Shown: in pieces, positions 1 to 64,000 of the stretch | How positions within the stretch are numbered: the first letter of the stretch is position 1 | Layout of the letters: the number at the start of each line of letters is the position of its first letter | The notes under the pieces: model-generated | Told to the model about the DNA's origin: nothing | Database searches by the model: none | The model's input: the letters and a program-made list of their open reading frames with translations, nothing else | Translations under genes and position numbers: made by a program | Origin: Psammoneis japonica | Lineage: Eukaryota | Assembly (NCBI GenBank): GCA_008632985.1 | Contig: QPGO01000066.1 | Location: 203,771-267,770 of the forward strand | Direction: 5' to 3' | Length of the DNA: 64,000 nt

Positions 1-468
1 AATTTCCTTGCTGTTCTTTCCACTTTTTCAAACACCGTGCAGTGCCTCTTTTGTTGTGCAGCCTTGCAGAGCAAAGCATGATGCCAATTGCAAGACAAAA
101 CTGCCCTGTGTCACTCTCTGAATCTTTTCTCCTTCAGTGGCAGCTCATGCTCCTGGGTGCGCACTCTGGTTGGTTGCAGAGCAAACCACAAGCACCAAAC
201 CTCAAGATGCAGCTCACAATGTTGAAGGGCCCAGAGCCAGAGCTTTGACCAGAGAGTTGCAAAGGGTGGCCAGAATGAGCCACAAGCAAAACTTGCTCTT
301 TTGTTGGCTCATTGACATGCAGCGCAACATTGACAAAAGAAAGGATTGAAATTGCAACAGCTTTGGAGAGGCTTGCAGCTGCACATGAGTGCATTCCAGA
401 ATCAGTGACAATGCGCTCCAGCTCTGGGCACGACTCTGTGTGACAGCAAACTTCGTTGCACAAGAGTG

Positions 469-781
469 CAAGGTGGCACAGGTGCAAAAATGAGCCAGAC
501 CTCATGTGTGCAGAACTCAGTGTGTTTTCTGCACAAATCACCAAAGTCACCTTGCCAACTTCAATCCTCTCCAACAAGATGGAAACATGGACAACTCACA
601 TGATGATGACAAAGAGTTTGGAGTGCTTGTTTGGACTCCCCTTGACTTGTTTGTGGAGAAAAGCTGAATGTTTTCAAGCATTTATGAAGACAGTGCACAC
701 CAAGTCCAATCCAAAAGGTGCCAAAATTGCAACCTTGGAGCTTTGCAGAGCTGCACCAAATGACAAATGTGTGTGAACATG

Positions 782-814
<33 letters not shown>

Positions 815-1000
815 CAAACAAGTCAACAGGAGTGCAAGCAAGCAGCCCAACCAAGCACCACTTTGTTGTGTGAAATGTTCAAGTTCACATCATCTGGGAG
901 AGGGTTTGAGTTGGCAAAGTGACTTTGGAAATTTGTGCAGCAAACATGCCGAGTTCTGTGCATGTGGAATCTGGCCCATTTTTGTGCCCGTGCTGCCTTG
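469..1000. mobile_element. Degenerate foldback/MITE-like element with ~130-bp inverted arms (469-600 and ~870-1000)
   Basis: caaggtggcacaggtgcaaaaatgagccag... aligns to the reverse complement of ...ctggcccatttttgtgcccgtgctgccttg. Confidence 0.7.
785..812. repeat. (TC)n microsatellite
   Basis: Pure TC run. Confidence 0.95.
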
Positions 1001-1009
1001 ACCAACTGA

Positions 1010-1326
1010 AACACTTGTCTTGAACATCAAACAAATGACCAAGTTTGCAGTGCAGTGCACATTGTGTCTGTCCATGCTTGAAGTTTTTGAACACCCACCC
1101 ACCCCACACCTTTCTTAAATGACCAAGAGAGGTGCAGAAGAAAAACATTGACAGTTGTGGTTGAGCGGATCACCCAAAAATTGCACCACAAAATGGTGCA
1201 AAATTCCACCAAAAACATGCGGAAATGTGTGTGCATGACATGTGGCATGATCCCAAAAGTTGTCAATGTCACAGCTCAGCGGCACAAGGTCCCACCTGCA
1301 TCTGCTCCAGTGAGCTGGAATGTGTG
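1010..1326 (+). mobile_element. Decayed partial copy of the ~390-bp MITE at 62535-62924
   Basis: tgtcaatgtcacagctcagcggcacaaggtcccacct matches tgtcgatgtcacagttcagcagtgcgaggtcccacct; upstream blocks are collinear. Confidence 0.75.
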
Positions 1327-2664
1327 TAAAATGCTCGGGGCACAGACCACTGTCTCCCTCTCTGGCCTCCGATCTGTGCCGCACAATTGCACAGCCAAGA
1401 CGGCTGCTGCCCTCTGCCACTCTCTGACTCTTCTCTCCTCTGGTGGTGGCTGATGCTCCTGGCTGAGCACTGTGGTTGGTTGTGGCACAAGCCACAAGCA
1501 CCAGACCCAAGATGCCAGCTTCAAGCTTCGTTGTGAAAATCCAATGCACTCTTTGGGGAAAGAATTTCAAATGACAGGTGTCATCACATTCGATGAGATC
1601 TGCTCAGGTGATCAACAGCCACAGCCGCACAGACATGCAGCACGCACCACAAAATGGCTGAAACATCAAGGAAGAAGCACTGCAGGGCCCTGTCCAACAA
1701 GCAGACTGCTCTGCCAGATGAGTGTGCAGCCATGGGTGGGGATGTGGCACAAATCACATGGAAACAAATTTCCGTGGATCGAAACAAGAGTCGCCTCAGT
1801 TGACAGAGGGTGTTCAGAGGTGTTTGGAATGGGGGGCAACTTTTTCATTGGCCTTGCATTTGTCAACATTGATGGTGATGAAGTGACTGCCATTTTGCTG
1901 CACTTTGCTGTGCAATCATGACTGAAAACATTTCGATTTTTCAAAAATCCTGCTGTCACTTGTTTGTGGTTGTGGAGGGCCACTGCTGCTTTTGTGATGC
2001 CAACACTTGCCAACATCAAAAGCAGAGACTTTTTCATGTCTCTGATGATGCATCTGCCAAGTCAGCTGACTCTGCAGTCAGAAAAAAGTGAAGCTGTGCT
2101 TTGGTCCTGAATGACATGTTTGCAATTTTGGAGTGTCATTGCAGCCATTGTGACACCAAAAGTGACCAACATCAGTTGTAGAATCTCTCACATCTCCAAC
2201 AATGCATCTGCCACTGCAGCTGTCACATCAGCTGCAGAGAATGATTGACATCCTCTTTCTTGCTTTTCCTGCACTTCACTGTGTGACACAATCTGTGGAG
2301 TGCAAAGGCACACCCATTTCGCGGTGATGCTGAGGCAGGTCACAGGTCCCATTTTCCAACTGTGCTCAACTCTGCATTTTTGTCCTTTCCACCACAACAA
2401 CTGCCTGCTGGAGCCTTCCTCTTCAATTTCAAAGTCTGGGTCCTCATCATCGTTGCTCTCCTTGACATCCATTGTTGCTTCTTCCTTGCCTGCACAGGAG
2501 TGCTGTGCCAGCAACGGCTGTGGACTGTTGTGAGCAACACTGTGCATTTTAAAAGTGCAAACAGATGGTGTGCTTGGCATTCAAGCAAGTCATGACCTGG
2601 TCTTTTGGCAACAGCTTTCGGAGCCACACTTGCAGCTTTGGTTTCATCACTGTGACACTGTCCA

Positions 2665-2796
2665 CAGCAAAAGTTGGCATGCATTGATGCCACTTCCACA
2701 AGAGCACACCACTTGCTTCTTGACAGCAATGTCAAAGCTCAACTCAGCCTTGTCAAAAACATCCAGAAGCTCTTGTGTTGGTTTCAGTTTCAACCA
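2665..2796 (-). pseudogene. Fragment of a sulfurtransferase (rhodanese/MST C-terminal domain)
   Basis: LKPTQELLDVFDKAELSFDIAVKKQVVCSCGSGINACQLL resembles the CGSGVTAC active-site loop and its preceding helix. The rest of the gene is not recognisable. Confidence 0.55.
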
Positions 2797-3187
2797 AAAT
2801 TGTCCGCACGGATTCAACATGAGAAATTCCCTCTCATCTGCAACTTGCAATGTCATCTTCATGCCCACTGCATGAACAGGATCCCATGCTTGATGTGCAA
2901 TGGAATGGAGTCACCAAACAGCTCCAAGGCTTTTGCCCTCATGGCTCTTGTTGGTTCTGTCTCATGTCACCCAGCCCACCTTGATCCGCTCCTCCAAGAA
3001 GCCACCCTGCATGCATCAAAAATGAAACGATGCATTGTCGCTCATGGAGTGGAATGGAAATCATGTTTGTGGAGTAAAATTTGTCCCCTCCTTGCTGCAA
3101 ATGACAATCTGTGTGGTTCGTGGATGTCAATGAAGAGCTGGGGCAAATGCGAGACAACAAGGCACTTTTTCTTGCAGGAGAAACAAC

Positions 3188-3397
3188 TTGGGGGAAGTCT
3201 CCAGCCAGCTGCTGGCTGAAAAAAGTCTGATCATCAGCGCGTTTGGGGGTTTTGCAAGTGCAATTTTTGTGCATGCAAAAGAAGATGAGTCTGTCCAGCG
3301 TTCATCAAAACCCCCTGATGCACAGATTGACAGACTCTTTCAGCGCAATTTCTGCACAAAATCATTCAGCCAGCAGCTGGCTGGAGACTTCCCCCAA
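3188..3397. mobile_element. 210-bp MITE with a perfect 33-bp inverted repeat
   Basis: ttgggggaagtctccagccagctgctggctgaa (3188-3220) is the exact reverse complement of 3365-3397. Confidence 0.85.
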
Positions 3398-4330
3398 ACT
3401 GACATGGTCTGAATCAGGGCTTTCAAGCTCATCCATTGCCAAAACCACTCTGTGTGTGATTCTGGAAACAGCACAACAAGGGCGCTGGCATGGGCAAAAA
3501 AGGAACGTGCTGCATGATGAGGGTCGCAAGCCAATTCTGATTCAACCCACACGCGTTGTTGACAGCGCCACACACACTTCATGCACTCACCTCTTCCAGC
3601 ACAAACATTGTCAGCATTCTTGCTTTGATGTTGTGAGATGTTGTCATCCAGGCGGCTCAGCTCTGTCTCATGAAAGTGCCATTTGGGTGACGGCATGTTG
3701 CTTGGACAAGACATGAGGTCATTCTCAGACATTTCAAAGCTGCTCAATGAAGCTGCCGCCATGAGAGTCATGCTTCGGTGCTCCCTGCCTGATTCGATGA
3801 TGGCGGACATGATGGCATCAAAAGTGCAACTTTTCACGATGATCCTGAGGGAAGCATTTTTTGGTGCAAAACGACATGTGTGTTGGTCAGGTGCTGACTT
3901 TGCTCAATTTCTCCACCAAACCATTGCTCGAGATGGCCCCTCGGTGTGTTCCACCTGATTGTGTGATCGCGGACATTATGATGCTTTGAAGGGGCTGTCC
4001 AAAACAGTGATTCTGAGGGTGCGAAAGCGATTTGTGGCAAGAAACGGCAGGTTGATTTTTTGGTTGTCGCTCAGCGAAGGCTACGGAGTTGGAAGCTCGG
4101 ACTTGCGCGTTGTGACCGCACGTTGAGTCTTATGACATCCATGGTCCATTTGGGCAACGAGGTTGATTTCTTCTAAAAAAACATAAATAGCACCTGCGTG
4201 ATTTCTACTACGGCGTACCCACCCATAGCAGCGCGGATGTTGCTGCTGCCATCTGCCATCATCACCGCTGCTGGTTTGCTGTGTTGTCTCTATTGAGCCC
4301 ATAAGGTGTCATTCAGCCCACATTACAACC

Positions 4331-5275
4331 ATGACGACGTCTCCCGACAATAAACGTGCAAGGTTCGCTTGTTGCGGTGATGGCGAAAGCGCAGCACTCA
4401 AACTGGTCTGTGAGAGCGGCTTTTTGAACACCAAAACTCTGGGCCGTTTGCTCCTAATCACCAACAAACGCTTGACGCATGACATGTTTGGTAGTAATCC
4501 TCAAGACGTTTGGCGGTGCTTGTGTGCCAATGAATGGAGCTTGGATGACGTGCAGCTTGCCACCATTTCCACAGGCATGACCATGGAGGAAACTTTCCTC
4601 AAGCTTTTGGTGCCTTCTGTTGTGGGAATCAACTCGTGGGCGGGAGAAGAATTCTCGTTGCGCCCGCTGAGGTATTCTCCAGACGATTATCTGTTTGTTT
4701 TTAAGTTTGAGTCTACCTCAGATCCAGATGATGATCATACTTTTTATCACAAGGTTGTTCCCGGTAAAGAACTCTCACAGTTCTTCACCGCGGGCAAGGC
4801 GCAAATACTCTTTGATGAACCAATTGTAGAGTTTGAATCCAGTGAAGAATTCATTGACTTCTTTTGGACCGCACATGTGCAACTGCTTCGGATACCAGAT
4901 GGAAAGATTCTCAATGATCTTGCGCTTTTTGGCGCTCGAGATACATTGAACCCCAACGAACCGGAATTAGTCGGGAGGTCCCAATCGGATATTCCGATCC
5001 GTCGGACAAAGACGCTGAACACCGACTACGGGTTTCATCTCATGCGATCAGTCTATCCTGACAACATCATTGCATTTCAATTTGATGTGGATCTTGTGTA
5101 TCGAATATCAGCTGTCAACGATTCTCTGAACAAAGTTGGAGTGTGGGGTTTCGAGCTTGTCACGTTACTACAGGCAATAGATGATGCACCGGAGGTTATG
5201 GATTCACATTATTTGTTGGAGAGTAATGTCTCTTTTGCTCATTTTTTGGAAGCCCTGTCTGCTTGGGACTCGTGA
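4331..5275 (+). CDS. Hypothetical protein, 314 aa, possible F-box-like N-terminus
   Basis: Uninterrupted ATG-TGA ORF of normal composition. N-terminal FLNTKTLGRLL...VWRCLC pattern. Confidence 0.75.
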   Translation: MTTSPDNKRARFACCGDGESAALKLVCESGFLNTKTLGRLLLITNKRLTHDMFGSNPQDVWRCLCANEWSLDDVQLATISTGMTMEETFLKLLVPSVVGINSWAGEEFSLRPLRYSPDDYLFVFKFESTSDPDDDHTFYHKVVPGKELSQFFTAGKAQILFDEPIVEFESSEEFIDFFWTAHVQLLRIPDGKILNDLALFGARDTLNPNEPELVGRSQSDIPIRRTKTLNTDYGFHLMRSVYPDNIIAFQFDVDLVYRISAVNDSLNKVGVWGFELVTLLQAIDDAPEVMDSHYLLESNVSFAHFLEALSAWDS

Positions 5276-5326
5276 TTTGGAGACATGGTCGTCTTGATGG
5301 AATCATTCTTGAATGTAACGCGTTGA

Positions 5327-5770
5327 TGATCAATTTCCGAAGAAGACGAGGAAACTATTTTTTTTAGGGTATTGCAGTTACCGTACTCACCTCAATATGT
5401 ACAGCAAGCGCACAGTACTATTTATAAACTGTAGGATCATCCTATCAAAGCAGCCGAAGAGATATCAACAACGAGTCGAGCTGTGCCGGATCATCTAGTA
5501 TCTACCACTAGAGGATAGTGCAGTTACGCACCTCAATACAGCAACCGCACACTATCTTTCAAAAACTTTAGGATCATCCTATCTAAGTAGCCGGAGAGAC
5601 ATCAAGAACGAGTCAAGCTGTCCCGGATCATCGTAGATCAATTTCCTAAGATGATGAACAAACTAGTATTTAGGACAGTGCACACAGTACTTTTCAAAAA
5701 CTTTAGGATTATCCTATCTTAAGCAGCTGGAGAGACATCTACAACGAGTTGTGTTGTGACGAATCATGGT
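5327..5770. repeat. Degenerate tandem repeat, three copies of a ~140-bp unit
   Basis: taggatcatcctatc...gagagacatcaagaacgagtc...ggatcat recurs near 5430, 5570 and 5705. Confidence 0.8.
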
Positions 5771-7404
5771 GGATCCAAGGCTCTTTACCAACTCAACACC
5801 ATTTCGGCTACGTGTGCCACAGATAATTTCCAGTTCGCTTTGAGACAGTCGAAGATGATTCTTGGAACCGCACGACCCAAGCTGGTGCTCCAGGTGATTG
5901 ATGAAAATTCCTCGTGTGACTGGAAACTTCGCATCATTTGGACAAACATTTTGATGCAACATTGGAGTGTCAACGTTTTCATCATCGCAACTGAATGATT
6001 GTCACAGATGAGTCAACTCATCATGTCATGCCCGCTTTGCAAAAGAGAGTATGCACTGTCAAATCAGCCACGGCAGCTTGTTTTGACATCTTCGGGGGAT
6101 CCGACCATTGCCATTGTTGATGCCAGGAACGACGAGAATGTCGTGTCCTCCAACCCTTTACCCTTTCATTTCTCGTGGGGCACTTTTGATTCGCAAACGG
6201 ATCCAAATCGTCAATGGTACTGTGACGCACAAGCGGCATTTCCTTCCAATAGCGAGTCTCTAGCGAAGCCCTGAAGCCGCCGCATAGAGCATCCAACATG
6301 ATAGTGCCATTTTCCGACTCATCCTTATAATTTTTTATCCAGTATTGTTCCGCCAAGAGAGAATTTTCAAGAGCTTTTCGTTTTCCTCTTTTCTCGTTTG
6401 TTGAGCTTTTATGCGCCTTGACGGTGTTCCGTATAATATCAATCGACGTTCAGCATACCATTACAAGCAAATCATTTTAAAATGCTCAAATCACCATTCT
6501 GTACTTGAATGGGATTGCGTAGACAACATTGCCCTTTCCTTGGAAGATACCCTCATGGTTGCCGAGCACTCGATATATTTACGGTATTCGTCTTTGTAAA
6601 ATGGGGTTTGATAACGAGCTCGAGACTTGCGCTTCGCGGTTGCACACCACTGGGAGTACGAATCAAAACTTTCGCTTCGACTGTTTCCGCATTCCCATTG
6701 ACGCCTTCTTGACAAGAGACGTGAGCCAACAGACGAGAAATCTGTTCAACTACATATTGACAATAGCATCATCCTTTGCAAATGCCGTTGATTTACTGCT
6801 ATCGTACCTCACACGAAACATGAACTCGCGAAATGCCAGCTGACAACCATCCATATATTCTAAATCAGATTTGGGACGCATCATGATGGTCTTTTTCCTC
6901 CTCGTTATATTGTTGCGCTACCTCCTATCCGGTTCAAGAGCCTCACGTTTGTGTTCCGCAAAATCATTGACACGGACAAGATCCTGGGCCTTTTTGGTGT
7001 GCGTCCAATATTTGCTGGTAAAAACGCTCATCCAGCCTCATGACCGTCCACACACATGGGAAGCGTCTTCACGAAACATATGGGAAGCGGAGTTTCGTCT
7101 TTGAAGTCGTTTCGATAGCACGTGTTACCGGAACCGGGCACTCGATATAGACAAACACCACGTCGTCGCAACTTTGTGGTCTTTTTAGAGGTACATGAAA
7201 AGAACCGTCTTGTACGTAAGGCGAGAAGGATCAGCGAGACTGGGCGCAGCGGGCGAGCGAACGAAGCCTTCATCATGGTGTCCGATAGATTGGTTGAATT
7301 CATTGTCACGTGTATGTACAGTAAAATAGATAGTGCATATGAACGTATATGGATACGAATAACAACATAGAACAATTTCGAAATACAACGGAAACTGTTG
7401 TACA

Positions 7405-8245
7405 TCCCTCGTGAACGAACCGCCGCTGTCGCAGCGAGCGACGAGCGATGATGCAAAAGCGGCGCTGGCAAGAGACATTGACGACAACAAGAGCAAGCCG
7501 CTGACGAGAAATGAATGATCTTCCAGCACTTGCTGTGTTTTTCTTTTTTCTTTTTCACGCCTTGCTGCAATTTGAAATTGCTTCAGAGGGCCCCACAGGG
7601 ATGCCGACGACGAAAGTGTGAGCCGATCGACTTTGAATCATCAAACTCATCACCGACGAATTTGCGCATTTTGCATTTTCTCAGCTGTTTGCTGTGGAGT
7701 CAATTTTGCACCGTTGTAGTTGACAAGATGGAGTGACTCCGTCAACCACAGTGTGCATCAGTGTCCACCTCGATTCCCTGACATGGAGAAGTGCAAGCCA
7801 TTGTGGACGTCTTGTGTTCTCGGATGCCGACAAGTGCTTGACCTCAAAGACCCACGTCACAAAGGCTCTGAGCACTGAATGGTCTGTTGTGGACCGAACG
7901 AGAATGAGATGAGCTGAATGCCGTGCACACCAGTTCAAGGGTGTCGTTGAAAGGGAGTGCCGACAGTGCACCATCGCCGCAGTCCGACGTTGTTTCCATT
8001 GTTTGCGGCAGATCCTGCACAGTGCAGCACAAGCAAAAAACCGGTCTGTCCTCTTCCGACCTGTCTGTCCTCTTGCAAGAGCAAACTGTGCAAAACCACT
8101 CTAAGAAGGGCTCCCCGTTGTTGCACATGCAAACCCTGTCTGCTGGCATCGGTCAGAAGGTCAACAGAGATCTTTGCGAAAACAGCGGGCTAAAAGAGTG
8201 TTGCATCATGGCACAATTGGGGGCCAAAAGCGGCACATCGCCATT
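7405..8245. other. TpA-depleted domain 2 (CpG largely retained)
   Basis: About three TA in ~840 bp while CG is common. Confidence 0.8.
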
Positions 8246-8743
8246 TTCTAAGAAAAATCTACCGTTTGAGAATTTACACAGATTTTCTATCATTAATTAT
8301 CCTCATTGATGGATGTTTTTACATGTCCATTTCCAATTCGAATGCGAGTAATAAGGCAAAACAACAACGAATGAGAGCTTATGGACCCGCATTATTCGAT
8401 ACGAGTGTGTATTATGGACTTGCCATTCTGCCCTTGCGAGAGATAATGGCTAAGCGATTGACGAAGGATGCAAAAAAAAACTGTGTAAATTTCTCGGTAT
8501 GTTGCCACGTAGAAATCTACTGACGACCGGTCTGTCCTCTTGGAACGAAAAAAGGCCCTTCTTGCGACAGTAACAATGGTGTTCAGAACCGTGAACCTGG
8601 CAAATACAGGCATAGGAGCACGTCAATTGACAATGTTAGAAGACGTAAGAAGCATTGCACAGTGAAAAGCTAATCGATTTTGGAAACAAAATCGACTTTT
8701 ACACAGATGCCAAAAGGCAGAGGACAGACCGGTTTTTTACTTG
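8030..8743. mobile_element. Tc1/mariner-type MITE (TA target duplication, ~25-bp TIR)
   Basis: Left end gCAcaagCaaaaaaccggtctgtcctct versus right end (reverse complement) gTAcaagTaaaaaaccggtctgtcctct. Internal partial TIR copy at ~8526. Confidence 0.85.
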
Positions 8744-9537
8744 TACGGGGCGCGGCAAGACGCATCCGCGATCGATTCGTTCCTGGATATGGAGTTACGA
8801 CTAGCACAATGTGAACTGTAAAAAACGTCCCGAACACCCATATCGCATCTTTTGTACATCGATATTTAACGATAACGTCTTTTAGCAAATAATTAAGGCA
8901 TTTTTCAGATGTAACCCATACAATTTGTACTCAAAATTTGATACTTGTAACACAATTAGAAGATTTTTAAAATGTTTCATATTCAAATTCATACTCAAAT
9001 TTTCATAACTTTTTCACTCCGACTGTTTCTAATCAATAATCAAGTTCGTATGTTTATTAAAAGACGTGGCCGGCGTTTCGGTCCATTTTGGCGGCTCGAC
9101 ATTTGAGTTTACTTAACACCGGACATTTCTATATGACTTCAGTGCGTAGAGCCATAAGTACGTAGACTGTTACAAATTCTACAGCAGGAGTCATGTGCAG
9201 TCATTTTACATTCCAATCATTCAGACATTCAATATATATTTAAATACAAAGTATACAGTTTGTAATGGTCTATTTTGCACATTGTGCTAGTCGTAGCCTC
9301 ATACCGCCGCGATCGATTAGAGGCATGGTTGAAGTTATTATTCTTTTGGTGAAGAACTTCCGTCAAGCAAAAGGAAGATGTCACCCCACACGTATGAGAC
9401 CGATGCAAAATCTCCGTTGCCTGACAACACGGCAAGACTAGGCGGATAGAGCAACGCACAAAAACGATTGCTTGTTGGTTGTTCAATCGTTGGTGTGTTT
9501 CAACAAGTGGATACATCGTACTCGTCGGGCAAGGACA

Positions 9538-12500
9538 ATGTTGTTTCGACATTTCCTGGTGTCGTTGTTGTTGTGTCGCCTTTGCCGAGGCGGCACCTTC
9601 TCGGACAAACGGCTGTTTCGGGCAGTTTGTTTGCGAGTCGTTGGGAAGGATTGCGACTCTGGTTCTCAAGATGGTGCGCCGTGGTACTGCGGTGCTTTCA
9701 AGGAAATGTGCGAGTTCAAGCAAGGAAAAGTCGACAGGAACGGTCTTGATCTGCGTTGCGGCACGTTGCTCAAGACGATGGAAGAAGGCGGCTTTGCAGC
9801 CGTCCTCCGCACCAAGGAAGAGTGTGAATCCTCAAGGAAGATTTGCCGTTGGAGCTCGGGTGGAGCAGCATGGCAACGTCTCGAATGCAAGATTGTTCTT
9901 GGTGGCGCTGAAGATGAGTTTCGTGGCGACCGCGGACGGACAAGAGGCTTGCGTCCAGGACAAAACTTCTTTTCCAGAGTTGGAAGCGGAAAGAAGGGAT
10001 CCAAAGCAAAGAGCAACAGAAAGAAAGGAAAAGGTGAGGGGAAAGGCAATGTTGACATGAAGCCGCGCCAATGCCATGGTTGGCGGAAGAAGCTCTGTGC
10101 CAACGGAAAATGCATCAATCACAAAAAGTGTTGCCCCGAGGACGCATCTTGCAAGCAAGGTGGGACGAGAAAACGTACAAGAGCGCCACGTCCCGCGCCC
10201 CGACCTGGACCAACCAAGAAGCCAGCAGGTGGTAAAGGATTTCCGATTGCCTGTCAAGGCTATGTCGGATGCAGTGACGGGAGCCGTTCTAAACGAGCCA
10301 TTTGCCGCCGTCAAGGAAATAGCGTCCGCACGCTATGCATTTCTAAAAGCCTTGCTTTGCGTCGCCTTGTAGTGCCTGGTTCGGACGGCACTTATTGCGG
10401 CTGCTGCACAACCGAGCAAGAACCTAACCGCCGTCCATCCTATTGTGCGAGGTACGACGGGATCGTTGATGCCTCTTTTATCAAGGATGGACTTGTTCCC
10501 GGGCTGTCTACAGTTGATGAAGATTCGACTTTGGACGTTGCGGGCTCAAGCTATAAGATTGCAGCTACTGGATCGGTTGCCAATGCAGGCCTTGTAATTC
10601 TCTCCAAAGTTTCGCATCTTATTGATTCAGTAGACTGCGTATTCTCAGCACAGGGACAGAGCAAGGTTACCATTATCCTGAAGGCTGGATTGCTCTTTGG
10701 GTCCGTGAAGGAACTGTTTCCTCAAAAAGCTGTGTTGGTGGTCGAGGGTGATGTATTTGGCTCGTGCTTGTTAGATTCGGTACCCGAAAACCAGGTCGGT
10801 ATCGACATTACTCGACTTGACGAGTTTTCTGATGATGGTTACTTAATTATCAAGTCGGTTCAGGGTAGCGATAGGAAAGTAGATGTTTCGGGCGTTGCCA
10901 CGGATTTCTTCTCTCTATTCAAGTCACTAAGCGCCAGGCTCACGCGTTCTGTTATAGAAGCTGGGTCGCAACGTGCTTTAGTCGAATCCTGTTTGGGATT
11001 TGGTATCGAGGGTCCCGAGACAGCTGTCGAAAACGAAGACGCCCCATTTTCGTTCATGTTCGAGGGTCAGGTGTGCGGCAATGTCGGCGTTGATTTCTTC
11101 CTCGATGCCTCTCTTGGCGATATCGACCTTGAACTTAAACTTTCATTTGGGTACAAGGTTCAGGCCAAAGCTGAAGTGGGTTTTGAACGCCAATTCGAAA
11201 CTTTTGAGCCCGTTCAACGGAAGATTCCAACACTTAACTTCGGCAGTATCCCAATCATCCTACGACTTCGCGGGGTTCCACTCAAACTCTTTCTCAAGTT
11301 GAGCGCAGAGAAATTTGTTCTTGAAGCCGATCAGACGGCGTCTATTTTTTCCTTGGCTGAATTCAGCTTAGAGCAGCCTGTCGCTGAAATAACACTGAAA
11401 GTTACAGGTAGCTTACTCGGCGTTGGGTTGCGCGCCGCGGTAGATAGCAGCGTCGCCCCCATGCAGAGCGAAGGCGAGGCAAGTGCTGTAATCCCTGCTT
11501 TAAATGCTGACTACAAAGTCTCGAGCTTTGCTGGGCTTCTTCCTGAGATCATAGGGGCAGCGATTTCAAAACGATTCTCGTTCCTAGTTTCTACAAAAAC
11601 GGGCATGCATATGGAGGGAAAGACCCAAGTGTCACAATACGATGGGAAACAGCTTAATCCAAATGAATTGCCTACCGAAGTTGGTCCATGTGACGAGAAC
11701 CATGATTTTGAATTGACGGTGTCTGCGGGGTCGGGAGGCATCAAGTTTGGATATTACATTGATCTGACCCCTCCAGGGGGGAACCTTGATCCAATCTACC
11801 TTCAAGACTCAGTCGAAATCACGGGAATAAATGATCAGGACTTGTTGCTTGTATGTGATCATTTGGAGGATCAGCCTTCGCTCGAGCCTAGTGTTGAACC
11901 CTCCGATCCGCCGTCATTGAGCCCTTCAGATCAGCCATCATCATACTCTTCCATGTGGCCTTCGGATCAACCTTCTCTGGAACCTAGTGGCGAACCTTCC
12001 GATCAGCCATCATTGAGCCTTTCCGATCAGCCATCGTCAGACCCTTCCATACGACCTTCGGATCAACCTTCTTTGGAACCTAGCGGTGAGCCCTCTGATC
12101 CGACGTCATCGAGTCCTTCCACGCAACCATCAAGTTGCATGAATGATGATGATGATTGTGATGGGGTTCCCGACGCCTTTGACCTATGCCCCGGGGTTGA
12201 CGACATCAATGACCCTTCATGTGTGATCATCACCCAATCGGTTTTCGCTCTGGACAGGTTCAAGACAGATGTATCCCTCGATCAGGAATCGGAGGCTGTA
12301 AAGATTGATTTCATTGTAAAAGAGGAGGGAATGATGAAGTCCTCCTTACGCATGGTTTATGATCCTCAAACAGCAACAGTGCAAGAAATCCATCTTGTCG
12401 TACGGAAAGATGATTCTGAGAGCATACTTGCCACAATAGAAGCAACCAGCGAGGGGGAGAGAAAGAAAAGAACCCTTCATCAGTCTCTGGAAGTACGTTC

Positions 12501-15500
12501 AGGGGGGGCTTCTTATTCTCGCCTGCTGAACGAGGGTTGTTGTGACTTTGGTTCTCTCACCAGATGTGAAGCCGCTTTAGGCGCCATGGCCGGTTACGCT
12601 TGCAGCAAGATATTAACAGAAATTGTTTGTCTTCCTTTTGGTCTTGGAAGAACAGTGTGCAAACAGATAGCAGGAAGATACATGGAGGGCGTGTGTGGGC
12701 TAGGTCTTACCGGTGACGCGGTGGGAAACTTCTTAAAGAGAGGATGCGAAACAGGTCTTGGCTGTTCAGCGGACCCTTGCTGCGGCTCGGAAGATCCTTG
12801 TTGTGGTTCAGACGACGAATGCTGCGGCTCCGATGACCCTTGTTGCGGCTCTGATGACCCTTGTTGCGGCTCGGAAGACGAATGCTGCGGCAATAACGAC
12901 CCTTGTTGTGGTTCAGACGACGAATGCTGCGGCTCTGATGACCCTTGTTGTGGTTCAGACGACGAATGCTGCGGCTCCGATGACCCTTGTTGCGGCAATG
13001 ACGACCCTTGTTGTGGTTCAGAAGACGGATGCTGCGGCTCGGCTTCTTGTGAAGATGATGACAAAGCGCGTTCAGATGGCGACCCGCACATCCTTACGTT
13101 TGACAATTTGGCTTATTCGTGCCAGGGAGAAGGCGAGTTTACCTTGGTGAAGTCGTTGGATTCTGGTCTTCTTGTGCAGACGCGCTTCAAGAAGTCAAAG
13201 TTCAATTCAAGGGTGAGCGTCACGCGCGGATTCGCTGCGCGGGTGAGCGAGAATTCTCCAATAGTACAACTAGCTATTCCCGAAATTGACGGCACTCCGA
13301 TCTTGTACATCGACTCTGTTCTCCACGACACGCTTGTTCCGTACGACGATGAGCATGTCTCCTACACGCCAGCAAGTGGTGGTTCCAGGTTCACCGTGCA
13401 ATTCAAGGAATGGAGGTTGACTGTTGTTGGTCGGATGTCTGGAGATTTCGTTCTGAACGTGGAAGTGTCCATCTCGAAAAACTTCCGCGCAGAACGCATC
13501 GTAGGTTTAATGGGTAGCAACGATGATGACTCAACTAATGACTGGATGACATCGGATGGAACCGTTTTCCGGTGCCAGAAGACCCAGAAGGAGAGGGCTT
13601 ATCTCAATATGAATACTGCGTCACGAACTGGTGTATCCTAAACGAAGACGAGTCTTTGTTCTTCTATGATCAAGATCTTGACTTTTCCTACTACTTTGGG
13701 TGCGATCAGCCATACGAAGGGGACGTAGATCTTTCTGGAGTGAGCGATGAGGTTAGGGATCTTTGTGGCATTGATCAAGAATGCTTGATTGATGGGGTGG
13801 TATTGGGTCTAGACATTGCCCAGAGTACTCTCGAGGGTAAGGCTTCTGCATCACTCCCTCCACATGGGTTCACGATGTCAACTACAATGTTACGTTTACG
13901 GTGAACATCAGTACAGTTCCTCCTATTGAAACAGGCTCCATTGACGCTTATTCGATTTATCACTTGGGTGATCGAACTGTATTTCTTGGAACAGCCAGCA
14001 AGACAACACAGGAGGGCAAGGTGTTTGTCATTACGACATCTCTACGATCGCAGATTGCCGGAGAAAGCTTATCGTTTCAAGCTGTACCGCAAATGAACGG
14101 GGTTGACGTTCCATCGTCACGGCACGTTTTCACTCGATTTAATGGGGCGATTTGCTTTTCTCGAGTATCAGGAATCGGATTGACGAATCTTTTTGCCGAC
14201 CTATCTAATCTTCCCATAGGCGTGAGCTTGTGGGTTTACGACATAGAGGAGGTTTTTCTAGTACAGCGGAATGCCGGAAACAGTACTCAGCTTCTCAGTG
14301 TCCCTGCTACAAAAATTTTTGTCAATGTCATTGATACAAGTGCTGATATTTGGAAACTGGTGGACTGCTTCGCTGGCACTTGTCAATTGATGGATTTCAC
14401 TGCAATGTTGGAGGTGGATGTGTCGAGGCTACCCAATTTGTACGAATTGGAGCTCCTGACAGAATCCGGTAGCAGGTTTCGCAGGGATCTAAATGCTGGC
14501 GGATCTATCGCGTCCTACAAAATTCTTGCCCTACCAAACGTGACCGTTGCCCTACCGAGGGCAGGGGTGCCGGTCCTGTGCGTCCATATTTTGTTCGGGA
14601 CCTCGACTGTTCTTCTGGGTCGTGTCGCGTCGACGACGTGACGAACGACTTGTACGTTAACTTGACTGGACTCGAGGATAATGACTTGGAGATTCGATTG
14701 TATGATTCCGAGCTTGGTGGTGGGCTTCGGTTCATTCGCGACGTTATGAATGAAACGGATTTTACAACCGCCGTCTTGCCATTTGTTTACGACGTTGAAG
14801 TTAGAGATAATTCGGATGGGTTGGCGATCCTCGGAATCAGTGGTGTTGACTGCTCCGGGAGCTCGTGCGCTATTGGCCCATTCAATGCGGTGTTGGAGGT
14901 GGATGTGTCTAAGTTACCGAATCTATACAAAGTGGAGCTCCTGAATGAAGCTGATGGGCGTAGCTTTCGAATCGATCTTGATGCTGGTGGAACAGTCGCG
15001 TCCTACAAAATTCTTACCCTACCAAATGTGACCGTTGCCCTAACCGAGGGCAAGGGGGCTGGGCCAGTGCGTCCGTATTCTGTACGAGACCTTGACTGTT
15101 CTTCTGGGTCGTGTCGCGTCGACGACGTGACGAACGACTTGTACGTTAACTTGACTGGACTCGAGGATAATGACTTGGAGATTCGATTGTATGATTCCGA
15201 GCTTGGTGGTGGGCTTCGGTTCATTCGCGACGTTATGAATGAAACGGATTTTACAACCGCCGTCTTGCCATTTGTTTACGACGTTGAAGTTAGAGATAAT
15301 TCGGATGGGTTGGCGATCCTTGGAACCAGTGGTGTTGACTGCTCCGGGAGCTCGTGCGCTATTGGCCCATTCAATGCGGTGTTGGAGGTGGATGTGTCTA
15401 AGTTACCGAATCTGTACAAAGTGGAGCTCCTGAATGAAGCTGATGGGCGTAGCTTTCGAATCGATCTTAATGCTGGTGGAACAATCGCGTCCTACAAAAT

Positions 15501-16335
15501 TCTTACCCTACCTAACGTGACTGTTGCCCTAACCGAGGGCAAGGGGGCTGGGCCAGTGCGTCCGTATTCTGTACGAGACCTTGACTGTTCTTCTGGGTCC
15601 TGTCGCGTCGACGACGTGACGAACGACCTGTACGTTAACTTGACTGGACTCGAAGATAATGACTTGGAGATTCGATTGTATGATTCCGAGCTTGGTGGTG
15701 GGCTTCGGTTCATTCGTGGCGTTATAAATGAAACGGATTTTACAACCGCCGTCTTGCCATTTGTTTACGACGTTGAAGTTAGAGATAATTCGGATGGGTT
15801 GGCGATCCTTGGAATCAGTGGTGTTGACTGCTCCGTGAGCTCGTGCGCCATTGAACCATTCAATGCGGTGTTGGAGGTGGACATGTTGGGTTTACCCGGT
15901 GTTGGAGCACACCTCATCTTAAAAACTGCTGCCGGGGACACCTTCTTGCGTGATGAGGATGCAGGTGGGGCTCTCAAAAGCTATAACATTTTGGCACTTC
16001 CAGACTTGACGGTTGAGTTGAAAGAACGAGGTGCGGGGCAAGTGAGCTCCCTTGTCATTGAGGACGTCGACTGTTCCTCTGGGGGGTGCAAGGTTGTCGT
16101 GACGAGCAGTTTGTCTATAAATCTTGCTGGTCTTGCCAACGACGTCAGTGTCGATTTGGTCGACCCAGAGAACGGCGGCATTTTCCGTCGAATCTCTGGT
16201 CAGGGGGGTTCGGAGCTTAGCCTCACGGTTCTTTGCGATCTTCGCTACACGGTAAAAATTTTCGATTCAAGCAGCGTCATCTCTGAAGAAACAACAGACA
16301 TGTGTCCGTGTGGAGGGACCTGCAATTTCTCTTAA
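9538..16335 (+). CDS. Giant secreted protein (~2,260 aa if joined): Cys-rich N-terminus, PSxxPS repeats, TSP3-like Ca-binding motif, CCGSDD repeats, von Willebrand factor D domain, 163-aa C-terminal repeats; three frame breaks (~13570, ~13850, ~14555)
   Basis: Signal peptide MLFRHFLVSLLLCRLCRG; DDDCDGVPDAFDLCP; GDPHILTFDNLAYSCQGEGEFTLVK...VGLMGSNDDDSTNDW. Four abutting ORFs continue the same domains. Confidence 0.8.
11870..12135 (+). repeat. Coding PSDQPSLE-type tetrapeptide-period repeat
   Basis: PSLEPSxEPSDxPS repeated in the translation. Confidence 0.9.
12772..13042 (+). repeat. Coding 21-bp minisatellite (about 13 x D[P/E]CCGSD)
   Basis: gacccttgttgtggttcagac-type units in frame. Confidence 0.95.
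14396..16085 (+). repeat. 489-bp coding tandem repeat, ~3.5 copies, near-identical
   Basis: ttcaatgcggtgttggaggtgga starts at 14881, 15370 and 15859 (489-bp period), with a diverged start at 14396. Confidence 0.95.
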
Positions 16336-16369
16336 TTGGTGTTTAGGTATTTTGCGAGACGAGATTAGT

Positions 16370-18910
16370 GCAATTTCATGTTGAATCACATGTGAGCGGC
16401 CGCTCTTCATGGCGCACAATTCCTGGAATTTCCATGCTGTGTTGCGTGTGACTGTGTGCTCAATGATGCAATGCCGATGGCGGTGAACACCCCTCATGCT
16501 GGCCACACACCCCAGGCCATGGCACCACCCACTCACACTGTCAGAGGAGGAGCTCTGCCATTGCAGCAACAAGAACCCTCCTGCCAGCACGTGCTGCGAT
16601 TGGCACCAAGAGCAAGGGCCACAGCCTGCAGCTCCATTCCTGCCTGTGCAGCTACCACAGGAGCTGTGAATCCAAGAGTGCCCCTGCACCACTGCTCTGT
16701 CTCATCTCCCTCTCATCAGAGTTGTTCTGTGAAGATGACTGGGGCTTCTCAAAAAGAAGCAAGTGAAATGGCATGGTTCAGGACTTCCTTGAGGCACCCC
16801 ACACACAAGCAGGTGGCAGCAGCTGCTTTTCTTGACAATGAAAGCTCGGCTCTGCTGCTGGCGGCCATCATTGACGACAATGTGAATGGGCCACACGCCC
16901 TCAACGTGGGGTGGACAGCTTGTGCTTTTTGGCACTCTTTTTCCTGAGTTGGGGGCCGGCCTGCCAGCTTTTTTCCACTTGGCACCAAGCAGCACCTGGG
17001 CCCCAATCAGCATTGGGGTCATCAAGCAGTGGTTGCCAATGCCTCCAATGCCAAAGACGTGCTTGAGTGTGCAAGAAGTTGTGGCAGAGTCTCCATGCTC
17101 TCTCTCTCTCCTCTTTTCTTTGTCAGGCTGCTTCTGCCCAGCAGTGATTTTGCAGCAGCAGCTGTGCACACACAAAGGTGTGTGGAGATTGCAACAACTT
17201 TTTCAGAACACATCAGCTCCACATCCCATTCAGTCATGAGGCCTCATGTGCAGTGTGTGTTGTGTGAGCTGCAGGCTTTCAAGCAAGCAGGGTGTGGCAC
17301 AGAGAAAAGAAAACACAGGGAGGTTCTGGTCATGTTTCAAGGAGCATCCCCATGGGTTGATGACATTCAATGGCTGAATGAGATGCAAAAATTACTCTAA
17401 ATTGTTTCTGGCAACTTTGCAACAGTTGCGCGCACACAAGGGAGCTGGCACCATGGTGTGTTGTGAGTTGTGAGCATGAGCGTCAACGGGGACAGCATGC
17501 ATGATGGTTCGCACGTGATTTTTGGAATTTCAATGTGACCAATGTGGCTGGACAGGGGTCTGGTTTGAATGATGCAAATCTTTTGCACCAAGTCATCATC
17601 CTCATTGATGAGGACATCCATGCTTTTTCACGCAAGTTTTTCACATTTGTTGTGTCATTGACACACAAGTTGTTGTTGTTGTGAGGCTGCTGCCAATCAC
17701 TCTCTCTTGATCATGTTTTGTTGCAGCAGCATTCCTCGACATGCGGCCAGGCCTCTTTGCTTGAGCAGCAGTGCCACTTCTCATTTCAACAATGACAAAT
17801 GGTTTTTGCTCAAGAGCTTTTCTTCTTCAGAAGAACCCCGCGAAAGCATGCCGTGCGATGTCTTGATTGTCGGTTGTGGCCCCACCTGTCTTGCTGCATC
17901 GATTTGTCTCAAACAACTCTGTTTGCAACATGAACAAGATTTGAGTGTTTGTTTGATTAAAAAGGGATCCAAAATTGGCTCTCACATTTTATCTGGAAAT
18001 GTGCTTGATCCCAAGGCCTTGCCAGAATTGTTCCCAGAAGAAAAGGAAACGTGGGTTCAAGATGACTGCCAGTGATCAACCTGCTGCTCAGACTTCATGT
18101 GTCATTTGCAGAGCACAGCAAAGGGAATCAGCATCAATTCAAATGATGTGCAATGGCCCATTCACATGGCTCAATGGACTTGAATGCTGCGCGCATGTGT
18201 GCACACATGGGCTGTGCAAAAATGTGTGTTGAGCTTGACACGCCCAAGCTGCAAGCTGTTCTTTGTCACACAAATGTCCAATTTGAAGTTCAAAACTTGG
18301 CAATCTGACTGTTGTGAAGGGTCCAAGTCAGCACCTCTTGTGCCCACCCAGTGCAAAAAATTCTGAAGCAGATTGCTTGTTGCTGATGAGCATTTTGTTT
18401 GGCAGCTCTTGCAGAGCTGCAAAAATGAGCTCTGAAAAGGAGATTGTGATTTGTCTTGGTCAAAGCACTGCTGTGAGTGGCTGCAGGTGTTTTGGGGACA
18501 GCTCTTGTGATGGTGGAAGACCTCAGAGTTTGGCAAGAGTCCAGCTCAGCTGTGTTTTCCTTCTCGCATCATCTGAAGGCTGCCCAGATGCAGTGCACTT
18601 TTTGACCATTTCAAGAAAAAGAGTGGAGGCAGGTTTGCATTTGCCACCATGCAGGAGATGACTGCACTCATTGCCTGCTTGACAAGTGTCTGCAGTTTTG
18701 GCAACAGAGTGGCGTTTGGAGCCAAAGCAGGCTGTTGGCACTCTCTTTGCTCCGCTCGGCTGTGTGGCTGTGTGGCAGAAGAGAGAGGACTGCTCCTGAG
18801 GGCAAGAGTTGGGTACAGGTGAACATGGTGTGGTCAGCTGGGCATTGGAACAAAGATTCGGACATGTCGCAACAGCTGTTGTCTTGCTGTGTTGTGAGCG
18901 TGCTTGAACA
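16370..18910. other. TpA-depleted domain 3
   Basis: About six TA in 2.5 kb; begins ~35 bp after the VWD gene stop. Confidence 0.93.
17713..18063 (+). pseudogene. ETFDH: 5' partial duplicate of ETF-ubiquinone oxidoreductase (with upstream region from ~17510)
   Basis: Aligns to 19235-19579. GGGPAG is changed to GCGPTC and the copy is truncated after ETWVQD. Confidence 0.97.
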
Positions 18911-19234
18911 GAAATAATTTGGAGGAAAAAAGTGAGTCGCCGCGCACGATGAGCGCGTGATTTTTGGAATTTCAATGTGATCCTAGTGACTGTATACTTT
19001 CATTATTACATATCTTTTGCATCCAATGATCATCGACATTCACGAGGACATTCATACTTTTTCGCGCAAATTTTTCACGCACAAAAATCAAAAAAATCAG
19101 CCGTGATGCGGATTTTCTGACAACCTTTTTGTGACGCGTCGTGTTGCTTCCAACCGTTGGGGGATTGCACACTGTCACATTTATTGTGTCATTGACACAG
19201 TTGTGAGGCTGCTGCCAATCACTCTCTCTTGATC

Positions 19235-21091
19235 ATGTTTCGTTGTAGTAGCATTCTTCGATATGCGGCTAGGCCTCTTCGCTTGAGTAGTAGTACTACT
19301 CGATTCAACAACAAATCGTTGTTCCTCAAGAGCTTTTCTTCTTCAACAGAACCCCGCGAAAGCATGCCGTACGATGTCTTGATTGTCGGTGGTGGTCCCG
19401 CCGGTCTTGCCGCATCGATTCGTCTCAAACAACTCTGTTTGCAACACGAAAAAGAGTTGAGTGTTTGTTTGATTGAAAAGGGATCCGAAATTGGTTCTCA
19501 CATTTTATCGGGAAATGTGCTCGATCCCAAGGCGTTGCAGGAATTGTTTCCCGATGAAAAGGAAACGTGGGTTCAAGATTTTCTCGAGCAACAAGGGTCT
19601 CATGCGACGCCCGTCACCAAGGATGAATTTTTAATTCTCTCCAAATCGAATTCCATCAGAATTCCCAATTTTACTCTACCCCCGCAATTGCACAATGATG
19701 GTAATTATATTATAAGTCTTTCACAATTGTGTCGTTGGCTCGCGACACGGGCCGAAGAAATGGGTGTCGAGATTTATCCCGGCTTTGCTGCATCCGAAGT
19801 CTTGTATGATGAAGCAAAGACTGAAGTACGGGGCGTGGCGACACGCGATGTGGGGTTGGACAAGGACGGAAATTGCAAGGAAACGTATGAACGTGGTGTC
19901 GAGTTGCACGCACGTCAAACCCTCTTTGCCGAAGGTGCACGGGGATCGTGTAGTATGGATGTCATGAAGACGTTTGATTTAAACAAGGACAGTCACCCCC
20001 AGACATATGGATTGGGAATCAAGGAAGTGTGGCAAGTGGAGGAGGGAGATGCGAACTTTCAACCCGGCTTGGTCCAACACACGCTGGGCTTTCCGCTTCA
20101 ATCCAAACTCACGGATAAAGTCTATGGAGGTTCGTTCCTCTATCATCAAGAACCCAATTTAATTTTAGTTGGTTTGGTTGTGGGTTTGGATTATGCCAAT
20201 CCCTATTTGAATCCCTATCAAGAATTTCAACAATGGAAAACGCATCCCTCTGTCGCAAAATATCTCGAAAAGGCCACTTGCATTGCCTATGGTGCACGCG
20301 TTTTGAATGAAGGTGGTTATCATGCCATTCCACAATTGACCTTTCCGGGTGGTGCACTGATTGGATGCAGTGCGGGATTTTTAAATGCCGTCAAAATCAA
20401 GGGAACGCATACGGCCATGAAATCCGGTATGCTTGCCGCACAAGCCACGTATGAGGCATTAATGAACAAAGAAGGTGATGACGAACAAGAAACGGTGGCT
20501 ACAAGTGGTGTATTGGAATTTGATGATTCAGACGCGGTGGAAATTACAGACTATCCCAAACAAGTGTACAGCTCGTGGATATACGACGAATTGTATCAAG
20601 TTCGCAATTGTCATGCAGCCTTTCAAAAGTGGGGTGTCATGGGCGGTTTGATGTTTTCTGGATTGGCGGCACACATTACCAAGGGCAGTGAGCCCTTTAC
20701 GTTATCTCACACGAAAAGCGACGCCGACACGACGCAGGAAGCACAACACTTTGAACCCATTTCGTATCCACCGCCCGACAATGTACTGACTTTTGACTTG
20801 TTGACCAATTTGCAACGCAGCGGGACATACCACGAAGAGAATCAACCCTGTCATTTGCAAATCAAGCCGGATTTGGCCAATATACCCCGTGATGTGTCCA
20901 TGCAAGTCTTTGGTGCACCCGAACAACGCTTTTGTCCTGCGGGCGTTTATGAATATCCCGACGACAAGAATTTAGTGATTAATGGACAGAATTGCATTCA
21001 TTGCAAATGTTGCAGCATTAAAATGCCTCACGAGTACATTCAATGGACCGTGCCCGAAGGTGGTGGAGGACCGCAATATCAAGTCATGTAA
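19235..21091 (+). CDS. ETFDH: Electron transfer flavoprotein-ubiquinone oxidoreductase, mitochondrial
   Basis: Transit-peptide-like N-terminus; DVLIVGGGPAGL FAD motif; EKGSEIGSHILSG; KIKGTHTAMKSGM; 4Fe-4S FCPAGVYE...NCIHCKCC. Confidence 0.98.
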   Translation: MFRCSSILRYAARPLRLSSSTTRFNNKSLFLKSFSSSTEPRESMPYDVLIVGGGPAGLAASIRLKQLCLQHEKELSVCLIEKGSEIGSHILSGNVLDPKALQELFPDEKETWVQDFLEQQGSHATPVTKDEFLILSKSNSIRIPNFTLPPQLHNDGNYIISLSQLCRWLATRAEEMGVEIYPGFAASEVLYDEAKTEVRGVATRDVGLDKDGNCKETYERGVELHARQTLFAEGARGSCSMDVMKTFDLNKDSHPQTYGLGIKEVWQVEEGDANFQPGLVQHTLGFPLQSKLTDKVYGGSFLYHQEPNLILVGLVVGLDYANPYLNPYQEFQQWKTHPSVAKYLEKATCIAYGARVLNEGGYHAIPQLTFPGGALIGCSAGFLNAVKIKGTHTAMKSGMLAAQATYEALMNKEGDDEQETVATSGVLEFDDSDAVEITDYPKQVYSSWIYDELYQVRNCHAAFQKWGVMGGLMFSGLAAHITKGSEPFTLSHTKSDADTTQEAQHFEPISYPPPDNVLTFDLLTNLQRSGTYHEENQPCHLQIKPDLANIPRDVSMQVFGAPEQRFCPAGVYEYPDDKNLVINGQNCIHCKCCSIKMPHEYIQWTVPEGGGGPQYQVM

Positions 21092-21326
21092 GCGGAAAAA
21101 AAGGGCGAGAATGGTGGTATATTATTGATATTTGTATTGGGCGCTTGATGATGGAATCGGGAAAAGAGTATGTTGCAGTAGACTCTGTGTATTTGAGTGC
21201 AAGTAAGAGTTGGAATAGATTATGTCTACTTGTGTAATGTTGCTTTAGAGAAACACATTATTTAGAATGAAATCTTCGTTAGATCCTTGCTACTCCTCTC
21301 TTAAACATGCCTTCCAAAGTTTCTTG

Positions 21327-21383
21327 ATTCTCTCTCTCTCTCTCTCTCTCTCGAACGAACGAACGATAATCTCTCTCTCTCTC
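21327..21383. repeat. (TC)n/(GAAC)n compound microsatellite
   Basis: Direct reading. Confidence 0.9.
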
Positions 21384-21651
21384 TTGAGTGTACAGTAGAA
21401 AGATTCGATCTCTTGCGGTCCTAGAGTACAGTATTTACGTGTCGACCGAATCTCGCGAATAGGTAGACCATTGCCGCCGAACCTCTAACTATTATAGTGA
21501 TATACTAAAAAGAGAATCTCGGCGTACGTTAATACATCGAATATAGATTCCGTTACAATTTTCTGTAAAAGACACATAAACTCCAAGCAGCAGGACAATC
21601 GTTGGCAGTTATTATTGAGATACGCTGCGGGAACTTCATGCTGCATCGGAC

Positions 21652-22851
21652 CTATTCGGCGACATTGTTGTTGGAGTTCTCGCTCTGTCCGCGACCCGAG
21701 TCGTCATCATTGGCAGCAGCAGCCGTCTTGAGACGCTTTACAAGAGTTTCCCGAGTGCCGTCGGGTTGAGTTCCGCTTCCTCGAGCTTCCTACGCATCCT
21801 AGCTACACTCATGTTTTCGATATTGTCCTCGTCTTGGTCCAAAGCCGCGGGCTCATATGCAGCCGCCACCAACTCTCGGAGCAAATCGGGAGAATCCAAT
21901 GACAGAAAAGCCTCTGACTTTCTCACTGCCTCACTGTGGGCTACAAAAAATGCTAGCGCAGCTTCCTTGAGAAGGGCACAGTTCTTACGTTCGGCAAAGA
22001 GAAGCAAGTCGACAACGCTGTCCACCGTAATGGCCGATTCAACCATCTTGGCTTCTACACGAAGCTTGAGACTAACACAGTTATACTTGTCAGCAAAATC
22101 AAGCAACGACATTGCGCCTTTTTCGTCCATGTCGGTGTCCGTGGGAAGTTCGTCAACGTAAGCATACCGCAGAAACGATGAAAAGATGGATGGATCAACA
22201 TCATCAATCATGATCGGAGCCTTCTCTTTGTTGGATTCGCACTCAAATATTTCAGCAAAGCCTGGAGCCCGTTTGGCAAGAATGTTTTTATGCGCCTGAA
22301 AACTCTTGCCACCAACAGAAAAGGAAACATCCGAATAGTCCATTGAGTCGAGCAAATAAGACAAGTCCCTCTGTAAGGTGCTTTTGGGATGCCACATCTC
22401 AGGCATGGCAAGAACATTCTGAATGTCCGCTTTTATCATCAGAGCGCCATTCTCCAGAAATCCATTCTCTGGATCGAGCACAGAATCCCGAGTCTCAAAA
22501 TCTGTCCATCCCCACGATTGATTTTCTTTCTTGAGCTTCGCAGACGCAGTCTCATTTCCAGCTCGAAATGAGAAGTTCGCCTCAACAGGTTCACGACCCT
22601 CCACTTTGGCACGCTTGAAGTACACAGAGAGATGAACCACGTCCTCACTTGACTTATTGTCACCACGTGGATACAGCCGGATCTGCCACAAATTCCCGTG
22701 GCAAGAAAGTGGCTTGGAGATGACTCTTTCTCCGCGTTGATGCGGGAAGATTCTCGAAGTCTTTAAAGCTTACACAGATGGTGTGCTTTGGAGATAGCAA
22801 TTTGTCGCTCTGAACTACATCAGAAGCTACAATGCGTTCTTCGTCCGCCAT
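21652..22851 (-). CDS. MATH-BTB/POZ (SPOP-like) protein with C-terminal SAP-like motif; two 1-nt frameshifts (~22745, ~21764)
   Basis: WQIRLYPRG and WGWTDF (MATH); SDVSFSVGGKSFQAHKNILAKR (BTB). Correcting two C-runs gives NLPHQRGERVIS and ELNPDGTRETLVKRL...VAE*. Confidence 0.88.
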
Positions 22852-23396
22852 GGTGGTTAAAATGTTGAACGTCGTTCCGGTTTTGGAGTTTTGGAATGTT
22901 TTTGCGCCGCGAATGCACGCAGCGCTACTGTGCGCCGCTGCGGCCGCAGGGCACAGACAAACGGACCGCGAGTCACGAAACGCCAGCGCAGAAGTGCCGG
23001 CAACTTTGAACTACGACAAGAGATCCATCGTTCTTGTCACTCCACAATTGTCAGAATTGTCCATGATCTGCTCCATCCCGCGACATCTTTTGCCCTCATC
23101 CCAGCAGTCCATCACAGAGTGGCACGCCATCATGGCTTTCTCATCTGGTTGTTTCGTTTTGCTTTGCCATTTCTTCAACAGCACTGGTTCTCAGCTCCTC
23201 AATCAGCTCAAAGGCCTCAATTTGTCATCATGTTTGTTGAAAACTGCCATTGGTTTTTTTTTTTTTCGAAGACTTCGATGAATCAGCACACATGTGCACC
23301 CTGCTGCCTTTGGAGACAATGTGGAGACATCATTGCCCTGTGTGTGATGATGGATCTGACTGAGTGTGTTGCATCATCCACTGCTCCAGGGAAGTT

Positions 23397-24352
23397 CAGT
23401 GACCGGATCTGCAGATGACAGCCAGACCTGGATGGCCAAGCAGATCTCCTTGAGATTTGTCTCTCACTTTCTTTCTGACTGGTGCTGTTCATCACTGTCC
23501 CAGCACATGTTGGATTGTGCAAGCAGAACCTTGTCTGTTGTGACAGCTGACCGAGTCATGAGTCGTGAGTTGTGTGTGCCAGCGATGACACATCAGACGT
23601 GACTCACAGTCACACACCCAGTGGACAGACATTTCATCACTGTCCTGGCATGCATTGGATTGTGCCAGCAGACCCTTGTCTGTCAGGTCATGAACACCAT
23701 CATGCTGTCCTCCACATCATCAGATGGCTGAGGCTTTGTCTGGGATGGGTCCAACACATTTGATGTCGTTGTTGTCACTGTGTTTGGTTCAATGATCTTC
23801 TCAATGAAGCACTGGCTTAAGATCTTGGTTGCATCATGGCAGAAACCAGGAGGTGTAAATTTGTCCACAATGATTGATGCATCCACAAGAGCACTGGAAA
23901 AGTGGTTGTCCAGGCAAGTGTGGGTGTCTCTGTGAGTGGAGTTGGGTCCAAATTTGAGGTTTGTGGACTTTGTCTTTGTCAAATCAATGGCTTTGGTTGA
24001 CTTGTTGGCCATGGTTGGGCACGCAAAATTTCTGCGCAAAGCTCTGGCATGTGATCCATGATGGTCCTGTTGGTGCAGTTGGTGGGAGAAAAATTGGTGG
24101 TGAGATGGAGATGGCATTTTCTCTTGACAAAAATGGGGCTCTGTGGCACAAATTCTGGTTTGTGTGTTCTGATGATGGCGGAACAGTGCGATGGTGCTCA
24201 TGACCTGACAGACAAGGGTCTGTTGGCACAATCCAATGCATGCCAGGACAGTGATGATGACACAGTGCTGGTTGGAAAGAAAGTGAGAGACTGATGTCAG
24301 GGAGATCTGCTTGGCCATCTGGGTCTGGCCATCCTCCACAGATCCAGCACAC
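23397..24352. repeat. Three copies of a degenerate repeat (23397-23540 +, 23635-23724 +, 24168-24352 -)
   Basis: Shared gatggccaagcagatctcc and catcactgtcctggcatgcattggattgtgc blocks in direct and inverted orientation. Confidence 0.85.
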
Positions 24353-24523
24353 TGACAGCATTGGAAATGATGGTTGGACAATGCATGGATTTGTGTGCTT
24401 TGCAGCAGCAGCAGCATTTGGCCACTGATGGTGCACTGAAATTCCAAAAACCATGCACCCATCATGTGTGACAACTCCTCCCATCTTTGCTCAAGCTCGC
24501 AACATGTGAGACATGTCAAGCAC

Positions 24524-24922
24524 CAATGCATTCTAACTCAGGCAGGGCTGCTTGTGACATTGGGCCCACACAACAATTTTGTGCACAAGCTCCACAGCAA
24601 ATGCATCAGGAGATGATTGTGCAAATGATTGCCAACAGAAAAAGAGGCAAGTTTGTGATCACATCTCCTCTTTCATTCTTGGAGAACATCACTTCTGCTT
24701 TGCCCATGTGTGTGCTTCAGACATTGAAGGCTGCACCCAGTTGGTTTTTCCTCTTGAATTTTGGTGTGACAAAAAGCCTTTGGCTTCACAAAACTGGGAT
24801 CATGAAACAAGTTTGCAGAAGATGACATGTGCAATTGCACGTGTGTGACATGTGGCACATGACAAAAAACTCTGACATCACAGTTCAGCAGCACAAGGTC
24901 CCACCTGGAGCTGGGGTGCATC
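24524..24922 (+). mobile_element. Decayed full-length copy of the ~390-bp MITE at 62535-62924
   Basis: Both ends are homologous (tgtgacattgggccc; cacagttcagcag..aggtcccacct) with similar spacing. Confidence 0.8.
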
Positions 24923-25677
24923 TGCTGTTGTGCCGAAGTTGCTGGAGACAACTTGGAGTGCTTCGCACATCTTGTTCTGTCTTGTTGAATTTTCCACTCT
25001 CTGTGACAGCACAGGAACAAAACTCCCTCCACTCTCTTGCTTTCAACAGCCCAGCCTGTTTCCAAAAAAGCCTGCACATGACTTTCTCAGCTCTGTGTGG
25101 GCTCAACCAAATTTTGCCCAGGATGCATCATTGTTTGTGCCAGCCCCTGTGTGCTCGAAACAAGCACTTTTGTCAAGAGAAGCACATGCCTTTGAAGACT
25201 TTGAGTGCATCACAGTGGAATCAGCAAATCAACTGCTGCAAAGAGCTGCAGTTGGACACAAGATTCTTGCCAAGCTCTGGGTTTTTTCCTCCACTGCAAG
25301 AAGCATTCCCACAATTCCCAGTCAACAATGACACTTTGAAGGGCTGCCAAGGCACAAGCCCCTCTCCATGGTGCTGGAAACTGCCAGGTGTTCCTCCCTG
25401 TCTTGAACCAAGCTCTGAGTCGATTGCTGCTCACACATGGTGCATTGCCAGATGTGATTGCCGCAGTCTTCTGTGCCGTGCAGGCACAAGGAACACCGAC
25501 TTGTATCCTTCACAGAAGTCAGATGGCCAAGCATTGGACATTCAACTTGGGGGTGTTTGTGGCCATCGAGATTCTAGAAGCGCAACTAGAATGAATCCCA
25601 CACACTCCCTCTACTCGTAGCTCGAGCATCATTGATGCTACTAATTATATGATCCCTAGTTATTTCCCGATAATATA

Positions 25678-26913
25678 TTACGTCGACATCGTTGTGTTTT
25701 CTTCTGCTTCGGCAAGTTTCTTCATATCGGCATGTGCTTGCAACGTCAATCCTTGTGTCAATTCCAAAGCTTTGGCCTTTCCAACTCGTTTTGCAAACGA
25801 ATCGAGCCAACCATAAATTTCAGTATGGCTACCAATGACTTTGAACGTATTCAAGCGGTGCTGAAAGTCGTTTGCCGACTTGCGTCCCATAAAGACTTGT
25901 GCTGATCCCATGTAGTGTTGGACTCGAAACATGGCTTCGGAATACGGTGCATTTGGGCCATTGACGCACATTACCGGACTAACACGGTGAGGTGAGCTCA
26001 CGCCGCCTCCATTGTACCGTGACGCGTCAATCATTGGTTTGCCCGGATACAGGTTTTCCAATTCTTGGTGCTTAATATATCGAAGTGTATAAAACAAATC
26101 AACATCAAATCCGTCCGGAGCATACGTTTCGTTGCTGTCTTCGGGTGAAAACAAGACACGAGGAAAAACAACGCATGGCTTTCGAAAATGCCAATATGGA
26201 TCGGTTTGATTCAGCTCATTGGCAATGTAATGAGCCGCCGTTCTTTCTCCAATCCGGGGCACTCTTGTTCGTGGGTGTGTCTTGTTTTCGATCTCTTGTT
26301 GAAATTTCAAATTGCATTCTCTCCTGGATGCATCATCCTTATCAACCGCACACCGCCACGGTTCACCGTCGTCATCATGATAATAGTTGAAAACAAGATA
26401 CTCGTCCGTATCCACCAAGAGCGTCCACGTTCGGTTCTGCCGTTTCAGTGAGTTGAGACAATGATGAATAAATGCCTTTTGACGTCCCCGGTGAAGCTCG
26501 TGGCGTTGGAGGTTGGTCGCATTGTCATTCAGAAACGCTCCCTTTGGCAGGTAATCCTCGTCACGCCACATTTCAATCGTGAAATTTGATAGCGTCCGAA
26601 ACTCCTTCAGAATCGGTTCTGGCGAGATTTTGCTGTATGGATCGACCGCAATAATCAAATGACGGAGTGGCAAGACTTCATAATGATATGCTAGCCATTC
26701 TGGCAAGATGCGATTATCATCCTTGACAATAAGACACGCCGAAAAGGTAAAAGGAAAATCATTGTCAATTTCCGTTTTGACTTTGGGCGGAAGAAAGATT
26801 GCTTCCTCTAGTGACTTTGGGAGAAAGCTGTTGAAGGCCAAATGAAAGTTTCGAGTAAGACCGAGGACCGCGATTATGGCTACAACGAGCAAGCTCTTTG
26901 AAAAGGGAGTCAT
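25678..26913 (-). CDS. Glycosyltransferase-like type II membrane protein (GT-A fold, GT2/GT92-like), paralog 1
   Basis: N-terminal hydrophobic anchor; SACLIVKDDNRILPEWLAYH; DxD motif VDTDEY; C-terminal VQHY. Confidence 0.88.
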   Translation of the reverse strand: MTPFSKSLLVVAIIAVLGLTRNFHLAFNSFLPKSLEEAIFLPPKVKTEIDNDFPFTFSACLIVKDDNRILPEWLAYHYEVLPLRHLIIAVDPYSKISPEPILKEFRTLSNFTIEMWRDEDYLPKGAFLNDNATNLQRHELHRGRQKAFIHHCLNSLKRQNRTWTLLVDTDEYLVFNYYHDDDGEPWRCAVDKDDASRRECNLKFQQEIENKTHPRTRVPRIGERTAAHYIANELNQTDPYWHFRKPCVVFPRVLFSPEDSNETYAPDGFDVDLFYTLRYIKHQELENLYPGKPMIDASRYNGGGVSSPHRVSPVMCVNGPNAPYSEAMFRVQHYMGSAQVFMGRKSANDFQHRLNTFKVIGSHTEIYGWLDSFAKRVGKAKALELTQGLTLQAHADMKKLAEAEENTTMST

Positions 26914-27493
26914 GGTCGTTTTTTCACAATGAAAGCAACAACAACAGGTGCACTGAGTCCATTTCCTCCTTGATCGTGTAGCGAAAGCTCAACGGACCAA
27001 AATGAAACGGATGGAAAAAGTGGCCGGGGAAATATTTATCGATCATACAGATATAAGGATTTATGTATAGAGTCATTCATTGCAATGAAGTGCGATATAT
27101 GTAGCCGTAATGTGTCATTAAGTCGATATTCAGGCTGTATATAAATTTTAATACAACATCCACGACAGTCTTTTGTAAAAAGGCAACGTATGTACGACTA
27201 CATAAGGAAGTCTTTCTGACTCATAATTGCTAGGAATGTCATCTAGCTTCTTTCCTAAGTACAATGACGCAGAGCTTTCTTGATGAAGTTGTATCTTTCC
27301 GCTTGCGTGCCACGTGCAACCTTCGTGATAGATGGTGACAACATATCTCAACATGCATACCGTGTATTCAAACATCGGAAGCCACGTAGACTCTGTAGGG
27401 AATTATGCCGTACGGTAGGTAGGTGAGGCACGCACTTGTTCCCGTTTTGTTGTTGCTGCGGGGCGTGAAGTTGTTGTTGCCGTTGTATTCACC

Positions 27494-28462
27494 ATGACGC
27501 CGCCTCTTTCGGATGCAAGTCCAGCCAATGGCTCGTTTCAATACCATTTTTCCGATGAGGACCTGAAGGAATTCTCATGGCAATTGGATGATCATCATCA
27601 TCATCATCCTCCTGCAGCAACAGCAACCGAAGGTGACGCTGAGGTTCCCGCTGTAGCTTCTACGGCGACTCCTGGTACAACATCGAAACCACCACAAATT
27701 CCTCCCACTGTACCGACTGAAATTGCCAAACCAGAGCTTAGCTTGGTGTCATCCTCCAAACCGGATGCATCTCGTGCTCAACGCAAACGATCGCGTGAAA
27801 AGCAAAGGAGATGCGATATCAATAATCAATTCAGTGACTTACAGCAGACCTTACGAAGCATCGAAGTGGAGCGTAATTCTACTCAGGGAATGTTGCAAAC
27901 CAACAATCGGGTCGATTTGATTGCACGTACTAAAGCCCTGTTAGAAGAGCTGCACGAAGAAACCAAAAAGCAGAAAACCGAAAAGGAGGCCTTGGAAAAA
28001 GATCTGGCGGACACGAGGAAGATTGCCGAAGACACCGCGGCGCGGCTGAAGGAGGCAACTCTGTACCACCCAGGAGTCCCACAAAAGCAAGTCATGATGA
28101 TGGTTCCCATGATGGTCCCTGCCGGTGCAACACCGGGATCGACTGCCACTGTCGTACCAGCTACTGGTACAACAGCAGCAACAACTGCAACGACAACCAC
28201 CGATGCTTCTGGTTCTGGTACAGCAACTCCTACTCCACCCGCCGTTTATGCCGTGCCGCAGCCATTCATGCCTTCGCCCTTTATGGGAATGATGCAGCCC
28301 GGAATGCAACCAGGCATGATGCCTTTTATGCAGACGAACCCAATGGCTCCACACACTGGTGTTCCGGCTCCAGCGGACGGAACGACTACTACAAGTCCGG
28401 TTTGGAAAAACGTTCACTCCTCTAGCACGACACAGGGAGGCAACTTGGCACACTGTGCCTAA
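27494..28462 (+). CDS. bHLH transcription factor
   Basis: RKRSREKQRRCDINNQFSDL...NRVDLIARTKALLEEL followed by a coiled coil and a Pro/Met-rich tail. Confidence 0.92.
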   Translation: MTPPLSDASPANGSFQYHFSDEDLKEFSWQLDDHHHHHPPAATATEGDAEVPAVASTATPGTTSKPPQIPPTVPTEIAKPELSLVSSSKPDASRAQRKRSREKQRRCDINNQFSDLQQTLRSIEVERNSTQGMLQTNNRVDLIARTKALLEELHEETKKQKTEKEALEKDLADTRKIAEDTAARLKEATLYHPGVPQKQVMMMVPMMVPAGATPGSTATVVPATGTTAATTATTTTDASGSGTATPTPPAVYAVPQPFMPSPFMGMMQPGMQPGMMPFMQTNPMAPHTGVPAPADGTTTTSPVWKNVHSSSTTQGGNLAHCA

Positions 28463-28599
28463 GGGAAAAGAGTGCAGTGTGTTGTGTCACACAACAGCTA
28501 GAATACTCAGGATTCGTCTTTAAAAAGGAATCCACACAAAATGGGAACTCAAAATAGAGTGTTTTAAAATAAAAAGATCTTGCATAATGAAGGACATTC

Positions 28600-31500
28600 G
28601 TTTCTGTTCTGCGTGTCTCTTGTTGCACTGTCATCTCCTTCAAAGCAATTCAGATGAACGTTTAAAAAACCTGTTCTTCACGGAAGAGCAGTGGGTGCAG
28701 AACACGCCACAGGGCAGAGCTCAAGAGCACACAAAGACATGCAGCCGCTTTCTGCACCAAAAAAAAGAAAGGCAGTGTTTTTTGTCACAGAGTTCAGCAA
28801 ATGTCACACATCAGGGGGGTGGGTGGGGGCACTGAGGTTTGCAATTCCACACCATGGCAGTGCAATCAATTGTCTGTAGCATTGGTCCATTGTGGCATGC
28901 TGGTTGTTGCAGCCACCGCACGTGCTGATCAGCATCATGCAACAGATGTTGAGCCCCCCAGGGGGGAATTTGTGTGGCAAGGAAATTTCAAATTGGCGGC
29001 GCGCATTTGCACTGGACTGTGGTGCTAAAAACACGAGCTTCATCCTCAGTGCTGGTGCAACAGATTTTGTTCCCATGCCTTTGCTTGCATGCTGCCCATT
29101 GACTGCTCCCTCTAATGCCTGTGAAGAGCTGCAACCAAGTCCACACCATGTTGTGCTGACAAAGATTTCTCCAATGCAGCCAATGAGCTCCTGTGCTGGT
29201 CAGATGTGCTCCTGTGATTGTCACAAGCAACTCACAACCACCATCTGTCAGCTTTCTCTCAGAGCACTGGAGTGTCAGGGGGCATTTTTGCAAAAGTGTC
29301 TCAAATCATTGAAAAAACAGAGCTGAGACTGGGTGCTCTTGGTGGGTGCAAATGAGCACTTGGTGCCCAGCAGTTGTCATGATGACAATGACAAACCTTG
29401 GCAGTGCTCCTTTGACAAGAGCGTCACAGCCAGAATGGAGTGGCAATGCAAGCTTTTTCAAACAACAGGCAGATCAAAAACAAGAGATGTCGAACACAAG
29501 CAAGGTTGCCCTCTCTTCTCTCCAAATGCAAATGCTCCAACCCAAAGCACCTGGCCCTGCTGTCAGCCATTTTTCTCTTCATGCCATTTGCAATGGTCTG
29601 GGAGCTGAATGCAAGCATCTTGTGGCAATTTTGAACAGCTGCCTCCAGCTGCTTTTTTGTTGCTGCAAGAGAACATGATGTGCTGGCTGGTGCAAGCTCT
29701 GCACAAATGCACACGGGCACACTTCTGAGAGCATGTCAATGCAAAATGTGAGCTCACAAAATGTTTTGACGGAACCAATGGCATTGAAGCGTTGTTGTTC
29801 GTGGAAGATCGTTTTCGTAAACTGGCTGCAAAACTTGAATTCACTGCAGGCGAAGAACCATTTGACAATTTCGAAGAAGTGTTGACAGATGCCACTGAAG
29901 ATAAATGGTCCAATCTCACCATGGCGATTCCGGATGCGCAGAAGACGGTGGCTCGTTTTGACCAAGAATTGGCTCGTTTTTGTTTGTCATGTTGTGAAAC
30001 TGAAGCGCGTGACATGATGATTGAATGCTTGCTCTCTCTTAAAAAGCCATGTGATGTTGAAGAACAGGCACATGCGGATCGAATGGAGACCTTGGTGCGA
30101 CACACGAACAAGTTGCCGGGAAATAATCCAGTTGTCACTCAGAGCCAGAAGAAGAAGATGATTTTTGACAGCTTCCCTTTGTCATGGCGTGAGATGTGCA
30201 CAAGAGCAGGACGCACGATTGGAAATGATGCGTTGGCGGAAATTGTCACGCACATGAGCACGGAGAAATCATTTGCAGACAGGAACAAGAAGACGTCGAA
30301 AAAGCACAAAGACGGACAGTCGAAAGGTGGCGGCTCGACCAAGAAGAAAGGCAATCGCATCAACACAGAATCTCAATGTCCTTTGCACACTCACAATCAC
30401 AAGTGGAAAGATTGCATCATGAATCCCGACTCCAACAACTGCCGTCCAAGAACTGATCGTGGAGGTCGCGGATGTGGCGGCCGTGGTGGTCGAGGTGGCG
30501 GTCGAGGTGGAGGTCATGGTCATGGCGGAGCGCAAGGTCGTGGCTGGCAAGGCCGTGGCTGTCAAGGTCGCAGTGGTGGCCAAGGAAACTGCAGTGGTCG
30601 CGGAAACTGCAACTCTGGCGGCAATGGCGGCGAGCATCATGATGATGGTGGCTCTTACATGCAATGTCAAAATGACACCCGAACCAATGCAGATGGCGGC
30701 GGTTACGGCAATCCGGCCAGAACGGCTCCTCCTGATGATTGGTCTGCTGAAAGCCATCATCTTGATTCAACAGGAGGGCCTCAAGAGTGTCGAGGTGGAG
30801 CGGGAAGTTTTCGACCTGGTGGTCGCTTCTCGGGACGCGGTCGACACTGACCCAATGAGCTTGAAGAGCTGTCGTCCGAGTGTGTCGCTCCTGATTCCCA
30901 CATGTTTGATGATTGCACTGATTGCATTGATGATTGTCTTGCACATGCTGCTGATTTATTTGATGATGACGATTTCGGAAATTGTGCTGTGAATGACGAA
31001 GACGATGTGGGACTTGAGTGCGCTGCACCAACCCCAAAAACAAAACCAATTGGACCTTTAAATGTGGTCCCTGCAACCTTGTTCGCAGCACGATTCATTC
31101 AAGACAAGGAAAGCAAGCACGTGATGCGGGTGTTGCTTGATTCCGGTGGAACCCATTCAATGATTCATGCTCGGGTGTTGCCGGTTGGAGCGGTTCCAGC
31201 ATTGGAAGAAACAGGACCGATTCGTGCGAAGTTTCGGACAATGGCAGGAGAACTCGAATCAACTCGTTATGTTTGACTGCAGGACTTGGTGCTCCCTGAA
31301 CTCGACAAGACCAAACATGTTGACGGCATGCATGCGCATGTGTTTGACTCACCCTGCCAATGTGACATGATCCTTGGACAGGACTTCTTGGCAAGAGCGG
31401 GTGTCACATTGGATTTCGAACACGGAATTGTCAAGTGGCTCGGTTCAAGCATCGCGATGAAGCCAAGGAATCAGCGGACTGGCATCCAGCAATGACTCGA

Positions 31501-34500
31501 CGATTTGACTGATGAGCTGGCTGATGATGATGAAGTGTGGGACAGCCACATCTTGATGCAAAGTGTGAGGAGACGTCCCCTTCTGAAGTGGCTTCGGCTC
31601 AGAAGCACCTTGCTGCCAAACAGCAAGAGAAATTGCGCCTCGTGTTGGAGAAACACACTGCTCTTTTCAATGGCACCCTCGGCAAGCATGCTGGCAAAAA
31701 AGTTCACCTTGATGTTAATCCCAACGCCGTTCCGCATCATTCTCGAGCGTGTGCAGTGCCGCACAATGATCTCGAGACCTTCAAGCGAGAATTGGATCAC
31801 TTGGTGGCTCTTGGCGTTCTTGAAGAAGCCGGAACTTCGGAATGGGCTGCAGGTGCTTTTATTCGGCCGAAGAAGGATGGTCGAGTGCGGTGGCTCAGCG
31901 ATTTTCGGGAACTTAACAAAGCCCTCAAGCGCAAGGTTTGTCCCTTGCCGATTGTTCAAGATGTGTTGCAGAAGAGAGCCGGGTGCAAATTTCTTGCAAA
32001 GTTGGATCTCTCAATGATGCACTGTACGTTTGAACTGGACGACGACTCCAAGGACCTGACGACAATTGTGACACCCTTTGGAAAATGTTGACACTGCCGT
32101 CCAGCAATGGGTTTGAAACCGGCTCCAGACATTGCGCAATGCTTGATCGAGAAAACTGTGCACGACTTGGACGTTGACGTGCATGTTGATGATCTAGCTC
32201 AATTTGATGACGATTTTGACATTCACCTTGCTCGTCTTGACAAACTCTTGCAATGCTTGGAAGAAGCTGGGTTTAAAGTGAATCCTTTAAAATGCGAATG
32301 GTGTGTGCAGGAAACGGATTTCCTTGGGCATTGGCTAACTCCGACTGGAATTCGTCTGTGGAAGAAGAAAGTGGAAGCCATTCTGCGAGTGCAACCTCCG
32401 GAAAATGTCAAGCAGCTTCGTTCGTTTCTTGGTGCTGTGACATGCTGTCGTAACATGTGGCCTCGGCATTCTCACCTGTTGAAACCCTTGACAGATCTCA
32501 CAGGCAAAGGCTCGTGGACGTGGACAGCAGAATGTCAGGCGGCGTTCGAAGAGATGAAAGCAGTCCCAGCGGCCGAGACGTTGATGGTGCATCCGAATCA
32601 CAACAAACCCTTCCACATCTGCACCGATGCCAGTGATCACCAGATGGGCACAGTGATTGCACAGGATGGAAAACCTGTTGCATGTTGGTCTCGAAAACCT
32701 TGGTTTGGTTTCACCGTGTTTTTGAACAAAATTCCCCGGGATTGCCACCTTTCACCCTGTTTTTCTACGGAAAGGGTGAATTCCCGGGGAATCGACACGA
32801 GTTGCCCTTCGTCATGTACAAACTGAATGCATGAATAAAAAATTGTGCATTGGCAATTCCCGGTGCTTCCCCTCTCGTACATTTCTGCGTGTTCTACGTG
32901 CCGGCACGCACGGAACCACACATCAGAATTGAAAATCAACAATCGCAACAAAAATGGGCAACACGCAATGGAGCGGCTCGCATCCCATTTATGACAGCTT
33001 TTGTCAAACAATGATGACACCAGTCAATCTAGTGAACAACATTGCGATTGACAGCATAAAATGTAAAATGAATGGATTCTTGACAGATTGTGTTTGGAAA
33101 AAAATGGTGTGTTGACAGATCGTTGCACTTGCTCTTTTGTCGTGCGGTCACAAATGCAAGCCATGCAGCGTCTGCAGCAAAGTCCAAAGCAAAAGCAGAA
33201 CTGTCTGTGGCAAACAAAAATGTGGCAGATTGAATGGTCTTGCTCATTTTTCCAGTCGACACATCTCATGTTCAGAATGAAGCAGATTGTTTAGAATCAC
33301 TGTTGTCGTGCAGCTACAAATGCAAACCATGAGGCGTCTAAAGCGAAGGCTCAGGCAAAAGCAGAACCTCACAAGGCTAATAAAAACTATGGCAGATTGA
33401 GTGTTCATGCTTGTTCTTTCCTTTGAACTGTCTTGTTTGCAGAATGCAGTGTACCGTGCATTCCTTCTTGTGTCGCGTGGTCACAAATGCAAACCACAAG
33501 GGCTCTAGAGCCAAGGACAAGGCAAAAATAGAACCTCACACAAGCAACGTTAATGTGGCTGATCCAATGGCAAAGTTTCTTCTTTCCTTGCTCCACCACA
33601 AGGGGCCGCTTTGTGTCGATGTGTCGATGCAATCATTGTCGTCGTCGCTCGGTCATGGTGATAAAAGCACACCCGCCTAACTGCAATTACCGTACATTGC
33701 CGCACTCCATTCGTTTTTGTTCCCCTCCCCTGAGCCCTTTCAGGCGTTCCTTCCCGCAAAATTACCCTCATTTCCCGGGATTCCCCCAAAAGGGCAAGGC
33801 AACTTCCCCTTGCCCTGGCCATTTTGGGGAATCCCCAAATGGGTAAAACCAAACTAAGTCGAAAACTGAGTGCGGTGCAACAAAACTGCTCGACGATCGA
33901 AAAAGAACTCTTGGCTGTTGTCATGTGCTTCCGCGAATTCTGGACGATGCTCCTTGGCGGCAACTTGCATGTGTTCACTGACCACAAGAACCTTGCCTTT
34001 CGCACCTTGAATTCACAACGTGTGCTCCGTTGGCGCCTCTTTCTGGAAGACTTTGCCCCTCAATTCCATTGCATCGAAGGCCGACCAAATGTCTTGGCTG
34101 ATTGTTTTTCTTGTTTGCCTCATGTGGATCCTCCCTCTGAAGGGAAGAGCTTGGCTCCGGGTGAAGGAACTGTTGTTGATTTTGCTCCGCTCGATTCGAA
34201 GTTGGTGCCGAGTGAGGAACCATCCGAAGTCGAGGATTTCCGCGATGAGGACTTGGAGCTCGGCGCATGCCGATTCAAGTGTTGTCGCAACATTGAAAAT
34301 GAAGGCCACTCACACTTCTTCTCTTTCTTTGTTGATGAGCCGGAACTGTTTGATTCCTTTTTGAATCACCCTGCGATGCAGGAGATGCAAAATCCAATGA
34401 CGTCACAATGGATTCAGGAGCACCAGTTCAAGGACCAGCAATTGAACCAGATGCGCATTGCTCACCCTGATCATTTCCTTGTGGAACATGTGAACAATCA

Positions 34501-35590
34501 ACCGCTTGTGTGTCATCGCATGCAACCAAATGATCCTCCAGGACAGTGGAAAATCTGTTTGCCGACTGCGCTTGTGCCCGACATCTTGCGGTGGTGTCAT
34601 CTCGTCCTTGGCCATGCCGGAAGCCAGCGCATGCGTGAAACAATCCAGACTCATTGTTGTCATCCTGGGTTGCGTTGCATGTGTGATGAATGCTCTTGTG
34701 CTGATTGCCAACGGACAAAACTTTGGGTCCTGGCCATGGAGAGTTGCCCAAACGAGAAGCTCCATTGACTCCCTGGTCGGAAGTGGTGGTTGACCTCATT
34801 GGCCCGTGGAAAATCAAAGCACCGAATGGAGAGATTGAGTTTCGGGCGTTGACCTGCATTGATCCTGTCTCCAATCTTGTTGAACTGTTGAGAATTGAGA
34901 ACAAAACTGCTCGACATGTTGCTGACCAATTCGAAAACTGCTGGCTTGCATGCTGTCCCAGACCGAGTCGATGCATCCACGATGACGGCAGCGAGTTCAC
35001 CGGGTGTGAGTTTCAGATGCCATTGCAACAAGCCAGAATTGATGATGTGCCGACTGCTTCATACAACCCTCAAGCCAACACTGTTTGTGAACGAATGCAC
35101 CAGACTGTCGGCAATGTGTTGCGCACGCTCATTGCTTCTAATCCACCTCAAAACCTTCAGGGTGCAGCTGGCCTCGTGGACGATGCTTTGGCAACTGCAA
35201 TGCATGCAACTCGCTGTGCTGTTTCCCGTTCTTTACAGACATCACCAGGTGCCATGGTGTTCGGACGTGACATGATCTTAGATGTCCCGGCACTGGCGGA
35301 TTTGTTGATGATTCAAGGCCATCACCAGATGCTGATCAACGACAACTTGCGACGAGCCAATGCCAAGAGAAGATCCTGCGATTGTCAAGTGGGTGATCAA
35401 GTTCTAATCAAGTCGGTTGTGGCACGCTCTCGGTTCGTCGAGCTCCTCATGTGGTTGAGCGCCTCAACATTCGGCGCCTGATTCCTTTTCGCGGTTGATC
35501 AGGGGGTTTTCTTCCCAACACCTGGGTTTCCTCCTGCTGTTGTCTTTACTTTTGGTTTTGGTCCTTGGTTTTTGGCCCTTTGCATGATCC
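28600..35590. other. TpA-depleted domain 5
   Basis: TA nearly absent except inside the 32699-33858 insertion. Confidence 0.93.
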
Positions 35591-35621
35591 TCTAGTTCTT
35601 TCGGATCATGGAAGGGAAGAG
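29760..35621 (+). mobile_element. Inactivated Ty3/Gypsy LTR retrotransposon (gag, protease, RT, RNase H, integrase), apparently 5'-truncated
   Basis: Gag ~29760-30850; protease LLDSGG; RT KKDGRVR..DFRELN and HVDD; RNase H TDAS..EKELL..TDHKNL; integrase Zn finger with DLIGP/HDDGSEF/CERMH. Domain order is PR-RT-RH-IN, with internal stops and frameshifts. Confidence 0.96.
32699..33858. mobile_element. 1,160-bp non-autonomous DNA transposon (hAT-like: 8-bp TSD, 17-bp TIR) nested in the Gypsy RNase H
   Basis: TSD tcgaaaac at 32691-32698 and 33859-33866. TIRs cttggtttggtttcacc / ggtaaaaccaaactaag. Removal restores VACWSRKLSAVQQNC. Three internal ~170-bp repeats at ~33140-33550. Confidence 0.93.
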
Positions 35622-35810
35622 TGCAGCAACTCACTCGCACGCTTCTGATATATAGTATTAATTTTGAATATTAGATTAACGTAGCCGTTTGAGAGAGGCT
35701 CGCCAGCGTTCGCTAACGCTTAGGCTCCCCTCTCTTCGGTCTACTCACTTCTTTGTTTTGACATCAATCTCAGCTTGAGCTTGCAAATTGGCTCAAAATG
35801 TCTGTGACAT
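35610..35810 (+). repeat. Putative polypurine tract and 3' LTR of the Gypsy element
   Basis: ggaagggaagag followed directly by TG at 35622. The right end is uncertain and no second LTR was found. Confidence 0.45.
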
Positions 35811-36033
35811 AATCTCTTGGAGAATGACCGACAAATTTTCGAAATTGAACGGAAACTCGGAACCGCGTTTGTTTTGGTTGTTGGTGTTGGGGGTTAGTTG
35901 GCATGCGTGCTGTTCACTGTGTGCTCTATTGCTCATTGCTTACCTCACGCCATTGAATGAAACGAAAACGCATGAGACAAAAACAAACTACACAGAAAGT
36001 GGCAGCTTGAAAGAGACACTAATCAAGAAGAGA

Positions 36034-37320
36034 ATGCCCCAGACGAGAAAGACGGCTAGGAGATTCAAGAAGAAGCCATCTCGCTGGATCGTCTTACCGT
36101 ATTTGTTGGTCATACTCATTTCCCGCATCTTTCGTATCGAGCTTCATCTGCCTTACACCGAAGACAGCTGTGAATCTTCCGATTGCGAATCATGGGCACC
36201 GCCAAAAGATTTTCCCTTTACGTTTTCGGCTTGCATAATTGTCAAAGACGACAATCGCATCATACCCGAATGGATTGCCTATCATTATGAGACACTCCCT
36301 CTCCGCCATTTGATCGTTGCGGTCGATCCATACAGCAGAGTTTCGCCAGAACCGATTCTGGAAAAATTTCGGACGTTACCCAACATGACGATTGAATTGT
36401 GGCATGATGAAGATTATCTAGCAGAGGGAGAGTTTCGAGACGACAATGCTGACAAAGAGAAGCGATACCAATTGCATCTTCTTCGTCAAAGGAAATTTAT
36501 GAGCAAATGTCTGGTTTCGCTCAAGCAGAAAAACAGAACGTGGACAATGCTCGTAGACCCAGACGAGTATCTGATTTTCAACGACTATGACAAAGACGAG
36601 GAAGCAACACCGTGGTGCCTAGGGGACAAAAATAGGACTGAATGTCAAGTAAAGTTTTATGAAGACATTGAGAAGGGGGTGCACCCACGATCAAGACTCC
36701 CCAAAATCGGGGAGGCTACGGTGGCACACTATATGGCTAATGAGCTTAATCGCGCCGATAGGTACTGGCATTTCGATAAGCCATGCATGGTGCTTCCCCG
36801 TGTTTTGTTTTCAAACGCAGCAAGCTCACCGAATGAGACTCAAGCCCAGGTTCCTGAAGGATTTGATCCTAACGCATTTTACACACTCCGATACCGCCAT
36901 CACCAGGCGCATCAAAACAAATTTCCAGGGAAACCCCTCATGGATGCCTCGCAGTATGATGGTAGCTTCGTGCCGTCTCCTCACATCGTTAATCGCGAGC
37001 TGTGTGTTAACTCCCCTTTTGTTTCGTATGCAGAAGCAATGTTTCGCGTACAGCACTATATTGGCCCCAAGGGCACATTTATGGGTCGAAAGAGCGAGGC
37101 AGATTTCAAAAAACGCGTAGCTAGGCTTGGAAGGATTGCGGGTACGAATGATGAGATTCGGGGATGGCTGAAATCTTTTGCACATCGTGTCGGCAAGAAG
37201 AAGGCCTATGAATTGACTGAAAAAACGACACGGGATGCTCATGCAGAAATGAAGACGTTAATGGAGGCATCATTGAACAAAACAAATTCAACAAATTCTC
37301 AACCGGTAGCGGTAGTGTAG
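36034..37320 (+). CDS. Glycosyltransferase-like protein, paralog 2
   Basis: ATG at 36034 precedes a TM helix; SACIIVKDDNRIIPEWIAYH; VDPDEY. Confidence 0.88.
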   Translation: MPQTRKTARRFKKKPSRWIVLPYLLVILISRIFRIELHLPYTEDSCESSDCESWAPPKDFPFTFSACIIVKDDNRIIPEWIAYHYETLPLRHLIVAVDPYSRVSPEPILEKFRTLPNMTIELWHDEDYLAEGEFRDDNADKEKRYQLHLLRQRKFMSKCLVSLKQKNRTWTMLVDPDEYLIFNDYDKDEEATPWCLGDKNRTECQVKFYEDIEKGVHPRSRLPKIGEATVAHYMANELNRADRYWHFDKPCMVLPRVLFSNAASSPNETQAQVPEGFDPNAFYTLRYRHHQAHQNKFPGKPLMDASQYDGSFVPSPHIVNRELCVNSPFVSYAEAMFRVQHYIGPKGTFMGRKSEADFKKRVARLGRIAGTNDEIRGWLKSFAHRVGKKKAYELTEKTTRDAHAEMKTLMEASLNKTNSTNSQPVAVV

Positions 37321-38799
37321 AGGTTGATTTGGCTTCTGAGTACTATTATATGCACGTCAATGACCCAGACCTCCTTCCTGGACAGTCCGAAGAGTCGCCG
37401 CTAGAGTATAGCTTTCAGGCTTGAGGCTTGTTGCTGCGTTAACTCGAGAACCTCAAATTTTGCGATTCTTGCGTGTGATCAAATGTAGTTCATTAATCCG
37501 ATCCACATTGTCAAAATGAGAGTACACGAGCTCGTAAAATGTGGATTATAGTTTTCATGATGCTGCTGTGCTGTTGTGGTTCATGCATCGTGCTGACTCA
37601 TCTGTTGTTGATTTTAATTTTCGTTTTCTGTGAGAGAGAGGCTTGTGTCTGTATCTCATTGGCTGATGCAAGCAATTTGTGATGACTTGACAAAAGTCAT
37701 GGATGTGTGCTTGTGTCATCAAAGCTGCCCCTGCATTGTCAACGTGCCAAAAAAAAAAACCGACTCTTTGCACAAGGATGCCTTTCTCAAGCCAAAACTG
37801 CAAAAAAATGAAGGGCTGGTTTGAAAGCATTTTTTGCATTTCTGTGAATTGTTGCAGATGACCTGAACATGTGTCACTTCAACCTGTGACAAGCAGCAGA
37901 CATTTAACCTGCCACACCCAAGACACCAGCTTGTTGCTTGAACAATGTGTTGTCTGGCCATCATTGCTTGAGCAAGAACGACAGCATCTTGTTTTTGCAC
38001 ATTTGAGGTCACACAAACAAATCTGTCATGGTGAAAGCAGCTTGAGCTGGATGCCAGTGGCAAATGCCTCAATGTGGGCCTTGCAGTGGCATTGTTTTGC
38101 CTCTTCCTGCCCCATCATCATCATCATGCTGTCATCGCAGCCATCACAGAGAACAATCTTTGGAGCTCAGTCAGACAATGCTGTCAAGACAGGCAAGCAG
38201 CTTTGCCTTTCCAGGAGCAGCAGCCATTAGAGAAAAGGGACAGAAATGACAAAACAGACAAAAAAGATGGAACCTGGTGTGACTGGCAACCACGCAAAAT
38301 GTGCAACACTGCTCACTCTCTGACAGCTGCACCAGATGATCCATGAACTGCCAACAAGACCATTGTCAAGTTGATCAAAGATGACATCCAATGTGAAAAC
38401 ATGCTGCAGACCTGGAGAGTCACCTTGGTGAGAGAATTGCAGTGCATTGCAGCACATGACTGAATGGGCTGGAGAGCATTGCAGCACTGGTTCTGTGGTG
38501 ATGAGTGTCCAATGGAAGTTCAAGTCCATTGCTGGTGTTGATTTTGTCCAGACCATTTTCTCAAAAAATGATTGTTGAAAGTCACAAAGAGAGTTGGTCA
38601 TGGCAAACCACAAAATGACAAGCCAAAAGCAAGCCACCAAGCTTCCTCAAGCAAAATGACATCAATGCTGAATCACCAGCCTGCTGTCCAGCATCACCTC
38701 CCCTGAAAAAAACCTCATTTTGCAAATGCCCACATGATTTTCTCTTCTTGCATTCATGTGCATCACTCTCATTGTTGTTGTTGTTGTTGTTTTTAATTC

Positions 38800-39430
38800 C
38801 CTTGTCATGATGTCCAGTGGCATTTCTCTGGCCAATGATTTCGCTGCAAACAATGATGTCACTGTCATTGACATTGACGTGGAGCATTCTCCTCTTGATG
38901 ATGACCGTGATGATGGTGACAGCAAACCCAATGACAGCCCCAATGATGCCAGTGCCAACGACAGTTTGTGCAATGTCAACAATGATGATGCCTCTCATGA
39001 GAAAGATGAGAAGATGCCGGACCACCCAGAATGGCTCATCAATGAGAAAGACACCACTTCTGATGGGTTGGCGCATGATGTCACCACTGGCTCTCCTTCC
39101 CACCCACCTGCATCTTCTGCTTGTGATGCTCACAAAAGCCCACCTGCATCCCATTCAGATGTGCTGTGCTCAGTTTCTGTGCCATCGTTCATGGAAGGCT
39201 GTGGCACTCACTCTGCAGAGGGCCCACTCAAGGAGCAAAGCAAAGAACTTCTTGCAAAAGACTGGCTCACTGTTGATCTTTGCAACAAGACAGACAGCTT
39301 GGCTTCAACCAAGGAAGAGTTTCTAGATGGATCTAAAAACCAATGGTGCTTGGATGCACTCAAGCAAAAGTGCCACAAGATGTTCCCACTTTGCAAGCTG
39401 CGCCAGGCTGCAGTCCATCAACTGGCTGAT
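38800..39430 (+). mobile_element. Possible remnant of a Mutator-like transposase N-terminus
   Basis: Acidic leader then WLTVDL...LKQKCHKMFPL..LRQAA, reminiscent of diatom MULE-type ORFs from memory only. No catalytic core seen. Confidence 0.25.
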
Positions 39431-42400
39431 TTTTTGCAGAGAATGACTTGGATCAACTGTGCGTGGTGGCTGCAAGGGTGTTGAGCACAATGCTGGACTG
39501 TGCACAAAAGGGTTTGTCCATTGATGCAACCTTCAAAACCATGTTGTTGATGACCAGTGTGTGGACTTGCCATGACAACCCCATCTTGGCACAAAGCAAG
39601 ATCAAGAACAGAGCAGCAAAGCAGAGCTGGCTCATGTCTTTCCAAGAATGTTGCTGCACTGCAGCCATGGTCATTTGAGCCATTGGTGCTCAAAAGCATT
39701 CTGCAAATGTTGTTGATTGTCTTGCCTTGAGTGAGGATGACATCATCTGTCCACCAAGAAAACAAAGTTTTCAGAAATGCTCAGCGGGCAAAACAATGGG
39801 TCATTCACAAGACAACTGCTGCCCAAGTCTGCATGCTTTCAAGAGACCACCCCTCAAGGTGAGAGGCATGAAGCAAAGGTCAGTCCCCTCTGCACTCAAC
39901 TGCAAAATGCCCATGTGTTTCACACAATGCACCGTGATGCTGACGACAATCCTGCAGTCCACAAAACACACCCCAATGGTGGACAATTGCAACAACAGTT
40001 GCTCTGCAAACTCCTTGTGGACAATTGTGCAGATCCAATTGGCAGTTCCTTGATTGCTTGCAAGCAAGGCTCAGTGCTGCCCATTTTTCCACATGGCAAC
40101 AGCATGCCAGCCTTGTGTGACTCTTTCTTTTGGAACAACAGCTGGTTCAGAAAGGAGTTGTCCATCCACTTTTCCTCTTTCCAAGCACCCTTCCCATTTT
40201 GCTCACAAAAACATCTCATTCCATCAAAATGTGACAAGCATTTTGTGACAAAGCTGAAATTTCTTCACAGATGCATTCGCAAAAGTGAGGCACCTGCCCA
40301 GGTCCAGTTTCTTTTTCAAAAATTTGTTGAGCTCTTTGATGCAAGTGTGGCCAGTCACTCATCCACTTGGGAAGGAAACTGATGCCAATCTTGTTGCAAA
40401 TGGTGTGTTTCTCAACCAAGTCTTTGCAATTCTGTGTGTCCCTTGTGACAAAGTTGTGGATGGTCTTGTGGCATGATGAGCATGCCATCACGTTGTTGAG
40501 AGACTCTCCAAACATGTGCCACAAAAAAAAACACAAAGAATCACAAGGAAGCAACTTTGTGCTGCCACATCCACTGAGGCATGACAACTGGAATCTTTGA
40601 CACATTTTGTCTGAGCTGACAAAATCTTTGCAAGTTCCCACCCAGGTGCAGTTTGTTTGAATTCCTTGAAAAGCTCAAAACAACCATCTGGCACAACAAG
40701 CACCCCAAATGCATCCCATGACAACTTTGAGGCTTGGCATGGAGCAAAAGCAACATGCAAGTGGTGATTCCTCCAAGAAACACAGGGCTCTGTGAAAAGA
40801 AATGGAAGGCACAGAGCATGGAAACCATTTCCAGCATGCTCAAATTGAAACTCAGAGCTGGACAAATGATGCAATCCATTGCCATCATTGCAAATGATGG
40901 TGGATCAAGACTGCACTTGTTGTGCACAATGTCAAACCCTGGAAGATGCTGGCATTGTTCTCCTTCTTGCAGGTGATCATCAATGAAGTGACATGACTCC
41001 TCAAAGCCATTGTCAATCTTCCATGATTTCTTCCAGCAAAACATCATGGTTTTTGCGATTGTCACACACGTTGTCAGTTGATGGACACATTTGTCCATTG
41101 AGGCCAAGCCAAGCACCACATGCAACCTTCAATGTTCCAATGACAGATTTGATGATGGCCTTGTCATCCTCATGGCAACCACAGTTGTTCTTGATGTCAC
41201 CAACAGACAACCGCATGGACTCCAACACATTGTCCTTGCAATCAGTTTGGGCGTGCCAATGTTTTTTGCACTTGGGGTTGTGCTGCATCTGTTGCAGAAA
41301 GAAAAGGGTGGAAAGTTGCAGATGGATCCATCACTCCATTCATCCAGAGCAGACACAATCCTTGCATCACAAAAGTTGGAGAAGGTGATTTGGCAGCATG
41401 GCATCCTTCCCATCCTTGTGAGGCAACACTGATTGGCACTTTGTCAAATGAAGCAAACTGGGCTCATGTGTCATTCCCAATGGGAAATGAACAGTCTGCC
41501 TCTCCAAATGAGGAGAGATTTCCTGCTGGATTTGGAGATGCCACAATGGCTGGAATTGGGCTTTTCAAGTGCAAAGCCAAGGTTGAAAATGGATTCCTCA
41601 AGCAAGTGACAGCAAGAACCTTGCTTTGTGATTGACAGGAACACATTGCAGCTGGCCAGTGAAGAGAAAACTTTCATTGGAAAAAGAGAAGGGTCAGTGC
41701 ATGCAGCCCTCAAACCAGGACCATTGCCATCAACAAGCTGCATGTTTTCCAAGCCATCTGATTCAGGGACATTGACAATGAAGAGTGCATCTTGTTGTCC
41801 ATCAACTGGGACATTTGCAAAGTTGTTGGTGCCTGTGCTCAATCCAACAGAGGAACAGCCACAGTCAGAATCAACATCATCATCAGTTTTTGACATGCCG
41901 CCACCACCATCAGCCCAGATGATGACACCTCCAACACCACTGTCTGCATCAATGGTGTCACCACCTTTCTACATGCCACAACTGCCACCAAAGCAGGCCA
42001 CAACATCAACCCTGGCAAAACCTCCAACACAATTGGCACAACATTTGGAAGCAGCAACACAAGTTGAGGCTGGAACACAGCAAGCATCACCCACCACAGG
42101 AACACTGCCCAAGACCGACCACCCCACCATGAGGGTTGCTAAAGACAGGTGTGGTTGAACCAAGAGAGCACCCATGAAGCTGCCAGAACATGAGCGGAAG
42201 CCACAATGCTGTGCATTGCATGTCATGGCCAGCTGTTGGGACCAGGGCATTGTGACATGGCTGCCATGCAATGGTGCAGCACCTTGATGCACAGCATTCT
42301 GACCCCCCCCCCCCCCGGCTCAAAAGAACCATTGCCTGAACATGTCTTTCTACAATGCTGCTTGGCAGGCTTTCTCCCTGCAAAGAAATCTCAGCACAAA

Positions 42401-43346
42401 ATGTGCTGACGCACAATCAGCATTGAGTCTGCTGAGGAAGTTTGTGATGCACATTCCACCATGAGGACTTAACACCCAACAAAAAACTGTTCAAGTGTGC
42501 GCACTCTAGACGCCTGTAAAAGCCAATCTGCTTGAGCATTTTATGTGAAAATGCTGCATGCGCCAAAAGATGCACAATTTACATTCAAAGTTGATTGTCA
42601 TTTTGTGTGTCACCTGGGACTGGAGCACGTCTGAAGCAGCTTTCCATGATGCACCCGGAAGGGAGAGAGGCATTTCACAGGTTTACACTGGAAAACACCT
42701 GGATTTGTGCAGGACAAATGTTTTGCAGCTGCCATTTTTGGATGAGTTGTTCGTGCCGAGTGTTGTGTCAGATGTGCACAAAGCAATTTTACATGTCACA
42801 CAATGATGTTGATGCAAACAAAATCCTGGTCTCACAAATGTGAGTCAGGGGGCAGAATGACCCAATGTGAGACAGACAAATGCACGGGGCTTCACGGGGC
42901 ATCTCTTGGCCGATTGCTGTTTGACAAGATGGTTCATCAAAAGTCTGGCTCCAAGACTCCTCCTGCTGATGGATCCTGTGAAGGCAAGAAAAGATCCAAA
43001 GTGGTGTGTTCACCTCTCCAATTTGTTGTGACAACAGCGATGATGAGTGCGTGCAAATCCAACAGAACAGCCATTGTTGGGCTGGTGTGCAATGACTCTT
43101 GCTGCCTGTGGTCTGGCTGTTTAGATGACAAACAACAAACACATGGCAGTGTTCAGCTTTGGACAAAGAATCAACTTTGTTTGCTTGCACAGTGCTTGCA
43201 TTTTGCTGGAATGATGTGGCACAGCTGCGGAGGATTGTCATTTGGTCCAACCAAATTCATGTGGCCGTTTGAGTCAAAATCATGAGGTTTGTGTGGGAAA
43301 AAAGGGGCTGAAGCACATTTTTGGTAAGATCCCCGGTCGGCGTTAA

Positions 43347-43760
43347 TGCCATGCCAACATCAAACCAAGCAACATGATGCTGGAAGGGGCCAGGGGAAAA
43401 ACAGTGGTGACGATTGACTTCGGATCCAGTGTTTCATGCGGTGAGAGCATCACTGGGCTCTCTTTTGATTTCGGACTGGACTGTTCTCCCAAAGGCTTGC
43501 TTGAGTGTGACCTGACTTGTCTGGCAGTTTCCATTTTGCACATGACGACTTCGACAAACAATCCGCTGAGGGAAGAAGTGACATGAGCCGGGCTCGCGCG
43601 TGCTGTCGGAGACCCATCAAACATTGCTTTGAGGGTCGCAAAAGCTTGTTTGATGGAGGGCAAGAGCATCAATGAAATTTGGGAAGAGGCCAAGGGGTTC
43701 ACAGAAAGCCGGTTTGGAAATGCGGAATGGCTTGTCGACTTTGAGCACATGTTGCCACAG
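43347..43760 (+). pseudogene. Protein kinase C-lobe fragment
   Basis: CHANIKPSNMML (HxDIKPxN with gccGac->gccAac) followed by TIDFGSS; in-frame TGA at 43584. Confidence 0.75.
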
Positions 43761-46068
43761 GCGACCTCCCCCCCAAGGCCACAATGGGTTTAATCATGTC
43801 TTTCATTTGGCTCCCAAGTTTAACCATGTGTGGCTGAGCTGCTTTCTAAGACAGGACCAATGCCCCAATTCCCCAACCAATTTACAAACCAAAAATGCCA
43901 GGAATCAAATTGAGTGTTGATTCTCTTTGTGGGAGCTTGTGGTTGTGCGGAGTGAGCTGCGTGCACTTGCGCATGGCAAAGCACCATGCATTGGTTTTCC
44001 ACAGAATTTCCATTGACAAGGCAGTCTGTCAGGCAAGACAAACCAAGAGAGAGAGACGTCACATGCATCTAGACTCACAAGAAGCTTGAGCTGTTTTGAC
44101 TGATTCTCCCCCTGTCACAATCGACTGAAACAATTTCACACAGTTCTGTGCAAAATCATGACCAGGTCCTCATTTGTCTCTTGAACCCAGTGGTCTCCGT
44201 TCACATTGTTGCCCAAGACTTGTTTGTAAGTTCCACCTCCTTTTTTCTCCCACCAAAGTGATGGTGCCCAGTGCTTTGACACTTTAAATGTGCCCATCTC
44301 ACATCCATGTCCCGGATCTTCTTGGTCCTGTGTGACTTTTTCGGTGCTGCAAGTGGAGTTGTTATGACAGCTGCTGGTGAACACCCACATGTGTTGACTC
44401 TCTGTCCTTCTGTTTGGTTCTTTGATGCACATGGAGAAATTCATTTTTTCTGCAACACAAGGAATTTCTTGGTCATGGAATGTTCAACAATGCTCTGTGT
44501 GGCACACAGACTTGACCAACAAACTCAAGTTTCACATCACAAGTGCCAGAAAAGTGCATGTTGATTTGACAAATTTGCACTTGGGGGGATTTTTGGGTCT
44601 TGTGACTTTCTAAAATTGAAGCTGCAGCTGCCAGCAGAGACCACCTGAGCAGCAGTTTTGACAAGAATGCCAAAGATTTCAAGCAGGAGGCAGATCTGCA
44701 GGCAAGACAATGCAGGGGTTTGGGGCTGACCAAAGCTTTCAAAACACCCAAAGTGGCAAACAAAGGCATCTTTCTACCTTGGCATCTGCAAGCAACAAAA
44801 GAGTTGCTGGAAGTGTTCCATGTTCCCCTGTGGACAGCAATGACACAGAGTCGTGCACAAAGATCACATGCGTGCAACCAGTGCAGTGGCAAAGGCACAA
44901 CTGGCAAACCTCCAGAGAAAAGGTTTTGTTGATGTTGTGCTGTTTTGTGACACATGTGCTGTGTCGTGCTCACTCTGCTGTGGCTTGTGTGAGAAGTTCA
45001 GCGCGTTGCTCCAGCCATCTCAACATTTGACCAAACAGCAAACTTCTTGGCATCATTGCTGGAAACATGGAAAAGCAACTGTTGTCTCACACTTCTTCTT
45101 TTTGGATTCTAGAAAGCCTTTTGTCTGTTTCTCAATGACTGGTGCAACCAATTTTTTGTGCTGCTGCCCAGCACTGGGTCACAATGTGCAGATCAGATGA
45201 CTTTTTGCACAACAACGTGTCTTTTTCAACACAAAACCACACAAATTTGAAGGGCCAAAGGGCTGGTTTGAAATCATGCTGCACTTGTGAAGTTTTTTGA
45301 AACTCACAAGTGGCGTGATTTTTTCAGCCCTTTTTCAATGTTGCTGTTTGAAGTCAAAGATGCCTGGAGAATCAGGCTGCTGTTGTTTTTTGCATCTCAT
45401 CATTCATTCCCTCCCTCGCTGCCATGTTGTCTCACACTGTCATTTCACTGGAAAGACACCCATCAAGGACTTGTCCTGTCATTGCAAAAGAAAGCACCAC
45501 ACGTCTTCTGGAGCTCAGCCACACGCAGCATCATGCAAAAACCAATGAAGCAACGTCAGCATCGCCAGAGAAAAGCACAAAAAAAGAGCTGCACGCTGAA
45601 CATGTGGCTGACAACCATGTGAAATGTGCAACACGGCAATGCACACTCTCTGACAATTGCACTGGATCATTCATCAACTGCCAAGATCATCAGCAAGTTG
45701 ATCAAAGAAGAGGCTCATTGTGAAGGTGTGCTGACCGAAAGCTGCAGAACCACCTGTTCTGTAGAATTGATTAAGTGATAGAGTTGGAGTGTTGGTTCCT
45801 CGGTGATGTATGTCCAACGGAAGTACAAGCCCGTTACTGGCGTTGATTTTATTCATTACTGAAGTTACGTATTTCGATCTATATGTTTATGTAAAGAAAC
45901 GCAGGATAATGATAGAGCTTGCACATCTCGCGGGCTTTTTTGATTATTGTTTTCCTTTTCAAAAAAAAAAAAAAGCAGGGACATATTGCTTTGGAATGAC
46001 ATGACACCTCATACTGTACCTCATATCTCACTCATCGCCCCCTGCTGTTGCGCCCCAGAGTTACCACC

Positions 46069-47307
46069 ATGAAGTTCCTGTCAAAATGTTTTGCCGCTGC
46101 TCTTGTACTTGAAATGCTTTTTTTGAATTTTTACCATTTTTTCACAGAATCTTCTCTCGAGTTTACAAAAGACGAACCTTGGGACGAGGGCAACGCACCC
46201 CCAACCGATTTTCCCTTTACATTTTCAGCTTGCATAATTGTCAAGGACGACAATCGAGTCTTGCCAGAATGGATTGCCTATCATTATGAGGTGCTTCCTC
46301 TCCGTCACCTGATTATTGCGGTCGATCCATACAGCAAAACTTCGCCAGAACCGATTCTGGAAAAGTTTCGGACGTTACCCAACATGACGATTGACATGTG
46401 GCGTGACGAGGATTATCTAGAAGAGGGAGAGTTTCGAAACGACAATGCTGACGAATATAGGCGATACCAATTGCATCTTCTTCGTCAACGGAAATTTATG
46501 GGCAAATGTCTGGTTTCGCTCAAACAGAAAAACCGAACGTGGACAATGCTCGTAGACTCCGACGAGTATTTGATTTTCAACGACTATGACAAAGATGAGA
46601 AAGCAAGTCCCTCCTGTCTCAATGTTGTAAACGCAACTGAACGCTCTAATTGTAAGAAGAAGTTTTTTGAGGACATTGAGAAGGGAGTGCATCCACGATC
46701 AAGACTCCCCAGAATCGGGGATGCTACTGTGGCACACTATTTGGCTAACGAGCTTGACCGCAGCGATAGGTACTGGCTTTTCGATAAGCCATGCATGATA
46801 TTACCCCGTGTTTTGTTTGCGAACAATGCAAGCTTACCGAACGAGACTCACGCCCAGGTTCCCGAAGGATTTGATCCTTATGCATTTTACACACTCCGAT
46901 ATCGCCATCATCAAGCGCATCAAAACAAATTTCCAGGGAAACCCCTAACGGATGCTTCCAAGTACACTCCGGGCTATGTGCGATCCCCACACTATCTCAA
47001 TCGCGATCTGTGCGTCAACTCTGATTTTCCTTCGTATGCAGAAGCTCTATTTCGAGTGCATCACTATATTGGCCCCAAGGAGGTATTCACGAGGCGAAGA
47101 AGTGAGGCAGATTTCAAAAACCGGGAAGCTACAGTTGGAAGGATTGTGGGTACAAATGATGAGATTCGGGGATGGCTGCAATCTTTTGCACGACGGGTCG
47201 GCAAGAAGAAGGCGTATGAGTTGACGGAAAAATTGACGCTGCATGCGAATGCTGAAATGATGCGGATAATGGATGCATCCAACAAAACGAATTCAACAAG
47301 TTCTTAG
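46069..47307 (+). CDS. Glycosyltransferase-like protein, paralog 3
   Basis: ATG at 46069, TM helix, SACIIVKDDNRVLPEWIAYH, VDSDEY. Confidence 0.9.
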   Translation: MKFLSKCFAAALVLEMLFLNFYHFFTESSLEFTKDEPWDEGNAPPTDFPFTFSACIIVKDDNRVLPEWIAYHYEVLPLRHLIIAVDPYSKTSPEPILEKFRTLPNMTIDMWRDEDYLEEGEFRNDNADEYRRYQLHLLRQRKFMGKCLVSLKQKNRTWTMLVDSDEYLIFNDYDKDEKASPSCLNVVNATERSNCKKKFFEDIEKGVHPRSRLPRIGDATVAHYLANELDRSDRYWLFDKPCMILPRVLFANNASLPNETHAQVPEGFDPYAFYTLRYRHHQAHQNKFPGKPLTDASKYTPGYVRSPHYLNRDLCVNSDFPSYAEALFRVHHYIGPKEVFTRRRSEADFKNREATVGRIVGTNDEIRGWLQSFARRVGKKKAYELTEKLTLHANAEMMRIMDASNKTNSTSS

Positions 47308-47422
47308 TCTGTATTAGCGCGGAGGTTGAGAGTCCTACGCGCACCATTGACCACAAAATACCGAGCAGCACATGTTCTAGACATTCGAATCCAATTTTCC
47401 CCTACTTATGTTGAAGAGTATG

Positions 47423-50400
47423 CTACGACAGCGAGAATCGTTTCGTTGACTCCGATATGTTTTCGACCTCTTCCTTTTCCCTTTCATAAGTCTCTCTGCG
47501 CCATTGGTAATGTTCTCTTTCCCGTTCCTCCATTACTTTTGTCAGTTTTGCTTTGAGTTTTGCAATCTCTTCCCGTTTCATTTCCAGAGCAGTCTTGGAC
47601 CGTGACGCCATGACCGCCGTCAATTCTTCAGCTTCGCGACGACGGCGTTGTTCAATGAGAAACAATTCAATTGGTACAGAATCCTCGCCACTGTAAGGCG
47701 AGGCAGATAACGGGTATGACTGATGTAAAACAGAATGCAGCGGAGGCGTCCTGGCCAAGTGCGTACGTCTTGATTCTCTGCGAGGACTTGGATCAAAGTA
47801 GTTATCGGCAGCTTCGAAATGCAGTCTAGCGCCTTCTGTCACATCAGCATTGGTGATTGCATCGCGTTTTAGTCTTTCGACTTCTTCTTTGAGACGCCTG
47901 TTTTCGTCCTTGCATGACGTAATTTCCTCAAGTGCTTTTTCCAACAATGACGCAACCTCTTCCTTTTCGGTTTCTGTCTTCTCGGCTAGCGAGTATTGTT
48001 GCTGTAAACTGTCACATAACTGCTCGAGACGCTGGATATGATCCTGGTCGTTTCGTTTCTCTCTACCAAGCCTCAAAATTTCATCCTGTAGCTGATTCAC
48101 ATTCTGATCCATCAGCCTATCCCCAGCGGACTCTAGTCTGGCAGCGACGAGTTTCCGATTCGCTGCCTCCAGTTCCGCTTGCAATTGTAAACGTTCACCG
48201 TCAAACGACTCGATAGATTGTCTGAGAGTCAAAGTCTCTTCTTCAAACTGCTGTCGAGAGAGGTCCAACTCGCTTCGTAAGTGTTCAGCTTCTCGTTGAG
48301 AATTCTCATAGTCGATACGATCCTCCGTCGCTCTGGCGAGTTCGCTTCCCAAGTCAGCATTGGTCGCTTGAAGCTGCGAGACCTCGCATCTCAGTGCGTC
48401 CACTTCGAGTTTCGCGTCCTCATAAAGTCTCGCATCATGAGCAAGTTCCTCAATCTTGCGTCGGTCCTCATTTCGTTCTTGTGATAGACGGGAATTCGAA
48501 TCCTTCAGGATGCGAATGGTTTCCTCGTGCTGTGAAATTCTAGCTTCGCTCTGATCCTTCTCAACACGTATAGCTTCAAGAGCATTCTTGAGTGCCTCAA
48601 GCTCGTCAGCTTGACTGTCGCGCGTCCCTGCAACTTCTTCGTACTTTGAAACCATCTCGGATGTCTCTCGTCGGCTGCCTTCGAGTAACTCATTCAAAGC
48701 CACAATTTCTTGCTCTAGCTTGTCTTGCGCCGTAATAACATCATCTGCAATCTTTTCAATCGCTTCTTTATCAGCGTTGGACTCCAATAAACGTTGCTCC
48801 ATAACCGACATTTCACGTTGAAACCGCATCATATCATCTCGATGATGTCGAATCTCATGCTCAAGTTGTTCTCTTGTTAGCTGGGACTCTTGCTCAGCCA
48901 AAGCTTTTGCATTCGCGGCATTCTCTAAGAGCTGTTGCTGTGACATTCGCGATCGCTTGACTATATCAACCGCCGTTTCCAAAGCTGATATCTCGCTTGA
49001 TGTGTCTGGCGACAGCTGATATCCATGGACTATCGAATCATGCAGCCGTGGTTTGACCCCCTGCACGTCATTGGGATTGTCACGGAAGTCAAACTCTGCG
49101 TCGCTCGATAGCAAGCTTGTATTCCTACCCTTTTCGGCAACACCATTGCCAGTTTCCGTCGCTTGAGAAACATCGCCATGAGCCGTTTCAGAGGTCGGGA
49201 CAGGGTCATGATTGCTGCCACCACAAAAGATATCACGAGCCCCCTGGTACAACGCCGCTGAAGTCGAGTAGAGCATGCTAGTCCCGTCGGGCTTGTTCCT
49301 GCCCCCACAGAACTCCTCGCCGGAAACATCTGCATCCTGCGAAGTGCAATCGAATTCTGGCTGTTGGAAAGGACGACCATAGTCACTTCCCGTTTGGAAC
49401 GACAAATTCTTCTCATTTTGGTTTAGTCGCGGCTTCTGACTTTCCGTAGCAATATCTCTGTCTTGTCTTGTAGGTTCATGAAACGCAGAGCGGCGGTCTC
49501 TGTCCGACACGTTCCTCATTCCGGCTGCTACTTCTGGTGGTTGACTCGTTTCAAGTTCAGGTGGGAGATCATACATGTTTCCAGACTGACGGGGATCATT
49601 TCCTACGTCCTGGGTGGTTCTTGGAGTGGAAGATCGCGTTGACTCGAAACTGGACGCCGGAGCAGGATCATAGAATAGATCGCTAGGTTCATCATGCTGT
49701 TCGACCCCAGTCCCGAGTTCTTGTAGACCGTTGTCGGTTTCAATGGAAGAATCCAGTCCTAACTCATACTTTGCAGATGCGAACGGTGCCACGACTTCCT
49801 TTTCAGTGTAACCGTCCTTTTCCCCGTCTTGATTTTGGCCGTTTTGGGGGCAAGTCAGAATGTTTTCTTTGTGTTCCACACCATCTTGAAGTCGCTCATT
49901 ATCTGGTCTAAATGACTCATTCGCAAGCGGCGAGGACGTGGACGTGCTTGATTGAGTACTTATGCCGTCAAACGTCCCTCTATCTTCAGAGTGGCGATGC
50001 TCTACTGACGATATCGCCACGCCGCCTTCATCGATCTGCTGCTCTTGCACTGGATATGGAAGTGAACACGACTCTACCCTTGCACCCGGGTCAGCCACCC
50101 CCTTTTGGCTTGCATATGTCGGGTCTGCATTGGACAGAAAAGACTCATGGAGTTCGTCGTTCCCCGTCGTGCCTCCATGCGACTCCACGGGCATCGGCGG
50201 AGTATCCCCACTCCGCCCGTCATGTGGTTGAACACGCAATGGTGACTCGATCCCCATACCAAAATCACCACTTGGCTCAGCATCAATACCCGACAAATCC
50301 GCACCGCTGTCCATAAAACGAGACGACGCCTGAACCTTACCTACAATATCGTGCTCCTCTGATTCGTCGTTGCTCCAGTCGTTGCGTTGAGATCCTTGAG

Positions 50401-52633
50401 CAGTCGGGATTTCAAGCGTTGGTGCTCCCGCAGCATCGTCACGCTCCAAACATGTATCCCCGTCTCTATTGAGCTGCTGCAACGGATAGTGTGAAGAATA
50501 ATCAATCGGAGTTTCCACGATCTCAACTTTAGGTGGCAAGACTGGCATTTCTTCTTCAACAGATAGCATTTCCCCTTGCTGAATCTGCGATTCATCCCAG
50601 TCTTCGCTTCGAGTTGCAGAACTCATTTCGTGGTGACCATGTCCAGTCGTTTCATCTTGTCTCAAACTCGCCTTCTGGATCTCGATATCCTTGCTCAAAC
50701 CTTCCCCCAACTCATCACCCGACACGTCTTGTATTAAATCGTTGGGCCCCGCCAAAATCTTGCTCATGATTCGCGAGTCCATGTCCATGTAATCGTGCAA
50801 TACCTTGTCTTCCAAATGAATCGGAGGCAATGGCGAGGATGGTCGCTTGGGTGATGAAGAAATAATCTTGGCCAATCGTTGTCGTGGATCCGTCAAGACA
50901 CTCTTGAGCAAGGCGTCTCCCGAGAATTGATCCAACGGTGTCCCTGGCAATGATTCATTCTTGTTGGAAGCTTTCTTGTTTGATACAAAGGGGCTTTGCG
51001 CCGTCTCCTTGGTTCCAACGAGCAATCGATTGGCATACTGAAGCGTCTGCAAGGTGCTCTCGTACGATTGGCTCGCTGGAGAAACGGACGAGAGAAAAAT
51101 GGAGCGACAGTCGGGTTGATCCAAGACGCGCTGTAAAATCTTGGTCAGTGTGCATTCTCGATAGGGTATCGGCTTTTTTTTCTTGTTTGTCAAAAGAGTG
51201 CTGGTGCCTTGATGTTGCTGCGCAGCAGCCTCCTCCAACAAGATTCCTCGCAACACACCGCACAGTCCCGAAAGCGATTTGCGCACATTGGCATTTCGAC
51301 GAGCCCAGGCTTTTCGCTCCAAAAACGGTACATTCGTGTCGGACGTTCCTTCTTCTTCTTGTCCAGTGGCCAAATCAACCATGCCAAGCACTGTACACTC
51401 TTGACCGGTCCAAACCTTGACGGTAGCAACAACATGTCCCCGACTGCCTTCTCGTTGCACACGTCGCTTGGCCAATTTCGAGTAAAGGCCTCTTGTCAGG
51501 ACATGTCGCAGTCCTTCGAGGGAATCCACGGGATGTTCGGATAAATTCTCCACCACGGCACCCTTGTGATCATAATGTCGAATCCGTAACGTGGACGACG
51601 GTACCAACAAGTCCCGCAAAACATCCTCCTCGACAATTTCCAACAAGGAAATTGTACAAACAACTTGAGTTCTTTTGTTGTTCTTGCCGCAGTCCCACAA
51701 ATGCTGTAGCGTACTTCCCAGCATTCCATATTTTTGCAAAACGTCATTACTACTACTACTCGTTGTCAACAAGTCCCCAAAGAGACTGGAGTTACCCATT
51801 CCAAAACAGACACGTGGTTTTTGCCTTAACAAGTCCTTGGCCATGGCAAGACTGGACGTACTCAGGGTGCCATTGGGCCAAACGACGGAATCCAAATTGG
51901 AATAGAGCCGTGCCCAATCTTCAGTGGAAACCTTGGCCACAACTTGCGAAACAAGCCGACACGTTTCCAGCGTAACGCGTGCCGGAATGTGAGTTCCAAA
52001 GGCGGTGGGATTGACGAGAATGAATTCACGTGTTTCTGACAATTGAGACATTGTATCGAGAAGCAACGAAGAAGAAGAAGATGTCGTGCTTTGCGTTGTT
52101 TCAGAAGGACGATGTTTTGTGTTTGAACGAATCAGAGGAAACACACATAGCGCATCGTCTGTCTGAAAGTCGGGCAACAACACAACGTGTACCACTACAG
52201 AAACTTTGCGACAGGGAATCAGACTCAGACTTTGTTGCGTGTTGTTGTTGTTGTTTTCCTTGGTGGAGCTTGTGGTACTCATCATGCTAGTGGGAGAGAG
52301 TTGTTGTATTGCAACATCATGTTGTTGCCTACTGTGTACTTTTCCAGAAGAAAACGGAGATTGTGGGCCGAGCCGTACTCGTTTTTGTTCTTGCAACGGT
52401 GTTGCTGTTATATGCGTCTCTGCCAACGGTATGGACTCATCATGGTGAGTTTCAGTCCTATTCTCGATTTCTGCATGAATTGAATCGTTCATATCGCCGT
52501 GATTCTGAGACGGATGCTGCAGCAGCAGCTCGGATGATTCAAAGGAGTCTTGCAGCGACGAGACGTCCGTTCTCTTGTCCTCTTGACTTAGTTCCTCATT
52601 CATAAGTTGACTAGAGGATAGTTCTAAAGACAT
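47423..52633 (-). CDS. Divergent kinesin-like protein with long disordered linker and C-terminal coiled coil
   Basis: ISLLEIVEEDVLRDLL; SRGHVV; MVDLATG; NVRKSLSGL; IPYRECTLTKILQ; SVSP...STLQTLQYANR. 5.2-kb open frame with first ATG at 52633. Confidence 0.9.
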   Translation of the reverse strand: MSLELSSSQLMNEELSQEDKRTDVSSLQDSFESSELLLQHPSQNHGDMNDSIHAEIENRTETHHDESIPLAETHITATPLQEQKRVRLGPQSPFSSGKVHSRQQHDVAIQQLSPTSMMSTTSSTKENNNNNTQQSLSLIPCRKVSVVVHVVLLPDFQTDDALCVFPLIRSNTKHRPSETTQSTTSSSSSLLLDTMSQLSETREFILVNPTAFGTHIPARVTLETCRLVSQVVAKVSTEDWARLYSNLDSVVWPNGTLSTSSLAMAKDLLRQKPRVCFGMGNSSLFGDLLTTSSSSNDVLQKYGMLGSTLQHLWDCGKNNKRTQVVCTISLLEIVEEDVLRDLLVPSSTLRIRHYDHKGAVVENLSEHPVDSLEGLRHVLTRGLYSKLAKRRVQREGSRGHVVATVKVWTGQECTVLGMVDLATGQEEEGTSDTNVPFLERKAWARRNANVRKSLSGLCGVLRGILLEEAAAQQHQGTSTLLTNKKKKPIPYRECTLTKILQRVLDQPDCRSIFLSSVSPASQSYESTLQTLQYANRLLVGTKETAQSPFVSNKKASNKNESLPGTPLDQFSGDALLKSVLTDPRQRLAKIISSSPKRPSSPLPPIHLEDKVLHDYMDMDSRIMSKILAGPNDLIQDVSGDELGEGLSKDIEIQKASLRQDETTGHGHHEMSSATRSEDWDESQIQQGEMLSVEEEMPVLPPKVEIVETPIDYSSHYPLQQLNRDGDTCLERDDAAGAPTLEIPTAQGSQRNDWSNDESEEHDIVGKVQASSRFMDSGADLSGIDAEPSGDFGMGIESPLRVQPHDGRSGDTPPMPVESHGGTTGNDELHESFLSNADPTYASQKGVADPGARVESCSLPYPVQEQQIDEGGVAISSVEHRHSEDRGTFDGISTQSSTSTSSPLANESFRPDNERLQDGVEHKENILTCPQNGQNQDGEKDGYTEKEVVAPFASAKYELGLDSSIETDNGLQELGTGVEQHDEPSDLFYDPAPASSFESTRSSTPRTTQDVGNDPRQSGNMYDLPPELETSQPPEVAAGMRNVSDRDRRSAFHEPTRQDRDIATESQKPRLNQNEKNLSFQTGSDYGRPFQQPEFDCTSQDADVSGEEFCGGRNKPDGTSMLYSTSAALYQGARDIFCGGSNHDPVPTSETAHGDVSQATETGNGVAEKGRNTSLLSSDAEFDFRDNPNDVQGVKPRLHDSIVHGYQLSPDTSSEISALETAVDIVKRSRMSQQQLLENAANAKALAEQESQLTREQLEHEIRHHRDDMMRFQREMSVMEQRLLESNADKEAIEKIADDVITAQDKLEQEIVALNELLEGSRRETSEMVSKYEEVAGTRDSQADELEALKNALEAIRVEKDQSEARISQHEETIRILKDSNSRLSQERNEDRRKIEELAHDARLYEDAKLEVDALRCEVSQLQATNADLGSELARATEDRIDYENSQREAEHLRSELDLSRQQFEEETLTLRQSIESFDGERLQLQAELEAANRKLVAARLESAGDRLMDQNVNQLQDEILRLGREKRNDQDHIQRLEQLCDSLQQQYSLAEKTETEKEEVASLLEKALEEITSCKDENRRLKEEVERLKRDAITNADVTEGARLHFEAADNYFDPSPRRESRRTHLARTPPLHSVLHQSYPLSASPYSGEDSVPIELFLIEQRRRREAEELTAVMASRSKTALEMKREEIAKLKAKLTKVMEEREREHYQWRRETYEREKEEVENISESTKRFSLS

Positions 52634-53370
52634 AGTGTCATGCTGTAAGTTGTTGTTTGCTCTGTAACAACAAGAATTGACAACAGTATGAAATGCTCTG
52701 TTGGTGCGCGGCGTTGCCAAATGTGCCGATGCGGGTTTGCTTTTCCGGCTGTTGTGCTGTCGAAAAACTTGACGGAAAGTAAGAAATGGTTACGCAATGA
52801 TGACGTCATTAATATGGAATTTTTTTTGGCGAGGTTGCGACGTTGAATAACGAGTATCGGTGAAATACTCAAATTGATTAGTAAGTCATGAACATTGTTA
52901 ACAATTTTTACTCGATACAAATATCAGAATGTCTTATAATTTTTCAGTTACTATCAGATTTGAGATCAATACAACCTTCTTCATTGGCATACTAAGTTGA
53001 TCCCATAAGTGTCGCATAGGCGTAAGATTCCTACCGACCTCAACACGATTGTGAGTCTTGATAAAATTTGTTAAAAGTTAACTTAATTGATGAATACATA
53101 AATAATTGATTTCAGCGAAGTTCTCACATTTTTCACGGTCTTTGAAACCGTTGCGGCTCTTGTGCAGCAATCCGGCACACTTTTTTCGATCGCTGTCTGC
53201 TCGCCACACGCAACAGCACATCCTACTCGAAGTAAAGTGAAGTGCAGGGCAGGTCTCCATAATCACTCTCGTTGCTATTGGCGAGACTAGAAAAGACGGC
53301 TCCATCCAGAGGTGCAATCAATTCCAGCAGAAATTTGTGTCTTGTGTATGGGACATTGTAAGAACAAAAC

Positions 53371-54927
53371 ATGTCGTATCAACAACATCATCAAAGAGCC
53401 ATGATGCAACATCATCATCATCATCATCATACACAAAGCACTGCGACTGCTGTAAGCAACAACAACAATTTCAATTCACCCAGAACAAAGAGTGAATTGA
53501 TTGTCGATACCATGGTGGGTATGAAGGAATTAGCGGTTGAATCTGTTTCGGGTTTCAAGGAATGGGCAGCAGCGACGGCGAGTAACAACAACAAACACGA
53601 TGAAACGTTGGAGGATTTTGTCATTCGCAACCGACAAGAACATGGTGATGATGATGATGATGTTTTGCCGGTTGAACCAAAATCGCCAGATGCCGCTGTA
53701 CGATCACTGTATGGAGATTCCAACAATTACGAGTCTGTCTCCATGTCGAAAGGAAAACAAAACAAGAATAATAACAAGGGCATGGTGCATGAGTTCATGA
53801 CACCCTTTTTGGCTTGTTCCAGTGGATTGAGTACCATTTCGTGCAAGACCAAGATGAAAAAAAAGTCTACTACTAGTAGTGCTGGTGTTGCCCGAGCCGT
53901 CCCCAACCAGCAGCATCCTCGACCACAAGGCATGAGCGACGACGACTGGATGCCAAATCATCATGATGGCCACTATCACCGTAGTGAATTGACCATGGCG
54001 TCCTCTATTGATTCGCGTCTCGAGGACGAAATGTATCAGATACAACGACTCACGTCTTGGAATACCATGGCGACCGAAGGAACCTACGGAACGCATGTCA
54101 CGTACGAAACCATCGTGACGGAGGGATCCATGGACGCAGCCGTCATGATGCAAAATAAGATGATGCCCGTCGATGATGATGGAAACGCTATTCCACAAGC
54201 CTTGGTGGAAAAGGTGGCTGCTGCCACCAATAATCGCAAGAAAAAAAAGAAGCAACAACCGAAGCGTCGAAAACGTGTCGTCCAATTTGAGTATCCACCC
54301 GTTCGGTCCGTCAAGGAATACGAGCGAGTCGATCCCGAAGACATGAACAAGCTCTTTTTTACGGAAGAAGAACTGGATCAATACGAAGACGATCGAGACA
54401 ATACGCGCATGGCGGATGATGTCGAAATTGTAGCCGTCGCATCCTCGACATCGCTGCCAACAACCACGAGTAGTGCAAGCACCAGCAGCAGTGATATAGT
54501 ACCGGATCCACCAGCAGCCGCGACAGCAGAAGCCGCGGCAGCCACCATGGAGCAGCAGTATGGACAAGATGATCCTGACGGTGATGTAGACCGGAATTGT
54601 ACCAACCTTGCTAAACTTGTCTGCACGCCCAAGGTACTGAGACCTAAACAGCTCGAGGAACCGCTGCCGCCGCCACCCCCCGTGACCAAGTCGAGTTCGG
54701 AGAGTTCCGACCAAGGCCTTCACAATGCCCGCCGTGAACGGAATACGGGCGATGCTGCGTCACGAGAAGCACCGCCGCCGCCCTCTTTGGTGGATGATGC
54801 ACCACCGCCTCTAGCCGACTCGCTGAGGAATAAAAAGAACAAGAAGAATGCCAAGAACAACAACAAGAAATCGAGACTGATTAAAGGCGTTCAAATCTAC
54901 ATGCGAGAACGATCCACTGCCGCGTAA
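53371..54927 (+). CDS. Hypothetical low-complexity protein, 518 aa
   Basis: Long ATG-TAA ORF with homopolymeric tracts and an ordered block KRVVQFEYPPVRSVKEYERV...LFFTEEELDQY. Confidence 0.85.
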   Translation: MSYQQHHQRAMMQHHHHHHHTQSTATAVSNNNNFNSPRTKSELIVDTMVGMKELAVESVSGFKEWAAATASNNNKHDETLEDFVIRNRQEHGDDDDDVLPVEPKSPDAAVRSLYGDSNNYESVSMSKGKQNKNNNKGMVHEFMTPFLACSSGLSTISCKTKMKKKSTTSSAGVARAVPNQQHPRPQGMSDDDWMPNHHDGHYHRSELTMASSIDSRLEDEMYQIQRLTSWNTMATEGTYGTHVTYETIVTEGSMDAAVMMQNKMMPVDDDGNAIPQALVEKVAAATNNRKKKKKQQPKRRKRVVQFEYPPVRSVKEYERVDPEDMNKLFFTEEELDQYEDDRDNTRMADDVEIVAVASSTSLPTTTSSASTSSSDIVPDPPAAATAEAAAATMEQQYGQDDPDGDVDRNCTNLAKLVCTPKVLRPKQLEEPLPPPPPVTKSSSESSDQGLHNARRERNTGDAASREAPPPPSLVDDAPPPLADSLRNKKNKKNAKNNNKKSRLIKGVQIYMRERSTAA

Positions 54928-55778
54928 GAAACTTTGATAATGCTGTGTGATTTTTATAATCCATAAACCAAGTCAAGTCTTGGACCAAGCCGATTTGTCA
55001 ATTGGCGGCACGCTTTTCTTGCATTTAAGAGGAGTACGCGACGTTGAAACAGCTGTTCGGTCTGCGTGCGCCCCGAATTGAAGTTCATAATGAAGCTTTC
55101 GAACGATACAATCGCATAATTACATGTTGCATTACTCGATAGATATTATTTGGCTTCTGGCTATCAAAAATGCAAACGTTCCTCTTGTCCTCTAGCTACT
55201 GCAATGCAACCAAGTTGAGCAACTCTGTTGTGATGTGAGTTACGTTTTCAGTGTCGCAGCGCATGGGATAGATCTCCACAATAATGTCTCTACACAAGCC
55301 AACACAATCCCCAACATATCGCCAAGCCGCGTATCTACCAAACCTTGAAGCTTGCTCTCGATCTAGGACGAGAGTACTATTTTCGCAGTGCCCTAGGCCT
55401 ACAGCTCTAAGTATGGCTAGCTAGAGAGTAGCTACTCTCTACTCTAGAGAGAGAGCCGTACAGTAGAGCTAGTAGAGAGCATTGTACCTCAAAGAGGGAC
55501 GATAGTACGGTACCATACCCGTATCTCGCGTGCCTCACCCCTGTGAAGCTTGACTCCTCCGACTCAATGAAGCCATCGTCCCATCTTTATAATAGTATTT
55601 GTGAATGTATATACTATATCATTGGGTATTTGGCAAAATTCCGCTCACTTTTTCTTCTGCAACAGCAAATGAAAATGTTCGCGTCCCCCATTTCTTGGTG
55701 CCGTGTTTGGATCCATTCCCCTCACAATTTCGCACACCTCAGATTTGCTGAAGCCAACGTTTATGACAACAAAGCAAA

Positions 55779-57053
55779 ATGAAGACCAGTGAATATGTCT
55801 TACGCTTTGTGTTTCTGCCATTGATGCTCTACTTTGTGTTTTTCTCCCGCACTGTGCGATTGGAGAAGTACTTACCTCGCATTGAAATTGATATGTGCGA
55901 ATCTGGGGACTGCGAACTTCCAATGCCTCCTTCGACCTCCCTACCTACAGATTACCCATTCGAAATGTCGGCTTGTATTATTGTCAAGGAGGATAACCAA
56001 ATCTTGCCAGAATGGATAGCATACCACTACGAGGTTTTACCCCTCCGCCACTTGATTGTCGCGGTTGATCCATACAGTAAAATTTCACCAGAGCCAGTCC
56101 TGGAGAAGTTCCGTTCGCTACCAAACATGACCATTGAAATGTGGCGCGATGAAGATTATCTGCAAAAGGGGCAGTTTTTTAAGCCTGACGCCGACAGAGG
56201 AGAGCGACTCCAGCTTCATCGGAAGCGTCAACCAACATTTATGAAAGCATGTCTCGAATCGTTGAAAAAGCAAAACAAAACATGGACAGTGCTCATTGAT
56301 CCCGATGAGTACTGGATTTTCAACGACTACGACGAAAACGAGGAAGCAAAGCCCTGGTGCTTTTTTGACGCGAATTTAACGAGAAGGGCTGAATGTGAAA
56401 ATAAGTATTATGAGGACATTAAGAATGGTGTGCACCCACGAAATAGGCTACCAAAGATTGGAGAAGCCACTGTGGCGCACTATTTAGCAAGTGAGCTGAA
56501 TCGTACCGACAGGTACTGGCATTTCGATACGCCGTGCATTATTGTGCCCCGTGTTCTGTTTGCAAACGATGAGAGCCTACACAATGAAACACACGCCCAA
56601 GTCCCGATCGGATTTGATCCTAATGCCTTCTACACACTCCGCTATCGTCATCATCAGCCACATCAAAGCAACTATCCGGGGAAGCCAATAATGGATGCTT
56701 CGCAGTATGATGGAAGTCGAGTGGAGAACCCGCACCGTCTCAATGAAGATCTCTGCCAACACGCCGCTTTTGTTTCTTACGCAGAATCCATGTTCCGAGT
56801 CCATCACTATATTGGTCCTAGGTCAGATGCTCAGGGTAGAAAGTCGGACGAGCAATACAAGGCGAGATTGGACGAAGTCGGCAGAATTGTGGGTACGAAC
56901 GATGAGATTCGTGGGTGGCTGAAACTGTTTGCGCAACGGGTCGGCAAGAAGAAGGCGCTGGAGTTAACACAGGAATTGCGGGCCAGTGCTCTTGAAGATC
57001 TGGCAAAATTGGCGAACAACCAGACGAGAAGGAAGCTTCGGCACCGGTCATGA
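55779..57053 (+). CDS. Glycosyltransferase-like protein, paralog 4
   Basis: TM helix, SACIIVKEDNQILPEWIAYH, IDPDEY. Confidence 0.9.
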   Translation: MKTSEYVLRFVFLPLMLYFVFFSRTVRLEKYLPRIEIDMCESGDCELPMPPSTSLPTDYPFEMSACIIVKEDNQILPEWIAYHYEVLPLRHLIVAVDPYSKISPEPVLEKFRSLPNMTIEMWRDEDYLQKGQFFKPDADRGERLQLHRKRQPTFMKACLESLKKQNKTWTVLIDPDEYWIFNDYDENEEAKPWCFFDANLTRRAECENKYYEDIKNGVHPRNRLPKIGEATVAHYLASELNRTDRYWHFDTPCIIVPRVLFANDESLHNETHAQVPIGFDPNAFYTLRYRHHQPHQSNYPGKPIMDASQYDGSRVENPHRLNEDLCQHAAFVSYAESMFRVHHYIGPRSDAQGRKSDEQYKARLDEVGRIVGTNDEIRGWLKLFAQRVGKKKALELTQELRASALEDLAKLANNQTRRKLRHRS

Positions 57054-57638
57054 GTTCGACAGGGGCTTCTACTTTACAAATGAGGTTCTAACATATGGGA
57101 GGCAGATCAGTCAAGATACATGTCGCTTCCTGTTGGACAAAGAGGAAGTCATACCTCATTCCTTCGGTTCACTGCCCGAAAACATTCCGCGACCTAGTCA
57201 AGATACCGGTATATCTGCCTACTTTACTTAGATTGTAACAGTGCAATGCTGTTGTATGGAACCTATCAGCATCTTGATCAACATTTTTGCAAAGAAGTGC
57301 ACACTGCAATGAATTATTTTCAATCGTAGCTTTGTCCGTACTTTCAACTCTTGACACTTGCTAGCTAGACCTACCGTTGCTAGCCCTACTCTCTACTATC
57401 GGTTATTCGGCTTACGGATACTACTGTGATACTGTAGCAACTTGGATCAATATATATCGAATATTCGTACCCTAATATTATGTCGGGACTAAGGGTTCGG
57501 GATTTCCGCGCTGAGATCTTGGACAAATCCGCTCACTTTTTCATGCCCGCAGGTTTCAGAAGTTCGCATCACATAAATGAGAGACTCTCAACAGTTTCAT
57601 GCGGCTGTAATTGCTCTTTATAAAGCGTACGAGGAATA

Positions 57639-58913
57639 ATGAAGAACTGGGATTACGTCTTACGATGGATATTCTTCCCGTTGTTCGTCTACTTTGTTAT
57701 CTTCGCCCGGACTTTTCAACTCGATCGGTATTTACAATTTATCCAAGACAGGTGTGAATCTACAGATTGCGAATCATCCACATCGCCGCCAACGGATTTC
57801 CCCTTTGAAATGTCTGCTTGTATTATTGTCAAGGAGGACAATCGCATCTTGCCGGAATGGATCGCGTATCATTATGAAGTTTTACCTCTTCGTCATTTGA
57901 TCGTTGCGGTTGATCCGTACAGCAGAGTTTCGCCAGCACCGATATTGGAAAAGTTCCGTACGTTACCAAATATGACGATTGAAATGTGGAAAGATGAAGA
58001 CTATCTAGAAAAGGGGGAGTTTTACAACCCAACGGCAGACAGCGCAGAGCGACTGAAATTACATCGCTGGCGGCAACCAGTGTTTATGTCAAAATGTCTG
58101 AATTCCCTAAAAAGGCAGAACAGGACTTGGACAGTGCTAATTGATCCCGATGAGTATTGGGTCTTCAATGACTATAACAAAAAGGAACAAGCCGGGCCCT
58201 GGTGCCGTCATATCTATAATTCTGACAGTCGTGAAATGGTTCGTGAAATACTTGGATGCCGTAAACAGTTTAAGAATGACGTTGAAAAGGGATTACACCC
58301 ACGGTCGAGAGTACCAGAGATTGGTGACGCTACGGTGGCACACTACCTGGCCAATGAGCTGAACCGCACAGACAGGTACTGGCATTTTGATAAGCCGTGC
58401 ATAACGGTGCCCCGTGTTCTCTTTTCCAATGATGCGAGTTTACCGAATGAAACACACGCCCAAGTTCCGGACGGGTTTAATCCAGATAATTTCTTTACAC
58501 TCCGGTATCGCCATCATCAAATACATCAGAACAAGTACCCTGGAAAACCACTTGTGGATGCTTCGCGGTACGATGGAAGCGATATACTATCTCCTCACCA
58601 TCTGAGTGACGAACTGTGTGTGCACAATACTTTTGTTTCATACGCCGAAGCAATGTTTCGTGTCCATCACTACATTGGCCCTAGGGAAGAATTTTTGGGC
58701 AGAAAATCGGATGAGCAATATCAAGCCAGAATGGCAGAGGTTGGATCAATTGTGGATACGAATGACAAGATTCGAGGGTGGCTCAAATCGTTTGTGCGAC
58801 GAGTTGGCAAAAAAAAGGCCCTCGAGTTAACACAAGAACTCAGAGCCATCGCTATTGCAGACGCTGTAAATTTGAGCAACCAGACAAGAAGAAAGCTTTG
58901 GTATCATTTATGA
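57639..58913 (+). CDS. Glycosyltransferase-like protein, paralog 5 (tandem with paralog 4)
   Basis: TM helix, SACIIVKEDNRILPEWIAYH, IDPDEY. Confidence 0.9.
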   Translation: MKNWDYVLRWIFFPLFVYFVIFARTFQLDRYLQFIQDRCESTDCESSTSPPTDFPFEMSACIIVKEDNRILPEWIAYHYEVLPLRHLIVAVDPYSRVSPAPILEKFRTLPNMTIEMWKDEDYLEKGEFYNPTADSAERLKLHRWRQPVFMSKCLNSLKRQNRTWTVLIDPDEYWVFNDYNKKEQAGPWCRHIYNSDSREMVREILGCRKQFKNDVEKGLHPRSRVPEIGDATVAHYLANELNRTDRYWHFDKPCITVPRVLFSNDASLPNETHAQVPDGFNPDNFFTLRYRHHQIHQNKYPGKPLVDASRYDGSDILSPHHLSDELCVHNTFVSYAEAMFRVHHYIGPREEFLGRKSDEQYQARMAEVGSIVDTNDKIRGWLKSFVRRVGKKKALELTQELRAIAIADAVNLSNQTRRKLWYHL

Positions 58914-59418
58914 GATCTACCGGGGATCCTTGTCCTCGTTGGAGTACCGAGAAAGGGACGATGTGCAGTTATTCCATCCATCACGCGATGTGTCGTTCAG
59001 GGTTTAGGGTACCACAGCAGAGTTGATAGAGAGGGCGACGTGAGCTCGAATTTCAAGGCATTTGGCTCAACCTATTAATGGCATGCCATCGGACAGTTTG
59101 ATACTCCGTGTGTAAGAGAGGTGGTAGCGCATGCCTGTAGCTGAATCGCCGACTTCATTTATGGTGGTCATGGCCTAATCGAGAAACTTTACACACACAA
59201 CTGTCGTTGTCCGTTGAAAGAAGGAGCTATCATTCGTGATAGTAAGAGTCATAACAGTGCTGTAGCTATAAAATGACGAAATCAAAGCTTTGCAACATAA
59301 CATATCCTACTATACTAACACTGTGACACGATTAACCTAAAAACGATTCTGAAGCCTCAACGACAGCCGCCATTGACATATCGTTTGATCTCATTCGCTT
59401 GAGCAAGCAACACCTACC

Positions 59419-61104
59419 TTACTTCAAATTAATGTTGAGCATCAAAAGGGAAATGATACCTGCAACAATAAAAGAAGTGAGATTGGAGTGCTGTTGGAAA
59501 GCGCTCGACGGGGCACCTGAAGGGCTACCCGTAGTGCATCCAGGACCGCAGGAGCATTCAGTGCACTGAGCATTCAAAATACAGCCACCTGAAAAAGGAT
59601 GAATGAGAAAAGAAACATCGTTTAAGATTCGTACGGTGAAAGCACAAAAATTTGGTTCATCCTATTCAATGTACGTACCAGCTGGGCAGGCGCAGCGAAA
59701 GGTACATTCCGTCATGTCGCATCCGCCTGTAGGGCAAGAGCACTCTTGCGTGCCGTCCAAGAGTGGGTTACAAACCATGGCATTGTTTGAGGACAAAGGC
59801 GTGGGAGGGCTAGAAGCCGGTGCAGTGTTGTCTGCTAGTTCGATAATGCCGCACACATCAGGAACGCCTTCATTATCAAGGAGGACGAGAGCTAAACCTT
59901 CAACCTCAGAAAGGTAATAACCCGGATCACCCGGCCTACCTGGCCTTAATACTCTCGGAGAAAAGGCGAAGCGTTCATCAACACGGCCATTGTCTGAGGT
60001 TTCGTACGCCATGAAGCACCAAGGAAACAAAGTTGAGTCCGCAAGGGACCTCCTCGTGTCATTTTGGAAGTTCCGCCATAACTCGTACTGGGGAGAATCC
60101 ATGATGATTTTACGCTCGCAGGAGCTTGCATTGTATATGGCCAGGTAACAATCTTTATCATCATCACAAGCCGAACTGACTTGAACATCGTCGATCGATA
60201 TGATGATGGACCCAACGCCATCCGAATCTGGAGAAAGGGCACTCAGCTTGACTTGAGGTTCTCCTTCCGTGGATGGATCCACATCAGGGCGGCTGACGGA
60301 TGCTCCACCATCACTCCATCCCACCAGACGCCTCACAGTAGCCCTCTCCAAACTGGTTGTAGTACATCCTGCACCACAGCTGCACTCAATGCAGTCTTCG
60401 CTCATCAGACAGTTACCTGAAAGGGCAATGGATAAAGAATCGGAGAGCGATAGGATTTCAATTTTAGCTACAGAATAGAGAATGCACAGATGTTATTTGG
60501 GTTTTGATTGTGCTGCTTACCGGCAGGGCAGGCACAGCGGAAGGAGCACTGGCTCATGTCGCAGCCACCCGAGACACAAGAGCACTCTTCTGTTCCCGAC
60601 TTCAAAGGATTGCACGTCATGGCGTTAGGGAAAGAAGTAGGAGGGCCTGGGACGTCAGGAGGAGAAGCGGAATCAGGGGCATCGTGGATGCACTCCCCGA
60701 GCCAGCAAGGGCATTCGGTCTCTGAGCAACCCATGGTACAACCTTTCAAGCAGGATGAAAGAATCTGGGCATTCGGCATGTGGCAATAACCACCAGAGCA
60801 TGCACAGCGGCTGGTGCAAGAACTCATGTCGCACCCACCAATGCCCGCGCAAGAGCATCCCTCCGTGCAGGAAGACATGTCGCAATCCCCTACAGCCAGG
60901 AAGAGGAGAATTTATGAGTATTCCTGTATGTTGTACGCACGGCAGCTGCAAATAATAGGAAACGCTGGATGGGACATTGAAAAGCTTACCTCCCAAGCAT
61001 GCGCATTCTCTGTTTTCGAGGGCGCATACGACAAATCCCTCGGCGGCCACGGAGACCGCTTTCATCTCGACGGTGACGAGGAAGAGTAGAGAGAAGAACT
61101 TCAT
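59419..61104 (-). CDS. Secreted, probably GPI-anchored Cys-rich protein, 463 aa, four exons (61104-60990, 60889-60521, 60416-59679, 59588-59419)
   Basis: Three GT..AG phase-1 introns give a 1,392-nt open frame. Signal peptide MKFFSLLFLV; repeated CSCxxGGCDMxxCxxRCAC; C-terminal PSSA plus hydrophobic tail. Confidence 0.88.
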
Positions 61105-61744
61105 CTCGTTGAGGTTGCAGCAAAACCTACAGGATGGTGTGCACGACGTACTGTATGCTTTATGATACCAAAGACAACTCTCTGGAAAAAGTGAGGCGAT
61201 CCTGCCTTGAGGCGATCTTGAAAACGACGGACGACCGGCTCGTTCGAGCGACCTTTTGGAAGTTGAAGCAATGCTGCATAGGTTAAATACGACATGCGGT
61301 AATATAGAAACTTTTAATAATAACCTTGTAACGGCCTTCATATGTTTTTGTGTGGATATTCAAATCTTTTAAAATGAAAACAATGCGAGGACGAATTGCA
61401 AGAGCGATCACTTTGAAGTTGAAGCAATGCGGCATTTTTCATTTTAAAACATTCTCTATGTACGTTGATATAAGACTTAGGAACCATCGCTTTTTAACGG
61501 CCTTCCTTATGTTCTTTTTTGCGTCTTTCGATAAATAGAACATCAAGTAGTTATGCTCAAACTAACGTCGCCAAAAGCTCCCTTGTAACGGCCTTCTTCT
61601 TTCGCATTTCCACAAGTTCTGTACGTTGCCCGTAGCCGATTCCGCTCCGCGATAGACACGCGATGTTTTTTCCGTCACAAAAACAGCAAATCAACCATGA
61701 AGATTGCTGACTCCGTAAGGCTTCTTATCACCGCGTTTCCGGCC

Positions 61745-64000
61745 ACCTTTCAATGTGTGTGGATGGATGGTGGCCTCATGTTTGAGGCCCTGCAACGTGG
61801 CATCTTTCTGGGAGTTGTCAAGTCCAATGTCTCGTCTGCCTTCTGAGGCGCCTCAAAGTCGGTCGCCCTTCGTGTGGACAACTGTGCCGAGGGTTACACT
61901 GCTGCACTGTCACTTGGTCAGGTGAGGACCTCCAGCACAGCTGCTGTGAAGCATGCGAGCCCAAAGGGTGTTTGCTTCTAAGGATCGGGTGCCAAGCAAA
62001 GTGAGAGACAAGGAAGACACAGACGTCGTGGAAGACTGTCTGAAGCCGGCTGCAAGGATGGAAACAATGCTGCTGCTCCCGACACTTTTGGCAGTTCAGA
62101 AGCACCGCCTCACAGTGATTCAGAACCTGCAACAGGTGATCATGGCAGAACCATGGGCTCCGGTGAGAAGTTGGTCCACGCTGATCTGTCGGATGATTTT
62201 GCAAATGTGAGCTCCAACAGTCCAGCAGCAACTGTCGGAATCAGGAAATCCTTGAAAACACAACCGAAACGTGGATGTCATGTTGGGCATTTGGGGGAGT
62301 TTCTTTAGCAGCAATGGGTGTTGACACAAGATTCTAAGACACCAATTTGATGGTTTGCAGAGAGCATGATCGGATGATTGGGGTTGGGAAATCCGACGCG
62401 TTCCAGGTCTAGGTGGGACCTCGCACTGCTGAACTGTGACATCGACAGTTTTTTGAATCACGTCGTATGTCGCGCACGTAGATTTCTACGTGATTTTTTC
62501 GACATTTTGTGTCATTTTACGGTGCACTTGTTGAGACGCGTTCCAGCCCTGGGTGGGACTCCGTGTGACATTGGGCCCGTAGAATTCTACGTGCGAGCTC
62601 CGTAGTACGAGAATTTAATTGGTGGACATGTTTGTCTTCAACATCAAATAAACTGCCAAGTTTGTGGTACAATTATGCCTCTTGCCACTCGACGTTTTTG
62701 CAAATGCGCCTGCCCTACGCGATTCTTAAGACATTATAGAATCGCGCTGTAACAAAAAATGTCAAAAGTTGTTGGACGGATCGCTCAACAAGTGCACCGT
62801 AAAATGACACAAAATATCGAAAAAATCACGTAGAAATCTACGTGCGCGACATACGACGTGATTCAAAAAACTGTCGATGTCACAGTTCAGCAGTGCGAGG
62901 TCCCACCTAGACCTGGAACGCGTCTGGAGGCGTTTGTTGTGTCGCTGGGTTGGCAACAGCGACATGGAGACAAACAATTGCTGTCATAAAAACACCTTCT
63001 GCTCTCAATCCTTTTGATCAAACCTCGCCAACAGGAGCAGAACAAACAATTTCTTGGTGAGCATTGACAGCAGGACAGCTGCAATGACCAAACGAACGTT
63101 CATGAGATGCGCGACGTTGGCGCAACATGACAAAGAACATCAATGTTTTGCGACTTGCCCACGGTGCTGAAACCCTGGTTTTCTTCCATGCTGGCACCAT
63201 GCATCATCTGCCGGGATTGTGCGCTTCTTTTCGTTGGCTTTTTCTTCCATTTGGGTGGGCACGGAGGCGTTTGGGGCATCACTGCTGATTGGTGACGGCG
63301 ACATTGAGGTGCAATTGTTGTTGTCACAAAACACTTTCTGCTGGCGATCCTTTTCGCCAAATGTCAGCAACAGGAGTGGAACAAACAATCCATTGAAAAG
63401 GATCGCCAGCAGAACAGCTGCAACAAGGTTGGCACACAACAGACTGAAATGGGTTTCATCACGGCGATTGACACAAGAAGGGTTGCGCTCAACTCGAAAA
63501 AGTTGCTCAAGTGGATGGACGTACAGACTTGCGGGGGGTCTCCGTCAACTGGTTGCTGGGATTGACTGCAATCAACCTCAATGCAAACTCGACTGCAATG
63601 ACCTGATTGTCGGGAAAGAGCCGAGGTCACAATCACAATCAAGGAAGCAAAGTTGTTGGGCACAGACGAATTTTAAGATCTTCCAAGTGCTGCTCTGCTG
63701 ATCTTTGCCCCATCATTTTCCTTGGCAGTTGGCAGGAATGTCGACCCCAGTTCGGGAGTTGAAAGCAGCGCAACTTTGAGCCAACAGGTGCAGCGCAACA
63801 TTTTGTTGGCAACATCATTTGGTTTTTTGACAAGGCGGTGCAGCGGCACACAAGGCACCGCTCCGCCAGCATCATTTGAGGTTGTGTGTGTGCTGTTTGA
63901 GAAGGCAAGGAGCCATTGCAAAAGACCACTGCCAGAAAGAATCATTGGCTTGTTCACAGGATGAGAATTTTGTTTGCAGTTGTGGGCATTGTCATCTTCA
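61745..64000. other. TpA-depleted domain 7, interrupted by a TA-containing young MITE
   Basis: TA is rare in 61745-62390 and 62995-64000 but frequent in 62395-62924. Confidence 0.9.
62395..62924. mobile_element. Young ~390-bp MITE (62535-62924) plus an adjacent inverted duplicate of its right 141 bp (62395-62535)
   Basis: 62395-62535 is the reverse complement of 62784-62924 with one mismatch. The terminal motif gacgcgttccag occurs at 62395, 62535 and inverted at 62924. No TSD found. Confidence 0.85.

Follow-up and report, generated by a model that had tools for sequence, protein, structure and literature searches.

Loss of TA dinucleotides by conversion to TG or CA in bounded segments of a diatom genome

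What removes the dinucleotide TA almost completely from some segments of the genome of the diatom Psammoneis japonica, while the DNA between them retains it? In the window, which is the whole 64-kb stretch (64,000 bp) that was analysed, the observed/expected ratio (o/e) of TA was 0.03-0.21 in seven blocks covering 27.5 kb, compared to 0.52-0.60 in the six intervening stretches, in agreement with the original prediction that genes and their flanks have normal TA. Pooled over the blocks (27,541 bp) there were 137 TA, where about 1130 were predicted from the density outside (1496 TA per 36,459 bp of non-block sequence). The prediction had also reported no TA in the first 682 bp and about six in the first 4 kb, against a few hundred expected; the first TA was found at position 683, and positions 1-4080 held seven TA compared to approximately 276 predicted from base composition. 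The depletion of TA in this window is confirmed. Inside the blocks TG and CA had an o/e of 1.76 and 1.68, compared to 1.16 and 1.14 outside, and AA was without depletion (o/e 1.26 in the blocks and 1.14 outside). The blocks and their parts are the following:

1..4081, no strand assigned: D1, a depleted block open at the window start, TA o/e 0.03, CpG o/e 0.26
7402..8248, no strand assigned: depleted block D2, TA o/e 0.06, CpG retained (0.86)
16367..18914, no strand assigned: depleted block D3, TA o/e 0.04, CpG o/e 0.26
22927..25574, no strand assigned: depleted block D4, TA o/e 0.03, CpG o/e 0.24
28586..35592, no strand assigned: composite depleted block D5, TA o/e 0.12
37550..45761, no strand assigned: D6, the largest depleted block, TA o/e 0.05, CpG o/e 0.20, with a TA-free run of 2636 bp, the longest in the window
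61727..62305, no strand assigned: depleted part D7a of the seventh block
62306..62987, no strand assigned: unmutated island in the seventh block, TA o/e 0.54, CpG o/e 1.25, bearing the intact repeat copy 62632-62908
62988..64000, no strand assigned: depleted part D7b of the seventh block, open at the window end

At the block edges the TA spacing switched within at most 100 bp from 10-40 bp to zero TA for hundreds of bp. The claim of seven sharply bounded domains was therefore borne out for the depletion and the edges, but two of the domains are composite. The seventh (61745-64000, TA o/e 0.21 overall) consists of D7a, the normal island and D7b. The fifth has an older, CpG-poor and single-copy part (approximately 28600-29340) beside a multi-copy Gypsy element that retains CpG, and it also contains a nested insertion of 1160 bp that is only partly depleted. 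As the island lies unmutated within a depleted block, location alone is insufficient or the process is episodic. A TA-free run of 491 bp at 9685-10176, within a VWD/PT-repeat gene, had ordinary coding composition (TG+CA o/e 1.15) and falls outside the phenomenon.

The domains had been described as transposons and pseudogenes, which applied to some of them. Based on Pfam searches of 133 ORFs, transposon domains were found in three ORFs and a weak DUF6550 match in one, and four of the seven blocks had no family match. No Pfam match was obtained among the 21 ORFs of D1 or in D2, and D6 had no transposon match in Pfam, its ORF 38738-39481 being without homologue. D3 was single-copy at a likeness of at least 90% as judged from read depth. 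A transposon origin could be assigned only to the Gypsy pol at 30980-35492, the nested element with terminal inverted repeats (TIRs) and the part of D4 at approximately 24005-25338, the latter a repeat by read depth alone (summed contig depth 3474-4144 compared to about 60 for unique DNA). The pseudogene is a copy of part of the ETF-QO gene.

The ancestral state was readable at four places, namely the ETF-QO copy, a repeat pair, the Gypsy pol and the TIRs of the nested element, and at all four TA had changed to TG or CA, as originally predicted. The features concerned are:

17641..18063, plus strand: pseudogene within D3, copied from the 5' end of ETF-QO
19175..19579, plus strand: start of the intact ETF-QO gene (ORF 19196-21091, Pfam ETF-QO domains), the TA-retaining comparator
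1015..1297, no strand assigned: old, fully mutated repeat copy, with its unmutated copy at 62632-62908
30980..35492, plus strand: Gypsy-type pol (protease-RT-RNaseH-integrase), broken by frameshifts, three stops and one insertion
32699..33858, no strand assigned: nested element of 1160 bp with 17-bp TIRs and an 8-bp target-site duplication (TSD; 32691-32698 / 33859-33866)

The intact ETF-QO was 64-71% identical to its diatom orthologues. In the copy, which differed from the gene by 45 substitutions over 405 aligned columns, 10 of the 11 TA of the gene were changed (seven to CA, three to TG) and one was kept. Outside TpA only 2 of 84 A had changed to G and 4 of 111 T to C, which supports the TpA context proposed originally. 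The gene start kept TA in the non-coding upstream part as well as in the aligned coding stretch; one member of this 423-bp duplicate was mutated and the other spared. Similarly, eight of the 12 TA of the unmutated repeat copy were changed in 1015-1297 (four CA, four TG), with one TA and three other states, and its 19 CG corresponded to TG (6), CA (9), CG (1) or other (3).

In the Gypsy pol the conserved tyrosine codons were TGY or CAY at 24 of 27 positions and TAY at none, and the YxDD box of the RT at 32182 reads HVDD; the median tyrosine content of 120 pol homologues was 3.6%. Environmental Gypsy relatives (78 loci) had a median TA o/e of 0.69, with none below 0.3. The nested element had a TA o/e of 0.31 compared to 0.05-0.10 in the surrounding pol, and both mismatches between its TIRs were TA versus TG/CA. 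A read contig joins 32690 directly to 33859, indicating that other Gypsy copies are without the nested element. The younger insertion thus shows a graded depletion.

TG and CA occurred in similar numbers in each block and were interspersed along one strand, and strand-coordinated runs were absent from every block (z -1.94 to +1.43). The mass balance per kb of block was -36.1 TA, -32.3 CG and +71.6 TG+CA, that is, the TA and CpG lost correspond to the TG+CA gained. Four blocks had a CpG o/e of 0.20-0.26 and three TA-depleted blocks retained CpG at 0.72-0.86; no stretch of the window had CpG loss without TA loss. CpG decay alone is therefore insufficient, as had been argued, and TA loss outruns CpG loss. 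The remaining TA were 4.3-fold enriched in TTAA, with none in ATAT or ATAG, and the flank preference gave a likelihood-ratio chi-square (3 df) of 75-82 with either baseline, under an assumed distribution of ancestral contexts. The direction of change, the specificity for TpA, the involvement of both strands, the independence of sites and the restriction to blocks are direct observations.

The same signature is found in mutation-accumulation lines of the chlorarachniophyte Bigelowiella natans, and the system cannot be called undescribed, as it had been. According to the preprint by Mettrop et al. (bioRxiv 10.64898/2026.01.13.699255), silent integrated viral DNA is hypermutated there by A>G/T>C at TpA only: across two silent viral regions, A>G or T>C accounted for 230 of the 231 new mutations, each of these at TpA, and TpA-poor, CpA+TpG-rich clusters were enriched in RT/DDE domains. 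Under the cluster thresholds used there (Rho TpA <= 0.43, Rho CpA+TpG >= 1.52) 1-4080, 16370-18910, 22940-25570, 28600-35590 and 37555-45755 are clusters, 61745-64000 is so narrowly (1.46 and 1.58) and 7405-8245 is just under the CpA+TpG threshold (1.59 and 1.39). Both cases have A>G/T>C confined to TpA, giving TpG or CpA by strand, in particular foreign or silent regions in sharp contrast with the rest, and a long-term footprint in which TpA is scarce and CpA+TpG abundant. However, the host is a stramenopile diatom here and a rhizarian there, and the targets here are repeats of retrotransposon and DNA-transposon-like type, together with a fragment of a host gene, rather than giant-virus and virophage insertions. 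The depletion is near-saturated here (o/e 0.03-0.12), whereas the NCLDV region there has a Rho of 0.45; strong CpG decay co-occurs here, and the evidence is fixed sequence instead of de novo mutations. Diatoms are not mentioned in the preprint, and a diatom-directed full-text literature search returned no diatom report of TpA hypermutation, in line with the prediction.

RIP in ascomycete fungi likewise brings transition hypermutation close to saturation in a dinucleotide context; it is restricted to mobile or duplicated DNA, destroying coding and ending at sharp edges. It acts mostly as CpA>TpA, thereby creating TA and AT-rich DNA, and hits both duplicates. Here the direction is opposite, TA is destroyed, a single ETF-QO copy is struck and GC content is flat, since CpG decay counteracts the gain. 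The C:G>T:A direction of RIP is given in PMC2621366. CG>TG/CA change, as expected from deamination of methylated CpG, is present in the four CpG-poor blocks and feeds the same TG/CA pool, but such deamination cannot remove TA. Polymerase-eta mutagenesis at WA motifs (somatic hypermutation phase 2) likewise turns A into G at A:T pairs that follow a T; WA includes AA, yet AA is not depleted here. In tRNA, TadA/ADAT has U33-A34 as its substrate. ADAR/ADAT A-to-I editing and retroelement hyperediting share A>G after a 5' U/T (in part after Mettrop et al.), but their target is RNA and a single strand, whereas both DNA strands are affected here without runs, as is a TIR/TSD element.

It is likely that a process at the DNA level mutates certain inserted or inactive segments in place and turns TA into TG or CA. 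Its targets would include the Gypsy retrotransposon family, the nested TIR element, other repeats and the gene-fragment copy. Whichever strand is struck, each change of 5'-TA-3' to TG or CA would be a single A:T>G:C transition, and sites would be converted one by one until TA is nearly exhausted, several times faster than CpG decay within the same blocks. On the struck strand the context preference would be TAT > TAC > TAG > TAA, and the process would halt at the segment edge. Some of the TA losses in the Gypsy copies may be shared, having been inherited from a source that was mutated earlier instead of arising independently.

That the sequence itself is at fault is extremely improbable. Heavily modified DNA can give systematic base-calling errors, so modified bases in silent chromatin could have been misread, or errors left by polishing, and only one run confirms the sequence; it derives from the same sample as the assembly, is possibly the assembly's own data and has no library type on record, so that its sequencing chemistry may not be independent. 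However, read contigs with a word depth of 58-68 span 16001-19229 with two differing letters, both CpG/TpG changes, and this deep agreement indicates fixed DNA mutation on both strands. Strand-specific misreading predicts all-TG or all-CA read populations, each at half depth, whereas a fixed TG/CA mosaic was seen and the depth over the block was not halved relative to its flanks. Copies of the Gypsy family also differed by CA versus TG at the same sites (four adjacent double differences among the 40 of 308 differences listed, others of which had TA in one copy versus CA or TG in others), and in the nested insertion the loss of TA is intermediate. A TpA that is hypermutable everywhere, with unconstrained DNA drifting TA-free and selection preserving TA in genes and flanks, would fit the background TA o/e of 0.58, already under 1, and the non-functional nature of the depleted blocks. 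It is highly improbable given that intergenic and promoter stretches and the ETF-QO gene start, including its non-coding part, keep TA, that AT-rich spacers reach a TA o/e of 0.7-1.0, that an unmutated repeat copy sits inside a depleted block, and that the edges are so abrupt.

Retroelement RNA or cDNA might instead be hyper-edited before integration (by ADAR/ADAT-like or similar activity), so that elements arrive TA-free and chromosomal DNA stays untouched. The best-characterised block is indeed a Gypsy retroelement with tens of similar TA-poor copies in the read contigs, block edges lie near element ends (pol 35492, block 35592), and ADARs favour a 5' U according to the discussion in bioRxiv 10.64898/2026.01.13.699255. 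We consider this very improbable, since elements edited on a single strand would be all-TG or all-CA, rather than having equal, interspersed TG and CA, and since a TIR/TSD element that moves without an RNA stage, a single-copy block with a host gene fragment and, to an intermediate degree, a nested insertion are affected; in B. natans, too, the mutations arise in resident DNA (same preprint). A homology trigger as in RIP, in which duplicates are recognised as repeats and silent chromatin per se is not the target, agrees with several blocks being, or having once been, repeats and with the mutated ETF-QO fragment duplicating a nearby gene. Yet only one member of that duplicate was mutated, 16367-18914 is single-copy, the 62632 member of the repeat pair 62632/1015 has stayed unmutated and the B. 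natans NCLDV region is described as single-copy in the same preprint. This trigger is accordingly improbable. As TA is palindromic, T>C and A>G at TpA are indistinguishable in fixed sequence, and the same targeted process could modify the T of TpA (for example a 5hmU or base-J type), which then mispairs with G. In dinoflagellate DNA, TpA sites are enriched for 5hmU; to our knowledge there is no report of abundant 5hmU or base J in diatoms, and the window held no sign of thymine modification, which makes this chemistry rather unlikely.

For the in-place conversion of TA, we tentatively suggest as agent a polynucleotide adenine deaminase that prefers a 5' T and might be recruited to silenced chromatin, the inosine being read as G at replication. 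Fungal ADAT-type mRNA editing prefers UAG, and the order T>C>G>A found here at +1 differs from this and weakens the specific idea of an ADAT. The outcome would be inactivation, with tyrosine codons turned into cysteine or histidine, the catalytic YxDD box of the RT into HVDD, TAA and TAG stops lost and any TA-bearing signals erased, and the process may serve genome defence. The earlier interpretation is overall partly supported. The TpA-erasing signature, already known from B. natans, is here shown in a diatom.

Based on a 500-bp sliding count over the window, we found long stretches in which the observed/expected ratio (o/e) of TpA (TA) was 0.00–0.10 and that of TG+CA rose up to 1.5–2.0. The first TA of the window is at position 683, and the longest run without TA is 2636 bp. 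The original prediction of seven TA-poor domains with sharp edges was confirmed, as TA o/e was 0.03, 0.06, 0.04, 0.03, 0.12, 0.05 and 0.21 in the blocks ~1-4080, 7405-8245, 16370-18910, 22940-25570, 28600-35590, 37555-45755 and 61745-64000, respectively, compared to 0.52–0.60 in the six stretches separating them. Taken together, the 27,541 bp of block sequence contain 137 TA; the density outside (1496 per 36,459 bp) would give about 1130. At the block borders TA switches within 100 bp or less from one each 10–40 bp to zero over hundreds of bp. TG and CA are about equally frequent in every block, with 741 TG and 601 CA in the fifth. The depletion itself stood, but the seven blocks are not uniform: the seventh encloses a normal stretch at 62306-62987 (TA o/e 0.54, CpG o/e 1.25) and the fifth a part at 32699-33858 that is depleted only in part (TA o/e 0.31). 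As to the description as transposon or pseudogene domains, a mobile-element origin was shown for some of these discrete blocks. A TA-free run of 491 bp was also observed at 9685-10176, in the PT-repeat part of the VWD-domain gene. As TG and CA are not in excess there, the run is ordinary coding composition, and it can serve as a negative control for scans relying on TA only.

The genes of the window are eukaryotic and nearly without introns, and include ETF-QO, a kinesin, a MATH-BTB protein, a VWD protein and five glycosyltransferases. ETF-QO showed 64–71% identity to its best-scoring matches, and the matches that were named by organism (63–68%) were diatoms, including Nitzschia, Cylindrotheca, Mayamaea, Epithemia and Seminavis. 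This identifies the host as a diatom, and probably as a raphid pennate one. The glycosyltransferases are paralogues located as follows.

25678-26988, minus strand, GT2_4/GT92-like glycosyltransferase
35779-37320, plus strand, GT2_4/GT92-like glycosyltransferase
46000-47307, plus strand, GT2_4/GT92-like glycosyltransferase
55767-57053, plus strand, GT2_4/GT92-like glycosyltransferase
57624-58913, plus strand, GT2_4/GT92-like glycosyltransferase

These five paralogues share 67–83% DNA identity, are distributed across 33 kb between depleted blocks, and all have normal TA. Elsewhere, an in-frame tandem repeat with a unit of ~485 bp and 90–94% identity (14396-15881) runs through two ORFs that overlap each other, 13841-14641 and 14473-16335, of which the second has a weak CPL1-like match. 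Among the 133 block ORFs of at least 90 amino acids, transposon domains (Pfam) were detected in three, all of them pieces of a Gypsy pol, in addition to one weak DUF6550 match. ORF 38738-39481 had no homologue among proteins of 435–2000 amino acids.

The direction of the change, predicted to be from TA to TG or CA, was supported by four independent comparisons. The stretch 17641-18063, inside the depleted block 16367-18914, duplicates the beginning of the intact ETF-QO gene (19175-19579) with 86.5% identity. At the 11 TA of the gene the copy carries CA seven times, TG three times and TA once, so that 10 of 11 were changed, compared to 2/84 for A>G and 4/111 for T>C outside TpA; the bias of these substitutions towards the TpA context, on which the prediction depended, is thus present. 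In a repeat pair consisting of 62632-62908, which has normal composition, and the old copy 1015-1297, the old copy has CA at four, TG at four, TA at one and other dinucleotides at three of the 12 TA positions; at the 19 CG positions it has TG six times, CA nine times, CG once and others three times. The third comparison was made at 27 sites of the Gypsy pol at which Tyr is conserved (at least 60% Tyr among at least 10 homologues, with 40 of the 120 retrieved homologues aligned). The window codons were TGT (10), TGC (5), CAT (6), CAC (3), CGT (1), TTT (1) and ATG (1), the ATG being a frame-overlap artefact, so that TGY or CAY was found at 24/27 and TAY at none. In 1304 pooled aligned pairs, homologue Tyr stood opposite Cys (567), His (373) and Phe (155), and Tyr was not among its eight commonest partners. 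The catalytic box of the reverse transcriptase reads HVDD, compared to the homologue consensus YIDD, and Tyr made up 0.2% of the block ORFs (His 5.0%, Cys 5.8%) compared to a median of 3.6% in the Gypsy pol homologues. Finally, the 17-bp terminal inverted repeats of an element nested in the Gypsy pol have two mismatches, and both are TA versus TG or CA.

A natively TA-free element family or foreign DNA with low TA of its own is ruled out by the Tyr codons and the paralogue comparisons, as well as by 78 environmental relatives of the Gypsy element, which are not themselves TA-free: their median TA o/e was 0.69 and none of the 78 was below 0.3 (these loci came from a scan with a 15-row alignment; a single-ORF scan gave none). 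Among the 120 Gypsy pol homologues, one from another public assembly, P0123, was the sole low-Tyr member (Tyr 1.5%, His 4.1%, Cys 3.6%). Where Tyr is conserved, 12 of its residues could be aligned and 4 of these were Cys or His; twelve other homologues had 0–1 among about 24. P0123 may thus represent a copy, from a different organism or element family, in which TpA has been mutated in part.

The element of the fifth block is classified as a putative Ty3/Gypsy LTR retrotransposon on its pol domain order, which is reverse transcriptase, RNase H, integrase zinc finger and integrase core (Pfam RVT_1, RT_RNaseH(_2), Integrase_H2C2, rve). The pol (30980-35492) showed 55–67% identity to full-length pols by tblastn, and self-BLAST of the window gave no LTR pair for it. 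The summed contig depth of the Gypsy region was 650–3400, compared to ~60 for unique DNA, which implies that copies with at least 90% likeness number in the tens. Most differences among the copies are transitions, with 70 A>G, 60 T>C, 59 C>T and 46 G>A, and no kind of transversion occurs more than 13 times. Among 40 of the 308 rows of copy differences, at least four were adjacent double differences between CA and TG (29859/60, 29990/1, 30571/2, 34086/7); the window had TA where other copies had CA or TG in at least three places, and the reverse was seen in at least two. Different copies thus resolved one ancestral TA independently of each other. The nested element (32699-33858) is 1160 bp long and has an 8-bp target-site duplication; Tandem Repeats Finder detected no tandem repeats at 32600-33900. 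A contig of X1, a DNA read run of the same sample, runs straight from 32690 to 33859, indicating that other Gypsy copies are without the nested element. The TA o/e of the element was higher than the 0.05–0.10 of the flanking pol, and a later arrival that is less depleted argues that the process works over time on DNA already in place. The same is argued by the element type, as elements with terminal inverted repeats and a target-site duplication have no RNA stage, and the process appears to act on this one in place. When 40 of the 120 Gypsy homologues were compared to the rest of the window by tblastn, the best E value was 0.086, so that the other blocks are not recognisable Gypsy remains. Within the fifth block, 28600-29340 is an older single-copy part with low CpG and low TA, adjoining the younger, multi-copy and CpG-keeping Gypsy (29341-35592). 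It appears that new elements insert within or next to blocks depleted before their arrival.

Per kb, the blocks have 36.1 fewer TA, 32.3 fewer CG and 71.6 more TG+CA than the window has elsewhere. Because the losses and the gain balance, the whole skew consists of conversion of TA and of CG to TG or CA, and because these two shift GC in opposite directions, GC stayed flat (0.47–0.52 in the blocks, 0.45–0.48 outside). Decay of methylated CpG is nevertheless rejected as the sole cause, since TA is lost as well and some TA-poor blocks keep CpG. Three of the TA-depleted blocks retained a CpG o/e of 0.72–0.86, in agreement with the prediction that CpG deamination accounts for the CpG loss only, and CpG loss without TA loss was not seen in any stretch of the window. 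In the ETF-QO copy 9/23 CpG were kept compared to 1/11 TA. Together with the three CpG-keeping blocks, this indicates that TA was lost several times faster than CpG decayed in the same DNA, and we infer from the sequence comparisons a TA-loss rate that would be orders of magnitude over the base rate.

We also analysed the flanks of the 77 TA still present where depletion is strict, assuming an ancestral context distribution. Surviving TA were enriched in TTAA (18 observed, 4.3-fold), CTAA and GTAA, and none stood in ATAT or ATAG. A model with independent hits on the two strands, governed by the base 3' of the A (+1), fitted the order TAT > TAC > TAG > TAA. Its likelihood-ratio chi-square (3 df) was 82.5 against the window background and 75.1 when the 78 Gypsy relatives served as baseline. 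In the CpG-keeping blocks an excess of TGC/GCA agrees with +1 = C, and the TGT/ACA excess expected for +1 = T was not seen. Because of the assumed ancestral distribution, the flank preference is suggestive.

Misreading of a modified base on one strand predicts read populations with all TG or all CA, each at half depth. The observed pattern was a fixed mosaic of TG and CA at full depth, with the X1 contig depth over the block 16367-18914 equal to that of its flanks, and the artefact is rejected. Of the words sampled from 16000-21000, a fraction of 0.94 is present in X1, and its contigs (word depth 58–68) span 16001-19229 in two pieces with two letter differences; X1 is the same sample and maybe the assembly's own data, so that the agreement may reflect the same chemistry. 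The two differences are at 16698 (TG versus CG) and 18753 (CG versus TG), indicating that CpG/TpG changes are still polymorphic in a block with no TA left to mutate. A second run, X2, covers genic parts only and none of the depleted blocks, which was not taken as evidence on expression. Single-strand hyperediting of RNA or cDNA would favour one strand, and is rejected because TG and CA are about equal and a runs test found no strand-coordinated runs of TG or CA in any of the seven blocks (z −1.94 to +1.43). Mutagenesis at WA by pol eta would also deplete AA, which was not depleted (o/e 1.26 in the blocks, 1.14 outside). GC-biased gene conversion has no TpA specificity, and GC was flat. Both of these processes are rejected on these grounds.

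Among classical systems, fungal RIP comes closest. RIP makes C:G>T:A transitions, changing CpA to TpA, and so creates TA, whereas the window blocks lose it; the label 'inverse of fungal RIP' was thus appropriate, as TA is destroyed and GC is not lowered in the blocks. RIP also mutates both copies of a duplicate. Of the ETF-QO pair, in contrast, only 17641-18063 was mutated, TA being kept in the gene, and read depth shows the block around it to be single-copy. Neither result points to a duplication trigger of the RIP kind. Lying within a depleted block is insufficient for mutation, as shown by the unmutated island 62306-62987, which is either a recent arrival or a sign that the process is episodic. 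The island has an internal inverted duplication, in which 62411-62533, read in reverse orientation, matches the same part of the copy at 1015-1297.

A match is described in a preprint on the chlorarachniophyte Bigelowiella natans (bioRxiv 10.64898/2026.01.13.699255), which reports that 231 of 302 nuclear mutations in mutation-accumulation lines fell in two integrated viral regions, the larger of them transcriptionally silent. There, 230 of the 231 were A>G or T>C, every one on TpA, at a rate ~1000-fold over the rest of the genome and in some lines only, the larger region being hypermutated in 11/15 lines. The same preprint describes 124 genomic clusters of TpA-poor, CpA+TpG-rich windows, an enrichment of reverse transcriptase and DDE domains in TpA-poor coding sequences, and the authors' proposal of an ADAT2-like DNA adenine deaminase (bioRxiv 10.64898/2026.01.13.699255). 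In our window, too, the changes are almost only A>G/T>C, restricted to TpA, and give TpG or CpA by strand, and the blocks reach or nearly reach the thresholds of the B. natans clusters. The blocks are far closer to saturation than the NCLDV region of B. natans, for which the preprint gives a Rho of 0.45. It does not mention diatoms or stramenopiles, and in the literature searched we found no description of TpA loss in diatoms. The process, predicted to be undescribed, is therefore new for diatoms within that literature but not in general; so far, TpA-specific hypermutation is known from this one 2026 preprint only, for viral insertions of one rhizarian alga.

Taken together, a TpA mutational process is supported in its direction, context, strand use and restriction to blocks. 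The enzyme, the targeting signal and a role in defence are what we infer from this footprint. An adenine deaminase is a possible agent, proposed here tentatively, and a chemistry directed at thymine instead of adenine seems rather unlikely. A more far-reaching reading, put forward with reserve, is that diatoms may possess a dedicated DNA editor, guided by chromatin or small RNAs, that would erase TpA from invaders; it would most likely be an adenine deaminase acting on 5'-TAY, and chlorarachniophytes would share it.

For annotation, Tyr-free, Cys/His-rich 'ORFs' with TGA as their only stop are mutated repeats, which homology tools overlook. The window carries the same footprint as B. natans, near saturation, on diatom transposons, repeats and a gene-fragment copy, and extends the range of the process to two SAR lineages and to mobile DNA in general beyond viral insertions. 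It also adds testable detail, namely the +1 preference, the loss of TA ahead of methylated-CpG decay and the independence of sites on both strands. A natural DNA adenine deaminase, if it is the agent, would be of interest to genome-defence biology and base-editing research. If the far-reaching reading is true, it points to such an enzyme working on chromosomal DNA, and TpA hypermutation would be an old and widespread genome defence of the SAR clade, parallel to RIP with the opposite chemistry.

Follow-up and report, generated by a model that had tools for sequence, protein, structure and literature searches.

The locus described here raises the question of where and when its TA steps were lost: in a tract of unique DNA, in the small transposon that lies against it, or across both. 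The window, by which we mean the whole 64,000-nucleotide stretch of Psammoneis japonica DNA that was analysed, contains a non-autonomous inverted-repeat transposon (MITE) directly beside a tract almost free of TA. A preliminary description held that a mutational domain with a sharp edge near position 8245 had struck the left end of this MITE in place, after its insertion. We favor another arrangement, with a probability of roughly 0.6: the MITE lies at a TA beside an erased patch of unique DNA, the TA poverty of its left third was already there, and the patch has its edge at the MITE tip.

The erased patch is the following feature.

7402..8029, no strand assigned: TA-erased tract of single-copy flank DNA, 628 bp, delimited by dinucleotide counts and contig depth

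The tract contains one TA, for 37.0 expected from its composition. CA and TG number 54 and 64, against expectations of 38.2 and 40.1 (118 against 78.3 when combined), an excess that matches the TA deficit. CG is untouched (40; 41.4 expected), and AT numbers 31 (37.0 expected). In 100-bp bins, CA and TG are both raised along the whole tract. Since both are in excess, both strands have been changed. A model of break resection was considered and rejected, because no CA-versus-TG strand switch occurs along the tract. The left edge was placed at 7403 (support 7403-7454), with 13 TA in 7302-7401 and none in the next 300 bases, and the right edge lies between the converted site at 8028 and the TA at 8102, the first that survives. 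Loss confined to TpA, gain of CpA and TpG, involvement of both strands and distinct limits, the marks of a TpA-loss signature, are thus all present.

To learn how often this DNA occurs in the genome, contigs from three public runs (X1, X2 and X3) of a single sample of the same organism were placed on positions 7300-9400 at a likeness of at least 80%; X3 contributed no contig. Over the flank (7300-8009) lies one contig, which spans 7300-8058 at a depth of 59.6 and has one other letter, at 7829; no other contig shows at least 80% likeness there. Therefore, the flank is single copy. The same contig has C at 8028 and 8034, as the window does. No paralogue of the tract was found in the 64-kb window by blastn or six-frame tblastn, Pfam gave no match for the five flank ORFs tested, and none of the 15 stop-to-stop ORFs of at least 40 aa in the tract is protein-like. 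The tract may be of old, decayed foreign origin.

The transposon to the right of the tract comprises the following parts.

8030..8743, plus strand: the MITE, 714 bp, delimited by 27-nt terminal inverted repeats (TIRs), contig depth and family limits
8030..8056, plus strand: left TIR, with C at 8034, from a repeat search and arm-against-arm comparison
8717..8743, minus strand: right TIR, with TA at 8738-8739, from the same two comparisons
8028..8029, no strand assigned: left target-site duplication, reading CA, the partner of the TA at 8744-8745
8744..8745, no strand assigned: right target-site duplication, reading TA, from the end comparison
8038..8078, plus strand: two tandem subterminal copies of a repeat core (8038-8059 and 8057-8078), from a direct-repeat search
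8524..8545, plus strand: third, internal copy of the repeat core, from the same search, which pairs with the right end as an inverted repeat

The element has TIRs, many copies with common ends, and a small size without a transposase gene, which are the characters of a MITE. The likeness between family members ends at 8030 and at 8743/8744, as judged from the loose ends of contigs. Summed contig depth, which does not equal copy number, is 850-5118 over the MITE against 59.6 in the flank (14 to 86 times). On 7300-9400 there are 300 X1 contigs, and all but one of those described fall on two repeated elements, of which the MITE is one. No Pfam match was obtained for the two ORFs longer than 100 aa that overlap the MITE (7908-8309 and 8194-8523). 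No further copy lies in the 64-kb window, and no transposase partner was identified. Contigs from other copies show internal joints (8122>8503, 8380>8520 and 8388>8506); these are internal-deletion derivatives. It is possible that the internal repeat core at 8524-8545 and the right end together make up a short form of the element.

When the repeat core was searched for in public contig collections, one match was found in the metagenome collection, one in the genome collection and none in the viral collection, and no family copy was obtained. The two matches (L001, 1001-1019; L002, 1001-1022) are lone exact stretches of 19-22 nt in bacterial-type contigs and were taken as chance. One of the two contigs belongs to a Lachnospiraceae MAG, and by our own estimate about 0.3 chance matches would be expected for the longer pattern.

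Tc1/mariner (Stowaway-like) MITEs have short TIRs, a 2-bp TA duplication and a length below 1 kb, and they are non-coding. The present element resembles them in its short TIRs, its size below 1 kb, its lack of coding capacity, its presence in many contigs and its internal-deletion derivatives. It differs in that its repeat core recurs as subterminal direct repeats, and its duplication reads TA on the right but CA on the left.

The two ends were compared letter by letter. Positions 8027-8054 and the reverse complement of 8719-8746 are identical at 26 of 28 positions, the mismatches being 8028 and 8034 (C versus T at each), and the next mismatch follows at 8055 (T versus G). Accordingly, the 27-nt TIRs (8030-8056 and the reverse complement of 8717-8743) differ at two positions, 8034 and 8055, and an inverted-repeat search returned the end pair as 29 nt at 93%. 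The 28 bases of the right end contain two TA steps, and the left tip has CA at both of them. The preliminary description had noted just this pair of differences over 28 bp, CA on the left and TA on the right, with the target duplication included, and the end comparison confirms it. For two random substitutions, the probability of one transition in each of the two TA steps is about 0.001. Position 8091, which a repeated internal motif had suggested as a third TA-to-CA site, was dropped because the C form of this motif is also found in the TA-rich right part of the element (around 8655-8663). Beyond the 27-29 nt of the ends, the two arms are too diverged to be aligned or used for polarising changes.

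The copies of a target-site duplication are identical at the start, and position 8028 now gives CA where the right copy gives TA. At least one conversion is therefore later than the insertion. The claim of change after insertion thus stands for 8028, though not for the left third up to 8248, which is treated below. A patch that wholly pre-dates the MITE was also considered. The element would then have inserted where the erased tract gives way, on its right, to the first TA, and the C at 8028 would be an unrelated point mutation. With both repeated elements removed, the insertion TA is indeed the first TA after a TA-free run of 310 bp (the next TA steps come 44 and about 60 bp after it), and merely one or two in-place changes would be left to explain. 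However, the difference between the duplications is the exact signature change, at a TA and on the side that faces the tract, and the two-site pattern would arise by chance with the probability of about 0.001 given above. We consider a wholly older patch unlikely.

The interior of the MITE divides into two parts.

8030..8248, plus strand: TA-poor, GC-richer left third, with 2 TA and a GC content of 0.51, against 0.40 in the rest
8249..8743, plus strand: TA-normal remainder, with 28 TA and an observed/expected ratio (o/e) of 0.64

The 219 bp of the left third would be expected to hold 12.8 TA from base composition, and the two that it has are at 8102 and 8191. The remaining 495 bp would be expected to hold 43.6, and the o/e there matches the local background of 0.64-0.71. 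As a share of TA, CA and TG together, TA makes up 2/41 in the left third and 28/96 in the remainder (Fisher p = 0.0013). A change point fitted to composition alone falls at 8249 (support 8183-8249), and the alternative edges at 8102 and 8030 are worse by 3.6 and 7.8 log-likelihood units, respectively. The shares and the change point together establish the contrast in composition as it had been described, with TA scarce up to about 8245 and abundant after it, and show that it is not due to chance.

This contrast speaks for the view that a post-insertion patch ran from 7402 to about 8245 and converted some 8-10 TA of the left third in place. In addition to the change point at 8249 and the skewed shares, the part from 8102 to 8248 has a TA o/e of 0.24 and a CA+TG o/e of 1.49, the TA-free run is continuous with the erased flank, and 8028 and 8034 are both CA. 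The continuity of a signature-bearing left third with the erased flank is what in-place mutation predicts, and it counts against the reading that we prefer. Conversely, TA survives at 8102 and 8191, inside the supposed patch, where the flank kept a single TA in 628 bp, out of roughly 24-37. The letters of other copies weigh further against it.

Family letters were read from contig majorities over 7300-9400. One X1 contig with a depth of 252.6, about four times that of the flank, matches 8199-8501 except for a single other letter and two insertions, one of them of 20 nt. Over 8199-8248 this contig is letter-identical to the window, with 12 CA/TG sites and no TA, and it then continues into the TA-rich part. 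Because it spans the change from TA-poor to TA-rich DNA at 8249, that change did not arise at this locus. Among the 40 of 253 variant places that are listed, which judging from the rows shown are ranked by share down to about 68%, the majority differs from the window within 8062-8248 at eight (8062, 8107, 8108, 8113, 8123, 8177, 8190 and 8230), and the family version has TA at none of them. One of these eight, 8113, is a private C of the window copy, where 98% of the family depth has T in a TC context. Since this private change is among the places listed, private TA conversions would have been listed as well. Position 8113 is itself a T-to-C change outside the TpA rule. A TA-bearing minority could nevertheless sit below the listing share if most copies were hypermutated, some to the CA form and others to the TG form.

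The C at 8034 also appears not to be private to this copy, judging from contig letters. The end of the flank contig, 8058, lies exactly 31 letters beyond 8028; for a graph of 31-mers, such an end implies that the 30-mer 8029-8058, which includes C8034, is present at another locus behind a different letter. Furthermore, another contig has C at the site that matches 8034 in another copy. That C8034 is common to other loci adds to the case against in-place conversion as far as 8245. On this evidence, such conversion is contradicted for 8199-8248 and unsupported, though conceivable, for 8059-8198, and we regard it as rather improbable. The central claim of the preliminary description, a left end mutated in place with an edge at about 8245, is therefore not upheld by the contig that shares 8199-8501, nor by the listed majority differences, none of which is of the TA type. 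As far as contigs can tell, the family itself has a TA-poor left third and asymmetric TIRs, the finding that the description had named in advance as contrary to it.

The TA-poor third would thus have come in with the copy, either as an intrinsic property of the family or as a scar from an ancestor copy. In the second case, the ancestor would have been half-hypermutated elsewhere and remained mobile, and its descendants would have received from it the TA-poor third and a CAAGC tip. In favor of a scar, the mutational signature of the left third goes beyond low TA alone, and the letters there are common to other copies. However, TA should then appear at the diagnostic sites in the remaining subfamilies, to which 68-98% of the depth belongs there, and none is listed. 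The shift in GC content from 0.40 to 0.51 is also larger than about ten conversions would yield. We consider an inherited scar quite improbable.

The letters beside other copies are less clear. At the target site, one copy has TA after it, and the consensus of contig loose ends at the ends of other copies is CA and TG, with an agreement of only 0.5. These letters hint that many copies lie in erased DNA.

A separate discrepancy concerns 8315-8340. Nearly all contig depth has a 20-base insertion after 8340, an extra T after 8315 and G for C at 8322; this applies to all of the depth in X2 and to 252.6 of 322.2 in X1, where the remaining depth is one divergent contig. The exact letters that the window has at 8315-8340 are absent from the X1 and X2 contigs, the one of depth 252.6 included, which tells against the reading that we prefer. 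Either a fault in the assembly or a difference between strains may account for the discrepancy.

The direction of change was considered as well. If a RIP-like C-to-T process had created TA in the right two thirds, the left end would be original. Fungal RIP does yield TpA from CpA, and the right part is AT-richer. In contrast, the o/e of 0.64 in 8249-8743 equals the host-gene background (0.5-0.7) and is not raised, the transposon domains of the window are depleted in TA (o/e 0.00-0.08) and not enriched, and elements that insert at TA require TA on both sides. A reversed direction is scarcely credible.

The wider window gives further context. Its host genes (ETF-QO, MATH-BTB, kinesin and five GT2-like ORFs) have a TA o/e of 0.5-0.7. 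The window also contains kilobase domains with a TA o/e of 0.00-0.08 and a CA/TG o/e of 1.5-2.0, some of which are CpG-depleted too, and one TA-depleted domain contains remnants of a Ty3/gypsy RT, RNase H and integrase. In total, TA-poor tracts occupy 24,927 of the 64,000 bases. One class of them has CpG depletion (o/e 0.11-0.25), for example 1-3976, 16367-18813, 23013-25503 and 37653-42350, and another has normal CpG (0.8-1.07), for example 7402-8101, 30125-31715 and 33856-35061. The existence of two CpG classes suggests that CpG decay either follows TA erasure or proceeds separately from it.

A weak Glyco_tranf_2_4 match was obtained for each of five ORFs of 428-513 aa (25678-26988, 35779-37320, 46000-47307, 55767-57053 and 57624-58913), which are paralogues arrayed at dispersed positions in DNA of normal TA content.

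To the right of the MITE, at a distance of 42 bp, lies a second element that is also present in many contigs.

8788..9303, no strand assigned: second inverted-repeat element, with 26-nt arms at 88% and intact TA on both sides

It has TA at 8788 and 9302, a summed depth of 249-3557 and a TA o/e of 0.89. The same 12-base word flanks it on both sides (8766-8777 and 9307-9318), at unequal distances from its ends.

A second TA-free run, 9520-10175, has normal CpG and one TA where 35.8 would be expected. Within it lie the start codon region and the initial ~640 bases of a long ORF (9538-13641), which begins like a signal peptide and has a VWD domain farther downstream. The excess of CA and TG in this run is smaller than the TA deficit, and coding composition and hypermutation are indistinguishable there. 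In a Tyr-to-Cys/His test, residues 1-230 of the ORF had no homologue among proteins of 751-2393 residues. We also considered whether a single older erased domain, 7402-10175, had been split by the two insertions. This was rejected, since the single-copy DNA at 9359-9519 retains 5 TA.

These observations can be arranged into an order of events. We propose that a cut-and-paste, gene-less TIR transposon, now at 8030-8743, inserted at a TA directly to the right of 7402-8029. TpA-to-CpA/TpG hypermutation would have stripped the patch of all TA but one, on both strands, and spared CpG. The right end of the patch would lie at the left tip of the MITE, within 8029-8101. The in-place conversions would comprise the left duplication (8028) and perhaps also a TA within the TIR, six bases farther in (8034). 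At a distance of 714 bp, the right duplication would have been beyond the patch and so stayed intact. The TA-poor left third and its switch at about 8249 would already have been present in the incoming copy. The patch may have formed after the insertion, or may be older and have been hit again afterward, and its extent was presumably set by chromosomal position or chromatin state.

That the process acted on DNA follows from two of its targets, the unique flank and the target duplication, neither of which has an RNA stage. This part of the preliminary description is borne out, and the joint excess of CA and TG agrees with it. Editing of RNA by an ADAR-type enzyme before retrotransposition, against which the description had argued, is likewise disfavored: both strands are changed, and the affected sequences include a unique flank and a cut-and-paste duplication. 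ADAR would require passage through RNA and changes on the transcript strand only, and here CA and TG are both in excess.

The proposal that targeting follows position and not element identity stands on different ground from that originally offered. The supposed edge inside the MITE does not carry it. Conversely, the single-copy tract is erased while its repeated neighbor keeps background TA in its right two thirds, and targeting is therefore not by element identity. We can extend this, tentatively and at less than even odds, to a TpA eraser that works on single-copy DNA in sub-kilobase patches set by position or chromatin, spares the adjoining MITE and strikes again after insertion. As one part of that joint and similarly doubtful reading, the patch here would measure 627-700 bp, about four nucleosome lengths by our own reckoning, with edges sharp to one TA spacing. 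If this were true, the aiming would depend neither on repetition nor on foreignness nor on element identity, unlike in RIP, and would go beyond the proposal of the Bigelowiella preprint discussed below. The patch at 7402-8029 is, in any case, a compact site at which to search for a chromatin or methylation boundary. The locus also carries a caution: where a transposon end next to erased DNA is poor in TA, the poverty may be intrinsic or inherited, and a claim of in-place mutation needs the other copies of the family.

Two known systems invite comparison. RIP, in Neurospora and other ascomycetes, changes C to T at CpA and leaves an excess of TpA in duplicated DNA. It ruins mobile DNA in local blocks and can leak into adjacent unique DNA. 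The process described here is similar in being a dinucleotide-specific transition mutator that acts in local blocks. However, RIP makes TpA and the present process removes it, so that TA is depleted where RIP would leave an excess. Moreover, a MITE found in many contigs is spared here and its single-copy flank is hit. With the repeat spared and the unique flank hit, duplication is apparently not the trigger. An erased unique tract of 0.63 kb with a spared repeat adjoining it thus argues against RIP-like sensing of repeats.

The closer likeness is to Bigelowiella natans, in which integrated DNA of giant viruses and virophages undergoes TpA-specific hypermutation over regions of 25-186 kb, according to a recent preprint (Mettrop et al., bioRxiv 10.64898/2026.01.13.699255). 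As described there, mutation-accumulation lines gained A:T-to-G:C changes in two integrated viral regions, and at no dinucleotide other than TpA. Adenine deamination in DNA was proposed for the process, and RIP is named as a comparison in the Discussion (bioRxiv 10.64898/2026.01.13.699255). By analogy with this proposal, adenine deamination in DNA may be the chemistry at the present locus. A search of full-text literature for TpA hypermutation found the Bigelowiella preprint alone and nothing on diatoms, and the word "diatom" is absent from the preprint. Knowledge of TpA-directed hypermutation of DNA thus comes from one preprint of 2026, which deals with an alga that is not related to this organism.

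The two systems agree in several respects: the change is restricted to TpA, gives TpG or CpA depending on the strand, is local, combines loss of TpA with gain of CpA and TpG, and takes place in DNA. They differ in lineage and in target. The tract here is 0.63-0.70 kb of single-copy DNA for which no likeness to viruses or transposons was found, and the regions reported in the preprint are 25-186 kb of viral origin. The kind of evidence also differs, the signature here being read from sequence composition and the process in B. natans from mutation-accumulation lines. Tract 7402-8029 is a small instance, in another lineage and in unique DNA, of a hypermutation that has been described once.

Follow-up and report, generated by a model that had tools for sequence, protein, structure and literature searches.

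A TpA to TpG/CpA transition footprint confined to blocks of diatom DNA, probably left by hypermutation

Fungal RIP is triggered by duplication, changes CpA to TpA, usually in both copies, and leaves DNA that is AT-rich and TpA-rich. Among deaminases, APOBEC enzymes act on C, ADAR depends on double-stranded RNA but not strictly on a 5' U, and the adenine that is the natural target of TadA/ADAT follows U. Amphioxus ADAT2, as summarized in its published account, can deaminate both A and C in DNA and prefers GAA and TCG, not TpA (PMC10354150). A TpA-specific process is already in print for Bigelowiella natans, and has so far been reported only in that unrelated alga: its mutation-accumulation lines showed only TpA changing to TpG/CpA, within confined regions (Mettrop et al., bioRxiv 10.64898/2026.01.13.699255, version April 2026). 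According to the main sections of this preprint, the B. natans genome carries clusters poor in TpA and rich in CpA+TpG, TpA-poor genes there are enriched for reverse-transcriptase domains, and a defence via adenine deamination is proposed (bioRxiv 10.64898/2026.01.13.699255). Our literature search found no report of TpA-erasing hypermutation in diatoms.

We studied a window of 64,000 bp, i.e., the whole stretch analysed, from the diatom Psammoneis japonica (contig QPGO01000066.1, positions 203,771 to 267,770). About 35% of the window was TA-free: 22.7 kb of blocks held 29 TpA (o/e 0.02), as compared with 1584 (o/e 0.55) in the rest. Relative to the remaining sequence, which served as a proxy for the ancestral composition here and in part of the flank analysis (see below), the deep blocks contained 78.7 fewer TpA+CpG and 81.8 more CpA+TpG per kb. 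In 1-kb bins (1-4000, 38001-45000 and others) TA o/e was 0.00-0.14 and CA+TG o/e 1.64-1.98; the GC content of the blocks was 0.46-0.50 vs ~0.47 overall, and the CpG o/e of the older ones was 0.11-0.45. The edges were sharper than 100 bp and located at gene flanks, beside TpA-normal genes, and TpA was also normal in the promoters, the short spacers between genes and the synonymous sites that adjoin the blocks. The right edge of the largest run of blocks was sharp and lay 290 bp upstream of a glycosyltransferase ORF. The depleted sequences identified were one Gypsy element, one foldback repeat, two host-gene fragments and one ~100-copy repeat (24208-25141, within block 23013..25504, with ~100x the single-copy word depth: 4935-5879 vs about 57-60), and most of the depleted DNA had no recognizable domain. 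Since no Pfam domain at cut-off was found among the 107 ORFs of the deeply depleted blocks, a foreign or transposon origin of these blocks is an assumption, except for the repeats shown here.

We interpret this composition, with a probability of roughly 0.8, as the result of a block-targeted TpA to TpG/CpA hypermutation of putatively silenced diatom nuclear DNA, with a slower CpG decay on top. Judging from sequence, non-genic and probably silenced blocks would suffer one A:T>G:C transition per TpA site, on either strand, giving TpG or CpA and proceeding nearly to saturation; the slower CpG to TpG/CpA loss typical of methylated DNA would then follow in the same blocks. The features that bear on this reading are listed in Table 1.

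Table 1 Features of the window, with positions counted from its first nucleotide
Feature	Position	Strand	Evidence
TA-free, CpG-poor block with old foldback-repeat copy (959-1327)	1..3977		6 TpA in 3975 bp, CG o/e 0.25
TA-free, CpG-poor block holding the ETF-QO copy	16367..18950		TA positions, o/e
Truncated hypermutated duplicate: ETF-QO upstream region and first 115 codons	17510..18063	+	local alignment, counts
Parental upstream region common to the copy	18952..19234	+	local alignment; TpA density normal, 8 TpA
Intact ETF-ubiquinone oxidoreductase gene (parent)	19235..21091	+	ORF and translation, Pfam domains, database matches
TA-free, CpG-poor block	23013..25504		3 TpA in 2490 bp
Glycosyltransferase-family gene fragment in TA-free block	29276..29482	+	tblastn, 45% identity to 25678-26913 paralog, E=6e-15
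Ty3/Gypsy-type retroelement	29729..35481	+	RVT_1, RT_RNaseH, Integrase_H2C2, rve
~1.16-kb insertion with terminal inverted repeats, inside Gypsy RNase H region	32699..33858		read by eye
Largest run of TA-free, CpG-poor blocks	37653..45762		composition bins, o/e
TA-free block, intermediate CpG, continuing past window end	62988..64000		composition bins, o/e

One block lies next to an intact gene for ETF-ubiquinone oxidoreductase (ETF-QO) and contains a fragment of it. The ORF of the gene is listed from a TTG at 19229, its first ATG being at 19235, and the protein carries a mitochondrial presequence. Pfam matches were Fer4_ETF_QO (1e-37), ETFQO_UQ-bd (6e-37) and FAD_binding_2; the protein thus combines a FAD-binding fold (GxGxxG, here GGGPAG), a ubiquinone-binding domain and a C-terminal 4Fe-4S domain. 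The best database matches were 70-71% identical and the named ones were diatoms, whose orthologs covered 93-100% of the query. The neighbouring block starts 31 bp past the upstream ORF's stop codon (16335) and ends at the onset of parental homology, with its right edge at about 18915-18984. It presented 7 TpA in ~2.6 kb, where the density of the remaining sequence predicts ~94 (Poisson 1e-33), and its 16367-18814 portion 5 TpA in 2446 bp (o/e 0.03) with a CG o/e of 0.25. Contigs of 31-letter words from a public run spanned 15785-19229 at a depth of 57-68, with only two differing letters, both CpG/TpG variants. Note that this run may be the same sample as that behind the assembly of the window.

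Local alignment showed that the copy, 17510-18063, pairs with 18952-19579 of the parent, that is, with the promoter and 5' end of ETF-QO. The 528 aligned columns were 87.3% identical, with 67 substitutions (37 transitions and 30 transversions), and the copy also holds insertions of 8, 12, 3 and 3 bases relative to the parent. The original prediction, made from the sequence alone, had described a loss of exactly 100 bp between TCAC repeats at 19075 and 19175; we found the same, a single TCAC remaining at the junction of the copy and the absent stretch (19075-19174) being part of the parental upstream region. Over the 628 bp common to the copy the parent is untouched (18/18 TpA kept), whereas the copy retains 1/18 of the parental TpA and 11/29 of the aligned CpG. 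Eleven of the parental TpA are located in 19176-19579 (19182, 19246, 19249, 19262, 19270, 19288, 19291, 19294, 19297, 19370 and 19506), and the count first reported for them, ten converted by transition (7 to CA, 3 to TG) and one retained, is reproduced under the alignment used there, which pairs 19286-19301 with 17764-17779 gap-free; the retained site is 19506 in the parent and 17990 in the copy. An automatic alignment, which places a 3-bp gap around 19286-19301, gave 8 transitions, 1 transversion and 1 gap-split site, with the same site retained. The segment 18952-19074, left out of that first count, adds seven parental TpA, all missing in the copy (7/7). For the whole pair, the automatic alignment resolved 17 aligned TpA into 6 TG, 6 CA, 4 other and 1 kept; 17/18 parental TpA were lost, 12-14 of them via single transitions to CA/TG, the range depending on the alignment. 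The sole other TA of the copy (17958) is new and derives from a G>A change. As for CpG, the earlier estimate of about 8 changed to TG/CA and about 9 retained was close for the 23 parental CpG in 19176-19579 (9 lost by transition, 9 kept) but missed 5 lost by transversion; in the whole pair 12/29 CpG became TG/CA.

The substitution rate at TpA exceeded the background in the Fisher test that had been suggested, with transitions at 12/36 TpA sites vs 11/266 other A/T sites (odds ratio 11.6, p=7e-7), and at 8/22 vs 5/200 (p=2e-6) in 19176-19579 alone. Transitions at CpG were likewise in excess (12/58 vs 2/168 other G/C sites, p=2e-6). Transversions affected 5/36 TpA sites, mainly in the poorly aligned stretch 18981-19011. 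Outside TpA and CpG the pair diverged at ~7% of sites (32/434; 19 transversions vs 13 transitions), so the copy is old and not a clean snapshot, and some of its TpA may have been lost gradually.

The direction of change was read from orthologs. At 14 residues, from residue 40 on, parent and copy differ, and the 13 diatom ETF-QO orthologs sided with the parent in 12, with the copy in 1 and were tied in 1, e.g., GGGPAG (copy GCGPTC), Arg (copy Cys) and SEIG (copy SKIG), as well as a Tyr/Phe in orthologs and parent that is Cys in the copy (TAC>TGC). All the ETF-QO Pfam domains were in the parent and none in the copy. The intact gene, as originally proposed and as the comparison with outgroups called for there now indicates, represents the ancestral state. 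Also upheld was the view that a non-transposon sequence had been mutated with its nearby parent spared, because the parent keeps its 18 TpA and the copy sits in a TA-free block. One qualification applies to that view: the effect is a property of the block, not of the duplicate. The Gypsy element was mutated as well, as were another gene fragment and the foldback repeat.

Duplicates and repeats among the mutated sequences would be expected from a homology-dependent, RIP-like process triggered by duplication itself, and diatom DNMT4 enzymes are described as related to fungal RID (PMC9998398). We regard such a process as very unlikely here: the parent, only 1.4 kb away and sharing the 528 aligned bases, was spared at every TpA, the flanks of the copy, single-copy by word depth and with no match elsewhere in the window, were as depleted as the copy, and the direction is the opposite, TpA being destroyed rather than made. 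Under block-targeted hypermutation, a DNA-level duplication would have put a copy of the ETF-QO promoter and of the first 115 codons within or beside the block, 1.4 kb upstream of the gene itself, where the fragment would have been mutated like the rest of the block and the active neighbouring gene spared. As the fragment was mutated and the adjacent gene was not, targeting would depend on the domain, through its chromatin or transcription state or its foreign origin, rather than on sequence homology.

In the Gypsy element, TpA loss was independent of CpG loss: its TA-free stretches had a TA o/e of 0.00-0.05 and a CG o/e of 0.68-0.83, close to normal, with 9 TpA left in the RT kb (31716-32766). 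The RT-RNase H region contained zero Tyr in 430 codons. Tyr was present in >=60% of 120 homologs at 19 columns, of which the element covers 17, with 0 Tyr, 10 Cys (TGY) and 7 His (CAY), and the catalytic YxDD reads HVDD. At the non-Tyr conserved columns, it matched 181/237 (76%), vs a homolog median of 83%. A public protein (P0128) kept 246/281 non-Tyr columns and only 3/19 Tyr columns, and the Tyr-loss footprint was also found in unrelated public proteins. TA-freeness is not a trait of this Gypsy family, since 80 metagenomic loci of it had TA o/e values of 0.45-1.08 (median 0.74) and a multi-kb TA-free run was seen in none of them (0/80).

These data bear on a slow, untargeted context bias, with neutral and steady loss of TpA and CpG everywhere, genes spared by selection and old DNA drifting to a TA-free state. 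Such a bias agrees with the oldest-looking blocks showing the strongest depletion of TpA and CpG alike, and with the ~7% ordinary divergence of the ETF-QO copy, but we consider it unlikely, as the Gypsy element lost 17/17 conserved Tyr while keeping most other conserved residues and near-normal CpG, the public protein shows the same disproportion, TpA is normal in spacers, promoters and synonymous sites beside blocks whose edges fall within <100 bp, and selection would be unable to preserve all synonymous and untranslated TpA.

Some base callers can be misled by heavily modified DNA. An artefact was considered as well, in which base calling or assembly would go wrong systematically at modified bases. 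This is the least probable of the alternatives, given that the public-run contigs agree with the window except for the two CpG/TpG variants, the copies differ by indels and transversions too, the Tyr>Cys/His replacement is consistent at the codon level, and the footprint recurs in unrelated public proteins.

An 8-bp direct repeat, TCGAAAAC, flanks the insertion inside the Gypsy RNase H region. Most of this insertion is TpA-normal, but TG/CA occur in its left inverted repeat where the right one has TA. TpA-normal young insertions within TA-free DNA (this one and 62306-62987) give only a hint of episodic action.

Other before/after pairs were found in the window. In the glycosyltransferase fragment the conserved DEY has become NEH, and NYYH has become SSCH, with His or Cys in place of Tyr. 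When the foldback repeat at 62380-62940 was compared with its old copy (959-1327), 1 of 16 TA was kept and 9 were CA/TG, and 2 of 25 CG were kept and 19 were CA/TG. Nine duplicate pairs lie in or beside blocks, one of them in the TpA-normal insertion and two opposing a block to the TpA-normal foldback repeat; among their adjacent double differences CA opposite TG was the commonest (36/126; next class, 10). Because this class dominates, the copies were converted independently after duplication.

The loss of TpA had a flank preference. The mutated A was followed by a pyrimidine at 11/13 informative sites (p=0.02), and the surviving TpA were distributed as RTAY 1, RTAR 8, YTAY 16 and YTAR 26, vs 473, 362, 441 and 260 outside the blocks (chi-square 46.9, p=4e-10), i.e., RTAY was erased first and YTAR last. 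The corresponding tetranucleotide ratio was 1.39 in the deep blocks, 1.21 in the rest and 1.14 (not raised) in the Gypsy element. For CpG loss, the 5' context made no difference (residual fractions 0.17-0.31).

The best-preserved target is a retroelement, and a 5' U is favoured by known A-to-I editors (bioRxiv 10.64898/2026.01.13.699255, Discussion), which would suit editing at the RNA level, where an ADAR- or ADAT-like enzyme changes A to I beside U in retroelement transcripts that are then reverse transcribed and inserted. However, the strands were about equally affected (10 Cys/7 His in Gypsy, 6-7 CA/6-7 TG in the ETF-QO pair), the ETF-QO copy contains promoter DNA and a microhomology deletion and no intron-like ends, whole blocks were converted, a DNA-transposon-like repeat included, and copies diverged as CA vs TG after duplication; we judge this route slightly less probable still than the RIP-like one. 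For hypermutation acting on DNA, the most likely chemistry would be that adenine is deaminated to hypoxanthine in 5'-TA-3', best in TAY, although A>G is indistinguishable in these data from T>C on the opposite strand. The candidate enzyme would be a deaminase, TadA/ADAT-like or other, that acts on DNA; we likewise infer a targeting signal and a role of the process in defence.

A broader proposal, to which we give somewhat less than even odds, is that diatoms possess a natural, strictly TpA-specific DNA enzyme system with TAY preference, in which silent chromatin would probably recruit an adenine deaminase. The system would also exist in Rhizaria and be an old, SAR-wide genome defence, the mirror of fungal RIP. 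If true, every TpA would be erased from transposons and from DNA caught with them, leaving no Tyr codons and no TAA/TAG stops, and the defence would shape a large fraction of these genomes.

Like fungal RIP, the process in the window appears as a dinucleotide-specific transition burst on repeated or mobile DNA that catches gene duplicates and leaves compositional blocks. Unlike RIP, it removes TpA, raises CpA+TpG, leaves GC at 0.46-0.50 and spares the parent copy; neither a rise in TpA or AT nor mutation of both copies was observed. The change of CpG to TpG/CpA without further context, in repeat-rich DNA, resembles decay of methylated CpG, the methylation itself being putative, whereas the TpA loss is faster and is present where the CpG of the Gypsy element is near normal. 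Clustered transitions that disable mobile elements recall deaminase editing (APOBEC C>U on DNA, ADAR A>I on double-stranded RNA), but the footprint is TpA and not the GAA/TCG summarized for amphioxus ADAT2.

The B. natans process, as far as the preprint's main sections describe it, is the nearest. The window shows TpA to TpG/CpA changes on either strand, regional confinement with normal neighbouring DNA, and bins poor in TpA and rich in CpA+TpG; all three are common to both. B. natans is a rhizarian in which new mutations were measured in lines, whereas the diatom window offers a footprint only. The main targets described there are giant-virus and virophage insertions with many TpA left (region Rho 0.45); those shown in the diatom comprise one Gypsy element, repeats and two fragments of host genes, and TpA is almost completely erased (o/e 0.02) in roughly one third of the window. 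The older diatom blocks have lost CpG as well, and the diatom window has a flank preference, while the abstract, Results and Discussion of the B. natans study report none beyond TpA and mention neither CpG nor diatoms.

The parent, an intact ETF-ubiquinone oxidoreductase (ETF-QO) gene, presented Fer4_ETF_QO, ubiquinone-binding and FAD-binding domains (Pfam). Its best database relatives were 70-71% identical, and since the named ones were all diatoms, the window is diatom nuclear DNA. In a local alignment the region 17510-18063, referred to here as the copy, paired with 18952-19579, i.e., with the parent's first 115 codons together with some 280 bp lying upstream of them; the 528 aligned columns contained 67 substitutions (37 transitions and 30 transversions; 87.3% identity). 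The copy carried four small insertions relative to the parent and, as originally predicted, lacked exactly 100 bp (19075-19174) between the TCAC at 19075 and the TCAC at 19175, a difference that may reflect either loss from the copy or gain by the parent. An intron was rejected as the source of the gap, none of the five possible boundary placements yielding GT..AG. Translated searches found no further ETF-QO homology in the window, and extension of the duplication upstream of 17510/18952 lacked significance, since an equally high score was reached by 54 of 1000 random TA-free segments.

The direction of change was examined by aligning the conceptual translation of the copy with the parent and 13 diatom orthologs, scored from residue 40 onward. 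The orthologs favoured the parent at 12 of the 14 differing residues and the copy at one (E74D), with one tie, in agreement with the polarity proposed in the original prediction. The copy has lost the FAD-binding GGGPAG motif (now GCGPTC), an invariant Arg (CGT>TGT), the Glu of SEIG and a Tyr/Phe position (TAC>TGC), and by this comparison it is the derived, dead form. Note that distant orthologs polarise coding residues only and not non-coding TpA, a gap covered by the other before/after material described below.

The parent has 11 TpA in 19176-19579. Seven of these had been counted as converted to CA, three to TG and one as kept, and the count was reproduced with the ungapped alignment of AGTAGTAGTACTACT to AGCAGCAGTGCCACT, which was rechecked; an automatic alignment with a 3-bp gap at this position gave 8 transitions, not 10. 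In the upstream part (18952-19074) all seven parental TpA were absent from the copy, and the one extra TA of the copy was new, resulting from a G>A change. As for the 23 CpG, nine were retained and nine had undergone transitions, close to the "about 9" and "about 8" announced, but five transversions had been missed. The predicted excess at TpA was borne out by a Fisher test, with transitions at 12/36 TpA sites against 11/266 other A/T sites (odds ratio 11.6, p=7e-7), the per-site TpA rate having a ceiling of one half because a single change destroys a TpA. CpG sites also showed an excess of transitions (12/58 versus 2/168 at other G/C sites; Fisher p=2e-6). Outside both dinucleotides, A/T>G/C changes (11/266) did not significantly exceed G/C>A/T changes (2/168; p=0.09); these non-TpA transitions may represent weak off-target activity of the same process. 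Strand runs of TG and CA outcomes were weak in the pair (5 runs in 14 events versus about 8 expected, counted by hand), and no clustering was seen in the Ty3/Gypsy-type element described below (11 runs in 16 events, 40-homolog alignment).

When the window was divided into 1-kb bins, two alternating kinds of DNA were observed: ordinary bins with TA observed/expected (o/e) ratios of 0.35-0.87 and CG o/e of about 1, and depleted bins with TA o/e of 0.00-0.14, CG o/e of 0.04-0.46 and CA+TG o/e of 1.64-1.98. Blocks defined by TA-free gaps occupied 22.7 kb (35%) and held 29 TpA (o/e 0.02) versus 1584 (o/e 0.55) in the rest, at the same GC content. This total takes in four short TA-free stretches within ORFs. 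The short TA-free stretches with normal CpG in the table could reflect a composition effect of repetitive coding DNA or small recent conversion tracts. The copy lies in one of these blocks, which in 16367-18814 has 5 TpA against about 94 expected (Poisson 1e-33); its left edge lies 31 bp beyond the point where the upstream ORF stops, and its right edge coincides with the start of the parental homology. Other edges were as sharp, e.g., a 650-bp TA-free gap reaching 45762 followed by TpA every ~10 bp.

Features of the window, in window coordinates
Feature	Position	Strand	Remarks
Short TA-free stretches	5825-6050; 7402-8102; 9686-10176; 12895-13095		199-699 bp; normal CpG; amid ordinary, partly coding DNA
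Tandem repeat	14396-15881		in ORF 14578-16335; period ~487 bp; copies 90-94% identical
Block of the copy	16367 to ~18950		7 TpA in 2.6 kb
ETF-QO parent ORF	19229-21091 (first ATG 19235)	+	full-length, with mitochondrial presequence, from ORF and translation
Glycosyltransferase-like paralogs (five)	25678-26913; 35788-37320; 46048-47307; 55779-57053; 57639-58913	-; +; +; +; +	weak Glyco_tranf_2_4 matches; 66-83% DNA identity; TA-free blocks between them
Ty3/Gypsy-type element	29729-35481		reverse transcriptase, RNase H, integrase zinc-finger and integrase core domains
Terminal-inverted-repeat insertion	32699-33858		~1.16 kb; in the RNase H region of the Gypsy element; 8-bp flanking direct repeat TCGAAAAC
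Foldback inverted arms	62395-62535; 62784-62924		141 bp; 99.3% identical; normal TpA density; TA-free stretches on both sides

The deep blocks, which are poor in CpG as well as TpA, differed from the rest of the window by -35.6 TpA, -43.1 CpG, +39.6 TpG and +42.2 CpA per kb. The 78.7 dinucleotides lost per kb thus compare with 81.8 gained, the balance predicted if both self-complementary dinucleotides, TpA and CpG, are converted to CpA/TpG. Self-BLAST gave only short, diverged matches among the depleted blocks. The blocks contained 108 ORFs of at least 90 codons; none of the 107 searched against Pfam reached the cut-off, and one gave a weak DUF6550 match (E=0.0014). In annotation, TA-free blocks yield many long spurious ORFs, because TAA and TAG stop codons are absent. 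Within one block, the segment 24208-25141 had a word depth of ~4900-5900 in the public sequencing run X1, versus ~57-60 elsewhere, with many loose contig ends at 24620-24914. It is a repeat of about 100 copies, and therefore at least one depleted block holds a high-copy repeat.

According to the original prediction, a non-transposon sequence had been mutated while its nearby parent was spared; indeed, the parent, 1.4 kb away, kept 18 of 18 TpA over the 528 shared bases. The flanks of the copy had no match elsewhere in the window and single-copy word depth, and were as depleted of TpA as the copy itself. Because the parent is untouched and these unmatched flanks are equally depleted, the process is not triggered by homology and acts on whole blocks. 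Insertions with normal TpA occur at two places inside TA-free DNA, 32699-33858 and 62306-62987, suggesting that the process is not continuous at a given place. It is plausible that the blocks are silent. Among the contigs listed for 13000-27000 from run X2 (same sample, kind unknown), only gene parts were represented (13383-14634, 15785-16333 and 19152-22880). None lay on 16736-19070 or on 23274-27000, and the latter includes the TpA-normal gene at 25678-26913. Empty cover does not equal silence.

Contigs built from X1 words (the run was guessed to be DNA) covered 15785-19229 at a depth of 57-68 with two differing letters, at 16698 and 18753. Both were CpG/TpG variants, which fits ongoing CpG decay in the block. 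X1 may be the assembly's own sample, and this agreement therefore argues more strongly against a misassembly than against a bias of the platform; an artefact is unlikely, given also the indels, the transversions and the pattern at codon level.

The Gypsy element had almost no TpA, yet its CpG o/e was 0.68-0.83. Its reverse transcriptase-RNase H region (430 codons, with one TGA read as X) encoded no tyrosine, versus a mean of 18.6 in 40 close homologs. Conserved Tyr columns, i.e., those with Tyr in at least 60% of 120 aligned homologs, numbered 19, of which the element covered 17: ten were Cys (TGT/TGC), seven were His (CAT/CAC) and no other residue occurred, the catalytic YxDD having become HVDD. 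At the other conserved columns the consensus was matched at 181/237 (76%), compared with a family median of 83% and a 5th percentile of 76.5%. TpA is thus almost entirely gone, with other residues and CpG largely kept, and therefore the TpA process is separate from CpG decay and much faster. The family is not natively TA-free, because its metagenome loci (best 80 of 461) had TA o/e of 0.45-1.08 (median 0.74); none had a multi-kb TA-free run, although the search patterns favoured unmutated copies and this says nothing against TA-free copies elsewhere. The element is independent proof that the loss of TpA mutated once-normal DNA. Relaxed BLAST of 27500-31600 against 34500-38500 found no LTRs, and therefore the element offers no LTR-based dating. 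Two public unnamed JGI/IMG proteins, Gypsy-type polyproteins of the same family from other sources, appear to bear the same footprint in fresher form: P0128 had 3 Tyr, 9 Cys and 5 His at the 19 conserved Tyr columns and matched the other conserved columns at 246/281, and P0181 had 3 Tyr, 6 Cys and 2 His at 12. Outside the Tyr columns both proteins showed normal conservation.

Further before/after material was found in repeats. The foldback repeat at 62380-62940, of normal composition, has the appearance of a recent foldback or MITE-like insertion, with an old copy (959-1327) within a deep block. In the old copy 1/16 TpA was kept and 9/16 had become CA/TG, and 2/25 CpG were kept and 19/25 had become CA/TG. 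A glycosyltransferase-family fragment (29276-29482) showed DEY changed to NEH and NYYH to SSCH. In the terminal-inverted-repeat insertion within the Gypsy element, TpA is mostly normal apart from a TA-free left end, and 33134-33540 is a tandem repeat; by eye, TG and CA in the insertion's left inverted repeat correspond to TA in the right one. Among nine duplicate pairs located within or beside blocks (one lying in this TpA-normal insertion and two pairing a block with the TpA-normal foldback repeat), CA opposite TG was the most frequent adjacent double difference (36/126; next class 10). This excess is expected if copies resolved ancestral TpA or CpG independently after duplication, which argues for action on DNA in place.

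Each TpA contains two adenines, one per strand, and a site is informative when the two differ in their 3' neighbour, a pyrimidine for one and a purine for the other. The adenine with the 3' pyrimidine was changed at 11 of 13 such sites (7/8 in the ETF-QO pair, 4/5 in Gypsy Tyr codons; p=0.02). The 51 TpA surviving in the deep blocks and the Gypsy element, 13 of them TTAA, were distributed as RTAY 1, RTAR 8, YTAY 16 and YTAR 26, versus 473, 362, 441 and 260 in the rest of the window (chi-square 46.9, p=4e-10). RTAY can be read as the most sensitive context and YTAR as the least, and a rough composition balance suggests the susceptibility order TAC > TAT, TAG > TAA. The tetranucleotide ratio supported the TpA context order in the deep blocks and was not raised in the Gypsy element. 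Since the ETF-QO pair, the Gypsy element and the foldback pair are polarised substrates, the flank preference read from them leaves fewer enzymes to consider. For CpG loss, the residual fractions by 5' base (ACG 0.21, CCG 0.22, GCG 0.31, TCG 0.17) revealed no context effect comparable to that of TpA; the TCG preference of an ADAT2-like dual enzyme was thereby rejected.

In summary, the original observation on the pair is confirmed and its reading supported: the evidence supports the ETF-QO fragment being collateral damage of a TpA>TpG/CpA hypermutation that affected the whole block, to which CpG decay was added. The chemistry would be adenine deamination, presumably with a targeting signal and a role in defence. 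If active in diatoms, and to saturation, the process would be more than one alga's curiosity, a widespread mechanism for inactivating the mobile DNA of a major group of primary producers. Its footprint is easily screened (no TpA, doubled CpA/TpG, reverse transcriptases with Cys or His for every Tyr), and a natural enzyme that acts on double-stranded genomic DNA and converts A:T to G:C at one defined dinucleotide would interest the base-editing field.

No account of TpA hypermutation in diatoms emerged from our literature search, whose coverage of subscription journals was limited. Diatoms possess RID-like DNMT4 enzymes, described as of unknown function (PMC9998398); nothing in this analysis ties them to the TpA process. 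Fungal RIP is a functional analogue, but its direction is opposite and it is duplication-dependent. Amphioxus ADAT2 deaminates A and C in DNA, with a preference for GAA and TCG (PMC10354150). TpA-specific hypermutation appears to have been described once before, in a 2026 preprint on the chlorarachniophyte Bigelowiella natans (Mettrop et al., bioRxiv 10.64898/2026.01.13.699255). In the portion of that preprint available, two integrated viral regions account for 231 of 302 new substitutions in mutation-accumulation lines; these are almost exclusively A>G or T>C changes, every one of which lies on TpA, and they occurred in some lines only. The same portion reports 124 genomic clusters of TpA-poor, CpA+TpG-rich windows, proposes an ADAT2-like DNA adenine deaminase, and mentions neither diatoms nor CpG. 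In 1-kb bins, the footprint described here exceeds the thresholds given there by a wide margin and, relative to that account, adds a stramenopile to the organisms concerned and transposons and host-gene fragments to the targets, with conversion close to saturation.

Follow-up and report, generated by a model that had tools for sequence, protein, structure and literature searches.

Within the 64-kb stretch of DNA that we analysed (hereafter, the window), positions 29762-35648 of the forward strand probably hold a member of a multi-copy Ty3/Gypsy-type retrotransposon family, a dead copy that is truncated at its 5' end and whose missing tyrosines (Tyr) are the coding footprint of hypermutation from TpA to TpG or CpA. 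Transitions at TpA, either A>G or T>C, account for the changes in 18 of the 19 columns where intact relatives have a consensus Tyr, in 12 of 12 first codon positions that went from A to G, and in 12 of the 17 TA sites compared in a duplicated gene fragment elsewhere in the window.

The gag-pol region of this copy was assigned by profile and protein searches. Pfam models matched in the order RVT_1, RT_RNaseH_2, RT_RNaseH, Integrase_H2C2, and rve, with the RVT_1, Integrase_H2C2, and rve matches scoring just under Pfam's own cut-offs, and the whole reads as PR-RT-RNaseH-IN. The closest relatives in a protein database search were retrotransposon polyproteins (52-60% identical, E-values down to 1e-153); those with names were diatom reverse transcriptases from Nitzschia, Cylindrotheca, and Thalassiosira, and a full-length alignment with 20 relatives was obtained. 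Multi-copy homology begins at 29762, where the summed word depth of read-derived contigs rises from 60 to 2000-4600. Seven contigs of other copies have a loose end before this position, and other copies diverge upstream of it; the window copy is therefore 5'-truncated. Because a repeat search of the region found no LTR pair or direct repeat bracketing the truncated copy, membership in Ty3/Gypsy rests on pol. For the 3' limit (35648), the only criterion was the point at which TA becomes dense again.

The gag-like region (29729-30850, +) aligned with the N-terminal part of full-length relatives and closes with a TGA at 30848-30850; it had no Pfam match. The aspartic-protease region (31100-31495, +) carries DSG at 31139-31147, in the L.DSG consensus column of the relatives, and contains in-frame TGA codons at 31274-31276 and 31493-31495, the second of which is TGG in other copies. 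The reverse transcriptase (RT; 31534-32400, +), placed by RVT_1 and by the alignments, carries HVDD at 32182-32193 in place of the YIDD of its relatives and a TGA at 32089-32091 in place of their Arg. It also has a deletion of 1 bp near 31552-31554, and other copies have an extra base at 31552/31554. RNase H is split into a first part at 32521-32698 (+; RT_RNaseH_2, 6.5e-14) and a second part at 33867-34060 (+; RT_RNaseH, 3.1e-14). The integrase (34562-35070, +), which aligned with the relatives, comprises an H2C2 zinc-binding domain (34562-34720) and a catalytic core (34810-35070), with a 1-bp frameshift at 34713/34714 where other copies again have an extra base.

The interruption of RNase H is a non-autonomous element of 1160 bp (32699-33858, unstranded). 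Its terminal inverted repeats are 17 bp long, and a repeat of ~167 bp occurs three times inside it. It is flanked by an 8-bp target duplication, TCGAAAAC, at 32691-32698 and 33859-33866, and the RNase H frame resumes as SRK-L-SAVQQNCSTIEKE once the insertion is taken out together with one target duplication. An empty site was found in another copy, whose contig joins 32690 to 33859 and omits 1168 bp. TA o/e (observed over expected) of the insertion is 0.31, and its inverted repeats differ by two mismatches, one at a TG/TA site and one at a CA/TA site.

We defined a consensus-Tyr column as one with Tyr in 60% or more of 20 intact relatives (Tyr content 2.8-4.6%). At the 19 such columns the window copy had Cys at twelve (31361, 31564, 31750, 31939, 32023, 32086, 32446, 33887, 34070, 34595, 34954, and 35383), His at six (30251, 32020, 32092, 32182, 32590, and 34735), Leu at one, and Tyr at none; the 18 Cys and His codons, which span 30251-35385 (+), are all TGY or CAY (TGT/TGC, CAT/CAC). 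The same relatives, treated as pseudo-queries, retained 58-100% of the Tyr at these columns, with zero or one Cys and zero to two His. At the other consensus residues the window copy kept 79% of 364, within the 67-85% of these controls, in line with the original prediction that motif residues other than Tyr are largely intact. The gag-pol frames hold four Tyr in 1539 residues (0.26%), with 4.55% Cys and 4.48% His, compared with medians of 3.96%, 1.73%, and 2.88%, respectively, in the 120 nearest database proteins.

The altered motifs on which the prediction was based were all found where expected: CPLP (TGT at 31939), HVDD (cat gtt gat gat), TCCR (from 32443), CTDASDH (from 32611), ACWSRK (from 32680), NCSTIEKE (from 33884), MMHC, FHCIEG, WCH, THCCH, SCDCQVG, and GKC*HCRP (32080-32103). 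The last had been explained by three TA transitions and one CG transition and does fit the consensus G.YRY.RLPMG through TAT>TGT, TAC>CAC, CTA>CCA, and CGA>TGA; its intervening Cys (TGC) sits at a variable column. One residue has to be withdrawn from the series, as no single TA transition turns Tyr into the Trp of ACWSRK.

The family might instead avoid TA natively and carry Cys or His at these columns, a reading to which we give almost no credence. We found nothing in its support. The 20 intact relatives retain Tyr at these columns, median Tyr in the 120 nearest proteins is 3.96% as given above, and 80 related metagenome loci had TA o/e of 0.45-1.08, with 0 of 80 under 0.45 (median 52.7 TA/kb, minimum 28.5). 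The changes also reach the RT active-site box and the integrase of a copy that is otherwise broken.

Loss of Tyr, which at the active site of RT includes YIDD>HVDD, would probably be enough to disable the encoded enzymes. The reading frames are further broken by four TGA stops, by two frameshifts of 1 bp each, and by the 1160-bp insertion, and the copy lacks both an intact YxDD box and an open gag-pol frame; Tyr loss is therefore not its sole lesion, and the other lesions would inactivate it on their own. Thus, of the proposed mutator that kills retroelements through Tyr codons, the TA-directed transitions stand as the explanation of Tyr>Cys/His, but the death of this copy cannot be credited to them alone. 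The earlier account also left out that the TA process makes no stops, removes TAA and TAG, and would disable genes by missense only.

The composition of the Gypsy part is extreme, with a TA o/e of 0.086 and 5.3 TA/kb. The codons ATA, GTA, TAA, and TAG do not occur in its frames. All 12 changes from Ile, Met, or Thr to Val or Ala (A-start to G-start codons) are preceded by T, compared with 46 of 108 conserved G-start codons (p=3.6e-5), which places the altered adenine in a TpA context. Decay of CpG is present as well and was omitted from the prediction: pol shows 11 changes of Arg to Gln, His, Cys, or Trp, plus the CGA>TGA stop. CG o/e is nevertheless still 0.83 in the Gypsy copy, which indicates that the TA process is separate from, and faster than, CpG decay; in older TA-poor blocks CG o/e has fallen to 0.18-0.37.

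Across the window we delimited ten TA-poor blocks, which together cover 27.8 kb (~43%) at TA o/e of 0.03-0.09. Per 100 dinucleotides these blocks contain 0.40 TA, 2.30 CG, and 21.74 TG+CA, whereas genes contain 3.37, 5.89, and 14.75; the loss of TA is paired with a gain of CA+TG, and the sum of the four dinucleotides is 24.45 in the blocks and 24.01 in genes.

This signature is symmetric, which makes T>C and A>G at TpA indistinguishable. The lesion could thus lie on the thymine of TpA, where TET/JBP-like hydroxylation (of the 5-hydroxymethyluracil type) would serve as a transposon silencing mark, and T>C would follow on either strand from mispairing or from error-prone excision repair. To our knowledge, 5-hydroxymethyluracil (5hmU) has not been described from diatoms. 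There is a parallel in dinoflagellates, where 5hmU marks and silences transposable elements and preferentially replaces T in TA and TC (PMC11572971). In the window, TpC has not been converted to CpC: TC o/e is 1.00 in blocks and 1.14 in genes, and CC shows no rise (0.85 and 0.92, respectively). Adenine deamination is also what the authors of the one comparable report, on Bigelowiella natans, prefer in its available text (10.64898/2026.01.13.699255). We consider a thymine lesion quite unlikely.

Other copies of the family bear on where and when the changes arose. We aligned 2818 contigs of related copies to the region, from a sequencing run that may be the assembly's own source and so is not an independent replicate. 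Differences between copies were mostly transitions (383, vs. 57 transversions). Among the 40 best-supported difference places, six were adjacent CA<>TG doubles, four had TA in the window and TG or CA in others, and two showed the reverse. Other copies in the same genome thus have CA where the window copy has TG and vice versa, which indicates that each copy was mutated independently, on both strands, as DNA in place.

An alternative is that copies are born mutated through a change at the RNA or reverse-transcription stage, by ADAR-like transcript editing or cDNA deamination. ADAR favours a 5' U according to the accessible text of the B. natans preprint (10.64898/2026.01.13.699255), and differing outcomes at one site in different copies would fit such an origin too. 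The sense strand of the Gypsy element also has more TG than CA (498 vs. 349; the ratio in host genes is 1.03, and the median o/e values in the 80 related loci are 1.18 for TG and 1.10 for CA), a possible sign of strand bias, which is not expected if the DNA process is purely symmetric. The excess of Y>C over Y>H (12 vs. 6) is not significant alone (p=0.24), and the balance is reversed in another database protein that lacks Tyr (16 His, 12 Cys). However, A>G and T>C both occur on the sense strand, in those same 12 and 6 columns, and the signature appears without reverse transcription in the DNA transposon, in a host-gene duplicate and its upstream region, and in a single-copy flank. The TA-poor state runs continuously over element junctions, and near-total TA loss in a copy that had lost the ability to transpose requires repeated hits in place. 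An origin at the RNA or cDNA stage is therefore very unlikely in our view.

We also weighed a sequencing or assembly artefact, in which modified bases within repeats are systematically miscalled. Some long-read base callers do miscall modified bases, and only 40% of the sampled 31-mers of the region were recovered in one sequencing run. That run, which may be the source of the assembly, nonetheless yielded a 4902-nt read-derived contig (word depth 60) that matches the mostly TA-poor segment 28600-29791 with 0 differences, and 477 contigs at least 99% alike to the region. Tyr>Cys/His was found in database proteins from other records as well (P0003, P0059, P0094, P0135, and P0374), and the choice between CA and TG at one site varies among copies, unlike a deterministic miscall. 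We regard an artefact as highly improbable, and return to hypermutation of chromosomal DNA.

The Gypsy copy lies in a continuous TA-poor block (28670-35648, unstranded) between two host genes, a bHLH-like ORF on the left that ends at 28462 and a glycosyltransferase-like ORF on the right that starts at 35779. TA is sparse inside the block and dense on both sides of it, as far as 28663 on the left and beginning at 35649 on the right, which puts the borders at 28663/28877 and 35593/35649, so that TA loss stops within ~200 bp of host ORFs whose TA o/e is ~0.4-0.8. Inside the 64-kb window, TA loss was restricted to blocks of foreign or repeat DNA. In the other TA-poor blocks, which we assume to be transposons, no recognisable coding content was found: of 106 ORFs, a single one had a Pfam match, to DUF6550, which was weak and below the cut-off (E=0.0014). 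Protein relatives give ancestry within the window only at the Gypsy copy, and the direction of change is therefore fixed there.

A DNA-level control for polarity came from another TA-poor block, which contains a duplicated fragment of the ETF-QO gene (17511-18063, +). Its parent (18953-19579) is 90% identical, lies 1.5 kb away, and keeps its TA sites; the named best matches of this host gene were exclusively diatoms. Of 17 parental TA sites, six became TG, six became CA, and one was kept in the duplicate, and of 29 parental CG sites, 12 became TG or CA and 11 were kept. Glycosyltransferase paralogues in normal DNA (84% and 73% identical) showed symmetric differences and have 29-30 TA in common.

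These comparisons also bear on how targets are chosen. At a likeness of 85% or more, the flank at 28670-29761 occurs as a single copy, and yet it is TA-poor (o/e 0.043), so that targeting may not depend on repetitiveness; the targets are probably selected by the state of chromatin or silencing and not by homology. The process could then be a real TpA process but a by-product of silenced, late-replicating, or modified chromatin, for example through an off-target tRNA deaminase or biased repair, rather than an evolved defence. Mutation of this flank and of a host-gene fragment points to a regional cue instead of recognition of mobile elements, and the sparing of the 84%-identical paralogues indicates that homology alone is no trigger. 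In contrast, the sharp borders at host genes and a near saturation sustained over 27.8 of 64 kb fit poorly with a weak side activity, and in B. natans the process was, in the available text, turned on in some lines only (10.64898/2026.01.13.699255), which suggests regulation. We judge a by-product somewhat unlikely.

The mechanism that we favour, by analysis of these patterns, would be enzymatic adenine deamination that yields inosine, carried out perhaps by an ADAT2/TadA-like enzyme of the type put forward for B. natans and giving A-to-G transitions at T-preceded adenines on either DNA strand. Tyr (TAY) is the sole amino acid with codons starting in TA, and any hit on such a codon is therefore missense, with Cys (TGY) or His (CAY) as the outcome. 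Hypermutation of TpA also deletes ATA and GTA codons, turns CTA into CCA, and alters A-start codons after T (Ile/Met>Val, Thr>Ala), and with TAA and TAG erased no new stop can arise. It acts near saturation on chromosomal DNA in place, in repeat or foreign blocks that end sharply at host genes, and outpaces ordinary CpG decay.

Several known systems resemble this one in part. The repeat-induced point mutation (RIP) seen among ascomycete fungi changes C to T at CpA, thereby giving TpA, enriches TA, makes stop codons, and hits both copies of a duplicate. These properties are among those named in the portion of PMC9998398 available. As in RIP, hypermutation here is block-wise, made of dinucleotide-specific transitions, and directed at repeats, with transposon genes ruined and adjacent genes intact. 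The direction is reversed, however: TA is destroyed and CA/TG enriched, no stops are made (TAA/TAG number zero in the frames), and the duplicate is mutated with its parent untouched and the 84%-identical paralogues spared. We rejected fungal RIP because TA is depleted rather than enriched and only one copy of the duplicate is mutated.

Footprints of APOBEC3 and ADAR in animal retroelements likewise consist of deaminase-type, context-dependent transition clusters that cripple retroelement copies, and ADAR shares the preference for a 5' U. Both enzymes act on cDNA or RNA with a one-strand bias, G>A for APOBEC and A>G for ADAR. In the window, the changes fall on both strands and also on non-retroelement DNA, and they are nearly complete instead of forming clusters; editing of this type was rejected since Y>C and Y>H both occur and a DNA transposon and a gene fragment are affected. 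Methylation-driven CpG decay in silenced transposons gives the same TG and CA products and is present in the same blocks, but cannot remove TA.

A literature search found one precedent for TpA hypermutation, a 2026 bioRxiv preprint by Mettrop et al. on the chlorarachniophyte Bigelowiella natans (10.64898/2026.01.13.699255), and nothing for diatoms. In its available text, mutation-accumulation lines had 231 mutations in two regions of integrated viral DNA, of which 230 were A>G or T>C, all of these on TpA, and an ADAT2-like candidate was proposed. There as here, only TpA is hit, with TpG or CpA resulting according to strand and TA loss coupled to CA+TG gain, and chromosomal DNA is acted on locally at foreign DNA; reverse transcriptase and DDE domains are over-represented among the TA-poor genes of B. 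natans. The present host is a diatom (a stramenopile), and instead of giant-virus or virophage insertions the process has hit a Gypsy family, a DNA transposon, a duplicated gene fragment, and unclassifiable blocks. Loss is also deeper, at the o/e of 0.03-0.09 given above over ~43% of 64 kb vs. a Rho of 0.45 in the viral region of B. natans, where 124 clusters were counted in 95 Mb, and CpG decay runs alongside. The rate of live mutation was measured in B. natans, whereas we read the signature from sequence alone. Tyrosine, stop codons, a TTAA context, and diatoms all go unmentioned in the available part of the preprint.

We tentatively propose that diatoms may have a regulated system of DNA adenine deamination, targeted to regions, which clears TpA to saturation from transposons and from other silenced or foreign DNA, a proposal that could well be right but that we hold short of probable. 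Its biological role would then presumably be genome defence, as the original prediction had suggested. Such a system would run opposite in direction to RIP, make no stops, and be asymmetric between homologous copies, sparing the parent of a duplicated fragment. It would follow an extended context rule, with the TA of TTAA mostly refractory and ATAT wholly lost, and be faster than CpG decay. Tyr codons would be its main coding target and the Tyr-free, stop-poor "proteins" in databases its by-product.

The coding effect, with every Tyr erased, residues changed where codons hold or adjoin TA, and long open frames left, has consequences for annotation. Gene callers will predict long, Tyr-free ORFs rich in Cys and His, several of which are already in public protein collections; Pfam scores fall under their cut-offs, and copies diverge too fast for repeat finding based on k-mers or identity. 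If a DNA adenine deaminase is responsible, its natural TpA-specific activity would be of interest to base-editing research. If the proposal is true, transposon-directed A>G hypermutation operates in diatoms, which are among the most abundant and best-studied algae and would be a tractable group for finding the enzyme. A second, distant lineage beyond the single chlorarachniophyte preprint would make this a candidate ancient defence, and together with Bigelowiella, TpA editing may be an old arm of genome defence common to the SAR supergroup.

A degenerate Ty3/Gypsy-type retrotransposon copy was recognized at window positions 29762-35648 (+) from the order of its pol domains and its alignment to relatives. 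Its Pfam matches followed the order RVT_1, RT_RNaseH_2, RT_RNaseH, Integrase_H2C2, and rve, with three of the five scoring slightly below Pfam's own cut-offs, and a protease DSG was located at 31139-31147. The gag-pol region could be aligned over its whole length with 20 full-length relatives. The proteins nearest to its pol were 52-60% identical, and the named ones were from diatoms; named best matches of the host ETF-QO gene (19196-21091) were also all from diatoms (63-71% identity). No LTR pair was found around the copy in our repeat search. A direct pair at 38278/45603 was rejected as an LTR clock because its alignment was weak, at only 70%.

The original prediction held that tyrosine in this pol had been turned systematically into cysteine or histidine, and every motif it named was found in the sequence where it had been placed, including the change of reverse transcriptase YIDD to HVDD at 32182-32193. 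The stretch read as GK-C-stop-H-C-R-P was also as described, with the stop at 32089 arising from CGA to TGA and a Leu to Pro change at 32101 from CTA to CCA. The frames of the copy contained four Tyr in 1539 residues, with 4.55% Cys and 4.48% His, compared to medians of 3.96% Tyr, 1.73% Cys, and 2.88% His in the 120 nearest database proteins. Tyr is shared by at least 60% of the 20 intact relatives at 19 alignment columns; there the copy had Cys (12), His (6), or Leu (1) and no Tyr, while each relative scored against the rest kept 58-100% of its Tyr, with at most one Cys and two His. Residues other than Tyr were largely intact, as had been proposed: 79% of 364 consensus positions were retained, within the 67-85% found among the relatives, so the loss is specific to Tyr. 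These results confirm the change of Tyr to Cys or His. Native composition as its source, with Cys or His occurring naturally at these positions in active relatives, is contradicted by the Tyr found in the 20 intact relatives and the 120 nearest proteins, and by the TA content of the best 80 of 518 related metagenome loci. Judged by residue conservation, neither the reverse transcriptase with HVDD nor the integrase lacking Tyr is expected to be active.

The loss of Tyr followed from the dinucleotide composition of the DNA. Without its 1160-bp insertion, the copy had an observed/expected (o/e) ratio of 0.086 for TA and 0.83 for CG. It contained 5.3 TA per kb, whereas the best 80 of the 518 confirmed related loci had a median of 52.7 and none fell below 28.5. 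In those 80, TA o/e ranged from 0.45 to 1.08 and none was TA-poor, a comparison that is uninformative on the frequency of the process in nature since heavily mutated copies would score lower. The codons ATA, GTA, TAA, and TAG were absent from the copy, and TTG was used 58 times to five for TTA. Where a codon starting with A had been replaced by one starting with G (Ile to Val, Met to Val, Thr to Ala), T preceded it in 12 of 12 cases, compared to 46 of 108 conserved codons starting with G (p = 3.6e-5). The rule is that A after T becomes G on either strand, which on the sense strand gives TA to TG (Tyr to Cys) and TA to CA (Tyr to His). A mutational, TA-directed reading of the Tyr loss is thus strongly supported. 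Biased gene conversion was rejected as the cause because the change is restricted to TA, with AT, AA, and TT not depleted. CpG decay had affected the pol region as well, with 11 changes of Arg to Gln, His, Cys, or Trp.

The copy also carried four in-frame TGA stops (30848, 31274, 31493, and 32089), a 1-bp frameshift near 31552 and another at 34713/4, and, inside the RNase H domain, the 1160-bp insertion (32699-33858), which is bounded by 17-bp terminal inverted repeats and flanked by an 8-bp target duplication (TCGAAAAC). The insertion is a non-autonomous terminal-inverted-repeat element with three internal repeats of ~167 bp and palindromic sub-terminal arms, and is itself multi-copy. It was less TA-depleted than the Gypsy element hosting it (TA o/e 0.31 vs. 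0.086), and both mismatches between its inverted repeats were TA against TG or CA.

Other copies were sought in one public DNA run, possibly the assembly's own source, from which 2818 contigs aligned on window positions 28600-35700; two further runs contributed no contigs. No RNA run was among those listed for this stretch. The Gypsy element belongs to a multi-copy family: summed word depth, which is not copy number, was 2000-4600 over the element and 60 in the flank. Other family copies lacked the insertion (one contig joined 32690 to 33859), were one base longer at each of the two frameshift sites, and had TGG in place of the stop at 31493, making these lesions private to the copy at 29762-35648. 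The contigs differed from the window at 440 places, by 383 transitions and 57 transversions. Among the best-supported 40 of these 440, on which the class counts rest, six were adjacent CA/TG double differences, four had TA in the window and TG or CA elsewhere, two were the reverse, and nine were CpG sites. The CA/TG and TA differences indicate that the same ancestral TA was resolved independently in each copy. A 4902-nt contig matched the TA-poor flank with zero differences, which argues against miscalled bases and contradicts a sequencing or assembly artefact, although the assembly itself may have been built from that run.

A fragment duplicate within the window allowed a comparison at the DNA level. 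The 5' part of the ETF-QO gene and its upstream region (parent, 18953-19579) were duplicated 1.5 kb upstream at 17511-18063, inside another TA-poor block. For 17 parental TA, the duplicate had TG at six, CA at six, and TA at one; for 29 parental CG, it had TG or CA at 12 and CG at 11. The parent copy was unchanged, so targeting was asymmetric between homologous copies. Two glycosyltransferase paralogue pairs in normal DNA differed symmetrically and had 29-30 TA in common. The window contains a glycosyltransferase-like family of five genes (25678-26988 (-), 35779-37320, 46000-47307, 55767-57053, and 57624-58913) with weak GT2/GT92 Pfam matches and 66-84% DNA identity; none was TA-depleted, though two directly adjoin TA-poor blocks. 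Together, the ETF-QO duplicate and the TA-poor DNA-transposon insertion indicate that the process acts on both strands of chromosomal DNA and beyond retroelements. Editing of the element at the RNA or cDNA level fails to account for either the two-strandedness or the non-retro targets, although the excess of 498 TG to 349 CA on the element's sense strand (29762-35481 (+)) could hide a minor contribution. This ratio of 1.43 may instead reflect a strand bias of the TA process in this copy; host genes had a ratio of 1.03, and the best 80 of 518 related loci had median o/e values of 1.18 for TG and 1.10 for CA.

Ten TA-poor blocks made up 27.8 of the 64 kb, with TA o/e of 0.03-0.13 and CA and TG up to ~1.9; host ORFs in the window had TA o/e of ~0.4-0.8. 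The sum of TA, CG, TG, and CA per 100 dinucleotides was nearly equal in blocks (24.45) and genes (24.01), so TG and CA gain what TA and CG lose. The block with the Gypsy copy (~28670-35648) ended within ~200 bp of the host ORF on its left and ~130 bp of that on its right. Five further blocks (1-4150, 16351-18950, 22451-25600, 37551-45800, and 62851-64000) had TA o/e of 0.03-0.08, CG of 0.20-0.68, and CA and TG of ~1.5-1.9, and look like older victims of the TA process combined with CpG decay. A Pfam scan of 106 ORFs of at least 90 aa from these five and from 7401-8250, 28601-29760, and 61751-62850 gave no match for 105; the remaining weak match to DUF6550 (E = 0.0014; 19.3 bits, where the cut-off is 27) is not credible. 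The stretch between a bHLH-like gene and the Gypsy copy (28670-29761; TA 0.043, CG 0.18) was single-copy at 85% likeness or above in the run. One reading is a very old repeat, and the other is that targeting needs no repetitiveness. Two short stretches were TA-poor with normal CG. The first (7401-8250, o/e 0.10), with raised CA and TG, may be a small mutated insert, and the second (9451-10250, o/e 0.11) lies within the 5' portion of a large VWD/PT-repeat ORF, where low TA with little CA or TG excess may be plain composition.

The 101 TA surviving in all TA-poor blocks were biased in context. Relative to the best 80 of 518 related loci, TTAA was 3.3-fold over-represented (22/101, p = 5e-7), CTAG was enriched 2.2-fold, and CTAA 1.5-fold, while ATAT was absent and ATAG and ATAC were nearly gone. 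This suggests an extended preference of the TA process for A at -2 and/or T at +1.

No report of the TA signature in diatoms was found in our literature search, and the only matching description was a 2026 preprint on Bigelowiella natans (10.64898/2026.01.13.699255), of which a part was available. According to that part, two integrated viral regions accounted for 231 of 302 nuclear mutations in mutation-accumulation lines, 230 of these 231 were A to G or T to C, all on TpA, and an ADAT2-like deaminase was proposed as the agent. The diatom case is the same kind of hypermutation in a different lineage, but far nearer saturation and directed at transposons. The available part mentions neither diatoms, tyrosine, stop codons, and TTAA nor the extended context preference, and the supplementary tables may list contexts or taxa. 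Compared to fungal RIP, the direction of change is opposite, no stops are made, and duplicates are not symmetrically mutated. Diatoms have RID-related DNMT4 genes, described as of unknown function in the accessible portion of PMC9998398.

The signature, direction, context, and block-wise reach of the TA process are direct observations. Adenine in TpA is probably converted to inosine by enzymatic deamination wherever the cell handles its DNA as silent or foreign. The cue would be regional and not homology-based, given that the parent ETF-QO copy and 84%-identical paralogues were spared. TA loss would run faster than CpG decay, since the Gypsy copy lost ~90% of its TA and little CG, and older blocks lost both. 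Genes would be disabled by missense, with Tyr the sole residue where each hit is non-synonymous; no stop can arise, and existing ones are removed, because TAA and TAG themselves contain TA. A thymine-side mechanism would fit the symmetric signature equally, and 5hmU-type marking of TA is known on dinoflagellate transposons from the available part of PMC11572971, but it predicts effects at TpC, and none were seen in the dinucleotide counts. An adenine deaminase and a role in defence are plausible, and the TA process could alternatively be a non-adaptive by-product of silent chromatin.

Five pol-related predicted proteins in public collections (P0003, P0059, P0094, P0135, and P0374) had 0-0.9% Tyr and an excess of Cys and His, and differed from intact partners chiefly by Tyr to His, Tyr to Cys, Leu to Pro, Thr to Ala, Ile to Val, and Lys to Glu. 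In P0003, 32 Tyr of its intact partner P0001 were replaced by 16 His, 12 Cys, three Phe, and one Val, followed in frequency by Leu to Pro, Thr to Ala, Ile to Val, and Lys to Glu. Hypermutated copies come to be annotated as genes because the TA process erases their TAA and TAG stops, and public protein collections already contain Tyr-free relatives of the Gypsy pol.

Follow-up and report, generated by a model that had tools for sequence, protein, structure and literature searches.

The window analysed here is a 64-kb stretch of the genome of the diatom Psammoneis japonica (contig QPGO01000066.1), and its features are listed in Table 1. It contains a Ty3/Gypsy LTR retrotransposon copy, hereafter called the window copy, which lacks the 5′ LTR and the leader and has an internal deletion of approximately 60 bp near position 35415. 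For a neighbouring gene, the best homologues that carry a name are diatom proteins. Pfam matches occurred in the order reverse transcriptase, RNase H, and integrase, as in Ty3/Gypsy elements. The frame with the protease region carries a stop. The RNase H region is interrupted by a nested TIR element of 1.16 kb, which is bordered by an 8-bp target-site duplication at positions 32691 and 33859. The nested element is younger than its host Gypsy element and was less converted (observed-to-expected ratios [o/e] of 0.31 for TA and 0.73 for CG).

Table 1. Features of the 64-kb window
Position	Strand	Feature	Basis or remarks
1..3900		Depleted domain, late-stage pattern	TA o/e 0.023, CG o/e 0.24
14396..15858	+	Unconverted host tandem repeats of 489 bp with identities of up to 97%	Control
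17641..18063	+	Partial copy of the host ETF-QO gene, whose source lies at 19175-19579	Inside a depleted domain
28520..29761		Flank depleted in both dinucleotides, read as older debris	Counts: TpA 0.11, CpG 0.21
29729..30850	+	gag-like ORF, stop to stop, with G-rich Gly/Arg tract	ORF list; no Pfam hit, 'gag' from its position
29762..35785	+	5′-truncated Ty3/Gypsy LTR retrotransposon copy (window copy)	blastn against 20 genomic copies, Pfam, dinucleotide counts
32092..32698	+	C-terminal part of reverse transcriptase and start of RNase H	RVT_1 E=5.6e-7, RT_RNaseH_2 E=4.8e-14
32699..33858		Nested non-autonomous TIR DNA element	Target-site duplication and TIR positions, 50 genomic matches, counts
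33859..35481	+	Rest of RNase H, integrase zinc finger, integrase core	RT_RNaseH E=3e-14, Integrase_H2C2 E=2.4e-5, rve E=2.9e-4
35621..35785	+	3′ LTR, 165 bp, adjoining a host gene, spared	12 TA, o/e 1.0
37800..45400		Old repeat debris	TA o/e 0.054, CG o/e 0.18
62535..62924		Copy from a 390-bp repeat family that is very young and has TIR-like ends	Early stage, with TA conversion under way and CpG nearly intact

A search of the genome assembly (91.4 Mb, 597 contigs) with the reverse transcriptase region gave 43 matches among the best 40 of 110 candidates scored, and 22 of them were near full length at 85-100% identity. Throughout, the copies compared were best-scoring matches (the best 40 of 110, 40 of 185, and 40 of 1529 candidates scored). 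Of the 21 further copies of full length, 20 entered the comparison of Gypsy copies and L022 was left out; L038, a duplicate of L036, was also omitted from most counts. The family is approximately 5.45 kb long and has 165-bp LTRs with TG...CA ends, which were present as pairs in 17 of the 20 fetched copies, the window copy having the 3′ LTR only; 5-bp target-site duplications were visible in several copies. In its domain order, LTR ends, and target duplications the family resembles other Ty3/Gypsy LTR retrotransposons, of which it is an ordinary member, and only its mutational state is unusual. The copies fell into two subfamilies with transversions of only 0.1-0.9% within each, against transitions of 7-11% relative to L043, the least-converted copy.

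According to the original prediction, the region from 29760 to 35480 is nearly devoid of TpA and still rich in CpG. The counts agreed with this: the region has 49 TA (o/e 0.13), 26 of which lie inside the nested insertion, and 289 CG (o/e 0.82). In the 4697 nt of Gypsy internal DNA without the nested insertion, 25 TA were found (o/e 0.086), where the host o/e of 0.567 would predict 164 (P=9e-42), and the minimum in 1000 mononucleotide shuffles was 250. The same DNA has 247 CG (o/e 0.835), compared with 303 expected at the host rate (P=5e-4); CpG in the window copy is mildly reduced, not untouched. The example of CG richness given at approximately 30478 lies exactly there, in the G-rich Gly/Arg-coding tract of the gag-like ORF, and overstates the CG richness. 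The host reference, 35.8 kb of non-depleted window DNA, has a TA o/e of 0.57 and a CG o/e of 1.02, whereas the depleted domains 1-3900, 16600-19000, 23000-25400, and 37800-45400 have values of 0.02-0.06 and 0.17-0.27, respectively. Domains 1 and 6 of the prediction, which were said to have lost both dinucleotides, were read as the first and last of these as the obvious candidates, and both are depleted as described. The genomic relatives of the debris at 37800-45400 are 5-11% apart in transversions, as at a late stage. Conversion was confined to mobile DNA (TA o/e of 0.02-0.1 in element domains versus 0.57 in the host), except that the ETF-QO fragment inside a depleted domain was hit too, with 8 of its 10 TA converted and 9 of its 23 CG changed to TG or CA.

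The fate of individual sites was followed across the Gypsy copies, among which the TA o/e spans 0.03-0.48 and the CG o/e only 0.74-0.95. Where L043 has TA, the remaining 20 copies have TG in 1407, CA in 1170, and TA in 356 of 3058 site-copies, and almost never CG, while the CG sites of L043 were retained in 3673 of 4882 site-copies. The baseline for these rates consists of real copies, and the starting TA content is therefore a lower bound. The per-strand hazards were 0.52 for TAA, 1.47 for TAC, 0.94 for TAG, and 1.47 for TAT, giving the preference TAY > TAG > TAA. A:T>G:C change was restricted to TpA: against TA hazards of 0.5-1.5 per strand, non-TA A>G amounted to 0.6-1.0%, which resembles non-CpG C>T (0.65%), and transversions to 0.15%. 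As a relative estimate from the copies, each TA base received approximately 1.25 hits, compared with 0.12-0.19% transversions. A broader A>G mutator was considered on the basis of a three-copy spectrum with 2-2.5% non-TA A>G and was rejected after a recount of rare variants gave only the 0.6-1.0% stated above. A sequencing run over L043 showed five differences, all A>G/T>C, and was set aside; the contigs were fragmented, reads of other copies were mixed in, and the run probably represents the source sample.

Where two copies were both converted at a site, the products agreed in 68-69% of cases within subfamilies, in 60% between subfamilies, and in 100% in the duplicated pair. Because the agreement within subfamilies was so far from that of the duplicated pair, the conversions appear to be mostly independent, with some inherited. 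Same-strand runs among adjacent conversions were absent in 19 of 19 copies, and TA retention was independent of the distance to the nearest CpG (0.11-0.14). The comparison of copies shows conversion of TpA to TpG or CpA on both strands, largely independently and after insertion. Every Tyr codon contains TA, and the window copy has 2 Tyr codons in 1320 codons versus 38 in 1396 for L043.

Editing of RNA or cDNA at retrotransposition, a codon bias inherent to the element, or an artefact of the assembly is hardly credible as the source of the TpA deficit. This group of readings would agree with the slight excess of sense-strand TG over CA products (1407 versus 1170) and with the founder-inherited share of conversions. 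However, both products were found in every copy without strand runs, and DNA elements and the gene fragment were converted as well; with retroelements, DNA elements, and a gene fragment all hit on both strands and without clustering, the evidence points to integrated DNA as the substrate. Also against these readings are one copy with a TA o/e of 0.48, the closest outside relatives with 0.45-0.49, depletion boundaries that coincide with element edges, and the normal composition of the neighbouring genes.

With other real copies as the reference, 15 of 188 TA-type sites were retained in the window copy, while 219 of 273 CG sites were kept and 54 were lost (Fisher p=2e-58). The resulting TpA/CpG hazard ratio was 11.5 in the window copy, with a median of approximately 12 over 20 copies; the ratio was 9.4-25.3 in 19 of the 20 and only 2.5 in L043. 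In the 390-bp MITE family, 136 of 895 TA versus 14 of 865 CG site-copies were converted at 30 loci (among the best 40 of 1529 candidates), a sample biased towards the window's own copy. When lineage-shared sites were omitted, the counts from the same candidates were 68 of 775 versus 4 of 805, and the TpA/CpG ratio in this family was 10-19x. Equal rates of TpA and CpG loss were excluded by the copy comparison, and the claim that TpA conversion outpaces CpG decay was borne out. As estimated from aligned copies, TpA conversion is approximately 10-12 times faster per site than the decay of CpG to TpG or CpA.

A further proposal was that TpA loss does not arise as a by-product when CpG decays, and DNA from outside this genome bears on this point. 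On a 500-nt grid of the own genome (1052 de-duplicated segments of 1338, enriched for repeats), 172 of 501 segments with TA<0.1 still have CG>=0.7, and none of the 157 CpG-poor segments (CG<0.3) has TA>=0.2; without the Gypsy loci, the latter count was 0 of 142. In related elements from 80 metagenome loci, on the other hand, the TA o/e was never below 0.45, and all 187 CpG-poor segments among 368 have TA>=0.2, although many of these contigs share accession prefixes and may represent few organisms. CpG decay cannot remove TA chemically, and because CpG-poor relatives elsewhere keep TA, the loss of TpA was not brought about by CpG decay. Within the elements compared, the TpA process appears as a lineage-restricted one.

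The use of the TpA/CpG pair for ranking insertion ages held for coarse stages (very young, middle, and old) and failed for fine ranking, since TpA saturates early and its loss varies with the flanking DNA. At a ratio of 12, TA is computed to be 50% gone at a CpG loss of 5.6% and 90% gone at 17.5%. When the losses were set against transversions, CpG loss tracked private transversions (rho 0.59, p=0.006), whereas TA retention did not (rho -0.27, p=0.25), and one copy with zero private transversions had already lost 88% of its TA. The exceptional copy L043 kept 119 of 207 TA-type sites (57%) despite a CpG loss of 37/217 (17%), which equals that of the window copy (35/209). TpA thus ranks L043 as younger than the window copy at the same CpG loss and is poorly suited to fine ranking. 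The alternative that L043 is simply a young copy and inherited its CpG losses was ruled out by the spread of these losses over codon positions (8/14/8), as in dead copies. In addition, TA loss was overdispersed among young 390-bp copies (mean 4.3, variance 14), in part owing to shared lineage and a spread of ages. TpA, as judged from these copies, marks that a copy has been hit and is not a linear clock, while CpG, together with transversions, is the usable clock. The nested TIR family (30 of its 50 matches) was tried as an age series and dropped: significant trends with transversion distance were absent for both TA and CG o/e (p 0.11-0.82), and subfamily structure and incomplete sampling confound the series. 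LTR-pair dating was also dropped as an age measure, gene-adjacent LTRs being spared and some of the 21 transversions being alignment-edge artefacts. Overall, the copy comparison supports a fast, separate TpA process, with age ranking limited to coarse stages.

The description of the two losses as separate clocks is accurate as to their distinct rates and goes too far as to independence. TpA and CpG losses show some dependence: they fall within common domains and are correlated across LTRs (rho 0.62) and relative to L043 (rho 0.73), while the within-subfamily measure gave no TA-CG correlation (rho -0.28, p=0.23). These shared domains and correlations favour error-prone repair synthesis by a Y-family polymerase at T:G mismatches arising from 5mC deamination, which would place TpA conversion downstream of CpG methylation, and the CpGs are dense enough for long repair patches to span all TA sites. 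We nevertheless consider such repair improbable. TA goes before CpG in young copies, CpG is lost elsewhere with TA kept, and L043 combines the loss of 17% of its CpG with much retained TA. Repair patches also fit poorly with the absence of strand-coordinated runs and with the lack of an effect of CpG distance. The spectrum of Pol eta is WA, whereas AA>G was just 0.97% here against TA hazards of 0.5-1.5 per strand.

RIP of ascomycetes converts C:G to T:A at CpA, so that TpA is made from CpA; it is triggered by homology, hits both copies, and operates in the premeiotic sexual stage. The diatom pattern resembles RIP as a dinucleotide-specific transition hypermutation that inactivates repeats, is limited to repeated or mobile DNA, and affects both strands, but its polarity is opposite, for TpA is lost and C>T in CpA is only 0.37% in the copies. 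A homology-triggered process of this opposite polarity acting on any duplicated DNA is very unlikely. The 97%-identical host tandem repeats retain 19 of 22 TA, 43 TA are still present in each of the glycosyltransferase paralogues, and the ETF-QO source gene keeps its own TA while its fragment was hit. These unhit repeats are coding, and selection could mask some hits. LTRs, the most repeated part of the element, were often the least hit, and those adjacent to genes were often spared. The sparing of gene-adjacent LTRs and of near-identical host repeats suggests regional targeting, which may proceed via silent chromatin rather than sequence homology. Consistent with a regional effect, the TA of LTRs followed that of their flanks (rho 0.61, n=37); in the 390-bp family, no such relation between retained TA and the TA of the flanks was seen (rho -0.13).

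We regard it as highly probable that a post-insertion, TpA-specific transition process acts on mobile DNA in this diatom, and within this reading we infer both the chromatin targeting and the enzyme. Both strands of the integrated DNA would be attacked site by site, mostly independently in each copy. The stages would then lie on a single time axis along which the two losses run at different rates: very young repeats still have both dinucleotides, the middle-aged Gypsy copy has lost its TA and retains approximately 80% of its CG, and old debris has lost both. The slow decay of CpG would be ordinary deamination of 5mC on TEs. The effect would be to wreck coding capacity and to strip Tyr codons, and a role in defence is plausible from this pattern.

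As to the chemistry, the A of TpA may be deaminated to hypoxanthine by a TadA/ADAT2-3-type enzyme and read as G at the next replication. The tRNA target of TadA/ADAT2-3 has U before the edited A, and the strict 5′ T of the conversion fits enzymes of this type. Adenine deamination of this kind has about an even chance of being the actual chemistry, and an adenine deaminase guided by silent chromatin would be the most likely mechanism, which we hold at similarly balanced confidence. The genome has ADAT2-like, TadA-like, and DNMT genes, including several C5 methyltransferases; the deaminase search gave nine matches among 11 candidates, all of housekeeping types without expansion. Genes of the ADAT2-like and TadA-like types encode tRNA enzymes that occur almost universally, and those found here are candidates for an activity on DNA. 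Modification of the thymine instead, in which T in TpA is oxidised to a 5hmU- or 5fU-type base that mispairs with G and yields T>C, would have the same kinetics and targeting. A T>C change leaves the same trace as A>G on the opposite strand, so that sequence alone cannot separate the two chemistries, and some other protists are known to oxidise thymine in repeats. This alternative is nonetheless unlikely: the single thymine-dioxygenase-like gene found carries a fused guanine-deaminase-like domain and is similar to enzymes of free-base salvage. A TET/JBP search of the genome gave no match, but its positive control was silent as well, and this negative carries little weight. The fullest version of adenine deamination is a dedicated DNA adenine-editing defence that is guided by silent chromatin, is independent of 5mC deamination, and strips TpA and Tyr codons within a small fraction of the CpG-decay time. 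Such an A:T>G:C counterpart of RIP, common to a rhizarian alga and absent in the hosts of related Gypsy elements, is a tentative proposal, with chances slightly short of even.

The rhizarian alga is the chlorarachniophyte Bigelowiella natans, in which integrated DNA of NCLDVs and virophages undergoes hypermutation by A:T>G:C changes at TpA only, as described in a preprint (Mettrop et al., bioRxiv 10.64898/2026.01.13.699255). According to its main text, the process was measured directly in mutation-accumulation lines at approximately 1000-fold above background and was active in only some lines; an ADAT2-type deaminase was proposed and is unproven, and TE-type domains were enriched among TpA-depleted CDS (bioRxiv 10.64898/2026.01.13.699255). 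The two systems share conversion of TpA to TpG or CpA on both strands, foreign or mobile DNA as the target, and uneven activity, among lines in B. natans and among copies in the diatom. They differ in their targets as described: in the diatom, a gene fragment was converted besides LTR and TIR elements, and the TA o/e was driven down to 0.02-0.1, compared with 0.45 in B. natans. They also differ in that the rate was estimated from copies in the diatom and in real time in B. natans. What the diatom data add is the rate relative to that of CpG decay, the preference for TAY, and the sparing of LTRs next to genes; the words 'CpG' and 'diatom' do not occur in the main text of the preprint (bioRxiv 10.64898/2026.01.13.699255). 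With respect to the slow clock, TEs of P. tricornutum, LTR elements included, are reported to carry DNMT5a-dependent CG methylation with H3K9me/H3K27me3 (Hoguin et al., PMC9998398). By analogy, 5mC deamination at diatom TEs would account for the CpG clock and such methylation offers a plausible targeting mark, but it cannot remove TpA. 'TpA' and 'deamination' are absent from the main text of PMC9998398, and 'TpA' is absent from the available text of PMC12344493. A literature search by word matching, with most subscription journals outside its range, yielded no report of TpA being lost from diatom repeats.

In the literature found, a natural A:T-to-G:C process on mobile DNA thus has one precedent, the 2026 preprint on B. 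natans, which, as far as its main text goes, comes without an established enzyme. Near-saturated conversion on ordinary diatom transposons adds a second supergroup branch, diatoms and chlorarachniophytes lying on different ones, and brings the process into a group with CRISPR-tractable relatives, where the enzyme and the targeting mark are testable. A rate approximately 10 times that of CpG decay, together with the separation of the two losses, removes the simplest explanation, a methylation by-product. Furthermore, standard dating by LTRs or divergence is badly inflated in this diatom genome, in which copies are approximately 10% apart with transversions of only 0.1-0.9%. Long stop-free frames also tend to persist in dead copies, probably through the erasure of TAA and TAG, and such frames can mislead annotation.

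The Gypsy copy L043 retained 57% of its TA, although its CpG loss was the same as that of the copy in the window, and its flanks were mostly gene-like in composition. L043 is a Gypsy copy that escaped TpA conversion. In the family of the TIR element nested in the window copy, the observed/expected ratios (o/e) of TA and CG were 0.86 and 1.04 in copy L073 and 0.45 and 0.64 in copy L067, respectively, whereas the TA o/e of their relatives was near 0–0.3. L073 sits within depleted flanks and so probably inserted very recently. Many related Gypsy loci among the metagenome loci L138–L217 had lost CpG strongly (o/e 0.03–0.3), yet their TpA was normal. The Psammoneis japonica genome shows the mirror-image pattern.

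The C5 DNA-methyltransferase ORFs at L105, L106 and L107 were TpA-depleted (TA o/e 0.03–0.13, CG 0.6–0.8) and some of these ORFs contained stops, in contrast to five host-type DNMT genes with a TpA o/e of 0.39–0.56. These methyltransferases are probably borne on mobile elements.

Locations of the features
Feature	Location
Gypsy copy L043	G000 (P. japonica genome) C160:13567-23566
C5 DNA-methyltransferase ORFs	L105, L106, L107 (G000 C301 and C297)
Guanine-deaminase-like domain and 2OG-Fe(II) dioxygenase, single predicted frame	L095:313-1785 (−), G000 C79
Five related ORFs	window 25678-26988, 35779-37320, 46000-47307, 55767-57053, 57624-58913
Long ORF with VWD domain and PT repeats	window 9442-13641
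489-bp tandem repeats, after that ORF	window 14396-16335
Region with inverted arms (141 nt each, 99% complementary)	window 62395-62924

The dioxygenase part of the L095 frame was similar to fungal thymine dioxygenase, and the predicted fusion appears to have a role in nucleobase salvage. The five related ORFs, whose TA and CG levels were normal, are a gene family local to the region; both members scanned weakly matched glycosyltransferase family 2_4. The predicted products of the VWD/PT ORF and 489-bp repeat region are likely surface or adhesion proteins. A high-copy family with 1529 candidates includes the right-hand 390 bp of the inverted-arm region; the left arm resembles an inverted partial copy adjoining this repeat.

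Follow-up and report, generated by a model that had tools for sequence, protein, structure and literature searches.

Graded TpA depletion in a DNA transposon and in the Ty3/Gypsy element that it interrupts

A non-autonomous DNA transposon interrupts a Ty3/Gypsy copy in a 64-kb window (the whole stretch of DNA analyzed here), and it is probable that this cut-and-paste element, lying in the RNase H region, and its Gypsy host have both been mutated at TpA, the host more heavily than the younger insert. The transposon (17-nt TIRs, 8-bp TSD) entered the RNase H region of the host, and we propose that both elements have been exposed to a process that converts TpA to TpG or CpA, equivalent to A to G on either strand. 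Such a process would target transposon DNA and leave neighboring genes alone. A broader reading is that the alga possesses a still active, DNA-level, TpA-specific adenine mutator that strikes all classes of mobile DNA, cut-and-paste elements without an RNA stage among them, in small repeated doses and on either strand, that removes TA at a far higher rate than CpG is lost, and for which nested insertions could serve as a clock; we advance this only tentatively.

The insertion and the structure of the insert

The segment from 32699 to 33858 is a true insertion into the Ty3/Gypsy copy (Table 1). Its 17-nt TIRs pair at 15 of 17 positions (inverted-repeat pair I5, 88% complementary) and are abutted directly on their outer sides by the TSD TCGAAAAC, whose two copies are identical at eight of eight positions, a perfect duplication as stated in the preliminary description. 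The point of insertion lies in the RNase H domain of the Ty3/Gypsy pol gene, and excision of the insert together with one TSD copy restores the pol reading frame. Two Pfam domains span the insert: on its left and right sides, respectively, RT_RNaseH_2 covers profile positions 1-64 and 67-99, and RT_RNaseH covers positions 2-39 and 42-105. One contig of run X1 links 32690 to 33859 and omits 1,168 bases, corresponding to the insert and one TSD; the shorter side of this junction is 23 letters, against a bar of 31 letters for junction-spanning contigs, and the case counts as weak. Because the insert is nested inside its host it is the younger of the two, in keeping with the later insertion previously suggested.

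The host displays the Pfam order RVT_1, RT_RNaseH_2, RT_RNaseH, Integrase_H2C2 and rve. A blastn comparison of 28000-36500 with the window identified no flanking direct repeat that could represent LTRs; with no LTR pair detected, the host is therefore filed as a Gypsy-type gag-pol fragment and not as a whole element.

Table 1. Features of the insert and its host, with positions in the window
Feature	Position	Strand	Remarks
Ty3/Gypsy gag-pol fragment (RT, RNase H, integrase)	29729..35481	+	TA nearly gone, CpG kept
RVT_1 and RT_RNaseH_2	32095-32697	+	Pfam
Left TSD copy, 8 bp, TCGAAAAC	32691..32698	.	Same as 33859-33866; within pol codons S-R-K-L
Non-autonomous TIR DNA transposon, 1,160 bp	32699..33858	+	Non-coding, multi-copy in the genome
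Left TIR, CTTGGTTTGGTTTCACC	32699..32715	+	Probable mutated end: TG at 32701-32702, CA at 32712-32713
Left subterminal palindrome with repeated ATTCCCCGGG-type motif	32731..32792	.	Pair I2, 23-nt arms, 83%
Three diverged tandem units, 166-167 bp each	33124..33623	+	Families D1 and D2, 71-74% identity
Right subterminal palindrome, ATTCCCCGGG-type motif again	33777..33835	.	Pair I1, 26-nt arms, 85%
Right TIR, reverse complement CTTAGTTTGGTTTTACC	33842..33858	-	TA, probably retained, at both variable sites
Right TSD copy, TCGAAAAC	33859..33866	.	Matches left copy 8/8
RT_RNaseH and Integrase_H2C2	33869-34765	+	Pfam; Integrase_H2C2 below Pfam cut-off
rve	34705-35481	+	Pfam, score below cut-off

Within the insert, the ATTCCCCGGG-type motif recurs near both element ends (direct-repeat families D6 and D8), and the left subterminal palindrome that carries it is a possible transposase-binding site. 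The two longest stop-to-stop frames of the insert match no Pfam family at E <= 0.01. The sole Rfam match on the insert is a mir-373 hairpin in the right palindrome, which at 27.7 bits falls short of the gathering score (69) and was taken as chance. Between the two palindromes lies the array of three tandem units, which TRF did not score, with TA counts of 0, 7 and 3 in units 1 (33124-33290), 2 and 3. We asked whether these units record a recent loss of TA and rejected the idea: the TA class accounts for only 5/54, 2/66 and 5/62 of the differences between units, so these differences, mostly old and of other classes, make the units no such record. The insert contains no significant TA-free tract, the longest measuring 228 bp (p = 0.08).

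The 8-bp TSD, the short 17-nt TIRs, the subterminal repeated motifs and the lack of coding capacity are features shared with non-autonomous hAT elements. hAT TIRs have ends of the YARNG type, to which the ends of the insert, CTTGG on the left and CTTAG on the right, do not conform, and hAT targets follow the pattern nTnnnnAn, which the TSD fits at one of the two fixed positions. TSDs of 8 bp are also made by P elements and by some Mutator-like elements, and the insert is termed hAT-like by TSD length only. Pfam searches detected no transposase among the 27 ORFs of at least 180 aa in the window outside 27-39 kb, and none in the ORFs around the insert, where the integrase-type matches all belong to the host Gypsy.

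TpA content of the insert, its host and neighboring genes

The insert contains 26 TA in 1,160 bp (o/e 0.31), with o/e values of 0.73 for CG, 1.53 for TG and 1.38 for CA. The host Gypsy (29751-32698 and 33859-35480) contains 23 TA in 4,571 bp (o/e 0.08), with 0.84 for CG, 1.63 for TG and 1.32 for CA, and neighboring gene-like DNA shows TA o/e values of 0.52-0.59 and TG and CA values of 1.13-1.26. The fraction TA/(TA+TG+CA) is 0.111 in the insert and 0.026 in the host, compared with 0.21-0.22 in gene-like DNA. The difference between insert and host, with TA set against TG and CA, corresponds to an odds ratio of 4.6 (p = 5e-7, Fisher), and the insert also differs from each of two gene-like stretches (p = 4e-5 and 3e-4). 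The preliminary description had held that the insert is richer in TA than its host and only partly converted; the first point is borne out by these data, and the position of the insert between host and gene-like DNA agrees with the second.

The change in TA content is abrupt at the element boundaries. On the right, 7 TA in the final 235 bp of the insert are followed by none in 1,203 bp of host (74 expected), and on the left there is no TA across the 247 host bases that precede the insert. Across the window, the 128 bins of 500 bp include 52 that are TA-depleted (o/e < 0.25) and 65 with a normal TA level (>= 0.4); these are arranged in blocks, and the Pfam-matched genes of the window sit in TA-normal blocks. 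In the repeats of the window the TA o/e of bins falls to 0.01-0.03, with TG and CA at 1.7-2.1. TA loss precedes CpG loss, since the Gypsy shows TA and CG o/e values of 0.08 and 0.84 whereas older repeats show 0.05-0.08 and 0.15-0.21. The TA dose tracks the element and its age and not chromosomal position, which excludes one regional sweep after insertion. The process probably acted in repeated small doses and not in one sweep. The host would have lost about nine-tenths of its TA, and the younger insert about half if it began near the gene-like level of the window; this start is assumed, and a TA-poor family or a pre-mutated donor would give equal numbers.

The coding sequence of the host and the comparison of its copies show that it changed from TA to TG or CA. 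At eight columns where homologues conserve Tyr the host retains none, carrying Cys at four and His, Arg, Phe and Met at one each, while other columns with a homologue majority are kept (His 8/8, Val 5/5, Trp 3/3). Tyr makes up 4 of 1,460 host residues, and 0.3% of pol compared with 3.9% in the neighboring gene; stop codons in the six frames of the host comprise 222 TGA, 26 TAA and 6 TAG. At 32638-32639 and 34086-34087 the window copy of the Gypsy has CA and most other copies have TG, and at 33916-33917 it has TG and others have CA. That a given site can read CA in one copy and TG in another indicates that both strands were mutated, copy by copy.

TIR mismatches, family copies and alternative explanations

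The TIRs differ at positions 4 (G on the left, A on the right) and 14 (C on the left, T on the right). Both mismatches fall in the TA class, with TG and CA at the left end against TA at the right, which confirms the earlier claim that both are TpA transitions. The chance that two random substitutions would both exchange TA with TG or CA is 0.0025-0.041, a modest and post hoc figure whose range is set by the end taken as ancestor and by the transition weight. Each of TA, TG and CA occurs among copies at both TIR sites, so the likely ancestral state is TA, and the family has no fixed asymmetry between its ends. We propose that the left TIR took two TpA-type changes, one on each strand, and that at the right TIR the ancestral state, TA, has been preserved; the changes in the left TIR probably post-date insertion at the present site.

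Copies of the family were examined in the assembled contigs of X1, which represent one sample, possibly the source of the window itself, and in which reads, haplotypes and strains are indistinguishable. In total, 1,237 of these contigs align on 32400-34200 at >= 80% likeness. In nine, the likeness breaks off at 33858 and the flanks differ from one another (flank consensus agreement 0.47). The loose ends of nine contigs that carry other copies provide a left-TIR consensus with CA and then TG at the two variable sites, at an agreement of 0.74 and from a biased subset, namely contigs that failed to align. The same asymmetric TIRs, which the preliminary description had named as the outcome that would overturn its proposal if found in all copies, are thus not a common property of the family. 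Neither blastn nor a TIR pattern allowing up to three mismatches revealed a further copy of the insert within the 64-kb window, and an extra pattern match at 27737 (three mismatches) lies within chance expectation. A degenerate 20-nt TIR pattern detected 10 loci in metagenomes, which were counted as chance matches because the likeness is confined to 12-21 nt of the pattern. From runs X2 and X3 no sequence aligned to the stretch, which is not proof of absence.

Of 369 variable places, the 40 with the best support were used to describe variation among copies. Among these 40, 31 sites in the insert differ from the window copy in at least 62% of the depth. At five of the 31 (32896, 32991, 33453, 33689 and 33693) the window copy has TA where others have TG or CA, and at one, 33565, the window copy has TG or CA against TA in a strong majority. 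If the majority is read as the ancestor, the window copy has gained five TA and lost one. It is solely on the strength of the direction established in the host that we read the five as retained TA. The window copy is less mutated than many others of its family, and the changes apparently private to it are those at the two TIR sites and, among the listed sites, at 33565 only.

An alternative is that the insert arrived already part-mutated, or that its family is TA-poor, such that the TIR mismatches and the TA level were inherited from the donor. The abundance of more heavily mutated copies means that mutated donors exist, outside the TIRs 33565 is the sole listed site with TG or CA here and TA in a strong majority, and the gene-like level may not be the unmutated baseline for non-coding DNA. 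However, cut-and-paste transposition normally needs matching TIRs, and an element with two changes in one TIR would therefore be less likely to have moved. The window left TIR also differs from the nine-contig consensus at both sites, so its states do not define a widespread subfamily. The TG and CA levels of the insert also exceed those of gene-like DNA, which implies conversion at some point. We regard this alternative as unlikely, if still the most serious competitor to mutation at the present site.

It is very improbable that the TIRs were never perfect and that the two ends have differed since the origin of the family for reasons unrelated to the TA process. DNA transposons often have imperfect TIRs, and the chance of two TA-class mismatches given above is non-negligible for a post hoc pick, but the other left ends carry CA..TG where this copy carries TG..CA, each one transition away from the TA of the right TIR.

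Slightly less credible again is A-to-I editing of transposon RNA by an ADAR-type enzyme followed by reverse transcription, which would require no DNA mutator. ADAR prefers a 5' U and would yield UA to UG, and the host is a retrotransposon. The insert, however, moves as DNA, as its TIRs and TSD indicate, and yet displays the same shift together with sitewise variation among TA, TG and CA; that a DNA-moving transposon is affected argues against editing and reverse transcription. The Gypsy copies, with CA and TG at the same site, are affected on both strands, and in vegetatively growing Bigelowiella natans (discussed below) integrated DNA acquired the changes de novo. The process is likely to act on DNA.

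The reverse direction, in which RIP-like C-to-T mutation made the TA of the right TIR from TG and CA, so that of the two elements the insert has changed more, is the least plausible of all: TG to TA and CA to TA are the classic RIP changes and the window copy has TA against the majority at five listed sites, but the window repeats are depleted in TA and not enriched, conserved Tyr codons of the host are now Cys or His codons, and CA in some copies and TG in others at the same site requires a TA ancestor.

Relation to known mutation processes

The closest counterpart is the hypermutation, restricted to TpA, that a preprint by Mettrop et al. (10.64898/2026.01.13.699255) describes for giant-virus and virophage DNA integrated in the genome of B. 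natans; in mutation-accumulation lines the integrated viral DNA acquired new A-to-G and T-to-C changes, every one of them at TpA. In the window we likewise find A:T to G:C transitions at TpA on either strand, with mobile DNA affected and genes spared. The B. natans process shares with the present case the limitation to particular foreign or silent regions with the rest of the genome spared, the long-term depletion of TA with gain of CpA and TpG, and the enrichment of reverse transcriptase and DDE endonuclease domains among TpA-poor coding sequences. The chemistry here may be adenine deamination on DNA, as proposed for that organism.

The two cases also differ. B. natans is a chlorarachniophyte (Rhizaria) and the present organism a diatom-like stramenopile. 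In B. natans the mutations were observed as they arose in lines, whereas here they are deduced from copies only. The main targets described there are two mildly depleted viral insertions (Rho 0.45), as opposed to transposons with o/e values of 0.01-0.08, and the older repeats here are depleted in CpG as well, a term absent from the main text of the preprint. In the literature searched, the TpA to TpG/CpA signature was found in print only in this 2026 preprint, and a search for a TpA or RIP-like mutation process in diatoms found nothing relevant. Diatom DNMT4 has been discussed as a relative of fungal RID, with no mutation signature reported in the passages that treat it (PMC9998398). What is new here is the dose step between nested elements and the involvement of a DNA transposon. 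The nested pair offers a rough before-and-after record of TA erasure, and since the dose follows element age and TA loss runs ahead of CpG loss, nested insertions could be used to order or time the process genome-wide.

If true, a TpA mutator of mobile DNA would be a genome defense with a chemistry reverse to that of fungal RIP, which in Neurospora converts TG to TA and CA to TA (PMC7296669) and which also occurs in other ascomycetes. Both involve dense transitions on both strands restricted to repeated or mobile DNA, both destroy coding capacity, and both can be recognized by their dinucleotide ratios and by comparing copies. The outcome is opposite, as RIP converts CpA and TpG to TpA and raises AT, while here TpA gives way to TpG and CpA. 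RIP does not fit the window repeats, given the depletion of TpA, the enrichment of TpG and CpA and the replacement of Tyr codons by Cys and His codons. A tie to the sexual stage, as in RIP, is not known for the process here. A pair of glycosyltransferase-like genes in the window, 10 kb apart and 83% identical over 1,114 bp, is untouched by TA loss, so duplication alone is seemingly not the trigger.

Insertion in the pol region of a Gypsy-type element

The 1,160-bp element is a true insertion in pol, because both the reading frame and the RNase H profiles continue across it once it is removed. Excision of the insert together with one TSD copy regains an open pol frame (...ACWSRKL/SAVQQNCSTIEKELLAV...), and the Pfam profiles RT_RNaseH_2 (profile positions 1-64 left of the insert, 67-99 right) and RT_RNaseH (2-39 left, 42-105 right) both span the gap. 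The TSD, TCGAAAAC, lies directly outside the TIRs (32691-32698 and 33859-33866); it is 8 bp long and, as the preliminary description stated, perfect. The left TIR, CTTGGTTTGGTTTCACC, pairs with the reverse complement of the right TIR, CTTAGTTTGGTTTTACC, at 15/17 positions. The two mismatches, at position 4 (G vs A) and position 14 (C vs T), read TG vs TA and CA vs TA at the dinucleotide level, and the earlier assignment of both to the TpA class is thus confirmed; taken alone, the chance probability of both falling in the TA<->TG/CA class is 0.0025-0.041.

We found no Pfam-recognised coding capacity in the insert, and no transposase in a Pfam search of the window's ORFs. It is an ordinary non-autonomous TIR transposon, for which the 8-bp TSD and short TIRs fit the hAT superfamily, whereas the start of its TIR differs from that of hAT-type elements. 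The three tandem units show pairwise TA-class differences of 5/54, 2/66 and 5/62; these differences are mostly old, and the units therefore do not help in placing the TA loss.

The Pfam domain order of the host (RVT_1, RNase H, Integrase_H2C2, rve) is that of Ty3/Gypsy, and its nearest named protein relatives are from the diatoms Ditylum brightwellii and Epithemia. No LTR pair flanking the host was found, and it is therefore called a gag-pol fragment. It seems to be truncated at the 3' end, since the TA-depleted tract stops near 35500 and is immediately followed by a gene-like ORF with normal TA, starting at 35779.

Features of the window with their observed and expected TA counts and dinucleotide ratios (o/e)
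Feature	Position	Description	TA observed/expected	TA o/e	CG o/e
Insert	32699-33858	1,160 bp, 17-nt terminal inverted repeats at both ends	26/84	0.31	0.73
Subterminal palindromes	both insert ends	repeated ATTCCCCGGG-type motif			
Tandem units, three	33124-33623	166-167 bp each, diverged			
Host	about 29729-35481	Gypsy-type gag-pol fragment; ratios over 4,571 bp	23/281	0.08	0.84
Gene-like stretches of window				0.53-0.59	about 1.0
Paralogous ORFs, five	25678-26988 (-), 35779-37320, 46000-47307, 55767-57053, 57624-58913	weak Glyco_tranf_2_4 matches, all just under Pfam cut-off		0.44-0.68	about 1.0-1.2
MATH + BTB + BACK ORF	21738-22769 (-)	adjoins depleted block 23001-25500		0.38	
Older repeats	28751-29750, 38001-46000			0.05-0.08	0.15-0.21

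TA content of insert, host and repeats

When TA is set against TG+CA, the insert keeps more TA than the host Gypsy, as first described (odds ratio 4.6, p = 5e-7); two gene-like stretches, tested in the same way, differ from it too (p = 4e-5 and 3e-4). The change at the junctions is abrupt: TA is absent from the 247 host bases preceding the insert, and on the right the insert's last 235 bp have 7 TA and the 1,203 host bases that follow have none (74 expected). One regional sweep after insertion cannot explain so sharp a step, and the dose of TA loss is therefore a property of the element, not of the place. The proposal that the insert came later than its host and is partly converted holds, and the dose step supports a cumulative process.

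Both TA and CG have been lost from the older repeats; the Gypsy (29751-35480), unlike these, has lost TA and kept CG. Therefore, either TA is lost well before CpG or two distinct processes are involved. Over the whole window, the context of the TAs left in depleted 500-bp bins (n=117) is skewed relative to those of normal bins (n=1,390; 5'-neighbour chi-square p = 1.7e-12), with TTAA at 18.8% vs 5.1%, CTAA at 16.2% vs 7.1%, ATAT at 0% vs 8.5% and ATAG at 2.6% vs 10.9%. On this pattern TAT seems to be the context most prone to loss and TAA the one least prone, in a comparison confounded by coding versus non-coding sequence.

Direction of change and state of other copies

The direction in the host is TA to TG/CA. 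In an alignment of 20 homologues, picked from 120 listed by at least 92% query coverage, the host keeps 0/8 Tyr-majority columns (replaced by Cys in 4 and by His, Arg, Phe and Met in 1 each), while His (8/8), Val (5/5), Trp (3/3) and Phe (9/10) are kept. Tyr makes up 4/1,460 residues (0.3%) of the host pol and 3.9% of a neighbouring glycosyltransferase-like ORF, and 222/254 six-frame stop codons in the host are TGA.

Other copies were sought in X1, a public sequencing run in contigs, possibly the source sample of the window, which contains 45% of the sampled words of the stretch searched. At least 80% likeness to 32400-34200 was found in 1,237 contigs. In 9 contigs the likeness ends exactly at the right terminus, 33858, and the flanks beyond agree at only 0.47, as expected for different insertion sites; the insert is mobile and multi-copy, with no second copy found within the 64-kb window. 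A contig linking 32690 to 33859 and skipping 1,168 bases is only tentatively an unoccupied site, either within a Gypsy paralogue or on the other haplotype, since its shorter side of 23 letters is under the bar of 31. Internal deletions the size of roughly one tandem unit or larger occur in other members of the insert family (skips of 167, 178, 187, 190 and 297 bases), so the number of 167-bp units differs among copies.

The 40 variable places considered, the best supported of 369, each have a share of at least 0.62 and are presumably the top by share. Among these, host sites 32638-32639 and 34086-34087 are CA in the window copy and TG in most other copies, and 33916-33917 is TG in the window copy and CA in others. 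No single step links CA with TG, and each is one transition from TA; therefore, the Gypsy copies mutated independently. The left TIR of the insert family varies likewise. The left-TIR loose-end consensus from 9 X1 contigs, CTCAGTTTGGTTTTGCC, in exact register (agreement 0.74), has CA and TG at the two mismatch sites, where the window copy has TG and CA on the left and TA at both on the right. All three dinucleotides are thus present at both sites, only TA is one transition from both others, and no single asymmetric TIR pair is common to the copies. The left-TIR changes are 11 bp apart and on opposite strands, and so represent two events. TA-class changes hit each copy separately and fall on both strands.

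The best 40 of 369 places include 31 in the insert. Five of these (32896, 32991, 33453, 33689, 33693) are TA in the window copy and TG/CA in 62-85% of depth elsewhere, and one (33565) is CA in the window copy and TA elsewhere; a further five are TG/CA vs CG elsewhere and three CG vs CA elsewhere. With TA to TG/CA as the direction in the host, we take the window copy to be one of its family's less mutated members, in keeping with a recent insertion. Apparently private to it are the two TIR sites and, among the best 40 of 369 places, 33565 alone; parallel hits spread over many copies would fall below the listed shares.

Candidate mechanism and spared genes

The TA to TG/CA change is strand-symmetric, confined to mobile DNA and graded by element, and affects both a DNA transposon and a retrotransposon. 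The adenine of TpA may be deaminated on DNA and then copied as G when the DNA is next replicated, the mechanism put forward for Bigelowiella natans. In mutation-accumulation lines of that species, two integrated viral regions received 230/231 A->G/T->C changes, every one of them at TpA (10.64898/2026.01.13.699255). The mutation signature on the insert thus has one earlier report, from another lineage; we found no description of a TpA process in diatoms in the literature searched, passages of PMC9998398 included.

Duplication alone does not look to be the trigger, because a glycosyltransferase-like gene pair 10 kb apart and 83% identical over 1,114 bp (36196-37299 vs 46195-47304) keeps normal TA. 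Edited RNA that is then reverse-transcribed cannot explain the changes in a cut-and-paste element, and RIP is excluded by the direction of change. TA and CG are both normal in all five Glyco_tranf_2_4-like ORFs, and the mutator therefore spares duplicated genes. The MATH + BTB + BACK ORF is somewhat low in TA; since Tyr still makes up 8/344 of its residues, it probably represents an intact gene that borders a mutated tract.
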